DNA of 64,000 nucleotides from Psilocybe cubensis (taxonomy: Eukaryota): contig CM039002.1 of assembly GCA_017499595.2 (NCBI GenBank), positions 3,596,001-3,660,000 of the forward strand, in the 5' to 3' direction. The notes beneath the pieces are model-generated. The model searched no databases. It was not told the DNA's origin and was given only the letters and a program-made list of their open reading frames with translations. The translations under genes were made by a program, and so were the position numbers. Positions 1 through 64,000 of the stretch are shown here, one piece after another. Positions within the stretch are counted from its first letter, which is position 1. The number at the start of each line of letters is the position of its first letter.

Positions 1-512
1 GAAAGAAATAGAAACAAAGAGGATGGCATTGGATAGGGTAGGGTTGATAAATTAATACGACACACGCAATACGAAAGCCAATCAATCTAACTAACGCCAA
101 CACCCCCAAAAACAAAACATCACCACCGACAGTCCGTACATTACACATCAACGCGATGAGAAGCGATAGGCTGCAATAGATACATACATACTTATGTACA
201 TATACGTGCTATGCTGATGTACACCTCCCATCCCGCATCCCACCTCCTGTCCCACCTCCTTTACCCACACAAAACGCCCAGCTCAAATCATCTAATCTAT
301 TATAACTTGATCGTCCCTTTCCCAATACTTTTCTCTGCTTCTGCGATTGCAGCTGGGTCTGTTTGAGGACCTGATGCGGCTGTGGGGTGGATATTTCATT
401 GGTTTTTTTAGCGAGTGTGTTAGGGTGTGAGGGTGACGGGGTGCCTCATTGGATGTATGTCTATGTGTATGTGGGATACGAGGTGGAAAGTGCCGAGTGG
501 TAAGGTAGAAAA

Positions 513-668
513 GGAGAGGGAGAGGGAGAGGGAGAGGGAGAGGGAGAGGGAGAGGGAGAGGGAGAGGGAGAGGGAGAGGGAGAGGGAGAGGGAGAGGGAG
601 AGGGAGAGGGAGAGGGAGAGGGAGAGGGAGAGGGAGAGGGAGAGGGAGAGGGAGAGGGAGAGGGAGGG
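513..668 (+). repeat. (GGAGAG)n hexamer microsatellite, about 26 units
   Basis: Perfect tandem GGAGAG run. It explains the spurious PL/ER/SP-repeat ORFs here. Confidence 0.95.
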
Positions 669-799
669 ATGGGAACCACATCACACCACACCACACCCCG
701 CTCTCCAAGCACCAAGCACCCACCACCCAACACACCACACCACACCTCGGACATCAGCGCTCAGCCCGCAAGCCGCGTGCGCATAACCAATCCCCAATC

Positions 800-1135
800 C
801 CCGGACACCGAGTCCGCCACCTCCAAACATAGACGCAACCTTGATCATGAATGGCCTCTTCAATTCATCTTTAGCCTCTGCACCAAAAAGGTGGATCTTG
901 ACATGCTTGCCGTCGTAGAGGTTCTTGATGCCCATGAGACCCTGCATGAAGAGGGGCTGGGTGAAGTGGAACTAGAAGTGCATGACAGCCATCATGGCAA
1001 GGGACATGTATGTTGAGCGTAGCCGTGTGTCTTTGGGGGAGGGTGAGTTGGGTTGGGTTGGAAGGGAATGTGGGAGGGTCATACGAGTTTGGAGGTTTCG
1101 GAGAGGTCGTAGTCGCGCACGGTGTAGCGACTAGC
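800..1135 (-). pseudogene. PHO88: PHO88/SND3 (ER membrane targeting protein) 3' fragment
   Basis: The minus strand reads TVRDYDLSETSKL | intron (GTATGA) | LRSTYMSLAMMAVMHF*FHFTQPLFMQGLMGIKNLYDGKHVKIHLFGAEAKDELKRPF, the Pho88 signature. It has an in-frame TAG and no recognisable upstream exons. Confidence 0.75.
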
Positions 1136-2953
1136 TGTGGTGCGTCTTGAGACTATGGCAAATCAGAGGGTGATCGGTTAATGAGGGTTGGCGGGCTCCA
1201 CTATCCCAAGGATGAGCACACAGTCCAAAGCCCAAGAAACAATCAGTGCTGATCCAGCTTTGCATATCCATTAGTTGTGGCTCACAATTGAAGCTGAAAG
1301 TGCCCACCTATTGTGCAAAGAACCCAGGTTCAACTACTGAATGGAGCCTTATACCATGTTATTTCCTAACCATTCCATCCAAGCGCTGAGATACACTTTT
1401 TCTTCGCCCAGTACGGATGGGAAAGATGTCTATTCAATGGCGGGGTAAGTCCCCGCCCTGATGGACAAAATCACAACGTCAACTTCCCCAATGCAGAGTA
1501 ATCAATGATTGTATGTACGAAGGAAGAGAAGGGGGAGGGAGAGGGGGTTGTGGTATCGGTAGAAAAGATGCGGTGAATGAGGTGGTAGTTATCAAAGAAA
1601 AATCAGCAGCTGGCAGACTCGGCCCCACAGAGACTCGTCGACAAAGACGCGACTGGGACCACCGCAGCCGCCTCAAAGGGACTTATCCGCAAGTATTTCT
1701 CCAACGATTATGGAGAACCCGGATGCGAAGGAGATTCAAAGGCGTGAAATGGCAATGAAGAAGGTGAGCAACATACGAAAACACACACAATCACTCACAT
1801 GCTCGTGATCACCCACAAACTCCCGTACTCCTTCACAACCTACCGCTGAAACACAGGTCTGACGCCTAAATTCTCCACAAGATCGTCAACGTGATGCATC
1901 TCCTCATCTTCCTTATACCCCCGCAAACCCACGCCTAACTACACTCTTATACATACCATTGATGTGCATATCTGAGTGCATATACACGCTCATAGCGCCT
2001 CGGCAGTCTTGTTGTTCGACTTTTTCTTGTTCGCATTCGTGTTTTCGTTCCAGTTTAAATAACTGCACTGAAATGAACAAGGCTACGACGACACGTAAGC
2101 TATGGCCGGTGTACGAGATAATGCCGGCATACCACCTTTCTCTCAGAGGAGGGTTCAGCAGGCAAGAGATGGCGTTGGGTAAGAAGACCGCTGAGTCTGC
2201 CGCGAGTTCTGATGACGAGTACATGGACTCTGTCGAGTATTAAAATTAGGGTCAGGGAGGACGAGGACGTACAGAAACAGAGGTGTTGATTTACCTATTG
2301 CACGTGTGTTGAACTGCGCAACCTAACTGCAATCGTGCACTGGAAGACGGAAAGCGAGTCGAAGAACGGCGGTACAGGCATGCTGTGTGCAAATGAGCTG
2401 TTGTCCTGAGAAGTTATGCGGGAGGTTGTCAGTTTGCTTGGTGTTCATGTTGAAATTCAACTCCATCGACATCGACTCACGTTCACAGTCTTCTTGTTTG
2501 AGCAGCAGGTCAGCTTCCAAAAAACGAGCGTTAAGAGGGGAGTTAAAATCACATCATGTATGTGTAAAGCAGGAACCAAAGAGACACGTACTAATCACGA
2601 AGGATCGTTCGTGGACATGAAACTGAAGCGAGACGAGACCAACGCTCGCGCGAATTGCGCATTAGTCAGCCGTTGATGTTTCCACGCTTGGGCCACTCCA
2701 GCTAGTGTTGGCCCTCTTACCTCTCTATAACTCGTATTGCCTTTGTGAGAACTTAAAGTCAAATTCATATAGCATCTGCAATAATAGCAATCAGCTCAGT
2801 CAGTACCTTCATGCAGCATGACTCTGAACCAACGTATTATGTCCATCCATATTTCATAACGCACAAAAGCAACAAAAGAGGAAAACATTACGTCTGGTAT
2901 GCTCATAATCACTCAGGCATACATGCACTTTGGCATCAATTGGATGTATTCCG

Positions 2954-3064
2954 GTGTATACGTCGGGTGATGAATGGGTATCAAGTGTGATATGGCTTGC
3001 ATTGAGAAGCGCATCATTCAAGGAAGTGGAATCAGATATGGATAAAGACTTGGACATCATAGGA
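2954..3064. repeat. ~110-bp segment repeated in inverted orientation at 7499-7609
   Basis: The reverse complement matches 7499-7609 (GATGTCCAAGTCTTTATCCATATCTGATTCC...) with a few transitions. Confidence 0.9.
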
Positions 3065-3657
3065 AGGTTGGATGGGTTTGAAGACTATTTGTCAAGGGGA
3101 TAGCATTTTCGTGAGTGCTCCTCCATTGCTTCCTATCCATATGCCTCTCCATACTCCCCAGCCTCATTCCACCTGTATATATGCTCTCTACCGCCTCCAC
3201 CGCCCGTCCACGTCAGAGGAGAGGTGCTGTGTGACCCAACACACCCTTTATTAGCTTATTACAGAATCCAGTACAATGTCAGTGCACATTTACCATCATG
3301 TAAAAATTGGTCAGGGTAAGTCCCTGTATGTGCCAGTGATATATCAGTGCATTTGTCAGTGCATTGTGCGGTGGCAAAATTTGTACTCGTTGCTTGAAAC
3401 CTGCGTGGCCGTGAGAAGGTTAACTTGGAACAACTATGCTTTACTTGTTCGTAGCTTCTGGGTCAGACCTGGCTAAATAACCAAATGTAGTAGTAGATAT
3501 ATATTCTTTAAGACGTAGAGTACAAATCTGTTGTATTAATTTGAGCACAAATCCCAGAAAACCAACAGAATTATGGTAGAATCATTGTGACGACTAGTTG
3601 TAAAAACAGTATCAAAATTTCAGGAAGTTTAATGTGTACTAGCAGTGCCCCCGTTCT

Positions 3658-3820
3658 TTGCACAGAAAGTTGGGCGGTAATTTACTATGTTATTTCCCCA
3701 GTGTTTCCATATTTTCAGGCCCAAATACAGTGTTTGTGCTTTGCATAGAAAGATGGGAGGCAATTTATCATGTTATTTCCCCAGTGTTACCGTATTTTTC
3801 AGGCCCAATTACAGTGTTTT
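3658..3820 (+). repeat. Tandem duplication of an ~83-bp unit
   Basis: TTGCAyAGAAAG...ATGTTATTTCCCCAGTGTT...TTTTCAGGCCCAAwTACAGTGTTT occurs twice back to back. Confidence 0.85.
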
Positions 3821-6800
3821 TCAGACTCAATTACAACGTTTTCAGGCATATTTATAATTTTTAGGTGATTGAAAAAGCAATGTTGGTTTGATTATTTCAG
3901 GAAGTTTAACGTGTATTACTAGTACACGACTTTCAAAACTGCATTAGTTTAAGTCAATGAATAAGCCATTCACCACAATGAGTCGGCTTAGAACAATGTA
4001 CCTCGGATCTGTGCATCAAAAGCTGTAAGAAGCAAAGATTTATTAATCTGCTTGGACATTCAGACAACACAAAATTAACGCACATGAGTGACATAATCTT
4101 GATATTTCTCCTGATCACGGAAGATCCGAATATGATCAAGTTCACATCCAGCGCAAGCCAGCTTGAGGACTCCACTTTTAACAGGTGGAGCAAGGTGTCT
4201 CCCTTGATTAAATCATTGCAGTTGACTCTCAATGGGATGCCATCCCGTATAATTCCCCAAAATCTTCCCAGGAAGAGCTGTCCATAAAACGGAATTTGCG
4301 CGTACATGTTGACTATGCATTCGCCTTTGATATCAATCGATCCGCGGAGCTTTTGAACAATTGAGAATCTTGGTTAATTGAGAAGTTCCAGGTAGAGCGA
4401 GGGAACGTACCTGTATGACCACCGAATCCAAGGGTATATCGCTCATGACAGGCATCGGGTCTCCAACTTGCGGTTTTGTGGAAACACCAATAGAAAAGAC
4501 ATGGATACCATCATTTACAACATGGTATTTCTCCAGGAACTTGGTAAGCGGATGGTCCTCTACGGAATGGAAATTAAACATCTTTGAGTAATGATGCTTT
4601 CAACAGGAGCTATGCACATACTTGGATCGATAGAGACTTCTGACATTGGTGGAATGTTTAAAATGTAGCTGATGCCTTGAGAAGTATGAAATGGGTTGTA
4701 CTACGAGAATTTAAGGGGCTTTTATATTGGATGGAGGTAATTGAGCGCAATGTCAAATGACTACCTCACGGGTATTCTTGAGTAACTAATAGCCAAAGGA
4801 AAAGTTTTTAGTGTGGTAGTGTCACCAGACAGCTGTTTGCCTCCGGCGCTTTTGTTTTGTGCGCTGTGGATACATTGAGAGTATCTCCCAGACGACCGCA
4901 CAATAAGATCTCCGGCTGCAAACAGCGATATTCCAGGTGTATCGACGAGTTAATTTAATGTATTACTCCTGACAGTTAGGGTTGCGAAAATAAATGTCCT
5001 GAGAGTTATCCAACCTAATGCATATGATAGGAGCAAGTGGCTGCAAACCAATCAATGATCATGAGAAGCTTTGAAAGATCATTTGGACGATTCAACAGCA
5101 TTTTCTGAGCTATAAATATATGATTACTTGTACCCGGAAATATTTGCTCTGCGGAACTTGGTATCAATTTAAGAGAAACGCAAGCGGTATCTGCCAATGT
5201 AGGTATGTTTAATTTTACTGAGTTGATCCAGTAAAACAAAACATTAATTGGGCATTTACTCATGTCAAAACCGCAATTTCCAAGGCAAGTAGTCTTGAAG
5301 GGAATAGACAGACTCCCTAACCTGTGTTCTCTATGGGTTACCAGACAGCCTTCGATGTACCAAGGACTCAAGATCCCATCTTTCCTTTGTTGGGGTTTCA
5401 AGCAACAAGGAAGGAAAGTAACGGGAAGCGCTTTGCAAGAACTTTATTTAGCCTTGACAGCAAAAGAGAGGTGCAATGCAGGCAGAAAGGAAAATGTTGC
5501 TGATGAGTGACTACCTGGAAGAACTGAAAGAGCAGTTGGTGAATAAAGTTGATTCAAACTTTGGAAGATGGTGTGTGTTTATTTGCACCGAGGTCTCATA
5601 GGTAAGACTCTACATTGAGCCATAGTACCGTTGTGCTCAGGTAATTCAGACTCCAGAGCACGCGCATCAAACATCCCTGCGCAAAGATCGCCCTAAGTTA
5701 AAAAAAGGCCACCGCTCAAGCGAGAATGGATGATGGTGTGCGGGGGGATGGGTTTGATGCATGGAAAAGGGGGTGGGTTTGTGTGGGAGGCGAGTGGCAC
5801 GGGGTTTGGGGGAACAGAGGTAGGTCAACAAGAACACCCACCCACCAACCACCAACGCAGTGCGGCGGTGGATAACGAAAATGGGTTTCTAGATATATTT
5901 GAAAGAGGGAAGTAGCAGAAGGAGCGTACAGATGCTACTGCCTCCCTCAACCCACGCTTGCGCTCTTCCTGGTCGCGCGCATCCCCTTACTTATCCTTCT
6001 TTGTCGTTACCCCGTGTCTATTCCCAGCTCTTGTAGCATGGATTCTATGTGGGTATGGGTCGAGTCACGGGACGATATTCGCTGCCCTAAAAATAGGTAT
6101 CCTTTGATGAACGGCCTAGAGTGTCTATGTACCAGGGCTTTCTCGTTCCCGTCCATGGAGTAAAATCTTATCGGTTGGTGATGTTCGTTGACTCTCGACC
6201 TCTGGCCCGCATGTCAAGATGACAATTTTCCATATGATAAAACTAATGCAGCGTGAGATTTTCTCAGATTTGATTTTGCCTTTTTAAAATCTTGTCGGGT
6301 TTAATATTCGTCGGCTCTCTACATTTGGTTTTGGTTTGCATGTCAATGTCTCAATACTCTATAGAACAGCACAGACTGCACCATCCCACGCGGCGGAAGA
6401 CTAGAACAATTCGACGAAGCAAATGGGTGGTCCGTGGGAATAATAGTTGGCGCATATCGTAACACGAAAGTTTCCTGCATTGCCCTAGACTTTTGTGAGC
6501 AGTGAGAACTGTTACTGCAGGAAATACTTACCTCCCGTCAAGTGCAGGGAAATGTAGGCATTGTTGTACGTCCCTTTTCCTGAACGCTGATGACTACGTC
6601 ACGAACAATGAAATACTGCGCGCCAATTCTCTGTGTTCAAATCCATCTCGGAGCCCTGCCACTGAAACGGATTTTGAAGTATTTGGGCTGCCAACACGCT
6701 TTGTGATGAGAAATTTACCCCCTCGCTGAGTGACAGAGTTGTAGGAGCTGCTCTGGAGTGAGTGCCTCATCGTTGCCGTCTGTAATGATATTTTTAGCTC

Positions 6801-7254
6801 ATAACCGCGCTACGTTTTGAGCTGATAGAAACATGTGACATTTTATCGGATGCTAGCAATTCATTTTGAGACGAGAAGTATCTTATCATCCAACTTAATA
6901 TAAGAAATGTTGGCTACGCACAGTCCATACGCTTAAAGGACGACACAAAATAAGTGGGATGCGACTGCGGAGGCCTTTGACAGCACTCAAATTCATCCCC
7001 TCTATCCAGAAGTGATATTAAAATGGTATCATTTCATTTAGGCACTGCAACACACAAGAACTTGGTGGTTTCTTCACTTGGAACTTTGTCTGTTTGCTTT
7101 TTTTGCTTTTTCCTTCAAAATTAGAACCCTAGAACCGTAATTCAAAGTTCTTCGACTTATATTTATTGGGATCCTATGCAAAGTTCTTTCGCTTACAAAT
7201 AAAACAGGGATTGTGTTAGAGAACCATAGTGATATTGTATTCTCATGTTACATT

Positions 7255-7843
7255 TCTCATGAGAACGGAAATATACACTGCAATCTAACTGTAGAGAGTA
7301 TCAAGTTTGCATTAAAAACATCTGAGGGTCCGCAAGACAAAGATTTCCGGGAATAAACAGCTAGCAAACACTTGAGCTGTCAATGTCCAACCACAGACTC
7401 GGCGCACGACCTGAAGCCTTCTCACAGTGTTTTATTTTAAACTCGTCATAAGAGCAGACACTGTATCCACACGTTAGGAAGATATACGTTATTGGTTATC
7501 CTACGATGTCCAAGTCTTTATCCATATCTGATTCCACTTCCTTGAATGATGCGCTTCTCAATGCAAGCCATATCACACTTGATACCCATCCATCACCCAA
7601 CATATACATCTCTCATGAGAACAGAAATTATACACTGAAATCTAGCTGTAGAGAGTATAAAGTTTGCATTGAAAACATCTGAGGGTCCGCAAGACAAAGC
7701 TTGCCGGGAATAAACAGCTAACAAACACTTGAGCTGTCAATGTGTCCAACCACAGACTCGGCGCACGACCTAAAGCCTTCTCATAGTGTTCTATTTTAAA
7801 CACGTCAGAAGAACGGATACTTTATCAACGCATTAGGAAGATA
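7255..7843 (+). repeat. Diverged ~230-bp direct repeat (7255-7484, 7611-7843) flanking the inverted insert
   Basis: Both copies start TCTCATGAGAAC and share CATCTGAGGGTCCGCAAGACAAAG and CCACAGACTCGGCGCACGACCT. Confidence 0.9.
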
Positions 7844-8548
7844 AAATGATTAATTTGCTATGCCAGTACCTCGCATGCTCTAGGTAGAATCTTGCCGCAT
7901 CACAAACGTTGGCAGGTGTTGCTGGTAAGTTCAGTTCGCACGGGTTGACGATCAAAACACTTGTGGATCACGTGTGCTTAAGCATTTTAGGTCCCCACAA
8001 TCTGCCACCAGTACAAAGGGGAGCAAGCTCCCCAATTGGGCGGGCCGCTTTCTTTAGGGCAGGTCAAAATCCATGTATCCTTTTTCGGCCCAACTGCTCG
8101 CTACAGGGATTCAAACTCAGATTTACCAGGCTGGATAACGACCAGCCTGGTCACGACTGACTATCGTAACCACAAACGTGTAAGATGATCTTTTTTCAAT
8201 GATGAGAAATCTTTTAGCTGATGGAACGCACGGCGCTGAATCATATTTTTGACCGTCTCAATTTAACAACACCCAACAGGATCCAGTAACACGTAGTTAA
8301 ATGATAACATACATTCTACGTCTTGAAGAGATCTTGTTTATACCAAAGTGCAATTCAACGACAAATTTCTTTAGGGTGATGGAAATTCTACGGGCATTCT
8401 GGATACCTGATTGCACAGCCCAGGGATACCAGATCAACCAAAATCATTATGTTGATTCCGTACAATGATTAATCATGATGCTTGAAATGAACTGAATCTG
8501 CATATAATCTACGAACTGGATTTTGATGTAGTCCGGCCCCTTCCTCTA

Positions 8549-9775
8549 ATGTCGTCAGTCTACACGCCAGCCTCTGTATATTCAGATGCGTTACACCATA
8601 TTGCGAGTGGGAACCTCAATGGAGTTATGATTCAAGTGTTACTAATGGGTATTCCCCATATTCTGTTAAAATTTGGTAGGGTGTTAACACCATAATTTGT
8701 AGGTATTTACACGATGCTATATGGATGGACTATGTATAGATACCGTATGTCTCTATACCGAGCGACAATTCGAAATTCTGACATCCTGAATTTCAGTATC
8801 CGAGGCAAAGGCAACAACAAACCATCGCATTGTCTCGTTCATACTCTCCGCGCTATACCTCGTCTGCCTGGCAAACTGTCTAGTTGGGGGATATTACCTC
8901 AATTACTTTTTCGTTTTGAGGATGACGAAACTCCGGCTTTGTGGGTGTTATTGTGGCTCTCGTTCGACGTTTCGTCGTTGATTCTATCGGATGTACTGTT
9001 GGTGAGTCGGTATTTCCTTCAAAGAAGGTCTTATTCGTGTGCATTATGGAAGATTTGGCGATGCTACCATGTTTGGGGCCGCTCAGTTAAAGTTATTATA
9101 GTACCATCACTGCTTGTAGTCATTGGGTCTAGTAAGCACAATTATCACTATCTGTACACACACTGAATACACCGGATTTAGTCCTGTGCCTCCAGATTAT
9201 CGGCGCAGGCATGAATGACAACGAAGAAGTCCCTTCATGGCCCATATTCTTCTCAATAGGCACAACAGCGCTGACTACATTTCTCATCGCGTTCAGAATA
9301 TTTTCTTCGTTTCGAGATATTACACAATCAAAGGGTAGATATCGGCGGGTTGTGGCTATCATTGCCGAGTCGTCGATGTGGTACACAGTCGTGCTCGTGG
9401 TATTGGGAGCAACGTATGGCGTATCCGATTTTTCACCTTGGGTCCAGCTGTTTTACGCTGTATACAGGATATAATTTACTGTATCGGTACGTGCTGCCTC
9501 CGTGGCTTCATATATGCCCACATTGCAAACTCGGACTTCCACTATTTTAGGGATTGGCGCCGACGTATATGGTGGCTAGACTAGCGATTGCCAAGGACTG
9601 CGAAACCGATTTTGCGACACTTACACACATATCCGGTGTTAGTTCCAGATCGCAGCAGTGGATAGGGGTGGGTAGGGATGGGCAATTCCTAGTGATGACT
9701 ACTCTGATACAACCATGGATCCGTATCCCAAGATACGATACCTCGACAGGGAAAAGGGGGCGTATGTGTGGATAG
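8549..9775 (+). CDS. Multi-exon integral membrane protein of the expanded Agaricomycete 7TM-like family; possibly frameshifted
   Basis: Spliced reading: MSSVY...NGVMIQVLLMG|IYTMLYGWTMYRY...LSDVLL|IWRCYHVWGRSVKVIIVP...TTFLIAFRIF...RYRRVVAIIAESS...|GLAPTYMVARLA. A frame inconsistency near 8920 suggests decay. Confidence 0.65.
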
Positions 9776-12700
9776 AATGTAAGAAGAGTCTGTTGACAGA
9801 AGCGTGGACAAGGAACTGTGATAGAAGGATACCGACCGCAGTTAAAAATGGAGAGAATGCAATAGAAGGAGAACGACCAGAGTTTTCCATATGAATATTA
9901 TTGGTGGGATATGTCTGCCCACTATCCTCTGCACCGACACCGACACCAATGACGTATATCCGCCAACACTCTGTGCCATGCCCTTCGCCTAATGAGAAAC
10001 GGGAGGTGGTGGAGGTGGTGCAGAACCTAGAGTGAAGCGCAGGAGGTTGGTTGAGGAGTACGTGAACTGTGTTATTAGTTATGACAGCGAGGTGGGGTGT
10101 GGGCGAGAGGATGCGGTGAATGGTGCACTCGACAAGACTAGGTATGTGGAAGGCGTAGAGAGTATGAGCGTTGGTTAAGGAGACGGAGGTGGAGGTGGAT
10201 GATCCAAGGGAATCGAACAAAATTTGTAGGAATGACCCATAAACACACTCTAAGTAGCACTTGGTCCAATTGGTCGTCCAGTTCTTTGTCGCAACACCTC
10301 ACTTTACACATCGAACGTAAAGGTCACGCGGCGCTGGCTTAAATTGAGAGAGAGATTGTGTTTAAAGTCGACTTTGTGGTGGCGTTTGTGTGCAGTGAGT
10401 CATGAAAATGTGTTGAATTCGGCAAGTGTGTGCGGATGGTGGATAAAGTTTGAAGAATAGGAAAACCTATTACGCACCTGAACAATCTTTCTTAGTGATA
10501 ACCATTTTGAACTTGAATCCTCCTTGTACTCAAACACGCAGTCGAGGCGCAGTTAATGATGTGCCAGCCCCCGGGTGCGCGACCTCATTGTTCATTAGCC
10601 CGCCACTAAACACGACCGAATCATCGTTTTCCCCACCGGAATTTTCCCAACGCGAAGGGCGTACCGTGTGACATTAATGTTGATGTCGGACAGATGAGTG
10701 ATTATGATGTACAAGGCACGGAGCGCGAGCTGGCTCATGAAGACGCTCGTCCGTTTGATGAATTTGGTGGCGAGGGTATTTTTTTTTTCTTGTGCGCGTA
10801 TCTCTATATCGGAGGAGGAGGACTTTGCATTGGGGATGGGAGCTGAGACGGATAGATGGTACTGAGAGCGGAGGAGAGGGGCGGACGATGGCAACGAGTT
10901 TTTCAAATTAGTCAACGGGTGATTGGGAAGATTGCTTGGGCCTTACACATCCGCGCCTACACCAACGTACAACCCAACAAGGCGCATATATTCGCTGATA
11001 TCGAGGATATGAGTCTCAGACACTCGTTATCACCCTCTCGATCCTGCTCACCTTCGAGTAAAACAATGATTGACATCAATCAATATGAAACTGACGTGAT
11101 CCCGGAGACATCGCGTAAGGTGGCAGGCAACGCACTACCAACATTCGAAAGCATGCCACTACCAGACGCTGGGGACGGGGATGTATTTGAGAGCCCAGAG
11201 TCAGACAGAAGCTGTGTGGGAGGCTGCAGCTTTAATGAGGGCGACAATGTGGAATGACATGGAAGAAAGTGGAGGCAACAACAACACTCACTCACATACA
11301 CACACAAGCGCACCTCAGTAGAAATGAAATACACTCCCGCCCAGTGCCACAATGGAAACCACTTTGGTGACCCTCAACCCCTTACTCTCCAATGCTTACT
11401 TTTACTCTTGTGCGCAACCCATCAATGCCAAGGTGCGCGTATGTTCTCGTGTCTTTGGCCGGAAGATGAGAGTCTCGCACACGACGCATGCGCGCTTCGT
11501 ATGGAGGGTGTGGAGGATGAGTCGACACAGACAAGGATGGGAATGCGGATGTTTAGGCTGCGGGGTGAACGTAAGATTAAGGGTTGTGCTTTTACGTAGA
11601 CGTTGAATGTGAGGTAGTAAAGAGAGCGAGGGGGCGCGCATTGTCCGGGTTGTGAAGGAAAGTGGAAGAAAGAAGGGATAGGCGGAAATGGTCACTCACC
11701 AGCACTGAGATAACCACAGAATCCAACAAAGGGGTGAAACCGGGTGAGAGAAAGACGCGAATGCTGGCAGGTTTGTGGCAAAATTTGTAAGTCGTGTACT
11801 TGGATGCGCGAGGAGAGGCGGAGTGGTCGTTGTCGTGCCGTGTTGGGAGGCCGTCGGTGCACTTGGCGTCCATGTAGAGTTATATGTTGTACTCGTTCAT
11901 GTGTGTTCTTTCCCCTCACAATTGTGAACATGTCTATGCAGCTCCTGTCCTCAGTCCAGAGACCGTGTCACAATGTCCTCCTCCGTAATTGCTTCATATA
12001 CCCTTGCCTCTCAAAATCGAGTCGGCGGCGGCGGAACTCGTAGATACGCAGGAAAGGTTGCGGGGTTGAATTCGATTATGCTGGGAGGGACATGATGCAG
12101 GGGACATGAATGTGGAAAAGGGATTAATGGAGGCCAGCGCACCTTGTTGCAGTCCACCGCCGGACAAGAAGTTGAAAGAAAAACCTTGACTGGACGTCGG
12201 AGCAGGTATGTTTCTCACTGTACACAGATTCATCGAAGAGTTGCGGGGCGGGTGACACGAGTGCGAGTCGTTGGAAAAACTTGGGCGCAAACTCACCGGA
12301 ATGTGACCAACCGTTCTGCCACCTGCCGTTCTGATCACAAAATAACACCCAACTCGTCCTCCATCTCGCAACCATTGGCGCAGACAACTCACACCTGAGA
12401 AACCCGGCGTTGAATGCGCCATAGGCACGCATGAGGTACCAAAGAACGTATACGTGTACATGGAGTAGCATGAAGAGCGTGAACAAAACCCGCAATTTCT
12501 ACCGCACCGGACCCACAGACTTTTACCATCAGTCACGACGCTAGCAGTACAACAAGTCTCACATATATGTATGTGGACGCTGTGCCGCAGCGGCGTCGAT
12601 GTTAAGTATGTGCCAGCATGGGTGATAGCGGTGGAGAGGGGAGTGTTGTGGGTACCCTTGAGTCGCGAAAAAAAATCAAAAAAATCAAACGCAAATCGCT

Positions 12701-13530
12701 CACCTAATGCCTCCCCCTGCTTTGTGCCTCTTCCTTGCTATCCTGCATCCCATCTTTCCAGTTGCGTATTCGTAGACTACCGCGATGTTCGTGTTGTCGA
12801 TCGTGTGGTCGGGGAAGAGATTGAAGAACACTGAGACACGGTAAGTCTAACTCAGCAGGAAGAAAGAAAGGCTAATATATTGTACCTGAGACACGGTAAG
12901 TCTAACTGTAAAGTACAATGAGCGATTGTGTGTATGTAGCATGAAAAGATACTGTACCTCAGCAGGAAGAAAGAAAGGCTGAGGTACAGGATGGAAAGAG
13001 TGTGGTATAAGTGAGAAAACGAGTGACTGGAAGTGAGGTAAAAAAGAAGTGTAGGTGATGCGTTGTACACAAATGGAATCGACGACTCTGTCTACGAAAA
13101 GAAATGCTGACACTGCTGGCGCTCATGGATATTTGATTGATAAATATGTATTGAAAATTATGTTTCCTGTATGCTGATTGATATTTGTCCAGATAATGCA
13201 AAAAAAATAATTCCGTCATCTATTGCGAAAATATACAGCATATTGGGAAACATTTTTGTTTAAGAAATTCGGACAAAATATAGCACTTGTTTTCTTGACA
13301 AATAGTTGGGGTTAAAGACAACATATAAGCAATTTATTTTCAGGGCAAAAATATGACATATTTTTCAAGAAATTAAAGAGACAAGTAGACAATATAATTC
13401 CTTTTATTTTATTTAGTAACGAATTTTTTGTATATCTACGGAATATAGGTAAAACAAAAAGATTGCATTTTTTTTTGACAAATATCATGCATAAAATATA
13501 TACTAGATATTTGTAGACTTTATATTTAAT

Positions 13531-13640
13531 CGAGTCACTCGGCGAGTCGCCGGCGAGTCACTGGCGAGTTGCCGAACGACTCGAAGAGCGAGTCACTGGC
13601 GAGTCGACAAGCGCGTCACTGGCGAGTCGACTCAGCGAGC
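13531..13640 (+). repeat. Cluster of ~8 imperfect GGCGAGTC(A/G)C(T/C) repeats after a 400-bp AT-rich tract
   Basis: cgagtcactc ggcgagtcgcc ggcgagtcact ggcgagttgcc ... gcgagtcact ggcgagtcgac ... ggcgagtcgactc. Confidence 0.8.
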
Positions 13641-14389
13641 TCCGTTCTCGAGACCGACATCAACCACAACAAGAGAGAGCCGCCGGAGAGGTATCATGGC
13701 AGGCACTTGTAGTTGACATTGTGCACTTCAGCGCGCCTGCATTCGATTTCGGATGGGGTGATGCGACACATGTCCACTGCCAGTAAAGAGGTCAGTCAGT
13801 TCAATAGCCTGCATCCACACCCTGTTACTCACCGTTCGTTCTACTATCCTCCAGTTTCCTTCAACGCCGCCATTATAGGTGTCGGGTGCGTTTTACCGGG
13901 TGAGGGAAAGGCCACACAGCGAGCGGAGGCGGTTTGAAAGCGGTCTGGGAGGGACAGGTTGCGATGGCGAGCAACAATAAGTCGACGATCGAGGGTGCAC
14001 GCTGGCTAGGTGCGTCAGTGCTGTCAATATGGGTCGTGGTGATTTGGCTTACCTTTATTTGCTTGTTGGCAGTCGCGCCAGCTTCCTTTCGTTCTGTACA
14101 TTCACCATTAAAACGAATCCGACACATGCGATGGCACTCAGCGTCGTGTCGCATTCAGCGGGCACGTTGCCGACGAGAGGCTGCGTCGTCAGCATTGGCC
14201 ACCTCTCAGGTTGAGCTGCGTAGCAATGAGCGGGAGGTGAGCACCGGCGCGTCGTTCATGGAATACAACTCACCATGGGGCATCCTTGAAGATGTTCTGT
14301 CCAGTACACCGTCAGCGCCGTCGCCAGAAGCAAATACAGCGGCACGGCTTACTTTCTCAAGTATGTAGTCGCCTAATCCATTTAGACTG

Positions 14390-17330
14390 TTTCCAGGTAT
14401 ATAGCGTCTCTATCAGGCAGCGACATCGGGCGCAGGCGACGCGCAATCACCCGGAATGCATCCCTCGAAAAGAGTTTATCTGCCTACTTTGTAAAACCCT
14501 GGGCAATGTCATCCTTCCGGTAACGCAGCCTGACACTCGAACTCAACTCAATCCAGTCCCGTTTCCGTATTGGATTAAGAGCGGCGGGTATCCATATTCT
14601 GAAGAGCAAACTCGATCCTGCTGATGGAGGAAAGATGCTCGACACCCTAATGGTGATATCCAAATCCATTTCGCTGTACTTCTAGTCAACAATTTTATAT
14701 TTTGCTTTGTTTTGTGTAAATGGGCGCTTCACATTTGAAACTGAATGCAGCTTTGATCTAAGAATGTCATATCATCAACAACAATGCCCTATGGGACTGC
14801 GACGAATGAGTTCCGACAGAAAATTGCTACAAGTAGAGATAATAAAATTACAATTTGCAGAGGCGGTGGATAAAACCATATCAAAGAAATCAGATTCTTC
14901 TGGAGTCTGTTCACCCTCCGTCCAGCAGATTACAAGAAGAGAAGGAATAAAGTGGCGTTTGGGAGGTAAAGCTTTAATAATCTCTCGCATTCGGGCATAA
15001 TCGTCCAGGACACGATACTTCCTGTATGTAATGCGCCTTTATTAGACTACAAACAGGGAAATGCGAACTCTGTTGACGTACCTCTCCAAATTGTCTGTGA
15101 CATCGCCCAAAGGCGTGCACTCAAATACAATGACACCAGGGTATCCATTCGCTGATCCATTAGCCGAAGAGATAGGTATTGAAAGCACGTTCTCGTTCTG
15201 CCAAGTTCCTGAATCCGGCACGTCGAACTTGCGTTCCAACCAGATCGCGGCAGCATCGCTTTCTGGGTTCATGGCCAGCCAAATGTGCCACGGCATTTGG
15301 AGTGTTGACGCGTTTAGAACCTTGATGTGATTCCGGATGACTTGAAGGAACGCCTCCTGTGCCCAACGAAGTTCATGTTCTCGATATATTCTGTATAGGC
15401 GGTGGCATGGTTTGAGAGCAAAAAGAAAATTTGAGTCAGGACCATGTATAAAAACAGCATTGATGGAATAACGCGGGAAAGAAACAAGTCTGCACCTCTT
15501 TGAAACGATTTGCTAGGTCTTTATCCGTCCTTGGCAGGCGATACTCGCTCGACAGGCGTTTGCGCGCCCTCTTCTTCATTGGAGATGGACCGTCACTCAT
15601 AGACGCTATTGCCCGACCTCCGTTCGTCGATATCCGTCTCTTCTTATCAACAACATCCATATTTTTTCTCGTTTGCAAAGCAAGTCGCTGCCAGGCGTAT
15701 ATTGAAAGGTCCGGTGCCTTACCCTTTCCGTTCGTCTTCGGTGGGGATGGCGGTATGAATATTCTTGGCGCTTGGGATGTTGACAGAGGCGTGAAGTTTT
15801 TGATGGAGAAGGAACCCATCGGCGAGGCAGTAGGTGAGCCGACAACCAACGGACTCAGAAGTTCCTGGCTGCCCGAAGGTGATAGCGAACTGGATGATCG
15901 TTCCAAGGAATTGCGGAGGTGATCCAACAACGGATTTGGAGGTAGAAGAGCCATCGTAGGAGTCGAGGGAAGGGAGATAGGTTAAACGGGGTGCGAAAGG
16001 ATATATTCAGGGATGTCTTCATGGCGTTCCTTCTGATCACGGATATGGATAAGTCGGTGGTACACGCGCATTTCGAGTTCCGTTGGGGAATCATATCTGT
16101 CGCGTTGATCTTGGTAAAATTCTTTCAAACATTGAAGAGCTTCACATTTGCTGTTAGTAACAAGACTATGGAACGGGTGCAATACATGCACTGTTCATGA
16201 GCTGCTGTTCTTCCAAGGGAAGAGAGAACCCAGGTCTATCGCGTTCGAAATGAAGGGCAAGGATGTGGAAACGAGCACAGCAATCGTGACATTCAATTGC
16301 AAGGGGGCCTGTGATGTGCTCCATGGTAAAATTATTGCGGACAGCTCGGCTACCATCTCGGATGAAGTTGAATGTAGCAGAGAAACCACCACGGGGGAGA
16401 AGGTTGTGAAAGAGGTAGTCAAGTGTGCACTGAGGGTACAATGTTAAAGATTGCGCTGTAGAGGTGTGGGTATCTGACTGACCTTGAGAAAGTGTGGAGG
16501 GCGTAGATAGGAGGTTGTCGCCAGCTGCACGCTCGTACATCTTGACTGCATCGTTGTGGTTGACCCTTTTGGTGCCAGGGATCTGGAAAGTGATCAGAGT
16601 AGTTTTCTCATGAGGATACGAGGTTGAAGGCACTCACTGTTTCCCGTTCAAACAGATTGTTTTCACGTTCGCGTCGATACCTTTCAAATCTAGGGCACGT
16701 ATGCATACATGTCCCAACAATAGATATCGCATCCTCCAGTCGTTTGGGGACCAGTAGGTTGTCCATTTTTCCCTCAGCGATAGCTTTTTTCCTTTCAATT
16801 TCTCTGGCTTTGACCAACTGTAAATGCGTCGCACAGGGATAATATGAGTGTAGAATAGGCGAACCTCATGATAGAACTTCTCTTGTTCTTCGGCCGTTTC
16901 GAGCTCAGGTTCATGAATCTCGGGAATGTCGACCAGTTTCCGTCCCTTTTGCTCCTGGTTCTTGCACCTGCTCCACCTCGTCTTCGTAAATTTCATCTTC
17001 TTCAGCTTCTTCTTCCTCCTCATAGTGTTCCTCCTCCTCTTCCTCGGTTTGAAGGTACGATTCGTCTGGTCGAATATGTTCGACATCTGCAGCCGCATGG
17101 TGTTGCTGGGTAGTTAGTTGCAAGGGTTGACGCGAAGTGTAACGTTTGGAAACTTCCTTGGGGCGCCTCGAGCGATGACCTCCTCGTTCCCAACGTTCGC
17201 TGTCCGAGTTGGGCGTATGGCTTCGTGAGGTGCCATCTGCTGTTCAGGTATGGAGGTGGTCATGTGCATGAACCACGGGCCCAGTTCCCCGACCCGCTCC
17301 GTCACCCTAGCATTTTCCGATTCTTCCAGT
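14390..17330 (-). pseudogene. SAC3: SAC3/GANP (TREX-2 mRNA export factor) pseudogene, degenerate and internally deleted
   Basis: Motifs IVGTCMHTCPRFERYRRERENNLF, AVKMYERAAGD, TLDYLFHNLL...FIRDGSRAVRNNF, LKEFYQD...ELEMRVYHRLIHIRD. There is an abrupt jump near 15980 to C-terminal exons (IWLERKFDVP, HFIPSLLVICW). Introns are retained. Confidence 0.8.
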
Positions 17331-20031
17331 ATGTTGCCTTCTCCAGTACATTGCCCTCTCCAGTACATTGCCTTCTCAACCAGGCGTACCTGCTCTTGCC
17401 ACCAAACTCCAATTCTTCATTCCCCTCACCTTCTCTCCTCTCTTATCCTGGGTCCTCTCACAGCGATACCGACAATGGACGGCCTGACAAGGTGAGCCTG
17501 CCCCGTCCCTCACTGTGCACCTCGATTCCTAACGCTGCTGGCAGTCCTGTACAGCGCCCTTCAACACAACGGCGTGTCCCTCGCATAGCAACCCGTCGAC
17601 ACGTACTGATATCCCCACAGCGGCCGACAACATCCTCACCCAGTTCAACAAGCATTCCCCGTGAGTCTGCTGTCAAGCACATTGTCGCACATTGACTGAC
17701 TCCTGACACTGCTGGCAGTCCTGTACAACGCTCCTTGAGTCGACGGTGAGGGTCTCGCACACCAGAGCAATGTCGCCTACTGACACCACGCTGCTGAAGC
17801 CGTCGCTGACAAGACCTTGAACTGTGCAGCCCGCTGACGATGTCGGAGCCGCAGGCCCGCTGCTAACGGGGCGCAGGTCGGCGGTGAGTTACTGTTTCTG
17901 ATATAAGCGAGGTATTAAGCAACTTATCTGTTCTATTTCAATGCACTGAGCTTGTGTCTGGCTCTGGCAATTAGATCAACGAAAGGCGGTACTTCGAGGG
18001 ATTGAACTTGCGCTGAGTGCACTTTGTAGCTTGGCACGGCGGACACAAATATCGAGAGAGCTTCGAGGACATTCAAGAGGATGAGTAGGCAGTGAGTTCT
18101 GCTTCGACTTTTATTCACACTTCGGCTTTGATTTTGACTTGCCTTTCGTTTTCTTTACAGAATGTACAAGCAGCGTGTCCTGGTCAGCGCGATCGCCATA
18201 TTCTTCGTTGTGCTCGCGTTGGTCATCTTGTATTTCAAGATTTTCAGGCATTGAGCTTTAGGCCGAGTGCACGCTGAGTTTCGAGGCATGAGGGTCGAAT
18301 TTCGGCCACCATGAGACGCAGGTGTAACCACCCCCGTCGCTTTTGCCGTCCAACACGACAACCACGCCCATCACAACACACGGCACTGCGTCTCATGGTG
18401 CTGCTCCACGCCGTCCCCGTCACTACTTCCCACAACGACGCGCAGTCGTGGTCTTCTCGCCACCCCTGCCGTTCTTTGTGACATGCACCGTGTGTGTCGT
18501 GTGGTGGCATCCATGTTGTCCCTATTACTCTGACTACACTCCATGACGCGCACGGGCAACACTCCCCACACCCTCGCCATCACCCACCCTTGTTTGTGGG
18601 ACGACGCGTTGATAGGATTTACTTAGATAAACGTTGATCGTCTGTGCAGCTACTCGATGTATTAGATTGCTAACTGTTAGCATGATATATGATATACACA
18701 GACTTAGTTTTATATACTGAATCGCTATCTACTATTTAGTGAGACAAACTACGAGTGCGTTTCACTTAAAAGAAATAATCAGGGAGACCGGTTAATTACA
18801 TGACCGGCCGATAGGGGCCGAATGTCTTGGCCCACGCGAGCAGAATGTAACATATGATCATCGTTCCGGCGCCTAATAGGTGATAAGTAATGTATTAATA
18901 TACACATTAACACAGATAGAACACTAATCCATTGGAAAAATGTCGATATCGAGCTCATCGCGGCCCACGATGAACAAAACGGGCGTGGAAAACGCCCGCC
19001 ACTCAAAACCTGGTGACGCGCGCCAAACGCGTCCATCTTCCAAACCAAATCAAACCTTCAATCTTCCACCCATTCCAGTGCTATACCCAACCTCCAATCC
19101 AAACACATATTTAACCTACAAGCTAAAGAGAAATGGGTGAACCAAGTAAGTAAGCATTCTCTTTTTTTGCACTCACAGTTTGATATGCTTCAAGATACTA
19201 AAACCAACGATGACAACATGGACGTCGTTTGCGACGGCGACACAGTCGCAGACCAAAGAAGCGGGGATGCTACTTCCAGTACGGCGGCTCGTGTGGATGG
19301 GTTGAGGGGAGATAGCGCGCAAAATCGAGAGGCGGACGACCACGATGTCGTGATGCACAATGGGGAGGATTGCGATATCGAGATGGAAGGCAACGAACGG
19401 GACGATGCCGACGCCGAGATGCGAAACGGAGAACGGAACGATATCGATGTTCAAATGAACTAGCGAAGACAGCAACGGTGGGATGTAGTGGGTGATTTTG
19501 GACCGCGAGGGTGGATGACCAGGACAGGGAACCGTATGATTTGATTCTATCATTTGTATTGAATGAATCTTGGCAATAATCGAATCTGCACCATTTTACT
19601 AATATTGGAAGCAGAATGAAATGAAAGGGATTTATTATTCTATAATCCTCGGGCTACAGCGATTACTATGCTGCAAGTACCTTTGGACACTACCACATCT
19701 TCTTCATCAACATCTGCATCATACCCTTCAGGTGCAGGACTCATCTTATACCTCATCCTGCGCTGTGCACCCTCATATGTCCTAAATGCCTCCGCGGTCA
19801 GTGTCCTGTGCACTCCCGCACAATGCGCACACCTGGTGCACCATCGTATATCATATACCCTCCGAAGTTGGTGTCCTGTATACTCCCGCGGTACTTTTGC
19901 GTTTCGGGTTGTGCAATCCCGCGCAATGCACATCTGGGGCCGGCGATACGCATCAGGACGCGGCGGTGGGTATCAGAGCGGCAATGCGCATCAGAGCGTG
20001 GTGATGCGCATCAGTCAGTTTCTGGGGCCTA

Positions 20032-21930
20032 CCAGTCGCTCGTTGCCCATGCCCCGTTTGGCGCGCCGCCTGTGATCTGTCCGATCCTCAACGAGGTTGC
20101 ATTCAGTCCACTCTGCGCCAGGATCTAATTGATACAACGCAGGAAGATCAGAATCCATCCAAAATAAAACGATCGAAAAAAACTCACCCTCTCGGCGACA
20201 TATTTACTCTCCCCATACCCATTCCCTACTGCATACCGCGAATCCAGAACAATCTCTTCTGGATACGCGCCTAGACTCTGATCCCAGGATGCCGCACTCG
20301 AGATCGACGATGTGAATACGAATCTGAGTGAAGCAGTATGCGCACTTGACCGCGCCAAAGCAACAAGGTTGCGCGTCGCTCGGACGTTCGGTTCAAACGA
20401 GGACAGAGACTGGTTGAAGTCGAGCTTCCACGCGTTGTGGATTATCGTCGTTACCGAGCTGCGTAGCTACAAAAATTGGAAAAGAAACAGACGAAAAAAC
20501 AATTAACCGCCATTCTTTTCGAAACCAGGAAAAAAAAAACTTTACCTCGTCATACACCTCCTGAGCGGCCCCTAAATTTCTCTGAGCCGCATCACATTCC
20601 AACGGCACAAGCTTGGACGAGCTCAACAGCGTCACATCCAGCAACTTATCCTCAAACCTTTCCGCCTGTCTCTGGCTCAGCGACACAGACGCAGGCCGAT
20701 CAAGGGCATACACCTTCTGCACCCTCCCATCTCGCAACAGCGACTCCAAAATCTGTGCGCCGAGGTTCCCCGTGCTCCCCGTCAGCAGAACGACCATGTT
20801 CCCTTTATCGACGGGGGCAGACCCCAAACTCGATCCAGCCTTGTGTGTAGCAGTCTCCCCCAACCCAACAGTATACTTCCCGACCATCGCGTCCACAGCG
20901 TCAGCCCGACTCGCTACGGCCACGAATCGTTCTGGGTCTTGTACCACACCCGCCACAAACGCCGCGAGCTTCTCGATGCTTGGGTGTGCATAGATCGTTG
21001 TCTGCGTAATAAGCTGTGCAGCTTTGAGAGTCTTCGCCTCGGAATCATTATCAAAATGGGAGCCAGAGCTTGACGCCACGAACATGGCGCCGACAATGCG
21101 ACGACGCAGGATAGTCGCACTCAGACTATTCAGGTGGATTAATCGTCAATACACGCCAAAGAAAGTATATGGGAGATGAAACACCGTACCTGTCCATACC
21201 CTGCGCAAAGAAGTCTTCAGACACCGAAAACGGTGTATCCTCTGAATCCGAAGACTGTATGTCCTCGATTTGCTCCTTCAGCCACTCAATCACACCGTCC
21301 ACATCCCAAGACATGGGTAGCACGGCGCTATCGCTCTCCGCTGCATCATCTACCTCCGCATATCTAAAGAATATAAACAGAACTTGAGCGCCAATGCCTC
21401 GTATTGGGCGACTAGACTCACATATCATCAATTTCCTGCGCATACACCTCCAGCGCGGCCTTGCGCATCACCATGCCCTTACCCGCGCGTGGAAGTGGCT
21501 TGTTTGGCGATGCGATCAAAATCATCTCTTTGAAGATTCGACTGAACGCTGGCGCGACCTTGTTCGCTTCTTCCACTATAGGCCTGTACCCAGCAATGTC
21601 AGTAATCAAAATATGTTAATTTGGATGTTTATAGCATGACGCACCAGAGCGCATTGCGCGCAGCGACAAGATCATCCTCATTTGTCGGATCAATAGCATA
21701 TGCTGGCTTCAGCTCGATGAGCACACCGGCCTGGTTCCGTTCGCGACCAAACATAATGGTTCACATAATCCTACGCGCGAAAAAAAAGTGGCATCAGCAA
21801 TTTTGGTAAAATTACGGGACACGAAAAGGACGCACAAAGGACTGCTCATCAAAATATCTTCCATCGGCGCTGGCACCGTCTTCTCGCCAGAGGTATGCAC
21901 AATGACGTCGTCTTTGCGCCCAACACTATT
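20032..21930 (-). pseudogene. NRPS-like adenylate-forming reductase (A-T-R) internal fragment
   Basis: End of A domain (GRKDDVIVHTSGEKTVP, PLPRAGKG), T domain (FFAQGMD|SL), R domain (VLLTGSTGNLG, HNAW, YGESKYVAE, RIGQI..GAWATSDW). Truncated at both ends, introns retained. Confidence 0.85.
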
Positions 21931-21989
21931 TTTCAATCAAGTAAGGCATAAGGCAACGACTGTCAGTAACACAATCCAAATTACCAGTG

Positions 21990-22417
21990 TGTGTGCCTTG
22001 CACAGCACTGGTTTGACGTGAATAAATGATCGACGAGTTCTGAACCGGCTGGTCATGGGCCCTGCGTTGTGGTACTCGTGGGTCCTATTTGGGGTTCAGC
22101 GTGTTCAGCAATGCTGTTGCAGCTCTGCAGCAGCTTGCAGCAACTTACTGGGCGAGTACACCCTTCATTCTTTGCGGCAGCACATAGGGCGCATCTGTAT
22201 TGGCTAGAGTAAATGTGTTCGGGGGGCCAGGCTAAGCACGATAGTGTCAACACATCACCCACGGTGCAGATATTGTGCACTGTCCGGAGGCACTCCGCTC
22301 GAACTCCATTACTGAGGGCTCGCCTTTGCGGGTTGGTTCCAATATGGTACCAGATTGGTAGCTCTTGGAGGGCGGCAGAGGTTGTGTAGGGCATGTCAAT
22401 TTTGACGTTACGGAACC
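21990..22417 (-). mobile_element. Fragment of a non-LTR retrotransposon ORF2, post-RT Cys/His-rich region
   Basis: LPIWYHIG...AECLRTVHNICTVGD...H...C..C......GC..P..C pattern, resembling basidiomycete LINE ORF2 C-terminal regions. Confidence 0.55.
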
Positions 22418-23290
22418 TCATCTTCCCAATGAGTAATCACCACCACGGCTCGTTCCTGACTGACACCTTCGTTCGGCATCCATACCACTCCACAAAGCAT
22501 CCAGGAGAATGACCGGTGGTCGACACACCAACGCCCGCATCAGAAGAACAAGACGCTGCTCGCCAGCGGATAGCGAACTGAATGGATGAGAAGCCAATTC
22601 GCGCGTGGCAGCTTTCAAATTGGTGCTATCGTTATTCCCTGTATCCTTTCTCCGTGAGGGGGGTCCGAGAGCTTTGTGCACTTCCCAACATCTCTCAATC
22701 CTCCATTTTCTTACTGCTTCAATGTGTGTTGTTTTTTCGTTAGCTTCTAGATCCAGTTCGAGTCCATCTTCGGCAACATCGACCCATCCAACGCTGCCAA
22801 TTTTTTGTGATTCTATGCGCGCGTTGCGTGTTCGAGGTACGAATCCGCCATCAAAACCAGTTGTGACGGCTCCCAAACGCTCATTCCTGGATGTCGCCGA
22901 GGAAACGCGTCAAACATCTCTGGAGATACAACTTCTAAGAGTCTCCGCAGATGTGCCGTGGGTGTGCATTTTCGTGGGCCAATTGCCGAAGAGCTAGGAG
23001 ACTACGCGCTGGAAGGAAGGATGCATGGAAGGACCTAGGAACGTTGTCCAGAACCTGCGAAAAAGGGATCGGGTGTTAGATTAAAATTTCAATTTCGATT
23101 ATAGTCGCTTTATGTACCGTTTGATCCTTGAAGATGCCATCGATCACCTTGTCTAATTTGCCAATTGATATCTTTGAGGACCTGATGCAAATTAGTAGAT
23201 GCGGGTAGTGTCGAAGTGAAGCAGATTACCTTGCTATCGCCATACGTAACATTGACGCCTTGCATAGGGTACATATAGACCTGGGCCCAC
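22418..23290 (-). pseudogene. ABC-type ATPase (ModF-like) C-terminal fragment
   Basis: VNVTYGD..VLKDINWQIRQGDRWHLQGSNG (Walker A region) and FSSLSAGEQRLVLLMRALVCRPPVILLD (signature/Walker B), with stops and frameshifts in between. Confidence 0.75.
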
Positions 23291-24450
23291 ACATGTGGGT
23301 GGCTTTATATCAACATGTCGTAAAGATATTGATGGTGGTCTCGCCAAAGATAGCGACTGGGTAACACGAAAGGAATGGGTAGAGTACACAACTTTAATCC
23401 TTTATGAAGACTCACCATACGGCAATCCATATTAAGCAGCTCCCAAAATACTGCACGTCGTTTTTCGTGTTCTTACGGTAACGTTTTCGTTTTAGGTGCT
23501 TCTTTGTCTGCAACGAGGTAGGATGTGATCAGTGGTCAACGAGTAAGAACACTGTGACATACGAAGTCCAAGCTGTGATATGTCGAATAGTGGGTTAGAA
23601 GATGTAGTCGAATGCATGGAATAAACATACTCCTTGAGCTAGTTTAGCAACGAATCCCATCAGATTCCAGGCGTAACCGACGGCCTTCTTGTTGTTTGAA
23701 AAAATTAAATGATACCAAATCATGAAGAACTAGAGTTTGTGATTGTGAATGCTTAGCAGTCTGGCCAACCAGTTTAGGAGGACTAACCAGTGCATGAAGT
23801 ACATCAAAACGGGTTCCTCCATAAAGGAAATTTCGCAAACTGAAGCACGGGCCAAATGATGATGCGCTTCACCATTCAATGAACCCAGAGGACTGTTGAG
23901 ATCCACCAATGAACCATTGGTGTCTCGTAGCAATATCGTAAAAGGTTGGGTAAGAAGGTCTTCGAAGAGTCGATCGTAAACCTAGAGCAGTGATCAAGCA
24001 AATATAACAAAAATGATCGATGAATGACATACTGCCAGAGTGCATTATTCCTCGCTTCTTCGCACAGTCGCAAGGTCTTCCTGGCCTGCAAATCCCAAGG
24101 GTTGGATCGCGTTGTGATGCGCGTCAGAGCGCCGCATCAATCAATCAAAAATAAAACATGGCGCGCCTCTCTGGCTGCAATGGTCAGAACGGCTGCAGCA
24201 CCTGCATCAGCCAGCCATCAAGGATCAGCCAGTCGAGCCTTGGACGTTGCCACACGCCTACTGTCCCAGGTTAAATTGTGAGCCAAGTTCCCTCAGCTTC
24301 GGTTCTGGGAAAGGAAAGCCTTATCCGTGCACAGAGGATTCCTACGGAAAGCCAAATCCGTCGTCTCCTCCACCGTAGCACCGATCATCATCGACAAGCA
24401 CGAGCTGCACTCAACATGGCCCGTGTACCAACAACCCGAGACACGGCACC
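23291..24450 (-). pseudogene. Fungal-specific transcription factor domain fragment (Zn2Cys6-type middle homology region)
   Basis: EHEKRRAVFWELLNMDCRM | SLSLARPPSISLRHVDIKPP across an intron. Upstream exons are degenerate and the 5' boundary is uncertain. Confidence 0.6.
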
Positions 24451-25278
24451 TAGTTGCGAGGACGTCTTTGGGCCTTCTCAACCATCTCATGTGGGATCGA
24501 AAAAGGTTGGCGCCATCGGAGATGGCAGGAATAAAACAGTCCTGACTTTGGAGACAAGGTGTTGCTTCGAACGCTCAATCTGAACTCGCCGGCCCCCATC
24601 GGACACAGCAGGCCCTCTCTGCTAGCTGTAAACGTTGAGAATGCTTCAAACTTTCCCGACTTCTCGTCCGCTTCTATTTCTTTTGCCCTTTTAAACCCAA
24701 CTGATCTCTCTTCCCTACTGGAAGGTGCTTCGACCCCGCTTTCTACAAAGCCTTTTTTTGAGACATTTGAGGAGATTGTGACGCCTGCCCGATGCCGCCA
24801 ACACCTATTGCAGCTCTCCTCCCACTCGCCGTGTCAACCATATAGGTCTCTGTGTTCATATATGCGTATTTCCAGCCTATTTTTCTGTCCTTGCTTCATC
24901 CATCCTCATCCCCTTCATGCCACGTCTTCGTAGCTTGTATTATCAAGTAGACATACCCCGCCGAATCAGAAATTTGTTCCGAAAAAATGAAGTAGTTGAC
25001 CAACACCTAAACCCGATCAAGAACGGGACGGCGCGAGTCATTTCCGTGACGTTGTGAGCTGGTGGCGGTTGAGTGTCTGTGGAAAGCGCAGGCACCTTGG
25101 TGGTGGATCCACGAACAGACGGTTAAACGGAGTGAATGGGCCTTGAGGCACGAAACGGTGGGGAAGAGGGGTTGGAAAACGAGATGGGCAGTAAAGCGAG
25201 GTTGAGGTGTTGGAGGTTGAGGGTTGGGTGCAGAGCGACGAGGGGCGGCGGCGACGCGCGCTGCTGATCTGCTGGAGG

Positions 25279-25368
25279 TTGCGAACGACTCGATTTCGGA
25301 ACACTCCGAAAATGTTTGGCGTGGCCTGGTTATTATAATGCTCGCATAGTCAACTTCACGCGCCTTCT
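25279..25368 (+). repeat. Dispersed hairpin repeat, copy 1 (left part missing)
   Basis: TTGCGAACGACTCGATTTCGGAACACTCCGAAAATGTTTGGCGTGGCCTGGTTATTATAATGCTCGCATAGTCAAC. Confidence 0.9.
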
Positions 25369-26271
25369 TTTCCCTCCTCCAGTGAATCTACAAGGAACAT
25401 ATTTGACACTCTTTAAGAATTATTTTCGCCACTGAGCCCAGATATGTTGAAGTACTACAGTGTGTTGATACACTGTGTAACAAAATAACCTACCTGCCAG
25501 CATTTTGATACTGCGATGTTTTTAGATGATTGGATTTCGGGAAGACATTCATTTCACATACGCAGTACGCAGCAGATAATAAACTGATTGATTACGTCTC
25601 GCGAGGCATGTATAAATTCATTGTCCATTTTCGCCTCCCCTCCAACCCACCTCGAAACCTACAAGGATCACCCAATTAATCATGTAGCTGACCAGACTCT
25701 GTATATGGTGACGAGCGTCGTCATGCTTTCTAGCTCACTGCTTGGTTTTCCATCGATCGAGTTATTCGACATTGCTTCCATTCGCTTCATCCATATAGCT
25801 AGAGTTACCACTATTGGCCGAGTACGTAGAATCATCACTATCGGCTGAGTCGCTGTCATTGTCTGTGGCGTGATCTTTTGCTATGTGTCGACTTCCTGCT
25901 TGGAGACTTTCTTCCTGAGGTGGCGACGCATGTTGGGGTTCAAACACTGAGAAAATCTGTCGGAATACTCTAGTTGGACCACTCAGAATAGCACCGCGGG
26001 TGCGACAAATGCTGCATTTGTGATCCTTGTCCCAAAAGAAGTCGTTCTTGTCCTTTATTATTCCAAGGCACGTCGAGCAGAACAAGTGACCACATGCTAA
26101 CCTTGAAAGCAAATCAAAGTGAGTCGACATGGTAAATGGTTGGTGGTTCAAAATCATCGCTTACATTGCCGGGTCTTTCATATAGGATAAGCATATAACA
26201 CATTCGGTCACTTGTTTTAAAGAGTTTTGCAGCTCTTCAAGCTGTCGATGATAGCTTTGAGCCTTGAGAAC

Positions 26272-26721
26272 TGTCAGGGCAACACTATAATCAGTGTGAC
26301 AAGGCCACCAACAAAGATTAAGCAAGAGAGAGAGAGAGAGAGCAGAGGGAGAGTAAGAGAGCAAAGAGAGAATAAGAGAGTGAGAGAGATTCAATGGTTC
26401 TAAGAGATCACACCAATGATAGTGGATATCCTAAGAGATTGAAGCTGAAGCTACAGCTACCTACAAGTCCAGTATTTATACTCTACAGCTATTCTAGAAT
26501 ATTCCCTACATTACATCATAAAGGAAGGTTAAAGAATAAAAGTGACATCATATAGAAAAAGGATGAGTAAGACTAGGAATCATATAGAATTTACTAGAAA
26601 GAAGTGGAGCAAGAAGGCTGTGATGAAAGAAATAAACTATCTAATCAGATAATTGATAAGATAATGAAAGGATAAGATAATTCTGTGAAGATAAAGAGGG
26701 GAAACTGGAGAAACCCTGACA
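26272..26721 (-). repeat. 3' LTR
   Basis: 450 bp; no difference from 32217-32666 seen by eye. Confidence 0.97.
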
Positions 26722-29700
26722 TCACCCCCTCTCTAAGGCACATTTTCCACAATGTGCACATGGATGGGTTAGTTTAGAGGGTTTAAGAAGAGGAGGAGGT
26801 TCAGTAAAGTTAATAATAGGAGTGAAAAAAAGTCTATCAAAGGTCACAGCAGAAATCCTTCTAGGTGCTGAAGGATGTTTGGCATGGAAGTCCTTGATAG
26901 CCTTAGAAGCATTTTTCAAATGCTCTGCAGGCTCCCAAGTGCATTCTTCATTAGGATAGTTCTTCCACTTGACCAAATATTGAAGTTTGTTTCTAAAAAG
27001 TCTGCTGTCCTTGATAAATTCAACTTCCCACTCAGGATTTTCTCCTTGAATGACAGGAGGTGGTCTAGAAGGAGGCTTTCTTCCTACAATATCTGGGTGA
27101 TAAGGTAGAAGTTTAACCACATTGAACACTGGATGGATTTTCATGGTAGATGGCAGCTTAAGCTCATAGGCATTAGGGCTAATAACTTTGGTAATTTTGT
27201 AAGGCCCATATCTTTTATCATCCAATTTCTTGGAGGGCCTATCAGTTTTGAGGTCCTTGCCATCCAACCATACCAAATCCCCAACTTTGTACTGAGTTGG
27301 AGTACCTCTGTGTCTATTATAGAATTTAGCCATATCATCAGCAGCTTTTCTAAGTGCAGACTCTGCTTCTTTCCTGGCTTCTTCCATATTTTTCACAAAG
27401 GTATCCACAGTGTCCATTTTACTATCTCTAAGGGGTTCAGTGCCCATTCTGGGATGTCTGCCATTATTGAGCATGAATGGTGTCTGCCTGGTTGAAGCCT
27501 GAACTCTATTGTTATAAGAGAATTCAGCTAGAGCTAACCATTCAACCCAATCATCTTGTCTATGGTTTATAAAGAGTCTAAGATACTGCTCAATTTCTTG
27601 GTTAACTCTTTCAGTCTGACCATCAGTTTGGGGATGGTAGGCTGTAGATGAGGCTGTCTGGATACCAAGTATTGAGTTGAGTTCTTTCATAAACCTTGAG
27701 ACAAACTGTGGACCTCTATCACACAGAATTTTAATGGGTAAGCCATGGTGTTTCCAGACATAATCTCTGTATAGTCTGGCTGTCCCTTCAGAAGTGACTT
27801 CATCTGTAGTAGGGATAATGTGGATCATTTTACTAAGTCTATCCACAACCACCATAATGGCATTATACCCTTGACATTCTGGTAACCCCATAATAAAGTC
27901 CATAGAGATGCATTGCCAGACATCAGAGGGAATCTCAGTAGGAATTAAAAGGCCAAGAGGTTTGGCTGGAAAGGTTTTGGTTCTGTTGCATCTATCACAA
28001 CCTCTGGTATAGGCTGCAATAAAATGTGACATTCCTGGCCACCAATAATTCCTAGAGACTAGCTCAATTGTCTTCCATTTCCCTGGATGTCCAGCAATGA
28101 AGGCATCATGGTGCAGTTCCACAATCTTTCTTCTAAGATCTTTGTCCTTGGGAACATACACCTTCCCCCTGTAGAGAATAAGGCCTTGTTCTTCTGACCA
28201 TTCCTGTCCTTCAATCTTCTTGGTAGAAGATTTCTTGAGCTCCTGAACTGCCTTGACCACCTTTTCATCCATCTCCTTAGCTTCTCTAATCTTCTTAAGA
28301 AGATCATTTTCTGCACCAGTAATGGTAGCATGACCCTGCTTGAGAGCCTGGATTTTAAAGTAGGAAGGTTTGAGGAGAACTACATTTTGGTTATCATTCT
28401 CTCCCTTTTTATGATCTGGTCTCCTAGACAAAGCATCTGGCTTAAGAGATCTTTTACCAGGCCTATGATGAAGAGTAAAATCAAATCTGGACAGGAAGAG
28501 TGACCATCTGGCTTGCCTTCTGCTGAGCTTTTGGGCAACCATAAAGTACTCTAAGTTTTTGTGGTCTGTCCAAATCTCAAAGGAATGTTGGGTTCCTTCA
28601 AGATAATGTCTCCATTCATCTAGTGCTCTGATAATAGCCAGCATCTCTTTGTCATGGATCTCATAATTCCTTTCTACTTCAGATAGACTCTTAGACATAA
28701 AGGCTACAGGATGCCATTTCCCATCTGATCCTTCCTGAGATAAAACAGCCCCAGTAGCATAATCTGAACTGTCTGCTTCAACTTTATATGGCTTGTTATC
28801 ATCAGGGAAAATCAAGACAGGTGAAGAAGTGACTTTCTTCTTTAACTGGTCAAAGGCTTCCTGCTGTCTAAGACTCCATCTCCAGACTGTTCCTTTCTTT
28901 GTCAATTCATGAAGGGGCTTAGCAATGTCTGCAAAATCCTCTATGAACCTTCTATAAAAATTAACAAATCCCAAGAATGATTGGACATCCTTGACATTTT
29001 CAGGTTCAGGCCATTTAGAAACTCCCTCTACCTTGACAGGATCCATCTCAATCCTGCCTTGTGAAATGATTAGTCCAAGATATTCAATCTTTTTCTTTTC
29101 AAATTCACATTTCTCTGCTTTAAGGTAGAGTTTGTTCTGTTCTAGGATTTGCAGAACTTGCTTGACTACCTCTCTATGATGATCAAGAGTCTCAGTGAAA
29201 ATTAAAATGTCATCCATGTAGACAATGACAACATTTCCATCAATGAGCTCAATAAAGATATCATTCATCATAGTTTGGAAGGTAGCAGGACTATTGGTTA
29301 AACCAAAGAACATGACCAATGGTTCAAACAGCCCTCTATTGGTTCTAAAGGCTGCTTTCCATTCATCTCCCTTTTTGATTCTGACATTGTTAAATCCCCA
29401 CCTAACATCAAGTTTGGTGAAGTATTTGGCCTTGCTGAGTTTGGTGATAATGTCAGAAATCAATGGAAGGGGGTAGGAGTTCTTGATAGTCATTTCATTC
29501 AGTTTCCTATAGTCCTGGACAAGCCTAAGAGATCCATCCTTCTTCTTGACAAAGAATACAGGGGAGGCCATAGGTGACTTGGAGGGTCTAATCCTGCCAG
29601 ACTTCAGATTTTCCTCTAAAAAGGCATCAAGTTCCTTTTGTTCATTGGGAGAGAGAGGATAAATCTTGGATCTATAAGGTTCAGAACCAGGTTTCAGCTC

Positions 29701-30591
29701 AATAGCATGATCCCAAGGCTTCCTGTCTGGTAGCCTATCAAAAGATTCCTTTGAAAAAACACCTTTAAACTGGTGATAGTGCTTAGGGACAGTTTCTTCA
29801 AAGGTTTTCTTAGGAGAATCAGCTTGCTGATGAGACTCTTCTGCTAATCTTTGAGACATAGTAGAAGTAGCATTAATAGACTGCTTCTGAGGATGAAGGT
29901 ATGAGATGAAAATTCTGTCCTCAGGCTCAATCTCAGAATCAGAAGAATCTTCAATAGAATCATCTTCTTCTTCATCAAATTGAGGGAGTTTCCTCCTTTT
30001 GACTGCAGCTATTCTCTGCCTCTTTCTTCTGGCTCTTTTGGCTTCCATTTGGCAGTCAGAGGGACATCTAATAAACTGGACATCCCCTGTCTTCCAATCA
30101 ACATCTGGATTATGGTGCCAAAGCCAAGTATGTCCAATGATAGCAGATTTGTCTCCCAAGTCACAAACAGCAAAGGTGGCCCTTTCTGTATGGTTTTTGT
30201 GTACCATAATTAAGTCTACTTCCTCATGGATAGAGCCACTCTTGTTGAGAGTACCATCAACATTATAGACTGGAATGGCTCTAGGAAGTTTTCTTGTGTT
30301 GAGATTATAATACTTCACAAAACCAGAATGCAGAAAGAGGCCAGTAGCTCCAGAATCAAGCAAAGCATCAACAGATAACCTTTTCTCTGTGTCCATTGTC
30401 TTTAAGATGACAGACAAATGGGTAGAGGTTTTAGGATTATGGTTGAGGATGTAGATTTTTTCAGGGAAGGTAGAAAGAGAGGAAGAAGAAGACATGATTT
30501 CTGCACCAGAATCTGAAGACTGAGGATCAAGTCTGTCAATTTCATTTTCTAGTACATTAAATCTATTCCATTGGGACATGTCTTTCACCAA
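26722..30591 (-). CDS. pol: Pol polyprotein (protease-RT-RNase H-integrase-chromodomain), probably reached by -1 frameshift from gag
   Basis: LLDSGAT (PR), YMDDIL (RT), EADSSDYATG/TDHKNL (RNase H), HH..H/CDRC plus DDE and GPY (IN), WEVEFI...YLVKWKNY...TWEP (chromodomain). Confidence 0.97.
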   Translation of the reverse strand: MVKDMSQWNRFNVLENEIDRLDPQSSDSGAEIMSSSSSLSTFPEKIYILNHNPKTSTHLSVILKTMDTEKRLSVDALLDSGATGLFLHSGFVKYYNLNTRKLPRAIPVYNVDGTLNKSGSIHEEVDLIMVHKNHTERATFAVCDLGDKSAIIGHTWLWHHNPDVDWKTGDVQFIRCPSDCQMEAKRARRKRQRIAAVKRRKLPQFDEEEDDSIEDSSDSEIEPEDRIFISYLHPQKQSINATSTMSQRLAEESHQQADSPKKTFEETVPKHYHQFKGVFSKESFDRLPDRKPWDHAIELKPGSEPYRSKIYPLSPNEQKELDAFLEENLKSGRIRPSKSPMASPVFFVKKKDGSLRLVQDYRKLNEMTIKNSYPLPLISDIITKLSKAKYFTKLDVRWGFNNVRIKKGDEWKAAFRTNRGLFEPLVMFFGLTNSPATFQTMMNDIFIELIDGNVVIVYMDDILIFTETLDHHREVVKQVLQILEQNKLYLKAEKCEFEKKKIEYLGLIISQGRIEMDPVKVEGVSKWPEPENVKDVQSFLGFVNFYRRFIEDFADIAKPLHELTKKGTVWRWSLRQQEAFDQLKKKVTSSPVLIFPDDNKPYKVEADSSDYATGAVLSQEGSDGKWHPVAFMSKSLSEVERNYEIHDKEMLAIIRALDEWRHYLEGTQHSFEIWTDHKNLEYFMVAQKLSRRQARWSLFLSRFDFTLHHRPGKRSLKPDALSRRPDHKKGENDNQNVVLLKPSYFKIQALKQGHATITGAENDLLKKIREAKEMDEKVVKAVQELKKSSTKKIEGQEWSEEQGLILYRGKVYVPKDKDLRRKIVELHHDAFIAGHPGKWKTIELVSRNYWWPGMSHFIAAYTRGCDRCNRTKTFPAKPLGLLIPTEIPSDVWQCISMDFIMGLPECQGYNAIMVVVDRLSKMIHIIPTTDEVTSEGTARLYRDYVWKHHGLPIKILCDRGPQFVSRFMKELNSILGIQTASSTAYHPQTDGQTERVNQEIEQYLRLFINHRQDDWVEWLALAEFSYNNRVQASTRQTPFMLNNGRHPRMGTEPLRDSKMDTVDTFVKNMEEARKEAESALRKAADDMAKFYNRHRGTPTQYKVGDLVWLDGKDLKTDRPSKKLDDKRYGPYKITKVISPNAYELKLPSTMKIHPVFNVVKLLPYHPDIVGRKPPSRPPPVIQGENPEWEVEFIKDSRLFRNKLQYLVKWKNYPNEECTWEPAEHLKNASKAIKDFHAKHPSAPRRISAVTFDRLFFTPIINFTEPPPLLKPSKLTHPCAHCGKCALERG

Positions 30592-30599
30592 TGGTGCTT

Positions 30600-31712
30600 C
30601 TAAAAATTTTTCTTTTCCTCATCTTTCTGCTCCTTGCCTTCCAAGATTAATTTCCCAAAGTAGTCAGCCAGTTCTTCATGGGTCATAGCATTGATGTTAA
30701 CTGATGACCTGCAGTTTACAGCCTTATGACCAGGCTTTCTGCACTTGAAGCAAACAATTGGCCTAACTGACTTCCATCCAGAGTCAACCTCCATGGGAAC
30801 TACATCTGGTTGCTTTGCCTGAGCACCAAAGGTCCTTGAGCTGCTATTGGAAAAGACTGGAGGATTTGGAGTAGGCTTAGGAACAGCCTTGGGAGTTGGG
30901 GCTTTAAGGAAGGGAGAAGAAGAGGAGGAGGAAAGAGACTTGGTAAAGGCCTCACTCTGTCTCCACTGCCTATCTAGCCTAGTACTCCATTTAATCCATC
31001 CATCCAAGGTTTTGGGCATGTCAGGAACATAGTAGACTGCATTCCTGAGATTTTCATTAAGCCCAGCCTTGAATTGGTCTACCAAAGCAGCATCATTATA
31101 CCCAGTATCTGAGATCAGAGCCCTGAAGCTAGCAACATACTCATCAGCAGTCTGTCTGCCTTGCTTGAGCATGTGCATTTTATGCTTAGCTGTGTTGGAG
31201 GGGTCTGGATCTGCAAACACTTCCCTAAATTCATAAACAAAGTCAGCCCAAAGACCTTCTTGGGACTGAGCATTGTCTATTACTTTAGTCTTCTCATATG
31301 CCCACTTCCCAGCAGTACCTCCTTTCATATGAGATAGAGCACAAATAACTTTCTGAAAGTCATCTGTGATCCCTTTCCCATAGAAATATAATTTAAGCTG
31401 ACTGAGGAAGTTTTCTGCCTTCTCCATAGAACCATCAAATGGATCTGGAGGTGAGACTTTAATGGCAGAGTGTGAACAGGAAGGGGCAACATGAGGAGTA
31501 GGGAAAGAGTGAATATCTAGAGCAGCAGGTGGTGGTGGTGGTGGTGGTAGTGATGGTGACTGACTGACTGGTTGCTGAGGGTGTGGTGGAGTGGATAATG
31601 ACTGCTGCTGCTGTCTAAGAAAATTCAACTCTTGGGTAAGGAGCTGGACCTGATGCATGAGCTCTTCCACAGAAGGAGTGGTGGGAGGCAATTGGGAGGG
31701 GTCCATGTCCAT
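30600..31712 (-). CDS. gag: Gag with CCHC zinc knuckle
   Basis: PDPFDG, MLKQG...EYVASF...FKAGL, CFKCRKPGHKAVNC. Confidence 0.95.
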   Translation of the reverse strand: MDMDPSQLPPTTPSVEELMHQVQLLTQELNFLRQQQQSLSTPPHPQQPVSQSPSLPPPPPPPAALDIHSFPTPHVAPSCSHSAIKVSPPDPFDGSMEKAENFLSQLKLYFYGKGITDDFQKVICALSHMKGGTAGKWAYEKTKVIDNAQSQEGLWADFVYEFREVFADPDPSNTAKHKMHMLKQGRQTADEYVASFRALISDTGYNDAALVDQFKAGLNENLRNAVYYVPDMPKTLDGWIKWSTRLDRQWRQSEAFTKSLSSSSSSPFLKAPTPKAVPKPTPNPPVFSNSSSRTFGAQAKQPDVVPMEVDSGWKSVRPIVCFKCRKPGHKAVNCRSSVNINAMTHEELADYFGKLILEGKEQKDEEKKNF

Positions 31713-32203
31713 GGGTAGGGGTAGGTAGGCTCTCTGATGTGTGTGTGGGAGAAGCTATCTACTGAAAGTGCCCTTGAAACTATACTAAGTATTCTAAAAA
31801 AATATCTATCTACTGGATACCCAGTTGTCACACCACTCAGGGCTCTAAACCTAGGATCACAGGGTTACTGGATATTTCCTAGACCACCAAAAACAGAACA
31901 CTAGTAGGACTGTGTCTGCCCCAACAGTTGGTATCCCTATCTACTAAGTTCACACACAGCACACAACAGAGAGTAGGAAAGATGATGAGCCAAAGGTCTT
32001 GAGGAAAGGTCTTGAGGAAAGGTTTTGAGGAGGATATTGAAGATTGGTGGAGATGTAGAGATTGGTAAGAAGATTGGTGAAGAGGTTGATGAAGAGGTTG
32101 GTGGGTTGGAAGTGGAGGAAGAAGGTTGAGGTAATGGTGTTGAAGAGGTTGAAGAGGTGAAGAGTTTGGTGTTGAAAGAGAGATGGTGGAGTTGTCTTGA
32201 GAG

Positions 32204-32214
32204 AGCTTCAATCT
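32204..32214 (-). promoter_or_regulatory. Self-priming primer-binding site
   Basis: AGATTGAAGCT lies 2 nt after the 5' LTR and is complementary to AGCTTCAATCT (32391-32381), which is 34 nt downstream of TATAAATA (32425-32418). There is no TGG tRNA-type PBS. Confidence 0.8.
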
Positions 32215-32216
32215 TC

Positions 32217-32666
32217 TGTCAGGGCAACACTATAATCAGTGTGACAAGGCCACCAACAAAGATTAAGCAAGAGAGAGAGAGAGAGAGCAGAGGGAGAGTA
32301 AGAGAGCAAAGAGAGAATAAGAGAGTGAGAGAGATTCAATGGTTCTAAGAGATCACACCAATGATAGTGGATATCCTAAGAGATTGAAGCTGAAGCTACA
32401 GCTACCTACAAGTCCAGTATTTATACTCTACAGCTATTCTAGAATATTCCCTACATTACATCATAAAGGAAGGTTAAAGAATAAAAGTGACATCATATAG
32501 AAAAAGGATGAGTAAGACTAGGAATCATATAGAATTTACTAGAAAGAAGTGGAGCAAGAAGGCTGTGATGAAAGAAATAAACTATCTAATCAGATAATTG
32601 ATAAGATAATGAAAGGATAAGATAATTCTGTGAAGATAAAGAGGGGAAACTGGAGAAACCCTGACA
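32217..32666 (-). repeat. 5' LTR
   Basis: 450 bp; contains the minus-strand TATA box. Confidence 0.97.
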
Positions 32667-33917
32667 AGAACGTAATCATCGAGCATGCTCGTTAATTCAG
32701 CAATGGTTTTGGTAGCCTCGATGTTATTCTGTGAACTGAATGTAAGCAAATATATAATATCAGACTTGCGGAATACTGTACTCACAGACTCAAGCATCCT
32801 TTTTTGGGCCTTTAATCGAGAAAGCTGCTAATAATGCATTCTATCAATAAATCAGGACTTGTGTAGATTGAAAAATCACGCTAACCTGACTATAAAGCCT
32901 CTGTTGGTTTTGTGCATTCTTAATCTTTGCACTGAGTTCTCGATTTTTTCCGATGAGGTGCTCATTTCCCTATTTGATGTGTACCATCTTAACAGAAGGA
33001 TCATTTGGAACAGTCAATAATACCTCAGTAAGTTTGAGAATATCGTTTCCTCTTTGAAATATCGATTCGGTTAGGCTAGAAATGCAGATAAGATTTAAAA
33101 GAAATAAATTTGCAGCAACTTATGATCAAACCTTTGAGTGCCCAGTTCTGCTTCTCGGTATAACCCGCTACGTGACTTTTGGAGGGAATGAGTGTTCCGA
33201 CCCACTGGGCCTAAGGTATGGTCGATCACTTACAACATCAACCCTTTGGGTCTCTACCTGCATCGATAATATGTGGTTAGAGGTATTGAACAGCTAGCTA
33301 TATATAGGTGCATACCTCCGACTCCCTTTTTAAAGACTGTCTACGTGCTTTATACTCGATGTATTTCCGTTCAATTTCTAGAAAATGAGCAGACATGGTG
33401 CAAAAATGAGTCGGGCGTGTTGAATGTTGACTAGGACTGCTAACCTCCTTATATGAAGTGGTTCCAAGCAAGATGGACAAGTATAATGTACTGTCTGTTA
33501 CTGGCACGGTCATTCATTACCCTAAAGCGGTTGCTTTCCGCCAATTCAAGTCATATGTTGACTTGCGAATTCCATATATGAACTGTTTTCAAGACAGACA
33601 AGTACTTGTTCTATTACGAACTGTCCGTTACTGGTACGGTCATTCATTTTCCCTAATGTGGTATCTTTCGCGCCAAATCAAGTCGTTTTGTTCACTCCCT
33701 AACAATCGGCTTCAAATTGCCAAGAGAAACTGTTCCTTGTTTTTTTTTTTTTGGTAATGTCATCCAAAACACCAGCTCACGAAGAATACCTATGGTGCAT
33801 TTGTAATTATAATGAAGTTCCTTAGAAGGTTTAAATGTTTGTGCACTGAAACAAACCCATATAAATGAACACATTGCTTTGAATTTAAACACTCTTTCCA
33901 ATCGTCCCAAAGTAAAC

Positions 33918-34953
33918 ATGAATTCTAACAACTACGTCCAACCTCATCTTCCACTCATTAATGCACGCATATATTTCGAAGTCCCCTCTCCTGTAATTCT
34001 GGCAAGGACCGCGTTCTACCCTCGTCGGCCAAGCGATAGCCCTTCCGAAGAATCGTCGCTGCCGCCTTCTCGTGATTGTTCAGAGACTCCAGGAGAAGGC
34101 GACGAGCCCCAATCTCTGGCAGGTGTAAAACGTTGCATCCCAAGCGATGCTGCCATTGTGGAGTCGCAAGTAATCTCCCGAGATCAGTCCGTGGAGTCGA
34201 ACGTTCCGTCTATGAATCTGAGGAGTCAGGCAATGGCAGAACGCAGCATTTCTTCCAGGGATGTTTCCGTAGATTCGAGCTGTGCATCCGAAGAGGGAGA
34301 CACAAGCGTTGCATTTGAGGATCAATCGCCCACAGTTTCTCGTGCACCGTCCGCAGTTCCCATTTCCAGTTCACGTTCATCAGAACGTTTGATGAGGCGT
34401 CGTCAGCTGAAAAATCAAACACCTCCCTTTCAGGCACTCTCCCCTGAGGTAATTCCGAAACCTGCCGGGGAACCCAGTCGGCGGACAAATGGATATCCAT
34501 TGAATAAGACCCTGGCAAAATGCGGCTGGTCACATAGCGACATATTAGCTTTCCGAGTACGTTATATGGTTTATGAACGATATTTTAATTCACCATATGA
34601 GACAATGTGTAGGAACAAGTCAAGGTGGTGACCAAGGCTACTATCGATGTCAATAAGAACTACAAAAGTCAGGATAAAGACGAGTTGAAGAAAATATGCG
34701 AGGAGGTATGCATAGTCTCAATATTGACGAAGTGTGCGGAACTGAAGTCCAGACATAGATCATGGCTGATGGTCGATGGCCTTCTCTTCAAAATTTCCAG
34801 GATTGTTGGCCAGTTCACAGTGCTATCAAGGCGGTTATTAAATATTATTGTTCTGTATCTCGTCAGGACCAAAATCAAGCCAAGGCAACTAAGTCGGACG
34901 CAAAGCGCATCCTGGAAGCAGCACTGGAGAACCTCGAGAAGGATGATAAATGA
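33918..34953 (+). CDS. Uncharacterised protein: S/P-rich linker plus conserved-looking C-terminal domain (3 exons)
   Basis: Long ORF plus spliced exons: IPKPAGEP..GYPLNKTL..GW...|...WPSLQNFQDCWPVHSAIKAVIKY. Confidence 0.65.
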
Positions 34954-35150
34954 TAGCAATTGTCATTGCAACCTTGTGTATATTGAATGCAGCGTAGTCC
35001 CTAATTCCGTTTCGTACGCAACGACGAGCGCAACTTGAGGAAATAAAGGTCATGACCAAGCATTATAATCTGTAGTGTACGAGTCCTGAGAACTGTAAAA
35101 AATCGGTACAGGCGCTTGAGATCTTGGAACAGGAAAAAGAGTGTCGGGTC

Positions 35151-35260
35151 GGGCTTGTGTGCCGATTTAGCCCTTGGCGACCGAGTCGATTTCAGAGTAT
35201 TCCGAAAATGATTGGGGCGACCCAGTTATAACACATGCACGCTGAATTTTGCACCTTTCT
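35151..35260 (+). repeat. Dispersed hairpin repeat, copy 2 (diverged)
   Basis: GGGCTTGTGTGCCGATTTAGCCCTTGGCGACCGAGTCGATTTCAGAGTATTCCGAAAATGATTGGGGCGACCCAGTTATAAC. Confidence 0.8.
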
Positions 35261-37508
35261 TCTTCTTCCGTGTTTCATCACAGGTGGAACGCAGGTACTT
35301 CTCTGCGAACTGGAGACTCGAATATAACGATATCAAATCCCGATTATTTCCAACATACATCGCGCCCACCTCAGACAATATAACAGGCAGGACAGTAAGC
35401 AGTCGTGTATTTTCATTTATAATTACATGGACGATGCACATTGCAGATAAGATGTTTATACTATATATTGGTGTCGACTTGTAATACATGCGACTTTAAC
35501 AGCATTCTTCTGAGATTATTAAGACGCTGGGTAAAGTGAGCACTAACTTCCTCGCGATAATCTTCGTACATGGTGTTGGAAGAGGTAAAGATGTCTGTGA
35601 AACGATCCGCGAGCAGACAGTTATACTCGCATGATATATTGTCCCAGAATGGCCTCAAGGGGTCGATCGAGATATTGTCCGCGTTCCTTGCCAAAGACTC
35701 GCTTTCTTCTTTGGTAACAAAATGCGCATGCTCTCTAACGGCCTCCGTGATGTCTTCATCCCGTAAAATTCCGAGTAGTTTTTGTTGAAACTCTCGTACA
35801 TCGCGCTGTGAAGGCATGTGAATGACTATATTGAAATCACTGCTGACAATTTTACTCACTACCATTCTCGCTCGATCAACATATCGGGTAGTCGACGACC
35901 GTCGTCGAGATGTTGAAGACCCTTGAACTATGTGCTGTACGTGGTTTGTGATATTAGATTGTACCATGTGCAGCCCTTCAAGTATTGCCTTTCGTATATC
36001 CTCGCTTGTCATCATCCCATGCTTAGGTGTAACCGCAGCAGAATTACCATACTGTGGTCACATTGGTCGGCGAATCCAGAACAAAAACGTAATATGACTT
36101 ACTGCTCTTTCAACAGCTGGCAAAGAGAAACGAGGTTGAGGTCGAGGTGAATCCAAGTCAAACGTTGAGATTCGCGGCTACAAATGTAAAAATCAGGCTT
36201 ATCAATAATTTCAAGTCTTGGGAAAAGACGCACCCGAATCCCGATTAAATTGGGCTATTGAAAGGTAACACATTTAAACACTTGAATAACGATGGGTGTG
36301 GTCACGTACTGAAGCTGTTTGACCACGCATGGATATCGGTTTAGTACCTTCTTTCTGCTTGCCTTTGTAACCACTGTCGAGAATCATGTTTGTTCTCTTC
36401 AGCTCCTCTTTTAGCGCCTGAAATTACATTTATAACACATCTCTGAATATGTATGAAGGTAGAAAACTTACTTCAACCATTCTTTCCTCCTGTATGGAGT
36501 CCTCTCTCGCCTGGTTGACGGCTTCTTTTAAGATATCACACCTGCCTTGTGATCTCTGAAGTTCATTAGTAGCTTCAACCTGGAACAGCGTGTGAGCACA
36601 ATGAAGTAATTCTAATAAACAACCTCACAAGTTTGCGCTCTAGTGACTCAATCTTTGCTTCATTGTCTCTGATTATATCTTGTAATTTCTCTACCTCGAC
36701 ACGTTGCGCCTGTGATCGCGATGCCATTTCGGATGAGTGGTCGAGAAGAACTTGAACCGAAGCTCGTAACGCATCTGACAGCTCTTGCCGCGCTTGTTGG
36801 AGATCCGTGGCCATGGCGTCAAGGCGCCCCTCATAATATGCCTTCAAGGAGTTCAAATCGAAAGAGGAATCTTGGCTTCCAATGTCATTCTGAATTATTC
36901 AGTAAGTAGTAAACAGTACGAAGATAACCCCACGCGATGGGTACGTACTCGTAGTGTGCTTTTATTGAGACCATCCTTTTCTGTGTCGTCTCCGTGATTC
37001 TGACGCTCCTCCAACCTCAGCAACAGACGGTCTCTTTCCTGGGTGAGCTTGATTATCTGAATTTCTGAGTTAATATGTTTGCTTTGGTAATGAGATTGAA
37101 AGCGTTCACTTTCTCTTCGTACGATGCAGGGACGCTGATTCTACATTTACTTCGCTCGTGATACGCCTGCCAACTGGATTAATGGATCTCATAGTTGTAA
37201 AGACACTAGACGTTTAACGCACACTATCGCTGTCGTAGACACCTACTGCATCGGAGCAGTTGATTTCCTGTTCTCTGGATCGTTTGGAACTTGTCGTCTG
37301 TTAATTAATGTGCGTTGGTGTGAGCTAGTCTTAGTAAGAGTGTATCCATGGTGCCCACCGAAAATAATGTTAACGGAGAGCTTCCGTTAGATTTCATGCC
37401 CCGGGCCTACTGGTGTTGAGTGTGTATACCATGGAAATTACAAGGGGAGCAGACGCACCGAATTCTCAGGAGGGGAAGGTGGATATACAAAGTCTTCGTA
37501 GATGACAT
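35226..37508 (-). CDS. Multi-exon coiled-coil protein with a C-terminal helical domain; ends uncertain
   Basis: Many short GT-AG exons; heptad-like ORF 36575-36856; globular-looking ORF 35461-36015 (PLRPFWD...LADRFTDIF...HFTQRL). Confidence 0.55.
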
Positions 37509-38303
37509 CGGTGTACCCAACGATACAAGGTACCTCAACGTTTGAGGAAGCAGAACCTCTTGAAATGGGCAAAGTATTGTCGGGCATGTGTGTCGAGAGT
37601 ACCAATAATTCCTGGCAAAAATTTTGAAGGAGACATGGTATATGGATGTTCGCCGGAAAGTCAAATCGCTAGTTTTGGGCAGTGTTGTTTTTAGCACAAA
37701 GATATTCTGATCCCCTTTTTGCATTGTTATTCGGTTTCCATTTCTGGGAGACCACGAAGCGATATCAGTGCTACGGGTAAGGCGCCTTGGTCTATGTACG
37801 CATTGGATGACGAACGGGACAATTTTTTGATGATAATAAAAGGGACGTGCCTGGGGCTGAGTCGATCAATTTTGTCTGTCGGTTGTAAAAGGTTAGCTCC
37901 TTTTGTCAAGTCCTGCAGTCCCTTGTAATTAAAACCTCCTGTAGTTTGTGAAAAGATCATGCATTGCCTGATGTGATTTCGCGTGTGTGAATGAAATATA
38001 CATATGGATAAACTGAGCCAGCTCTTCACTGGCTAAATACGTAATACAATACGTCCTGAAGGGCAGTCAAGGTAGAACTCCAAGCCAAAAGCGAGCGAAT
38101 TTGTCTTCTTGCGCTCTGATTGTCTGAAAGGGCGACTTTATGAAGCCTTGATGCTTTTGTATTGAGTCTGCGTCGAAATTTCAGCATGTTCCGAAATTAT
38201 CACGCCTCATTCTGGTTTGTTGCCATGCAAGATGTCATGGCACGCTTTCGTAGCTTGTCCAATTCCTTCACCAGTATTGCCGACTCGTATTGTGCTTGAT
38301 GAG

Positions 38304-38418
38304 TCGTGCCTTTGTGTTGATTTAGGTATATCGCTAACGACTCAATTTCGGAACACTCCAAAAATGTTTGGCGTGACTCGGTTATAACGTTCGCAAAGTC
38401 GATGTCACTCGCTTTCTC
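38304..38418 (+). repeat. Dispersed hairpin repeat, copy 3
   Basis: TCGTGCCTTTGTGTTGATTTAGG...AACGACTCAATTTCGGAACACTCCAAAAATGTTTGGCGTGACTCGGTTATAACG. Confidence 0.9.
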
Positions 38419-38530
38419 TTTGATTCAATACAGTTCTGCCGTTTTCGAGCGCGAACGATTGGTATTTCCAAGCCTGAACGCTATAGCCACACCTAACTTG
38501 TCATTTGATCAATCTCCTGACGCAGCACCT

Positions 38531-39651
38531 ATGCCAACACGCTCGATTTCAGTTATTAGTATATCATCTTCGGAAGATGAGGCTGCCCCGCTTACCGAAG
38601 GAAAACAAAAGTCTGAGAGAAAGCAAAAGGCTATCGATCATCCTGCCAGTGCTTCTTCCTTGTAAGCTCTTTCCTTCATTACTTTCTCTATGCTCATCTT
38701 TTTCTTAGTGTATCTAACTCTCCAACCCCTCACGCTGCCAAGCGTTCTAGAATCAATGTTTCCCCTTCTTCGTGAATTCTAATTTTTGTTACAATTCCTT
38801 CTTCTCATTTTTGTCTGTATATAGCCCCCCGCCTACTTCAAACACAGGCCATAGCATTGGGCCCACAAAATCGCGCGCGGTTCCTTCGACTGGTCATCTT
38901 CAGCCTGTAAAGCCCGTTATACCAACACCCCCTATTGCGTCTATGGCTCCGCCCTTAGCCCAACCATCTCGCCTTTCTGCGCGTCGAAATAGGTCTCCCC
39001 GTCGTTATATGGTAGCATCGAATTGTTATCCCAGGTTGAAAACACACCGTATTGCACCCATGGCTCCACCCTTGGCCCAACCATCTCGCTTTTCTGAGCG
39101 ACGAAATAAGTCGCCCCCTCGCCATATGGTGGCATCAAATTCTTCCAGGTCGACTTCTTCAACCGCACGTAGTATGTTTTTCCTAAATAATTCTCATTGA
39201 TATCTCTCATCTCTCTTTTTCTCTAGCGTTACCACCCACTGCTCCAGCTGAGCCATCCACCATGCCTCATATTAACATTCGAGCACGTCAACGCGCGGAG
39301 CGTCCTCTCCGTCCTACACAACGTCAGGCCGGCATCGAAGAGGTTTTGCCTAGTGACCCCAGGCCATACACAGTTGCAGAGGTAGCTCCCCCTGCTGGTG
39401 CTGAACGTCTCGTCGCCCCGGTTCCTGCAGCCGCGCCTTCTGCTGTCGTGACACAAGCTCGTCAACTCGAGCCACCTCCTTTAGTGCGCGCGCCTCGTCC
39501 TACTATGCAGGTCGAGGTTGTGATTTCTTCTCGCCCGCCTGTTCTTACACGTCGAGGACGACGTACGGGCCTCTCTGCACCAGTCCGCCAAGTCGTTGCC
39601 AGCCGCGCCCCTTCTTCAATCGAGGACGAGGATGGCACCATTGACTCCTGA
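38531..39651 (+). CDS. Pro/Ser/Arg-rich disordered protein with an internal ~117-bp duplication
   Basis: Spliced exons MPTRSISVISISSSEDE... to ...EDEDGTIDS*; IAxMAPPLAQPSR..RRNxSP occurs twice. Confidence 0.55.
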
Positions 39652-40695
39652 CCTGTAATCAAAGTGAAAGCACTGGTTGGCCGAACCCGAGGCTAAACAC
39701 TAGTCTGAAAGCCTTCGGGCAAGGTTTACATTTAAGTGTATATAGTAATTTCCTTGATCTCGCCCGAAACAAATTTCATGACTGAAAAGGAATGTCTTTG
39801 TAAAGCCTAACCAGTTTGTACTTTCTGTTTCGCACCAATTTCAAATCCCTTTGGCGAAGTTGCTTGTCTCCATTATGATAGAGTTGGATAAATGAAATTG
39901 TCAATTAGAAGGTCAGTACTTTCGTTGGAAATTGGAAGGAGTCCAATCCATCCCGTCAACTGACGCTCACAACTGACACCCACTCGCACAAGAATTGCGG
40001 TAGAAATCGAGGTCTAAACCACCCCTCAACAATTCCACAGGGTTATTGAATCCCGAAGCTGATCGTCTAGAAACCGCGAGTCTGATCCGAGCGCCCGTTG
40101 GTAGCGTGCGACAAAGTGCTTTCCTACCCTACCTGCAAAATAATGACCAAAACTTCACTGGGGAATCCCATTTAGCAAGGTCCTTCATATTGATTCAAAA
40201 AGGGAAATGTTATCATCCCGGTGTGCCATATTGAGAACGTTGCCACTAATTCGTTGATACTACAATCTGCGCATGCAGTACATTTGTCGGGCGAACACCT
40301 TAAACGTTCTGGATATGGATTCTACATTGAAACGGCTGTGCATCTAGTAAGCTGAGAAGGTAGTATACGTATTGGTTAAATATCAACTTCCGTCCAAAAG
40401 GCTAGTTAGACCACGCAAGTCACTGTCATATCCATTTATACAGTTCTTACGCATTACCGCTTTAGCCACTCGATATGCATGTTTCAAGAATAAACTAGGT
40501 TGGTTGGTTGAATAGAATGTATATTTCACTCATCCACCTACGATTAATCAAAACGGGTTCTAACTTAGTGATTACCTATTCAGGAAATCCAAATAAGAAT
40601 ACCGAAGCACCAATTTCACTGTGAGCCAGAGTTTCAACATTTATATATATACAGTCAAATGGTTAATCATCTCTTTTCACCCGACCTTTAACGAT

Positions 40696-43600
40696 ATGCA
40701 GAGTCCGATAATTGATTCCGACACACGCTCGGGGGCATCAACACCTACTGGACATCCTCCATCCTCAATCTCCACGGATATGTATCCACAGCCCGTAAGT
40801 TGTTATCCAAGCCTTCACGACATCGAACCCTGACATCTAGAGTCGTAGGCTCGAGATCAAGCTATGGAAAGCAATAACGTGAGGTTCATTAACTTGTGCG
40901 ATTGGTACCACTTACAATGATATAGCGTATGGTCAAACGTCGAAGAGATCATGAAACGGAATCGCAATCCGAGAACGTTTCAAATGATGGTGATGCTGGT
41001 TCCAATGAGGTGAGGAAATGAAATACAAGTGTCATTTCTGCGATAATAAAATGACTTGGTTATGCTGAACCAAAGGTTCAACCTTACAATGTTCAGCCCT
41101 ACAATACCAGGAGTAAAGTCCGCGTTGTAGCCCCGAGCTACGGGGACTATTTACAGGTAAGATATACAACGAGCTGACATAGCATACACACTCTGAGGGA
41201 CTTCATCGCTTTATCTATGTAGATCCAAGTTCTCGCGGACAAAAACATGCGGCTTAAACAAGAGCTTCTGAGGATCCAGATAGATCAAATCAAAGGGGTA
41301 CGTGACCGATTCAGTGAGCTCTTAGAACTGTACATGTTTCTGATTATCTACCTCGAATTTAAGTCGAAGGGTTTGCATTCGGACGACGAAATTAGTCTGA
41401 CTGGCGATGAAGAAACATTCTATGATGCAAAAATGGATTCATCAAGTGAAGACTTACAGCATCAGGTACGAGTCATCTTTATAATGAGTAACACATCGTA
41501 TTGATTCTCAAGGAACACGTCAGTTTGAAAAACTGGCAGAAACTAAGGAGCACCCTCGGCGAGAAAGGCAGGATGCAGTAAAAAGCCTGCAAGCTGCTCA
41601 GACGACGTACGAGGAAGAGCTGGCACAGCTAAAATTAAAGGTATATCTTGCGCCCAGAAATGTTTCAGGTCTTCACGTCTTCATAACACAGATCCATGAA
41701 TTGAGCGAGAGAAACGAGGAACTGGAGCGAGAGATACAAGAAACGGAAAAGGTAGGATCTAACGCCGACGGCGCAATCTTTATTGACTGGCACTCATCAT
41801 CGTCAGCTTGAAAACGTAAACGACGATCTCGAAACAGAGATGTATGTAAAGGGGGTCTATGTCCTTGGGGAGGCCCCAAGGCCTTCTAATGTTCACGTTC
41901 TGGAAAGAAATTTACAGGTAAAATTATATATATATATTATTATTGAATGACATATTAACCGGCGTTAGGAGAAGAGTGCACAGGTCAATTCCACGGAAGA
42001 TGAGCTAAAAAGGCTAAGATCTCAGGTAAGATTTGTATCAGTGTTGCTGTAAAGATAATTGTTAGTTTACGCCATCAATAGGTTGACGAAATGGAAAAGG
42101 CCAACTTGCTTCTAGGAGAAGAGAAAAAAACAAGCATCGATATAATGGAATCAAAGATAGCGGAGCTGAATTCGAATGTACGATATCAGTCAACACATTT
42201 GTTATTTTGAAGAGTCTGATAAAATTCATTTAGATCCACGAATTTGCGAAGACCACTGAGCTCCTACAGATGAAGGAGGCAGTCATCAGCAATCAGGAAG
42301 CAGAGCTCGCTGAGCTTAAGGCGCAGGTAAGAAATCGTTCAGATGTTCGGTGCATTTATATATCAACTGAAATTTATTTAGATCAATGATTTGATGAAGA
42401 TTAATCAGCTCCTGGAAGAGGAAAAAGTAGCATATGTCAAGAGCATGGAAATAGAGCTGACTAAGGTCAGGTCTCAGGTGAGGTCCAAATTCGAATGACA
42501 GTTTTTTAACCTGTATACTTACAAATTTGGGAACGACTGACAGCTCGAAAGCTTGCAGAAAGATAATGATTCTCTACAACTCGCAAATGAAGGCATACTG
42601 ATGCAGCAAGTATCTTATGAAGATAAGCTGCAATTAGTGCTAGACTCGCACAATGATGAAGTCCATTCGTTAGTGGAGAATCATCGACAGGTTGTCTCTG
42701 GATTTGACGCCGAGCGTATCCTGCTTCAGAGAGAACTCGACCTTGCCAATGAAACCATAAAATCGTTCGAGTTTAAAGAAAATACTGATTCAAGAGTGCC
42801 ACAAGTTGCAGGCGCCGAGCATCTCGATAATTCCAACGACAATCATACATCATCGTTGCTCTCAGCTAGAGATGCCGAATTAAACGACTTGAGGTGTTTG
42901 CTGGAGGCCGCAGAGCGGAAACAACTTGCAGATATTGGTAAGCGAATATGATGGTCATTGAATATATCCTGAATTGTTCTCTTTTTAGAGGAGGTAGGGT
43001 CAATGAAGTCGTCCTACGTGTCCAGAATCGAGGACCTTCAGACGCAGTTAGAATCGGAACAGAATCGAAATACGGAGCTGGATAAAAACGCTTCGTCTCT
43101 GCAGCAATCCAACATCCGTTTGCTGGCTATCATTAGCGGGAAAGAGGAGGAGTTATTGGAACTTAAAGGGCTCTATGACGAGGAGAAGAAAGTCCGACAA
43201 ATGGAACTCTCTGCTTATCGAACGAAGGTCGAAGAACTGGCAAGCCAGCTTGCAGAAAAGGACAACGACATCGTCTCAGCTCGAGTGGCTCACGAGCAGG
43301 AAATTCAGCGTCTTTCGTTCGAACACCGTGAAAAGGTGGCAAAACTAGAAGATGATTGTAATAAACTGGCCGAAGATCTCCGAGCAAGCCGACATCGCTA
43401 TCAACAAGACATGATCCAACAACAGCGACGATTTGATGCGGAACGGTCGGTATTTATGAAAAGCAACGAGACCGTTAGAGAGCTAAAAGGTAAACTCGAG
43501 GAGAAGAACCGTACCTTGCAGTCAGGGATACGAGAGTTGGAAGAAGAAGTCAGGACCTTGAGGCGAACTAATGAACAGGAAAAGCTCCAATCAATTGAGG

Positions 43601-44829
43601 TATACGCCAACCAAGTCAATTCCCTGACTCACCAGCACAAACTAGAGGCATCGAAATATCAGGAAGACATTAGGACTATGAGGACTGACCTGGAAAATTT
43701 GCGAGAAACTGTCGCGGAGAAGGACGAGAGTATAACCTCTCTTAATAGGGCTAGGGCTGCGTTAGAATTACAACTCGCTGACCAAAGCGCTCAGATAGTA
43801 AGTCAATCTAACTTTCAATCTGATATCGTTGAATTTAGTTGTATGTTAGGCAAGCTTGGCTAGCAAAGTGCAGATTGGGGATGTCAACGAGCTAACGGTG
43901 CTACGTAAAGAATGCGACAGGTTATGGAAATTAATTGAAGAAAAGGACGATGATCTTGAAAAGGAAGAGGCAATGGTCATGGCGAGTAGTCATAAAATTC
44001 GGACCTTCTGATGCTTCGACTTATCAACTCCAATTTTAGGCCCTGAGAGTAGAGATGGAAAGGATGAAGGCAGAGGCACCTCTCGCGGCCAACAAAGCAA
44101 ATCAGACTATGACTGACATGACCACTGGTACTGTGCAGCCGGGAACTTCGAGGGGCAAGCAAAGGCAAATAAGCCCATCTATGCTTTCCTCTGCATTTCC
44201 GGTAAAAATCTTGCTTACTTCTCGACATTATTCTCCTTTCTGACCATCTCAAAAGTTAACAGCAGCGAGAATGTCAAACTACCGTGTAGGAAGTTCAGTA
44301 AGTCGATAATTAACGCCATATTTTGATATAAATTAATTGCAACTAGTCTCGAAATGTGCGTTTTGGATCCGTTGAGGAGGTGGAGGACCATGTTTCGCAA
44401 TACGCCTCTTCATCACGAGTAGGTGGCCAAGGGACATCCAATTATATGACGCCATCTTCATCATCCTCAAAATCTGCTAAGATTGACACATCTCATTTTG
44501 GACGTGATCGCACCCCCCCCGTTCCACCGCCCAGGACTTACGGCAAAGGAAGAGGAGCAGCGTCTTCCCGATCTTCCCGAAGAGCAGCATCCGTAGATCG
44601 CGCAGAACCCGCTACGCCTTCACATTCACGTCTAGATGATATTGACGAGGACTACTCTGATGATATTCCTCCAGAAGTTTCCCGGCCTCAAACTTCATCG
44701 TCAGATCCCGATGTTGCTCAAGCCCTACTCGCGGTCGCCGCCAAGATTGGACAGATGTCCGAAAACTTGACAGCGCTCCCGACTTTGTTATCAACGCGAC
44801 TGGGCCTATCTGGAGGGACTTCTGACTGA
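40696..44829 (+). CDS. Large multi-exon coiled-coil protein
   Basis: About 20 short exons with GT-AG ends; E/K/L/Q-rich heptad ORFs at 42553-42951 and 43003-43863; low-complexity tail at 44356-44829. Confidence 0.7.
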
Positions 44830-45064
44830 CTTCAAGTTTGAATCAGATCATAAAACATACTACATAACTTTAGTATTTAAAACAAATCAAAAACAGTGCT
44901 AGAAAATACACACTCTTCCCTATCTCCTCCGGATACAAGTCAACTTATAGCAAAGGATGATTAAACCAGATCAACATCATGACATTGCGTGGATGTTGTG
45001 GCACCTTTGCAAGTTAGATTCCAATGATTGAAAATAGCTAGCTGTCTCTATTGCTAGAACCAGG

Positions 45065-45175
45065 TTACGGAATATTCGGAACACCCCTAATTTTTTTCGA
45101 GCGACCGCACCTATAATCAATCTGAAGTGATGCTTTTCTGTTCAACTACACTGTGATCCATATTTGACACACTTT
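45065..45175 (+). repeat. Dispersed hairpin repeat, copy 4 (strongly degenerate)
   Basis: TTCGGAACAC core, then TATAAT and the downstream ATATTTGACAC also seen after copies 1 and 5. Confidence 0.6.
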
Positions 45176-45631
45176 TGGAGGATTTTTCTTAAGGAAAGCA
45201 GCAGAGATCACATTTGTGCGAAGTAATATAACGTTCAAATAGTGTGGAAACGCATGTTGGCAATATAGAAATCTCCATCCCATAGGCTATGTGGCTCACT
45301 GGTAGAGTCCATGATTTACGGCGGTGGAATGTCCTCAAATTCCGATCTTTCATTTGAACACAAGGCAGAACAGATCAGCTAATTGAGTACCTAGAGCTTC
45401 TCTTGAATCCTCGCTGATGGGCACAGATCAAACACTCCAAAAAACTGATGTTTTTGACAATATTTAATAAATACTTCCGCACACGTCTCCTATACGCCCC
45501 CTGCACTTCCCTCGCTTCCCTCGCTTACCCTGCAAGGCAAATTATGTATGCCCCTTGCTGATTTATGCACGAAATTTTCACATTCGTCAATTTGGACATA
45601 AAATGATAAATTCAGATTATACTTCTACCAC

Positions 45632-46626
45632 TCAGTCCCTTGGCAATACTAGATTCAAAATGTCTTTCAGAGATGGTAAGCTGCCGGTCGTTCCCAACTG
45701 ACAGCTACGACATGTAGGAATCCCATCTTTTGGATATTGATGTATTTGCTCCACTTTTCTATCCGCGCAATCCTTGCAAAAGATATGGCCGCAGCCAAAG
45801 CTTGAACCAAAGTGAGGTTTGTATCGCTGAACGTAGTGCATAAAGGGACATACATTACAGGTTCCCTAACGAAGTTAGAGCAAACGCTACAATGAGCGTA
45901 GGCTTGAAGCACATGCTCAATCTGATTACTAAGGTCAGATACCATGGTATATAAGTTTCAAGCCCAATACCCTTACCTGTAGGATTCGCTTGTGTTCAGA
46001 TTGACAACGGATAGCTTCGGCTTGAAGCTTATGAAGAGTATCGTTTAGCAGACGGATATCCTAAACAATCATATCAGCCCTATCTTCACAAATATAAGTA
46101 AAAACATACGTCTTGTGCACGCATTAGGGCGCGGTGTTTCTGGAAGAAACAATTGATATTACCATATCATTAGCAGGTGTTGCTACTCACTTCCACTATC
46201 TCGAATTGAAAGTTATCCTTGGTTCGCTGTACTTCCTCCAGAGATTCCCGCATCTTCAGATTTTCCTGTAATTTTCGAATCGCCCTCATGTTAAAAATGT
46301 TATTTACGCTAGTTTCAAGACGCACCTTTGTAGCTTCCCTTAGTTCTGCTTTGATTTGGTCAAGCTCCTGGCGATCCTGTTCATGATACTTTGTCACCGT
46401 CATCGGAAGTATGATTCTGTTAACAACTTACTGCGAGCGACGAAAGCCCGACTGAAGAAGAAGACAACCCGTCTCTTGAAGCATCAAAAGAAGACACGGA
46501 AGATGATGCAGCCTGCAAACCGCCAGGGGCTTTCTCCGTGCGGATCAAAAGTGACTTTTCTCTTCGACGTTTGGCCTTGTATAACTCGTATTCCTTTTCT
46601 ATTTGCTGAAACTCGGTGGTATACAT
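45632..46626 (-). CDS. Coiled-coil plus C3HC4 RING-finger protein, paralog of 25762-33396
   Basis: MYTTEFQQIEKEYELYKAKRR...; RING domain CSVCSNFVREPVM|FGCGHIFCKDC...CRSC, with the intron in the same position as in the paralog. Confidence 0.8.
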
Positions 46627-47209
46627 GCTTGAGTTGATAGAGGGTCTGGAGAACCTGGAGAAGGATTCGTGATGTGCTAACTTATACAAAGATGCGTGGG
46701 ACATTGGATTAGGCAACTTTGATCAAATTCAATTCGAGTACAAGGGACGCCGTTTGACATCCGAAAACAAGGCGATCATTGAAGCGCGGCAGCCATGAAA
46801 GGGGAAATATTAACAAGAGAATAATGTAGCCGCATAACGGGTGAAGATAGAAATCCCTGAGGGTTGTTTTGATTGCTGTTTAAGGATACATCAACTTTCC
46901 AATATTTCGAGGAGCATAACGTACACGAGGATCATACCGCAAAAATATATTTAAACCGAAAAGTGCCGGGTCAGGCACGCTGGCAATCTCATCTACCTTC
47001 CGAAAGTGGAGAAAACGATGTATCAACCAAATGTTATACGTGAGCTCCGCAAGAGTGTAGTTGCATAAGCCGGAAGGTAGTAAATACGGGGCCATTCTGA
47101 TTGCTGTTTAAGGATACAATGTTTGGGTTACCTTTGAGGAGATATCATACTGTGCAAGGTACAACGAGGTCAACAAGACTAGCAGCCTGTGCAAAAAGAG
47201 GGCCAATGG

Positions 47210-47325
47210 CGTGCCTGTGTGCTGATTTAGCCACTGCGAACGACTCGATTTCGGAACACTCCGAAATTGTTTGGCGTGGCCCGGTTATAATGCTCATGTA
47301 GTCAATTTTGCACGCTTTCTGCTCC
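47210..47325 (+). repeat. Dispersed hairpin repeat, copy 5
   Basis: CGTGCCTGTGTGCTGATTTAGCCACTGCGAACGACTCGATTTCGGAACACTCCGAAATTGTTTGGCGTGGCCCGGTTATAATGCTC. Confidence 0.93.
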
Positions 47326-47599
47326 TGCCCTGTGGGGTGTGTTTGACACTTTTCTAACGGGTTTGATTTTGGATGGTTACACTGCCCATATGTTCTCGAA
47401 GTACTGGTATGCAAGCAGTGCGTAAAAAGGCATGGACTCAGTGGTTACCTCTGTGTTGTCCGAGGACAGGAGCCACAATCAAACCTAATATTTTCAGTAC
47501 TCGGACTGAAGGCATTTAATCTTCAGGTAGGTACCAATAACTGTGTGTTTAATAGGGGAAATAGCACACGTCTAATCTGTCTATTGCTCTTCATGCTGT

Positions 47600-48994
47600 G
47601 AGGCAACTTACGCTTCATGAATGAGACTTGTAGGTAACTGGAAAATGAACACCGTATTACACTACAACCGTTCGTAACATCTGATCATCCCGTCGGCTTT
47701 TTCAATCATACATCTGCATCTAATCTCTCCTTAAAGCGTCCAACTCGGCAGTCAGGCTGTCAATCTTGCGGCGCAGAGCATGGGCGGATTCCATTTCTTG
47801 CTGGTGCTCCATCACAATCATCTCATACTTACGCGACAAAGTCGCATGCCAAGCCTTATGATTTTGCAGCTCACGCCGTGCATCCATCAGCTCTCTTTCG
47901 ATGGTCTGAGACTGTCCGATGACTCTTTGCGTGTTATACCGAGGCGAATAATGATTGTCGTCTTCCGCGGCCTGTTATTCGAGTGAGTCAATAGTGTTAC
48001 TACTGAGGGTATGATCCCGCGGAACGTACAGAAAAAGCGTAATCCCGCCTAAGTGTTCTATTCTTTCCCTTAGCCCCATTCTTGATGATAGGTTGTTAGC
48101 AATCATTGCGCTACATAGCGTACAAAACAGAACCTACGTGACAACCTCTTTTCTGTCCATCCCTCGTGTCTCTTGATTCTGGGTTGGAAAAAGAGTTTGC
48201 GCTCCTCATTCGGTTGATCGTACAAAAACTCTGGACGCAACTATATTACCAATGGGGTTCGCATCATAAATCAAACTAAACGTACATTTCTACCCTTGCA
48301 ATCAGTAGGATATGGCTCGTAAGCATTACGGCGACCCCTGGATGGCCCGTCACTCTTATAGCAGGCTTTGAGTACAAAGAGATTTATTTATAAAGGAACA
48401 ATACAACTCACAGCACTTTGTCGAAAGGTAGACCGGGGACGATCACTCTGCGGTGATCAAATTCAAACATGAGCAAGGTAGTAGTAAAGATAGTACTCAC
48501 AACATGGCGAGATGTCGCCTGCGGTGCTTGGCCTTCAACAGCTATGGATTCAAACATTGAGTTCTCAATCTGTATATTACATCAGAATATTCAAAAGTAT
48601 CAAAATGCATGCTCACTGGAGTCATCAGCTCAAGTGTACCATATTGACGTTGCTGTACATCGGCTCCAGGGGTATTAACAACCTATTGTCTTGATTATCG
48701 ATGGTAAAATGAGGCAATTTCGGTAAGCAAACATACTTGGGCTGCTCCAGTTCCATGGGCAGCAACTTCCTCCCTGTTCCCTTCGTTTGACGACCTCATC
48801 ATGGAGAAAACAGGCGTGGAGTGAATGTACGAGCGCCGAGGGAATCTATTATATAGTAAAAATGCTGTTGAATGTGTAGCGCTTTGGTTCAGAATAACAT
48901 TGAATGCTCTACAAAAAGGAATTCAAAGGTTGTTCCATTCCAGGTATCAAAAAATAGACGAGACTAACAGAGTAAGTGTAAGTCGATGGTCCAT
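47600..48994 (-). CDS. Probable multi-exon orphan gene
   Basis: ATG at 48994 followed by several short open exons with GT/AG ends. No recognisable domain; 3' end approximate. Confidence 0.35.
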
Positions 48995-50177
48995 CCCAAG
49001 TTTTGGGTGAGGACAAGGGATAGTAGACGCTCGGGAGCGAGAAGGAAAGATGATCGGGAGGTTTACTTGTGCCTGTCGAATGCAACAAAACGACCTTTCG
49101 GGGATGCAGTAATTACAGAATCAAGATTTGATGTTTGCGTTATCTGCGCCAAGATCCAGCACTCAACCAGCAAGCACTAGATCTCACGTTCAAACGGATG
49201 TCGAGATGATTGACTGAAATGGAAAAACTCAGTACAACGGTCAACTACATGCCTAGATAGTTAGCCACTACTATACATTCTGAGCCGCTAGGAAGCGTTC
49301 TGCAACCTCGAAAATATCTATCGGCAAGCATGTCATTCATCGTTCCTGTTCCGCGTCCCCATGGGCGTTCAGCGTTTGCTGTTATTGTTGTGAAAGAAGA
49401 CGTTCGAAAAACCCAAGTTCTCATTATATTGCAGCCGTGTTGTACACTTTCGGGATTAATATAGGCCTCAACCACATAGACGCCCTTGACGCACCTCTAC
49501 GCTCTAGTCTATATATGGGAGAGGTAGTCGAGTGAAAAATTAATACAAGTGCGGGTGCGCCCGCGCGCCTGTGGAGTCCTCTATTTTAAGAACTATAACG
49601 GAGACCTGTGTGGAAAAACGATCCCTTTCAAACTTATCACACCAACCACTACTGCCTTGTACTCTGCAGGCAACCATTGACTTTGATGTTCACATTTTGT
49701 GCCTTGTTTCACTTGCTTTCCACTTGGCTCATGATCACCAAATAATATGACCTATAATAGAAATTAGTTGTTCTGTAGTTATACACAGTTTACACTTCAG
49801 CGCCTCATTTGTCAGGCGCTTGACCTGCTCTTCCATTTGGCTGTTAAATAAGACTCAAAAATATTTACCATCTTCCTAAACAACTGCCTACATTATTGCC
49901 TGGTAAGTCTAGGTCGTACGTCTCTTTTTCCATGATACTCTATTTACGCATTTTGTATCTAGATCATCTCACGACCTATATCGACGCCCGGTAAGTGCAA
50001 TTCATGATACAGAGATACTCAATACTCAATTATGATATAATGTCTATTAGGGATACTCCGTTACAGAAATACTATCTAAAATTGACACATCGATCGTATT
50101 GAATATTTGGTATGTTTCTGATGCTGTATTAAGCGCCTACTTACCAAATCGTTGGACAGGGTCCCTCGTTCCACATT

Positions 50178-51332
50178 ATGGATCTGACACCAGCGCTCGA
50201 ACCCGTGAATACTCCGGTCTCTTCTTCTTCAAACCGCTCCAAACGTCCTCGAAGGAAAAAGCTAAACAATAGCGGAAACCTCGAGTGCAACATTCCTCGC
50301 CCCAGTAACCCATTCATCCTCTTCCGGGACGATTTCTTACGACAAGGTTGGATGCTCAAATTGGAAGGGATTAACCATTGCAGTCAGTCTGCTCTCATCG
50401 GAAAAATCTGGAGCCGATTGGGGGAGGATAAAAGGGCGTACTGGAAGAAAAAATCAGCTCAAGAGAAACTTGAATACTGGGCCAACAATCCTCAGGTCAG
50501 GTATACGAAAAAGTCTTTGATTAAACCCAAAGCTGCTCGTAGCAAGCAAAGTAACAACCATGGTTCCTTTGCATTTCGACACGCATTCCACGACGGTGTA
50601 GAAGAAGATAAATGTCTTTGGCAGATGGCGGAATCCTACACTCCTGGACTCACGTATCATCACAGCATAGTAGATGAACAGCCAGTATACGAGGATCCAT
50701 TGGTTTCCGAATCTCCCACCGAACGTCCCAGTCAATCTCTACCACCTTTCCAAGCGAGCAGCCAACAGGAAGAATACCGAGAGGGCCTCCTTCATTTACC
50801 CTACTTCGTGCTTGACCCCCTACTGCACGACGTCAACTCGGATCCTCATCAACAAGTTTCTTTTGAAAATATCATCTGTCAAGCCGAGGATCAGGACGAA
50901 TACAGTCAATATCCAATTCCAGTTGCTAATATACCTGGTCAATGGGACCACGCGGGTTTTGCGTTCAATTTGGATGGTCACAACAGTGCTGCCAATGATA
51001 TGTGGTCAACTAACGCCCTGTCGAACTATGTAAGTGTGCATCTACTTATGGCGTATGCACAAGGCATTCTTATGAGTTGGAAACAGTACTCGGATAACTT
51101 TTTTGGGTCCTACAATAATCATCAACTCGATGGCACTTTCAACATTCCGTCAGCTCTGTATACGGAACCGGACGTATCCATGTCGATCGAGACTTGCATG
51201 TCCGTCTTTGGTAACCAAGAATCAGGCTTTGGATATGCTACAGGCTTTGACGATTCGGTCCCATCTAGCACCTTAGCTGAAAATGTGATCCGTGACTTGA
51301 CTTCAGACATACAGATATCCACCTTTCAATAA
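50178..51332 (+). CDS. HMG-box (MATA/SOX-type) transcription factor
   Basis: IPRPSNPFILFR...SALIGKIWSRLGEDKRAYWKKKSAQEKLEY...P.VRY; probable in-frame 57-nt intron at 51030-51086. Confidence 0.85.
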   Translation: MDLTPALEPVNTPVSSSSNRSKRPRRKKLNNSGNLECNIPRPSNPFILFRDDFLRQGWMLKLEGINHCSQSALIGKIWSRLGEDKRAYWKKKSAQEKLEYWANNPQVRYTKKSLIKPKAARSKQSNNHGSFAFRHAFHDGVEEDKCLWQMAESYTPGLTYHHSIVDEQPVYEDPLVSESPTERPSQSLPPFQASSQQEEYREGLLHLPYFVLDPLLHDVNSDPHQQVSFENIICQAEDQDEYSQYPIPVANIPGQWDHAGFAFNLDGHNSAANDMWSTNALSNYVSVHLLMAYAQGILMSWKQYSDNFFGSYNNHQLDGTFNIPSALYTEPDVSMSIETCMSVFGNQESGFGYATGFDDSVPSSTLAENVIRDLTSDIQISTFQ

Positions 51333-51918
51333 TTTCAACTATAATCTATGGTATCATTTGTCGACTTTAACTGCCTTCCTTTCTTCAATACTTTGGTACT
51401 TCAATTTACACCGGTAATTTTGTCCTAATAGTTTAGTACATTCCCTAGGAATAAAATTTAATATTTTGGCACCTTTCTATGATTCTATTGACGAAGGGAA
51501 GAGACAAGTCGAACTCGTGCCCGTGCCCAGCGCGGCAGCGCAAAAGTCTTCAACGGCCGCATCTATCTCTTTCAACGTGGTTGCATGAAAACGCATAAGG
51601 CCAAGCAATTCTGGATTAGGGCTACGACACGTATAGTTTAGAAGAGTCGATCGTACCTTGTTGACCGTTTATTTCAGATCCACCAAGAACATCGAATACC
51701 CCGGACGAGAAAATTTGCCCACCACCCACCACCTTGGTTAACGAAGCGTTTGCGTAACTGATGTCGTGGTATCGACAATTAATTGAATACTACCAGGGAG
51801 CGCACTGTCAATGCCTCCGTTGTCTGGATACAATGTATACTCATAAATTATACAAAGTATGGAGGTCTACGATACATGGACGGACAGAGAGTGACAAAGG
51901 GTGGAAAGAGAGTCGAAT

Positions 51919-52034
51919 CGTGCCTGTGTGCTAATTTAGCCATTGCGAACGACTCGATTTCGGAACACTCCGAAAACGTTTGGCGTGGCTTGGTTATATG
52001 CTCGCATAGTCAATTTCACACGCTTTCTGCTCCT
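51919..52034 (+). repeat. Dispersed hairpin repeat, copy 6
   Basis: CGTGCCTGTGTGCTAATTTAGCCATTGCGAACGACTCGATTTCGGAACACTCCGAAAACGTTTGGCGTGGCTTGGTTATATGCTCGCATAGTCAATTTCACACGCTTTCT. Confidence 0.93.
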
Positions 52035-52347
52035 ACCTTTCGCAAGGAACACCCCTGTGGACATTCTCTACGGGCAAAGGTGCGTGTCTATGTACATCCT
52101 CGATTACCAAAGGGAAAGTCTTGTGATCCATTTGATAATTAAAGGGACGTGCCTGTACCGGTAGAGTTGATCAACTTCGAGCCAGCAGGATTTCAGGCCA
52201 AACGATCAAGCACATTTGTCTCTTTGCGTTGTCCCCCGTATTTACTATACTTGAAACGGATAGATTGGATCATAGCATACGGAATATAGACTGAAAATCA
52301 AACTGTTCTACCAAAATCTACTCATGATTATGTAGTAAGGTTGATAG

Positions 52348-52657
52348 TTGTATACCGGGATTCAGACGGTAAGGTTGCGTCGTTCGGATTATAATGTTAG
52401 GCTCATTGCATCGGATTATCCAGATCTGGCTAAAATCCTGTTGTCTCCGCCAAACGTCGATCTCAGCCAGCTTAAAGCACTCAAATATCTAACATTACAC
52501 TATGGAGACATTCGCAATCAAATGTCGAATTCGCTACCCATTGGACTTTACATCTCACACGTATCCTCGATCCTTCAAGCATGTCCCGACACCATTTGTT
52601 ATCTGACTATAATCTTGGAACAAGTGACTCCTTGTAAAGAAGGCATAGCAGCTGATC
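52348..52657 (+). pseudogene. LRR-like (F-box-type) coding fragment truncated by telomeric repeats
   Basis: VDLSQLKALKYLTLHY...ILQACPDTICYLTI; the open frame runs straight into TTTAGGG repeats. Confidence 0.45.
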
Positions 52658-52683
52658 TAGGGTTTAGGGTTTAGGGTTTAGGG
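52658..52683 (+). repeat. Interstitial telomeric seed (TTTAGGG)n
   Basis: TAGGG TTTAGGG TTTAGGG TTTAGGG at the junction between unique DNA and the first retroelement. Confidence 0.92.
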
Positions 52684-52750
52684 GGGGAGCGAGCACCGAG
52701 CGAAGCGAGGTGCGAGCGACTAGTTTAAACTGGGAGTTAAAATGGAAAGA

Positions 52751-52815
52751 AGCCAGAGGGCTGTTGGGGGATCCCAACAACCAGCCCTTTCGTCTTTATA
52801 GACTCTTCAGTGGCT
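52751..52815 (-). ncRNA. Type I hammerhead ribozyme, variant A
   Basis: AGCCA CUGAAGA GUCU-AUAA-AGAC GAAA GGGCUG...CAGCCC UC^UGGCU; predicted cleavage between 52756 and 52755. Confidence 0.92.
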
Positions 52816-53330
52816 ATTCTTAGAAGGAATGTTCTAGACATCCGATGACAGCGCGTGAAGTGATGCTGCGCAGCTGTCATGTATCTTACCGACTATCACA
52901 AATCTGTCAATGTTTATTGTCAAGTTAGACAGGTTTCTGATGAACAGAGTGTCACGGGTCAATGTGGCACATGGTAACCTGTCAAAAATGGATCCAACAC
53001 TTTTGTTCTTTGACATCGTGGGTTATTGACTGTGATGTGAATCACATGGATATAGAGTACTCTGGTTACGTGGCTCCGAGTAACCGCGACATGGGAATAT
53101 TCACATGTCTAGAGTATAAATAGCTTACCTGGGTCCTTACCTAACAATCAATTGATTGATTGTTGTGAATCTTAATTGGACAGTTCATGATCCGGTCCAT
53201 CAAAAATGTTTCCACGGTACTAAGGAACTTTTCCCGAAGTACTAAGTAACTTTTCCCATGTACTAAATTAGATCCGGCCCTTCACAATCACATCCGTTCG
53301 GAAATTCACACGCCTACCTTACTTCCTACT

Positions 53331-53410
53331 AAGGTTAGACTTAGTTAGCTTAGGGTTGGGGTTAGGTTAGGGCTTAGGGTTTAGGGTTTAGGGTTTAGGT
53401 TTAGGTTTAG
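53331..53410 (+). repeat. Element-encoded degenerate telomeric tract (also at ~57743, 58472, 62897, 63608)
   Basis: AAGGTTAGACTTAGTTAGCTTAGGGTTGGGGTTAGGTTAGGGCTTAGGG(TTTAGGG)2(TTTAGG)2TTTAG; same order of variants in every copy. Confidence 0.9.
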
Positions 53411-53522
53411 CTATTCAATCCAATGTGTTGCTTGTAAGTAGATGTTTGTTACTTTATAGCAAGGAATACTTACGGTTAGGGTTTTTTTCTAATGCTTTAC
53501 GCCTTAAGCGCTAGTATTCTTT

Positions 53523-56500
53523 TCATCGGTTGTAAGATTTGGATATTCTGCCGAATTCTGGATGTTCCCTCTCTTGTGAGATTGAACGTCTATGAAGTAT
53601 TATCTCGTTATCACTTTCGATACTTATCTGCTCAGCAGCTTCAACTAAAGCAGAATGATAAGTTTCATTAACGTTTTGAGTTTCGGGAACAACACCACCT
53701 TTTTCAGCGATGTCTTCATCCAGTTTACGAAAGACTGTTTTCTTCCACACATTTGCAAGGTCGAAAAGATTAGTATTGCGTTTTCGCGATACTATCCAAC
53801 GACTTCCGAGTAGTCCTATCTTCCTCAAATCCGGTACGAACTCAGTTTCTCCGTCCACGAGGATCTGTGTGAACAGCTCCGGGCGAACATCATCGAGGTC
53901 GTGAACGTAATTTGGATCTGGTTTGATAAGGGGTCTGGACGAGTCTGCACTATACAAACCTTTCTCGGCATGTTCATACCATGCCGACCAGTACTCGGTA
54001 ACAGTTTTTCCAAGTTCAGCAGCTGAAAACCAATTCCATACCTGATCAAATCTGGTTTTAAGTACAAGAATGGATTCGTCGTGCTCTGCGACTCGTAAAG
54101 CGAATCGCTTTTCCCAACGTTCTTGTATATTCTTCTTACACCAAGATATGACTAGGTTTTCGGGATAACCGCGCATCAAATAGAGAGCGTTAAGGTCTCT
54201 AATTGCTCCGATGTAGATTTCCTTGGTACTACATAGCACGGCTAACCTGGATAACTCTCCAATGTAGACGCCACGTTTGACGTCCAAAGGATGATGTGAT
54301 ACCCATGGAACTCGTTCTCGGTTGTTTCCTGTCTTGACAAAAGGCTTCCAATGAAGTTTTCCAGACTCCTTGAATATGAAAGCATCGAGAAATTGACATC
54401 CCGACGAGGAAACAGCCCATTCGATAACACAACCATCGAACTTTATTGTTTCTTTAATAAGATTAAGTGCAAGTGCTTCGGACTCGGTGTAAACAATTGC
54501 GAAACAATCGTCGATGTACCTTCCATAGAAGGCCACGTTTGGGTGGTCCAAGATTTTTGACTTTATTTCAAAATGGGCTCCAAAGAGGTTAGCAAGGTCC
54601 GGAGAATCCGCGACGCCCATTGCGAGGCCATTTTTTTGTCTAAAATATCTAGACCCATGTTGTGTTATCAATTGCGTATTGCCAATCTCGATAGCACGTT
54701 TAAAGATGCCCAATTTAACCAAGTTATTTTCTAACGAATTTGGATTAATATGGGCTAATGCAGTGTTTTCTTCCGAAGCGTTGAGTAACCATTCCTCGTA
54801 CATACTACAAACGATTTCGATGCACGAGTCCAACGGAATATTGGGATAGAAAGCAACTACATCTCCAGTGACAAAATACCATTGTCTATTGGAGTCTATA
54901 CGCAATTGGCTTAATCTCGTAAAGAGATCCTTCGTTCCGTGTATGATTGAAGGAGTCGATTTAATAATCGGCTTAAGCTCTTTTGATACGAACTTGGCTG
55001 CAGGATTAAATACTACAGAGTGACACGGAATTATGGGCCTAAATCCAGTAGGTTTTTTATGGATTTTAGGTATACCATGAAATTGAGGATACTTGAACGA
55101 TGATCCGTCTTCCGGTATATTTGATAGAAAAAATCGAGACAACCCAAGTTCAAATAGAAACAGATGTTCATCTTCGACAGTACGTGCGAGCGTTTGCATC
55201 TGAATCATTTTGCTCTTCATAACTTCTTGAGCAACTTCGAATTCTAACTCTTCGTAGTTGCGTTCATCTTCAAGAAGATTGAGCTCATTCCTTATTATCC
55301 AGTCGCGTTCAGACACCGCGAGGCCAAGATTCTTATCTGTCATCGTAATAACATAGTTGTTATCGATAAGAAACTTACGGATCTTGTCCCTTTTAGGAGA
55401 GAACGCGTGCTTTCGCATCTCCGTGAGGGCTTCTTCCGGGATACTTGCGATCGTGCGTTGCACGTACCGACGTCCCATCGAAAGGCCAAGTTCCATATAT
55501 TGCGGTAATACAGGAGGTTTTTCTTTTTTCTTAGAGCTTACTCCATAATCTGGATCAAAAGGTTTATTCATGCCTTCCTTAAACAAAAAATAGATACGCC
55601 ATCTTATTCTTCGTTGAAAATCATTCCATGCTTGCATGATCAGACTTTTAGAAGGCAGTGTGAAAAACATATAATTTAGTCCGAGAGAGAGATCGTTTGC
55701 TACATCAACAGGGACAGAAACACCAGGACTACAATGTACACTACTACGATACTGGCCAGCCAACAAGAATGAAATTGGAGTATGTAAGTGTACGAAAGAA
55801 ACCGCGTCTGTTTTAGTCATGGTGAGTATATCGTCAGGAATAGAGTTGGGGAAGGCGGGTCTCACCGACGTAAATGATGCTACAGTAGACCGCGCGTCTA
55901 GGCTCTTGCCTTTCCCTTTCCCTTTGGATCGTTGTTCTTGACGGGAGCTCTCCCCTTCCCTTTCTTCTTGTTGTCGACCTTGTTGGAAGCCTTGGTTTGG
56001 GGCTTCCTCTGCGAAGGCATCGACGACGACTTGGGTTTCGAAGGGCCAGCTTTCCTGGCCTGAGGTTGAGGAGCCTTGGACGAATTCTGGCCAGACAAAG
56101 TCTGGGTAATTAGAGTAATAATTAGTGTCCAGAATTATGGGTGAAGGGTTACGAAAACTTGCCTTCTTGCCCACAGATCCAAGGTTGAGCTTTTTGAGAC
56201 GTGCATTCAAGCCCTTATCAATAAGGGATTGAATCGACGGACCTGGTTTGGTCGCGTCGGCCATCTCGACATCGGCTGTTGCCGCAGTCGTCCGCTTTTT
56301 CTCAATCTTAATTGCCAAGGCGCGGTGGCGCATGTTGACAATTTGTTTGATATGAGAAAAGATCGCCGGCAGTATAGTTTGCAGCGCACTGCATTCGGCT
56401 TTCTTTTGCGGAGACACTACCCACTCTGCTATACGTCGGACTCCCTTGTTGTCTGTAGAGAAAACAGGGAGCTTGTAGCTGGATTTGCGATCATCGTAAG

Positions 56501-57056
56501 TTGCCTTAACGATGAGGGCAGCAGCTTCGTAGCAAGAGTTCAGTGCGCATTTATCATCCCAAAAGGCCAGCTCATCCTTTTTCGCCTGAATGGCGCCGTC
56601 GTTAATCGCCTTTTGGAAGACGTCACGAGTGGTAGAGAACGTAGTGGAGACTCGAAGAGCCTCCGCTGACCCGGCATCCGCGAATTCCTTCGTGAGTTGG
56701 AACTCGGGCGCCTTCACCTTAAGGCGATTGGGCGTGTTGCCTGCGCTAACGGCAGATTCAAGGCGCTCGAGGCTAGCCTTGACTGTTTCTCTCTTATCGC
56801 ACCACGATGCGAGGTTGAGAAGAAACTCCCTGAGGGCAGCACGATAGTCAAAAAAGACGCAGTCTATGACTTGGTCAACGGAGCGGCACTCAGCTATTTT
56901 TTTGATGACCACAGTGGCCAGCTCGTCGATCAGAGCGTTATGGCGGCCTGCTTCATCGTTGACGCCGAAGACGGTGTTGTTGACGACGGCCTGGGTGAGT
57001 GCGTCCAGGGTGGGGGACATGGCACGAGAGAAAGCAGCAGAGTATTGGGATGACAT
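53523..57056 (-). CDS. Penelope-like reverse transcriptase, 1177 aa, no GIY-YIG endonuclease
   Basis: FHGIPKIHK..FRPII, TGDVVAFYPNI (motif A), QKNGLAMG.ADSPDLAN (B'), GRYIDD (C), CQFLD (E). Confidence 0.95.
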   Translation of the reverse strand: MSSQYSAAFSRAMSPTLDALTQAVVNNTVFGVNDEAGRHNALIDELATVVIKKIAECRSVDQVIDCVFFDYRAALREFLLNLASWCDKRETVKASLERLESAVSAGNTPNRLKVKAPEFQLTKEFADAGSAEALRVSTTFSTTRDVFQKAINDGAIQAKKDELAFWDDKCALNSCYEAAALIVKATYDDRKSSYKLPVFSTDNKGVRRIAEWVVSPQKKAECSALQTILPAIFSHIKQIVNMRHRALAIKIEKKRTTAATADVEMADATKPGPSIQSLIDKGLNARLKKLNLGSVGKKASFRNPSPIILDTNYYSNYPDFVWPEFVQGSSTSGQESWPFETQVVVDAFAEEAPNQGFQQGRQQEEREGESSRQEQRSKGKGKGKSLDARSTVASFTSVRPAFPNSIPDDILTMTKTDAVSFVHLHTPISFLLAGQYRSSVHCSPGVSVPVDVANDLSLGLNYMFFTLPSKSLIMQAWNDFQRRIRWRIYFLFKEGMNKPFDPDYGVSSKKKEKPPVLPQYMELGLSMGRRYVQRTIASIPEEALTEMRKHAFSPKRDKIRKFLIDNNYVITMTDKNLGLAVSERDWIIRNELNLLEDERNYEELEFEVAQEVMKSKMIQMQTLARTVEDEHLFLFELGLSRFFLSNIPEDGSSFKYPQFHGIPKIHKKPTGFRPIIPCHSVVFNPAAKFVSKELKPIIKSTPSIIHGTKDLFTRLSQLRIDSNRQWYFVTGDVVAFYPNIPLDSCIEIVCSMYEEWLLNASEENTALAHINPNSLENNLVKLGIFKRAIEIGNTQLITQHGSRYFRQKNGLAMGVADSPDLANLFGAHFEIKSKILDHPNVAFYGRYIDDCFAIVYTESEALALNLIKETIKFDGCVIEWAVSSSGCQFLDAFIFKESGKLHWKPFVKTGNNRERVPWVSHHPLDVKRGVYIGELSRLAVLCSTKEIYIGAIRDLNALYLMRGYPENLVISWCKKNIQERWEKRFALRVAEHDESILVLKTRFDQVWNWFSAAELGKTVTEYWSAWYEHAEKGLYSADSSRPLIKPDPNYVHDLDDVRPELFTQILVDGETEFVPDLRKIGLLGSRWIVSRKRNTNLFDLANVWKKTVFRKLDEDIAEKGGVVPETQNVNETYHSALVEAAEQISIESDNEIILHRRSISQEREHPEFGRISKSYNR
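55898..57056 (-). CDS. Predicted spliced ORF1 (365 aa) with Lys-rich basic tail; intron 56102-56162
   Basis: Donor AAG/GCAAGT, CTAAT branch candidates, acceptor CCCAG/. Splicing joins GKK to TLSGQNSSK...KGKGKARA*. Confidence 0.7.
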
Positions 57057-57162
57057 AGTGGCTGATGGGTGATAGCAAAGTCGTTGGGTTTAGGGGGGGA
57101 GCGAGCACCGAGCGAAGCGAGGTGCGAGCGACTAGTTTAAACTGGGAGTTAAAATGGAAAGA

Positions 57163-57227
57163 AGCCAGAGGGCTGTTGGGGGATCCCAACAACCAGCCCT
57201 TTCGTCTTTATAGACTCTTCAGTGGCT
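57163..57227 (-). ncRNA. Type I hammerhead ribozyme, variant A
   Basis: Identical to 52751-52815. Confidence 0.92.
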
Positions 57228-57881
57228 ATTCTTAGAAGGAATGTTCTAGACATCCGATGACAGCGCGTGAAGTGATGCTGCGCAGCTGTCATGTATCTTA
57301 CCGACTATCACAAATCTGTCAATGTTTATTGTCAAGTTAGACAGGTTTCTGATGAACAGAGTGTCACGGGTCAATGTGGCACATGGTAACCTGTCAAAAA
57401 TGGATCCAACACTTTTGTTCTTTGACATCGTGGGTTATTGACTGTGATGTGAATCACATGGATATAGAGTACTCTGGTTACGTGGCTCCGAGTAACCGCG
57501 ACATGGGAATATTCACATGTCTAGAGTATAAATAGCTTACCTGGGTCCTTACCTAACAATCAATTGATTGATTGTTGTGAATCTTAATTGGACAGTTCAT
57601 GATCCGGTCCATCAAAAATGTTTCCACGGTACTAAGGAACTTTTCCCGAAGTACTAAGTAACTTTTCCCATGTACTAAATTAGATCCGGCCCTTCACAAT
57701 CACATCCGTTCGGAAATTCACACGCCTACCTTACTTCCTACTAAGGTTAGACTTAGTTAGCTTAGGGTTGGGGTTAGGTTAGGGCTTAGGGTTTAGGGTT
57801 TAGGGTTTAGGGGGGGAGCGAGCACCGAGCGAAGCGAGGTGCGAGCGACTAGTTTAAACTGTGAGTTTGAAATAGAAAGAA

Positions 57882-57946
57882 GGCCAGAGGGCTGTTTGGG
57901 GGTACAAACGGCCAGCCCTTTCGTCTTTATAGACTCTTCAGTGGCT
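57882..57946 (-). ncRNA. Type I hammerhead ribozyme, variant B
   Basis: Same catalytic core; stem III extension GUUUG-UACCCC-CAAAC. Confidence 0.9.
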
Positions 57947-58663
57947 ATTCTTAGAAGGAATGTTCTGGAACATCCGATGACAGCGCGTGAAGTGATGCTG
58001 CGCAGCTGTCATGTATCTTACCGACTATCACAAATCTGTCAATGTTTATTGTCAAGTTAGACAGGTCTCTGATGAACAGAGTGTCACGGGTCAATGTGGC
58101 ACATGGTAACCTGTCAAAAGTGGATCCAACACTTTTGTTCTTTGACATCGTGGGTTATTGACTGTGATGTGAATCACATGGATATAGATTACTCTGGTTA
58201 CGTGGCTCCGAGTAACCGCGACATGGGAATATTCACATGTCTAGAGTATAAATAGCTTACCTGGGTCCTTACCTAACAATCAAAAAATAGAATGATTGAT
58301 TGTTGTGAATCTTAATTGGACAATTCATGATCCGGTCCATCAAAAATGTTTCCACGGTACTAAGGAACTTTTCCCGAAGTACTAAGTAACTTTTCCCATG
58401 TACTAAATTAGATCCGGCCCTTCACAATCACATGCCGTTCGGAAGTTCACACGCCTACCTTATTTCCTACTAAGGTTAGACTTAGTTAGCTTAGGGTTGG
58501 GGTTAGGTTAGGGCTTAGGGTTTAGGGTTTAGGGTTTAGGTTTAGGTTTAGCTATTCAATCCAATGTGTTGCTTGTAAGTAGATGTTTGTTACTTTATAG
58601 CAATGAATACTTACGGTTAGGGTTTTTTTCTAATGCTTTACGCCTTAAGCGCTAGTATTCTTT

Positions 58664-61600
58664 TCATCGGTTGTAAGATTTGGATATTCTGCCGAATTCT
58701 GGATGTTCCCTCTCTTGTGAGATTGAACGTCTATGAAGTATTATCTCGTTATCGCTTTCGATACTTATCTGTTCAGCAGCTTCAACTAGAGCAGAATGAT
58801 AAGTTTCATTAACGTTTTGAGTTTCGGGAACAACACCACCTTTTTCGGCAATGTCTTCATCCAGTTTACGAAAAACTGTTTTCTTCCACACATTTGCAAG
58901 GTCGAAAAGATTAGTATTGCGCTTTCGCGATACTATCCAACTACTTCCGAGTAGTCCTATCTTCCTCAAATCCGGTACGAACTCAGTTTCTCCGTCCACG
59001 AGGATCTGTGTGAACAGCTCCGGGCGAACATCATCGAGGTCGTGAACGTAATTTGGATCTGGTTTGATAAGGGGTCTGGACGAGTCTGCACTATACAGAC
59101 CTTTCTCGGCATGTTCATACCATGCCGACCAGTACTCGGTAACAGTTTTTCCAAGTTCAGCAGCTGAAAACCAATTCCATACCTGATCAAACCTGGTTTT
59201 AAGTACAAGAATGGATTCGTCGTGCTCTGCGACTCGTAAAGCAAATCGCTTTTCCCAACGTTCTTGTATATTCTTCTTACACCAAGACATGACTAGGTTT
59301 TCGGGATAACCGCGCATCAAATAGAGAGCGTTAAGGTCTCTAATTGCTCCGATGTAGATTTCCTTGGTACTACATAGCACGGCTAGCCTGGATAACTCTC
59401 CAATGTAGACGCCACGTTTGACGTCCAAAGGATGATGTGATACCCATGGAACTCGTTCTCGGTTGTTTCCTGTCTTGACAAATGGCTTCCAATGAAGTTT
59501 TCCAGACTCCTTGAATATGAAAGCATCGAGAAATTGACATCCCGACGAGGAAACAGCCCATTCGATAACACAACCATCGAACTTTATTGTTTCTTTAATA
59601 AGATTAAGTGCAAGTGCTTTGGACTCGGCGTAAACAATTGCGAAACAATCGTCGATGTACCTTCCATAGAAGGCCACGTTTGGGTGGTCTAAGATTTTTG
59701 ACTTTATTTCAAAATGGGCTCCAAAGAGGTTAGCAAGGTCCGGAGAATCCGCGACGCCCATTGCGAGGCCATTTTTTTGTCTAAAATATCTAGACCCATG
59801 TTGTGTTATCAATTGCGTATTGCCAATCTCGATAGCACGTTTAAAGATGCCCAATTTAACCAAGTTATTCTCTAACGAATTTGGCTTAATGTGGGCTAAT
59901 GTAGTGTTTTCTTCCGAAGTGTTGAGTAACCATTCCTCGTACATACTACAAACGATTTCGATGCACAAGTCCAACGGAATATTGGGATAGAAAGCAACTA
60001 CATCTCCAGTGACAAAATACCATTGTCTTTTGGAGTCTATACGCAATTGGCTTAATCTCGTAAAGAGATCCTTCGTTCCGTGAATGATTGAAGGAGTCGA
60101 TTTAATAATCGGCTTAAGCTCTTTTGATACAAACTTGGCTGCAGGATTAAATACTACAGAGTGACACGGAATTATGGGCCTAAATCCAGTAGGTTTCTTG
60201 TGGATTTTAGGTATACCATGAAATTGAGGATACTTGAACGATGATCCATCTTCCGGTACATTCGATAGAAAAAATCGAGACAACCCAAGTTCAAATAGAA
60301 ACAGATGTTCATCTTCGACGGTACGTGCAAGAGTTTGCATCTGAATCATTTTGCTCTTCATAACTTCTTGAGCAACTTCGAATTCTAACTCTTCGTAGTT
60401 GCGTTCATCTTCAAGAAGATTGAGCTCGTTCCTTAATATCCAGTCGCGTTCAGACACCGCGAGGCCAAGATTCTTATCTGTCATCGTAATAACATAGTTG
60501 TTATCGATAAGAAACTTTTGGATCTTGTCCCTTTTAGGAGAGAACGCGTGCTTTCGCATCTCCTTGAGGGCTTCTTCCGGGATACTTGCGATCGTTTTAA
60601 TAACGTACCGACGTCCCATTGAAAGGCCAAGTTCCATAAATTGCGGTAACATTGGAGGTTTCTCTTTCTTTTTAGAGCTTACTCCATAGTCTGGATCGAA
60701 GGGTTTATTCATGCCTTCCTTAAACAAAAAATAGATACGCCATCTTATTCTTCGTTGAAAATCATTCCATGCTTGCATGATCAGACTTTTAGAAGGCAGT
60801 GTAAAAAACATATAATTGAGTCCAAGAGATAAATCATTTGCTACATCAACAGGGACCGAAACACCAGGACTACAGTGTACACTAGATCTATACTGGCCAG
60901 CCAATAAGAATGAAATCGGGGTATTGAGGTGTACAAAAGAAACTGCGTCTGTTTTAGTCATGGTGAGTATATCGTCAGGAATAGAGTTGGGGAAGGCGGG
61001 TCTCACCGACGTAAATGATGCTACAGTAGACCGCGCGTCTAGGCTCTTGCCTTTCCCTTTCCCTTTGGATCGTTGTTCTTGACGGGAGCTCTCCCCTTCC
61101 CTTTCTTCTTGTTGTCGACCTTGTTGGAAGCCTTGGTTTGAGGCTTCCTCTGCAAAGGCGTCGACGACGACTTGGGTTTCGAAGGGCCAGCTTTTCTGGC
61201 CTGAGGTTGAGGAGCCTTGGACGAATTCGGGCCAGACAAAGTCTGGGTAATTAGAGTAATAATTAGTGTCCAGAATTATGGGTGAAGGGTTACGAAAACT
61301 TGCCTTCTTGCCCACAGATCCAAGGTTGAGCTTCTTGAGACGTGCATTCAAGCCCTTATCAATAAGGGATTGAATCGACGGACCTGGTTTGGTCGCGTCG
61401 GCCATCTCGACATCGGCTGTTGCCGCAGTCGTCCGCTTTTTCTCAATCTTAATTGCCAAGGCGCGGTGGCGCATGTTGACAATCTGTTTGATATGAGAAA
61501 AGATCGCCGGCAGTATAGTTTGCAGCGCACTGCATTCGGCTTTCTTTTGCGGAGACACTACCCACTCTGCTATACGTCGGACTCCCTTGTTGTCTGTAGA

Positions 61601-62197
61601 GAAAACAGGGAGCTTGTAGCTGGATTTGCGGTCATCGTAAGTTGCCTTAACGATGAGGGCAGCAGCTTCGTAGCAAGAGTTGAGCGCGCATTTATCATCC
61701 CAAAAGGCCAGCTCGTCCTTTTTCGCCTGAATGGCGCCGTCGTTAATCGTCTTTTGGAAGACGTCACGAGCGGTAGAGAACGTAGTGGAGACTCGAAGAG
61801 CCTCCGCTGACCCGGCATCCGCGAATTCCTTCGTGAGTTGGAACTCGGGCGCCTTCACCTTAAGGCGATTGGGCGTGTTGCCTGCGCTAACGGCAGATTC
61901 AAGGCGCTCGAGGCTAGCCTTGACTGTTTCCCTCTTGTCGCACCACGATGCGAGGTTGAGGAGAAACTCCCTGAGGGCAGCACGATAGTCAAAAAAGACG
62001 CAGTCTATGACTTGGTCAACGGAGCGGCACTCAGCTATTTTTTTGATGACCACAGTGGCCAGCTCGTCGATAAGAGCGTTATGGCGGCCTGCTTCATCGT
62101 TGACGCCGAAGACAGTGTTGTTGACGACGGCCTGGGTGAGTGCGTCCAGGGTAGGGGACATGGCACGAGAGAATGCAGCAGAGTATTGGGATGACAT
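58664..62197 (-). CDS. Penelope-like reverse transcriptase, 1177 aa
   Basis: Near-identical to 53523-57056; same GC-AG intron at 61243-61303 and alternative stop at 61039. Confidence 0.95.
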   Translation of the reverse strand: MSSQYSAAFSRAMSPTLDALTQAVVNNTVFGVNDEAGRHNALIDELATVVIKKIAECRSVDQVIDCVFFDYRAALREFLLNLASWCDKRETVKASLERLESAVSAGNTPNRLKVKAPEFQLTKEFADAGSAEALRVSTTFSTARDVFQKTINDGAIQAKKDELAFWDDKCALNSCYEAAALIVKATYDDRKSSYKLPVFSTDNKGVRRIAEWVVSPQKKAECSALQTILPAIFSHIKQIVNMRHRALAIKIEKKRTTAATADVEMADATKPGPSIQSLIDKGLNARLKKLNLGSVGKKASFRNPSPIILDTNYYSNYPDFVWPEFVQGSSTSGQKSWPFETQVVVDAFAEEASNQGFQQGRQQEEREGESSRQEQRSKGKGKGKSLDARSTVASFTSVRPAFPNSIPDDILTMTKTDAVSFVHLNTPISFLLAGQYRSSVHCSPGVSVPVDVANDLSLGLNYMFFTLPSKSLIMQAWNDFQRRIRWRIYFLFKEGMNKPFDPDYGVSSKKKEKPPMLPQFMELGLSMGRRYVIKTIASIPEEALKEMRKHAFSPKRDKIQKFLIDNNYVITMTDKNLGLAVSERDWILRNELNLLEDERNYEELEFEVAQEVMKSKMIQMQTLARTVEDEHLFLFELGLSRFFLSNVPEDGSSFKYPQFHGIPKIHKKPTGFRPIIPCHSVVFNPAAKFVSKELKPIIKSTPSIIHGTKDLFTRLSQLRIDSKRQWYFVTGDVVAFYPNIPLDLCIEIVCSMYEEWLLNTSEENTTLAHIKPNSLENNLVKLGIFKRAIEIGNTQLITQHGSRYFRQKNGLAMGVADSPDLANLFGAHFEIKSKILDHPNVAFYGRYIDDCFAIVYAESKALALNLIKETIKFDGCVIEWAVSSSGCQFLDAFIFKESGKLHWKPFVKTGNNRERVPWVSHHPLDVKRGVYIGELSRLAVLCSTKEIYIGAIRDLNALYLMRGYPENLVMSWCKKNIQERWEKRFALRVAEHDESILVLKTRFDQVWNWFSAAELGKTVTEYWSAWYEHAEKGLYSADSSRPLIKPDPNYVHDLDDVRPELFTQILVDGETEFVPDLRKIGLLGSSWIVSRKRNTNLFDLANVWKKTVFRKLDEDIAEKGGVVPETQNVNETYHSALVEAAEQISIESDNEIILHRRSISQEREHPEFGRISKSYNR

Positions 62198-62305
62198 GGT
62201 AACTGATGGGTGATAGCAAAGTCGTTGGGTTTAGGGGGGGAGCGAGCACCGAGCGAAGCGAGGTGCGAGCGACTAGTTTAAACTGTGAGTTTGAAATAGA
62301 AAGAA

Positions 62306-62370
62306 GGCCAGAGGGCTGTTTGGGGGTACAAACGGCCAGCCCTTTCGTCTTTATAGACTCTTCAGTGGCT
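62306..62370 (-). ncRNA. Type I hammerhead ribozyme, variant B
   Basis: Identical to 57882-57946. Confidence 0.9.
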
Positions 62371-63017
62371 ATTCTTAGAAGGAATGTTCTGGAACATCCG
62401 ATGACAGCGCGTGAAGTGATGCTGCGCAGCTGTCATGTATCTTACCGACTATCACAAATCTGTCAATGTTTATTGTCAAGTTAGACAGGTCTCTGATGAA
62501 CAGAGTGTCACGGGTCAATGTGGCACATGGTAACCTGTCAAAAGTGGATCCAACACTTTTGTTCTTTGACATCGTGGGTTATTGACTGTGATGTGAATCA
62601 CATGGATATAGATTACTCTGGTTACGTGGCTCCGAGTAACCGCGACATGGGAATATTCACATGTCTAGAGTATAAATAGCTTACCTGGGTCCTTACCTAA
62701 CAATCAAAAAATAGAATGATTGATTGTTGTGAATCTTAATTGGACAATTCATGATCCGGTCCATCAAAAATGTTTCCACGGTACTAAGGAACTTTTCCCG
62801 AAGTACTAAGTAACTTTTCCCATGTACTAAATTAGATCCGGCCCTTCACAATCACATGCCGTTCGGAAGTTCACACGCCTACCTTATTTCCTACTAAGGT
62901 TAGACTTAGTTAGCTTAGGGTTGGGGTTAGGTTAGGGCTTAGGGTTTAGGGGGGGAGCGAGCACCGAGCGAAGCGAGGTGCGAGCGACTAGTTTAAACTG
63001 GGAGTTAAATGGAAAGT

Positions 63018-63082
63018 AGCCAGAGGGCTGTTGATTGTTATCAGCAGCCAGCCCTTTCGTCTTTATAGACTCTTCAGTGGCT
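63018..63082 (-). ncRNA. Type I hammerhead ribozyme, variant C
   Basis: Same catalytic core; stem III extension UGAU-AACA-AUCA. Confidence 0.9.
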
Positions 63083-63799
63083 ATTCTTAGAAGGAATGTT
63101 CTGGAACATCCGATGACAGCGCGTGAAGTGATGCTGCGCAGCTGTCATGTATCTTACCGACTATCACAAATCTGTCAATGTTTATTGTCAAGTTAGACAG
63201 ATCTCTGATGAACAGAGTGTCACGGGTCAATGTGGCATATGGTAACCTGTCAAAAGTGGATCCAACACTTTTGTTCTTTGACATCGTGGGTTATTGACTG
63301 TGATGTGAATCACATGGATATAGAAAACTCTGGTTACGTGGCTCCGAGTAACCGCGACATGGGAATATTCACATGTCTAGAGTATAAATAGCTTACCTGG
63401 GTCCTTACCTAACAATCAAACAATAGACTGATTGATTGTTGTGAATCTTAATTGGACAGTTCATGATCTGGTCCATCAAAAATGTTTCCACGGTACTAAG
63501 GAACTTTTCCCGAAGTACTAAGTAACTTTTCCCATGTACTAAATTAGATCCGGCCCTTCACAATCACATGCCGTTCGGAAGTTCACACGCCTACCTTACT
63601 TCCTACTAAGGTTAGACTTAGTTAGCTTAGGGTTGGGGTTAGGTTAGGGCTTAGGGTTTAGGGTTTAGGGTTTAGGTTTAGGTTTAGCTATTCAATCCAA
63701 TGTGTTGCTTGTAAGTAGATGTTTGTTACTTTATAGCAAGGAATACTTACGGTTAGGGTTTTTTTCTAATGCTTTACGCCTTAAGCGCTAGTATTCTTT

Positions 63800-64000
63800 T
63801 CATCGGTTGTAAGATTTGGATATTCTGCCAAATTCTGGATGTTCCCTCTCTTGTGAGATTGAACGTCTATGAAGTATTATCTCGTTATCACTTTCGATAC
63901 TTATCTGCTCAGCAGCTTCAACTAAAGCAGAATGATAAGTTTCATTAACGTTTTGAGTTTCGGGAACAACACCACCTTTTTCAGCGATGTCTTCATCCAG
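63800..64000 (-). CDS. C-terminal part of a third PLE RT ORF (partial)
   Basis: LDEDIAEKGG...EFGRISKSYNR*, as in copies A and B. Confidence 0.9.
   Translation of the reverse strand: MDEDIAEKGGVVPETQNVNETYHSALVEAAEQISIESDNEIILHRRSISQEREHPEFGRISKSYNR

What the first reader, a model, noticed from the sequence alone, without database searches (positions are those of the whole stretch)
25279..52034. Candidate gene-cassette array: six co-oriented ~110-bp conserved repeats separate 2-7 kb gene modules
Seen: the motif GTGCCTGTGTGCTGATTTAGCCAYTGCGAACGACTCGATTTCGGAACACTCCGAAAATGTTTGGCGTGGCYYGGTTATAATGCTCGCATAGTCAATTT recurs at ~25279, 35151, 38304, 45065 (degenerate), 47210 and 51919. It is always on the + strand and always between genes. 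The intervening modules are ~3.5 kb (after removing the gypsy), 3.2, 6.8, 2.1 and 4.7 kb, and each holds 1-2 intron-rich genes (RING, coiled-coil, HMG-box, orphans). Copies 1, 3, 5 and 6 align base for base, whereas the cargo is unrelated or only faintly similar at protein level. Inference: the repeat is a functional cis site, such as a recombination/integration site, the end of tandemly inserting mobile units, or a shared regulatory or processing element. The layout recalls an integron cassette array. I do not recognise it as a described fungal element, and no recombinase or transposase is visible in the window.
Basis: partly seen in the sequence, partly recalled or inferred. Interest (0 to 1): 0.88.

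Follow-up and report, generated by a model that had tools for sequence, protein, structure and literature searches.

The report
Promoter-like repeat at chromosome end
Six same-direction copies of a roughly 130-base non-coding element lie between unrelated genes in the last 27 kb of a Psilocybe cubensis chromosome; they look like copies of one small gene switch (a promoter) spread by old local duplication, not like a gene-cassette system.

Summary
The repeat is real. Five copies are solid (nhmmer E 1e-33 to 1e-40) and one, at 45.06 kb, is decayed. All are on the + strand and intergenic, and their flanks are unrelated. Every copy keeps one geometry: an 18-nt palindrome with inverted CGG/CCG triplets, then a TATA-like hexamer 37-38 nt on, then a pyrimidine tract 21-30 nt further. 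This is the layout of a compact fungal Pol II promoter pointing towards the chromosome end. I found no RNA family, RNA fold, codon signal, terminal inverted repeats, target-site duplication or recombinase.

The array lies in an unstable chromosome end. One strain ends in telomere-type repeats at 46051. The window's own end is capped at 52658 by telomere-attached Penelope-like retroelements. Another strain lacks the region. None of these breakpoints lies in the motif. Two modules carry distantly paralogous RING genes, each with a copy beyond its stop, which shows old duplication of a unit.

Best reading (about 0.45): a conserved cis-regulatory or promoter module multiplied by local duplication. 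The integron-like cassette reading has no support. Interest is moderate to low.

The parts
25256..25396 (+). Repeat copy c1. Perfect palindrome at 25293-25310, TATA-like run at 25331, CT tract from about 25357. It lacks the left ~25 nt of the family.
35150..35289 (+). Repeat copy c2, the most diverged solid copy. The left CGG of the palindrome is mutated to CAG. It lies in a 3'/3' convergent gap between a + gene (stop 35038) and a minus gene (stop 35464).
38305..38432 (+). Repeat copy c3. The right CCG of the palindrome is mutated to CCA. Its TATA-like hexamer at 38382 is 150 nt upstream of the ATG of a + strand ORF (38532).
45055..45260 (+). Decayed copy c4. It keeps a half-site at 45073-45082, a CTATAA 38 nt on, and a downstream 12-mer shared with c1. 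It lies in a 3'/3' gap between gene 3b (stop 44829) and RING gene A (stop about 45635).
   Evidence: (E 0.59)
47210..47338 (+). Repeat copy c5. Perfect palindrome at 47248-47265. It lies between the start of minus gene A (ATG 46704) and the stop of minus gene B (47723).
51919..52053 (+). Repeat copy c6. Perfect palindrome at 51957-51974. It lies 587 nt after the stop of the HMG-box ORF and about 600 nt before the telomere-type repeats.
25765..33513 (-). RING1: a coiled-coil plus C3HC4 RING gene, interrupted by the Ty3/gypsy element. It is a distant paralogue of gene A. Its stop lies 369 nt right of c1.
26271..32666 (-). Ty3/gypsy LTR retrotransposon with 451-nt identical LTRs and a 5-bp target duplication (AGAAC). 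It is not part of the repeat family.
35464..37140 (-). Module-2 coiled-coil gene (M2) on the minus strand. Its 5' end is not defined; it lies towards c3.
38532..39648 (+). Gene 3a: a proline-rich + strand ORF set directly downstream of c3. The model is built from ORFs only.
40700..44829 (+). Gene 3b: a 1014-aa coiled-coil protein. Its public model is named hypothetical protein of Psilocybe cubensis. It matched only itself in the protein search.
45635..46704 (-). Gene A: a coiled-coil plus RING gene. Its public model, P0011, is 275 aa. It matched only itself in the protein search.
47723..48802 (-). Gene B: a coiled-coil ORF set on the minus strand, with no RING. The start is provisional.
50178..51332 (+). 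HMG-box ORF. The Pfam HMG_box match is weak (E 0.002).
52658..52687 (+). Telomere-type T2-3AG3 repeats with the G-rich strand on +. This marks the capped chromosome end, to which the terminal retroelement array is joined.

Best explanation
The repeat is a compact promoter-like cis-regulatory module for RNA polymerase II. It consists of a dimer-type palindromic activator site with inverted CGG/CCG triplets six bases apart, a TATA-like box at a fixed distance, and a pyrimidine-rich start region. It points towards the chromosome end.

It was multiplied by old local duplications inside a fast-changing chromosome end of Psilocybe cubensis. It stayed recognisable because the module itself is constrained, while the surrounding orphan genes and spacers diverged, were replaced or were lost.

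Shown: the anatomy, the co-orientation, the unrelated flanks, the small and local copy number, the unstable subtelomeric setting, and one ancient duplicated unit (repeat plus RING gene).

Inferred: that the module binds a zinc-cluster-type factor, starts transcription about 30 nt after the TATA box, and is kept by selection. If it fires rightwards, it is a sense promoter for gene 3a at c3. At c1, c2, c4 and c5 it is an antisense promoter running into the 3' ends of minus-strand genes.
For: 1. Fixed geometry in 6 of 6 copies. The palindrome start lies 37-38 nt before the TATA-like hexamer. A 24-nt tract of at least 79% pyrimidine begins 21-30 nt after the TATA in 5 of 6 copies (71% in c4). A random locus reaches this with probability 0.10.
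2. The perfect 7+4+7 palindrome with CGG-N6-CCG is present in 3 copies, and c2, c3 and c4 are one mismatch away in the TCGG-N6-CCGA scan. No other perfect match occurs in the 64 kb. Zinc-cluster factors typically bind pairs of CGG triplets as homodimers (PMC6265462, passages seen).
3. Similarity stops about where transcription would start, and the downstream sequence differs between copies.
4. c3 sits 150 nt upstream of an ATG that opens a + strand gene.
5. The two most decayed copies (c2, c4) are the two that lie in 3'/3' convergent gaps with no gene start nearby. c3 and c5 each have a gene start within about 510 nt, and left of c1 lies a minus-strand transcription-factor-like gene whose start I could not define.
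6. It is not an RNA or a coding exon. There is no Rfam or tRNA hit. Folding z-scores run from -1.8 to +0.55 in 8 folds. Variable columns fall 4/5/6 over the three codon positions.
7. Old duplication of a unit. RING1 and gene A are distant paralogues: N-terminal exon E 3e-4, and a RING exon on the same strand. Each has a copy (c1, c4) 370-500 nt beyond its stop.
Against: - No transcript evidence at all. No RNA run listed holds the region, so no start site is shown.
- Only c3 has a clear sense gene downstream. In four copies the predicted transcript would be antisense, and c2 and c4 have no gene start on either side.
- The CGG triplets are not better conserved than the rest of the element; 2 of the 5 solid copies have one triplet mutated.
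- About 125 nt of continuous 78-90% identity is more than a binding site plus TATA box needs. Meanwhile the paralogous RING proteins have fallen to about 30% identity. This could instead mean recent copying or gene conversion.
- c1 and c6 are the most alike although they are the furthest apart.
- No intact zinc-cluster factor was found next to the array. The neighbouring PF04082-type gene matches only residues 247-471 of its 829-aa homologue, and no zinc-cluster motif was detectable.
- The pyrimidine tract and the TATA box are inherited together, so the six copies are not independent observations.
Confidence: 0.45

Rival explanations
1. A functionless low-copy subtelomeric repeat. On this view a short stretch was copied around this chromosome end, or kept similar, by ectopic gene conversion or repair-associated copying. 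Its promoter-like look is inherited from one ancestral promoter and means nothing at most copies.
For: - The region is very unstable. X7 ends at 46051 in telomere-type repeats, the window is capped at 52658, X12 lacks the region, and X1 continues past 52650 with an inverted, diverged copy of 47522-47640.
- Other short patchwork similarities exist: 37771-37872 against 52068-52177 at 70%, and 46867-46890 against 47095-47118.
- Identity between copies does not follow distance or the age of the RING duplication.
- c1 switches abruptly from no similarity to 90% identity at 25279.
- Two of the six copies have clearly decayed.
Against: - Conversion needs flanking homology, and the flanks show none.
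- The fixed palindrome-TATA spacing is kept even in the decayed c4.
- The better-kept copies tend to lie near a gene start.
- Copies are 10-25% diverged, so any homogenisation is weak.
Confidence: 0.22
2. A 3'-flank element of the minus-strand genes, such as a terminator, a polyadenylation region or a barrier between tandem genes. It would have been inherited with each gene when an ancestral unit of minus gene plus downstream element was duplicated.
For: Four copies (c1, c2, c4, c5) lie 175-500 nt beyond the stop of a minus-strand gene. These genes are RING1, the module-2 gene, gene A and gene B. c6 is followed directly by a minus-strand ORF that ends at 52036. The RING1/c1 and gene A/c4 pairs show that gene and element were duplicated together.
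Against: - The distance from the stop codon varies from 175 to 500 nt.
- c3 is followed by a + strand gene start, not by a minus-strand gene end.
- Read on the minus strand, the order of TATA and palindrome is not that of any 3'-end signal I know (recalled knowledge, not tested).
- Apart from RING1 and gene A, no similarity was detected between the minus genes.
Confidence: 0.12
3. A recombination or integration site, or the conserved end of serially inserted mobile modules.
For: - The copies are co-oriented and separate unrelated cargo.
- Each copy has a central palindrome, which extends to an imperfect hairpin of about 65 nt in c5 and c6.
- The flanks do not align.
Against: - No recombinase, Rep/helicase or transposase was found in about 55 ORFs scanned.
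- Gene orientation within modules is mixed.
- The strain differences have breakpoints outside the motif.
- There are no copies at 80% likeness in strain X12 and only about one or two beyond the window's own in X1.
- A CTRR-type 3' end follows the hairpin in 1 of 5 copies, and conservation runs about 70 nt past the hairpin.
- There are no terminal inverted repeats or target-site duplications.
Confidence: 0.07

Closest known systems
Zinc-cluster (Zn2Cys6) activator sites in promoters of co-regulated fungal genes. Examples are the inverted CGG triplet sites of Gal4, Put3 and Ppr1. I recall the six-base spacing as that of Ppr1 and UaY; this was not checked in a paper here.
   Same: It has inverted CGG/CCG triplets at a fixed spacing in a perfect palindrome. 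The site lies a fixed short distance upstream of a TATA-like box and is repeated at several places in one gene neighbourhood.
   Different: The whole ~125-nt block is repeated, not just the site. Most copies are not upstream of a sense gene. Two solid copies have a mutated triplet. No intact factor gene was found, and no binding or transcription data exist.
Subtelomeric low-copy repeats and duplication patchworks, such as the yeast core X and subtelomeric repeats and the human subtelomeric duplicon boundaries (recalled)
   Same: It is confined to a chromosome end, is co-oriented with respect to the telomere, lies in a strain-variable region, and sits among fast-evolving orphan genes.
   Different: Several copies lie in one arm at 2-10 kb spacing, rather than one per end. 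It is very short. It appears nearly absent from the rest of the genome. The one duplicated block seen in X1 has the repeat inside it, not at its edge.
Integron gene-cassette arrays (attC sites)
   Same: Co-oriented imperfect-palindrome sites separate unrelated cargo.
   Different: The host is a eukaryote. There is no integrase. The cargo genes contain introns and point both ways, one or two per module. No cassette-wise strain variation was seen.
Helitron ends, MITEs, SINEs and solo LTRs
   Same: It is a short repeated non-coding unit with a hairpin, and like an LTR it carries a TATA box.
   Different: It has none of the defining ends, target duplications, tails or internal Pol III boxes. It has only 6-8 copies, all local, and no autonomous partner.

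Membership tests
Integron-type cassette array | A site-specific recombinase gene beside the array | tested here: not met
   Pfam scans of about 55 ORFs across the window found only the integrase of the Ty3/gypsy element. Short exons may have been missed.
Integron-type cassette array | One co-oriented ORF per cassette, with the site at its 3' end | tested here: not met
   Genes lie on both strands, and modules 1, 3 and 5 hold two genes.
Integron-type cassette array | Strains differ by whole cassettes, with junctions in the site | tested here: not met
   X7 ends at 46051 inside gene A. X1 departs from the window at about 52650. X12 lacks everything. Only 3 other genomes were seen, as contigs.
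MITE | Terminal inverted repeats, a target-site duplication, and many dispersed copies | tested here: not met
   The ends are not inverted repeats and no duplication is visible at the boundaries. At the c6 core only 4 X1 contigs are laid in total.
SINE | A tRNA-, 5S- or 7SL-derived head with an internal Pol III promoter, and an A-rich or simple-repeat tail | tested here: not met
   ARAGORN found nothing. There were no Rfam hits. There is no tail; the right end is a CT-rich tract.
Solo LTR | TG...CA ends, a 4-6 bp target duplication, and a related full-length element | tested here: not met
   No consistent TG/CA ends or duplications were found. There is no similarity to the Ty3/gypsy LTR or to the terminal retroelement. 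By contrast, the real Ty3/gypsy element shows TG...CA ends and the AGAAC duplication.
Helitron end | A hairpin about 10 nt before a CTRR 3' terminus, and Rep/helicase in autonomous copies | tested here: not met
   CTGG follows the hairpin in c1 only (1 of 5 copies). Conservation continues about 70 nt beyond the hairpin. No Rep/helicase ORF was found.
Zinc-cluster-type UAS plus core promoter | Inverted CGG triplets at a fixed spacing | tested here: met
   The site is perfect in c1, c5 and c6 and one mismatch away in c2, c3 and c4. There is no other perfect site in the 64 kb.
Zinc-cluster-type UAS plus core promoter | A TATA-like box and start region at a fixed distance | tested here: met
   The distance is 37-38 nt in 6 of 6 copies. 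A CT-rich tract follows 21-30 nt later in 5 of 6. The copies are homologous, so this is a single observation.
Zinc-cluster-type UAS plus core promoter | It lies upstream of a transcribed gene, and transcripts start there | tested here: inconclusive
   Only c3 has a sense ORF start (150 nt after the TATA box). No RNA run holds the region.
Zinc-cluster-type UAS plus core promoter | It is bound by a cognate factor | not testable with these tools
   The adjacent PF04082-type gene is only a partial match, and no zinc-cluster motif was found.
Plain segmental (tandem) duplication | The flanks are homologous as well as the motif | tested here: inconclusive
   At DNA level, no: the largest z-score is 2.1 in 40 comparisons. 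At protein level, yes for one pair: RING1 beside c1 and gene A beside c4.

The most novel reading that the evidence does not exclude
The element is a chromosome-end-oriented cis site. It could be a telomere-facing promoter of subtelomeric non-coding transcripts, in the manner of TERRA promoters. Or it could be a junction used when new terminal modules are added. On this view the six copies record successive former chromosome ends or serial terminal additions. A weak, post hoc hint is that both observed capped ends lie within 1 kb distal of a copy: 46051 lies after c4, and 52658 after c6. The chance of that is about 0.05.
Probability: 0.08. Interest if true: 0.75.

Novelty: new member of a known kind. 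Interest (0 to 1): 0.33.

Why it matters
If the promoter reading holds, this is a clear natural case of one small regulatory module being reused at several unrelated, lineage-specific genes in a rapidly rebuilt chromosome end. Some of that reuse would be antisense. It would then be a handy system for asking how new genes in fungal subtelomeres acquire regulation.

It does not open a new class of mobile or recombination system. The main practical value of this report is to remove the integron-like reading and to define the element precisely enough for a reporter or 5'-end mapping test.

Tried and rejected
- No whole genome is held for this window, so the profile could not be scanned genome-wide.
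- Two metagenome pattern scans were run. One gave 0 hits. The other gave one hit that shares only the 21-mer, in GC-rich, bacterial-looking DNA, and is a chance match.
- Sequencing-run search: no RNA holder was listed. The one RNA-guessed run that I laid (X13) covered only 49321-49380, so nothing can be said about expression.
- Rfam at gathering level over the whole window and at E up to 10 around c5 gave nothing credible. No tRNA or tmRNA was found.
- Consensus RNA fold: 23 predicted pairs, weak energy, and 4 pairs with double changes, all outside the palindrome stem. Single folds were not better than shuffles.
- Coding-exon idea. An open minus-strand frame runs through 4 copies, and a 19-codon + frame ends at the TATA box. 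I rejected this because there is no codon periodicity.
- Pheromone-precursor or small-ORF idea downstream of the copies: no CaaX-type ORFs.
- LTR/TRIM idea, prompted by a purine-rich run left of c2, c5 and c6: the ends are inconsistent and no internal homology exists.
- Similarity between the repeat and the terminal retroelement unit: only 8-9-mers, nothing at E below 0.01.
- A zinc-cluster factor next to the array: only a partial PF04082-type match, with no zinc-cluster motif.
- Protein-level paralogy among all modules by tblastx: none beyond the repeat itself.
- Earlier notes of this scan: none for this genome or this sequence. Word searches gave only analogies in other organisms.
- Literature searches found no description of this element. 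The searches were: subtelomeric/basidiomycete/conserved/intergenic repeat (listing only) and Psilocybe cubensis/telomere/repeat (listing only). Supplementary files were not consulted.
Full report
OBSERVATION

The motif is real and far beyond chance. A 35-nt core with up to 3 mismatches occurs 4 times, all on the + strand, and none of 100 shuffles gave any match. The repeat finder adds the more diverged copy at 35151 (family D10).

An nhmmer profile built from the five copies recovers them at E 1e-40 to 2e-33, which is circular by construction. Its real use is negative. Nothing else in the 64 kb scores better than E 0.59 (45075-45106). The only minus-strand hits lie on the copies themselves and reflect an internal palindrome.

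Pairwise identities run from 76% (c2-c5) to 89-90% (c5-c6, c1-c6) over 66-127 nt.

The copy at 45065 is not significant as an alignment: its scores are 22-29, against 49-174 for the other pairs. It does keep a half-site, the same 38-nt distance to a TATA-like hexamer, and a downstream 12-mer at about the same offset as in c1. I accept it as a decayed sixth copy.

The flanks are unrelated. In 40 flank comparisons out to 400 nt on either side, the largest z-score against shuffles is 2.1. tblastx finds no module-to-module protein similarity outside the repeat.

ANATOMY

Every copy has the same order and spacing of three parts:
- An 18-nt palindrome of 7+4+7 bases, whose arms hold inverted CGG and CCG triplets six bases apart. 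It is perfect in c1, c5 and c6. c2, c3 and c4 are one mismatch away in the TCGG-N6-CCGA scan. There is no other perfect site in the window.
- A TATA-like hexamer 37-38 nt after the palindrome start, in 6 of 6 copies.
- A pyrimidine-rich tract (24 nt, at least 79% C or T) beginning 21-30 nt after the hexamer, in 5 of 6 copies. A random locus reaches this with probability 0.10.

Similarity ends shortly after this tract.

There is no Rfam or tRNA match. No fold is better than shuffles; z-scores run from -1.8 to +0.55 in 8 folds. There is no covariation in the stem. There is no codon periodicity: the 15 variable columns of 60 fall 4/5/6 over the three codon positions. I saw no terminal inverted repeats, target-site duplications or tail.

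SETTING

The window is the end of a chromosome.
- From 52658 the G-rich strand of telomere-type T2-3AG3 repeats runs rightwards.
- It is followed by tandem 5.1-kb units that are again separated by such repeats.
- Each complete unit carries a 1188-aa minus-strand ORF (two complete ORFs lie in the window). By eye the ORF has reverse-transcriptase motifs. It has no Pfam or PDB sequence hit. Its nearest language-model neighbours are RT-bearing clusters, commonest in rotifers.

This fits endonuclease-lacking Penelope-like elements of the Athena/Coprina type, which attach to chromosome ends (PMC8557442, passages seen).

Laying contigs of four coded runs on 33000-52650 showed four things:
- X7 is near-identical from 33000 to 46051 and then continues in telomere-type repeats. 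This is a terminal truncation inside gene A.
- X1 matches the window to about 52650. It then continues with an inverted, diverged copy of 47522-47640 instead of the telomere-type repeats.
- X12 carries the same species label as some holders but lacks essentially the whole stretch, including every repeat copy at 80% likeness.
- At the core of c6 only 4 X1 contigs are laid in total, its own plus three. So the family has at most one or two members outside the window in that genome.

Contigs can miss things, and the table was cut (50 pieces were not shown), so these are bounds and not exact counts.

Public protein models that match two of the genes at 99-100% identity are named hypothetical proteins of Psilocybe cubensis. 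In the 5.8-billion-protein search each matched only itself. The cargo therefore consists of lineage-specific orphan genes.

GENE CONTEXT

This comes from ORFs plus the two public models.

| Copy | Left neighbour | Right neighbour |
|---|---|---|
| c1 | Minus-strand fragment homologous to the PF04082 region of agaric transcription factors (23237-24100) | Stop of the minus-strand RING1 gene (25765) |
| c2 | Stop of a + gene (35038) | Stop of the minus gene M2 (35464) |
| c3 | 5' side of M2 | A + ORF whose ATG (38532) is 150 nt after the TATA-like box |
| c4 | Stop of gene 3b (44829) | Stop of RING gene A (about 45635) |
| c5 | ATG of gene A (46704) | Stop of gene B (47723) |
| c6 | HMG-box ORF (stop 51332) | ORF fragments cut by the capped end |

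The repeats therefore keep one orientation relative to the chromosome, not relative to the genes. The two most decayed copies are exactly the two in 3'/3' gaps.

HISTORY

RING1 is interrupted by a very young Ty3/gypsy element with identical 451-nt LTRs and an AGAAC target duplication. RING1 and gene A are distant paralogues:
- The N-terminal exons align at 31% identity (E 3e-4).
- Both have a C3HC4 RING on the minus strand.
- By eye the RING is split by an intron at the same place in both.

Each has a repeat copy 370-500 nt beyond its stop. A unit of RING gene plus element was therefore duplicated long ago. c4 has decayed as neutral DNA should. c1 is still 85-90% identical to c5 and c6. This points either to constraint on the element or to later copying or conversion.

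INTERPRETATION

The order palindromic site, TATA box, pyrimidine-rich start region is the layout of a compact fungal Pol II promoter. The association of CT-rich tracts with start sites in filamentous fungi is recalled, not checked here. Pairs of CGG triplets are the usual targets of dimeric zinc-cluster factors (PMC6265462, passages seen). The six-base spacing as that of Ppr1 and UaY is recalled.

I therefore read the element as a promoter-like regulatory module pointing towards the chromosome end. It was multiplied by old local duplication and kept where it still matters (confidence about 0.45).

The weaknesses are real:
- There are no transcript data.
- Only c3 has a sense gene downstream.
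- The CGG triplets are not specially conserved.
- About 125 nt of conservation is more than a site plus a TATA box needs.

Rivals:
- A functionless subtelomeric patchwork repeat kept similar by conversion (0.22).
- A 3'-flank element of the minus-strand genes (0.12).
- A recombination site or mobile-element end (0.07).

COMPARISON AND VERDICT

The integron analogy fails on the recombinase, on cassette orientation and on strain junctions. The MITE, SINE, solo-LTR and Helitron definitions each fail on their defining ends.

The element is an undescribed sequence family. Literature searches (listings only) found nothing on it. It is, however, of a known kind: a lineage-specific, low-copy subtelomeric non-coding repeat with the anatomy of a promoter.

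Two earlier notes of this scan on other organisms reached similar 'ordinary repeat at a chromosome end' verdicts (e1-675910, e1-552348). They are analogies only, and I did not test them.

Interest is moderate to low. The boldest reading still open is a telomere-facing, chromosome-end-specific cis element that marks successive ends (about 0.08).

Noticed in passing
window 52658-64000: A terminal array of 5.1-kb units separated by telomere-type T2-3AG3 repeats. Each complete unit has ~720-nt repeated ends and a 1188-aa minus-strand ORF (two complete ORFs lie in the window). The ORF has RT-like motifs by eye. It has no Pfam hit even at E up to 5 and no PDB sequence hit. Its nearest language-model neighbours are RT-bearing clusters, commonest in rotifers. 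It looks like an endonuclease-lacking, telomere-attached Penelope-like element (Athena/Coprina type) that Pfam does not recognise.
   Followed up: partly
window 46051 and about 52650 (runs X7 and X1): Strain-specific chromosome ends. X7 stops at 46051 inside gene A and continues in telomere-type repeats, at a short TTTAG-like seed. X1 departs from the window at about 52650, exactly where the window's telomere-type repeats begin. It continues with an inverted, diverged copy of 47522-47640. X12 lacks the whole 33-52.6 kb stretch.
   Followed up: partly
window 26271-32666: A very young Ty3/gypsy element with a chromodomain integrase, 451-nt LTRs that are 100% identical, and the target duplication AGAAC. 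It is inserted inside the RING1 gene.
   Followed up: yes
window 23237-24100 (minus strand): A fragment homologous to residues 247-471 of 734-840-aa agaric proteins that carry PF04082 (the fungal transcription-factor middle domain). It lies directly left of c1. No zinc-cluster motif and no conserved C-terminus could be found, so it may be a truncated or decayed gene.
   Followed up: partly
window 45427-45553: A short high-copy repeat. Many small contigs of X1, X7 and X12 pile up here (summed depths up to about 150-400, against about 20 elsewhere). It includes a 13-mer that resembles the right half of the palindrome. It is probably the end of a dispersed element.
   Followed up: no
window 49321-49380: A 60-nt piece that matches, with 3-4 differences, part of a longer contig in X7, X12 and the RNA-guessed run X13 (depth 565 in X13). 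It looks like a captured fragment of a highly expressed gene located elsewhere.
   Followed up: no
window 37771-37872 and 52068-52177: A second short direct similarity (70% over 112 nt, E 1e-5), one copy about 430 nt upstream of c3 and the other just downstream of c6. It is open on the minus strand in both places. A further decayed palindrome lies at 38177-38198, about 110 nt before c3.
   Followed up: no
window 38924-39144 and 33446-33684: Two local tandem duplications of about 115 nt (81% and 75% identity). The first lies inside the proline-rich gene 3a. The second lies around the first exon of RING1.
   Followed up: no
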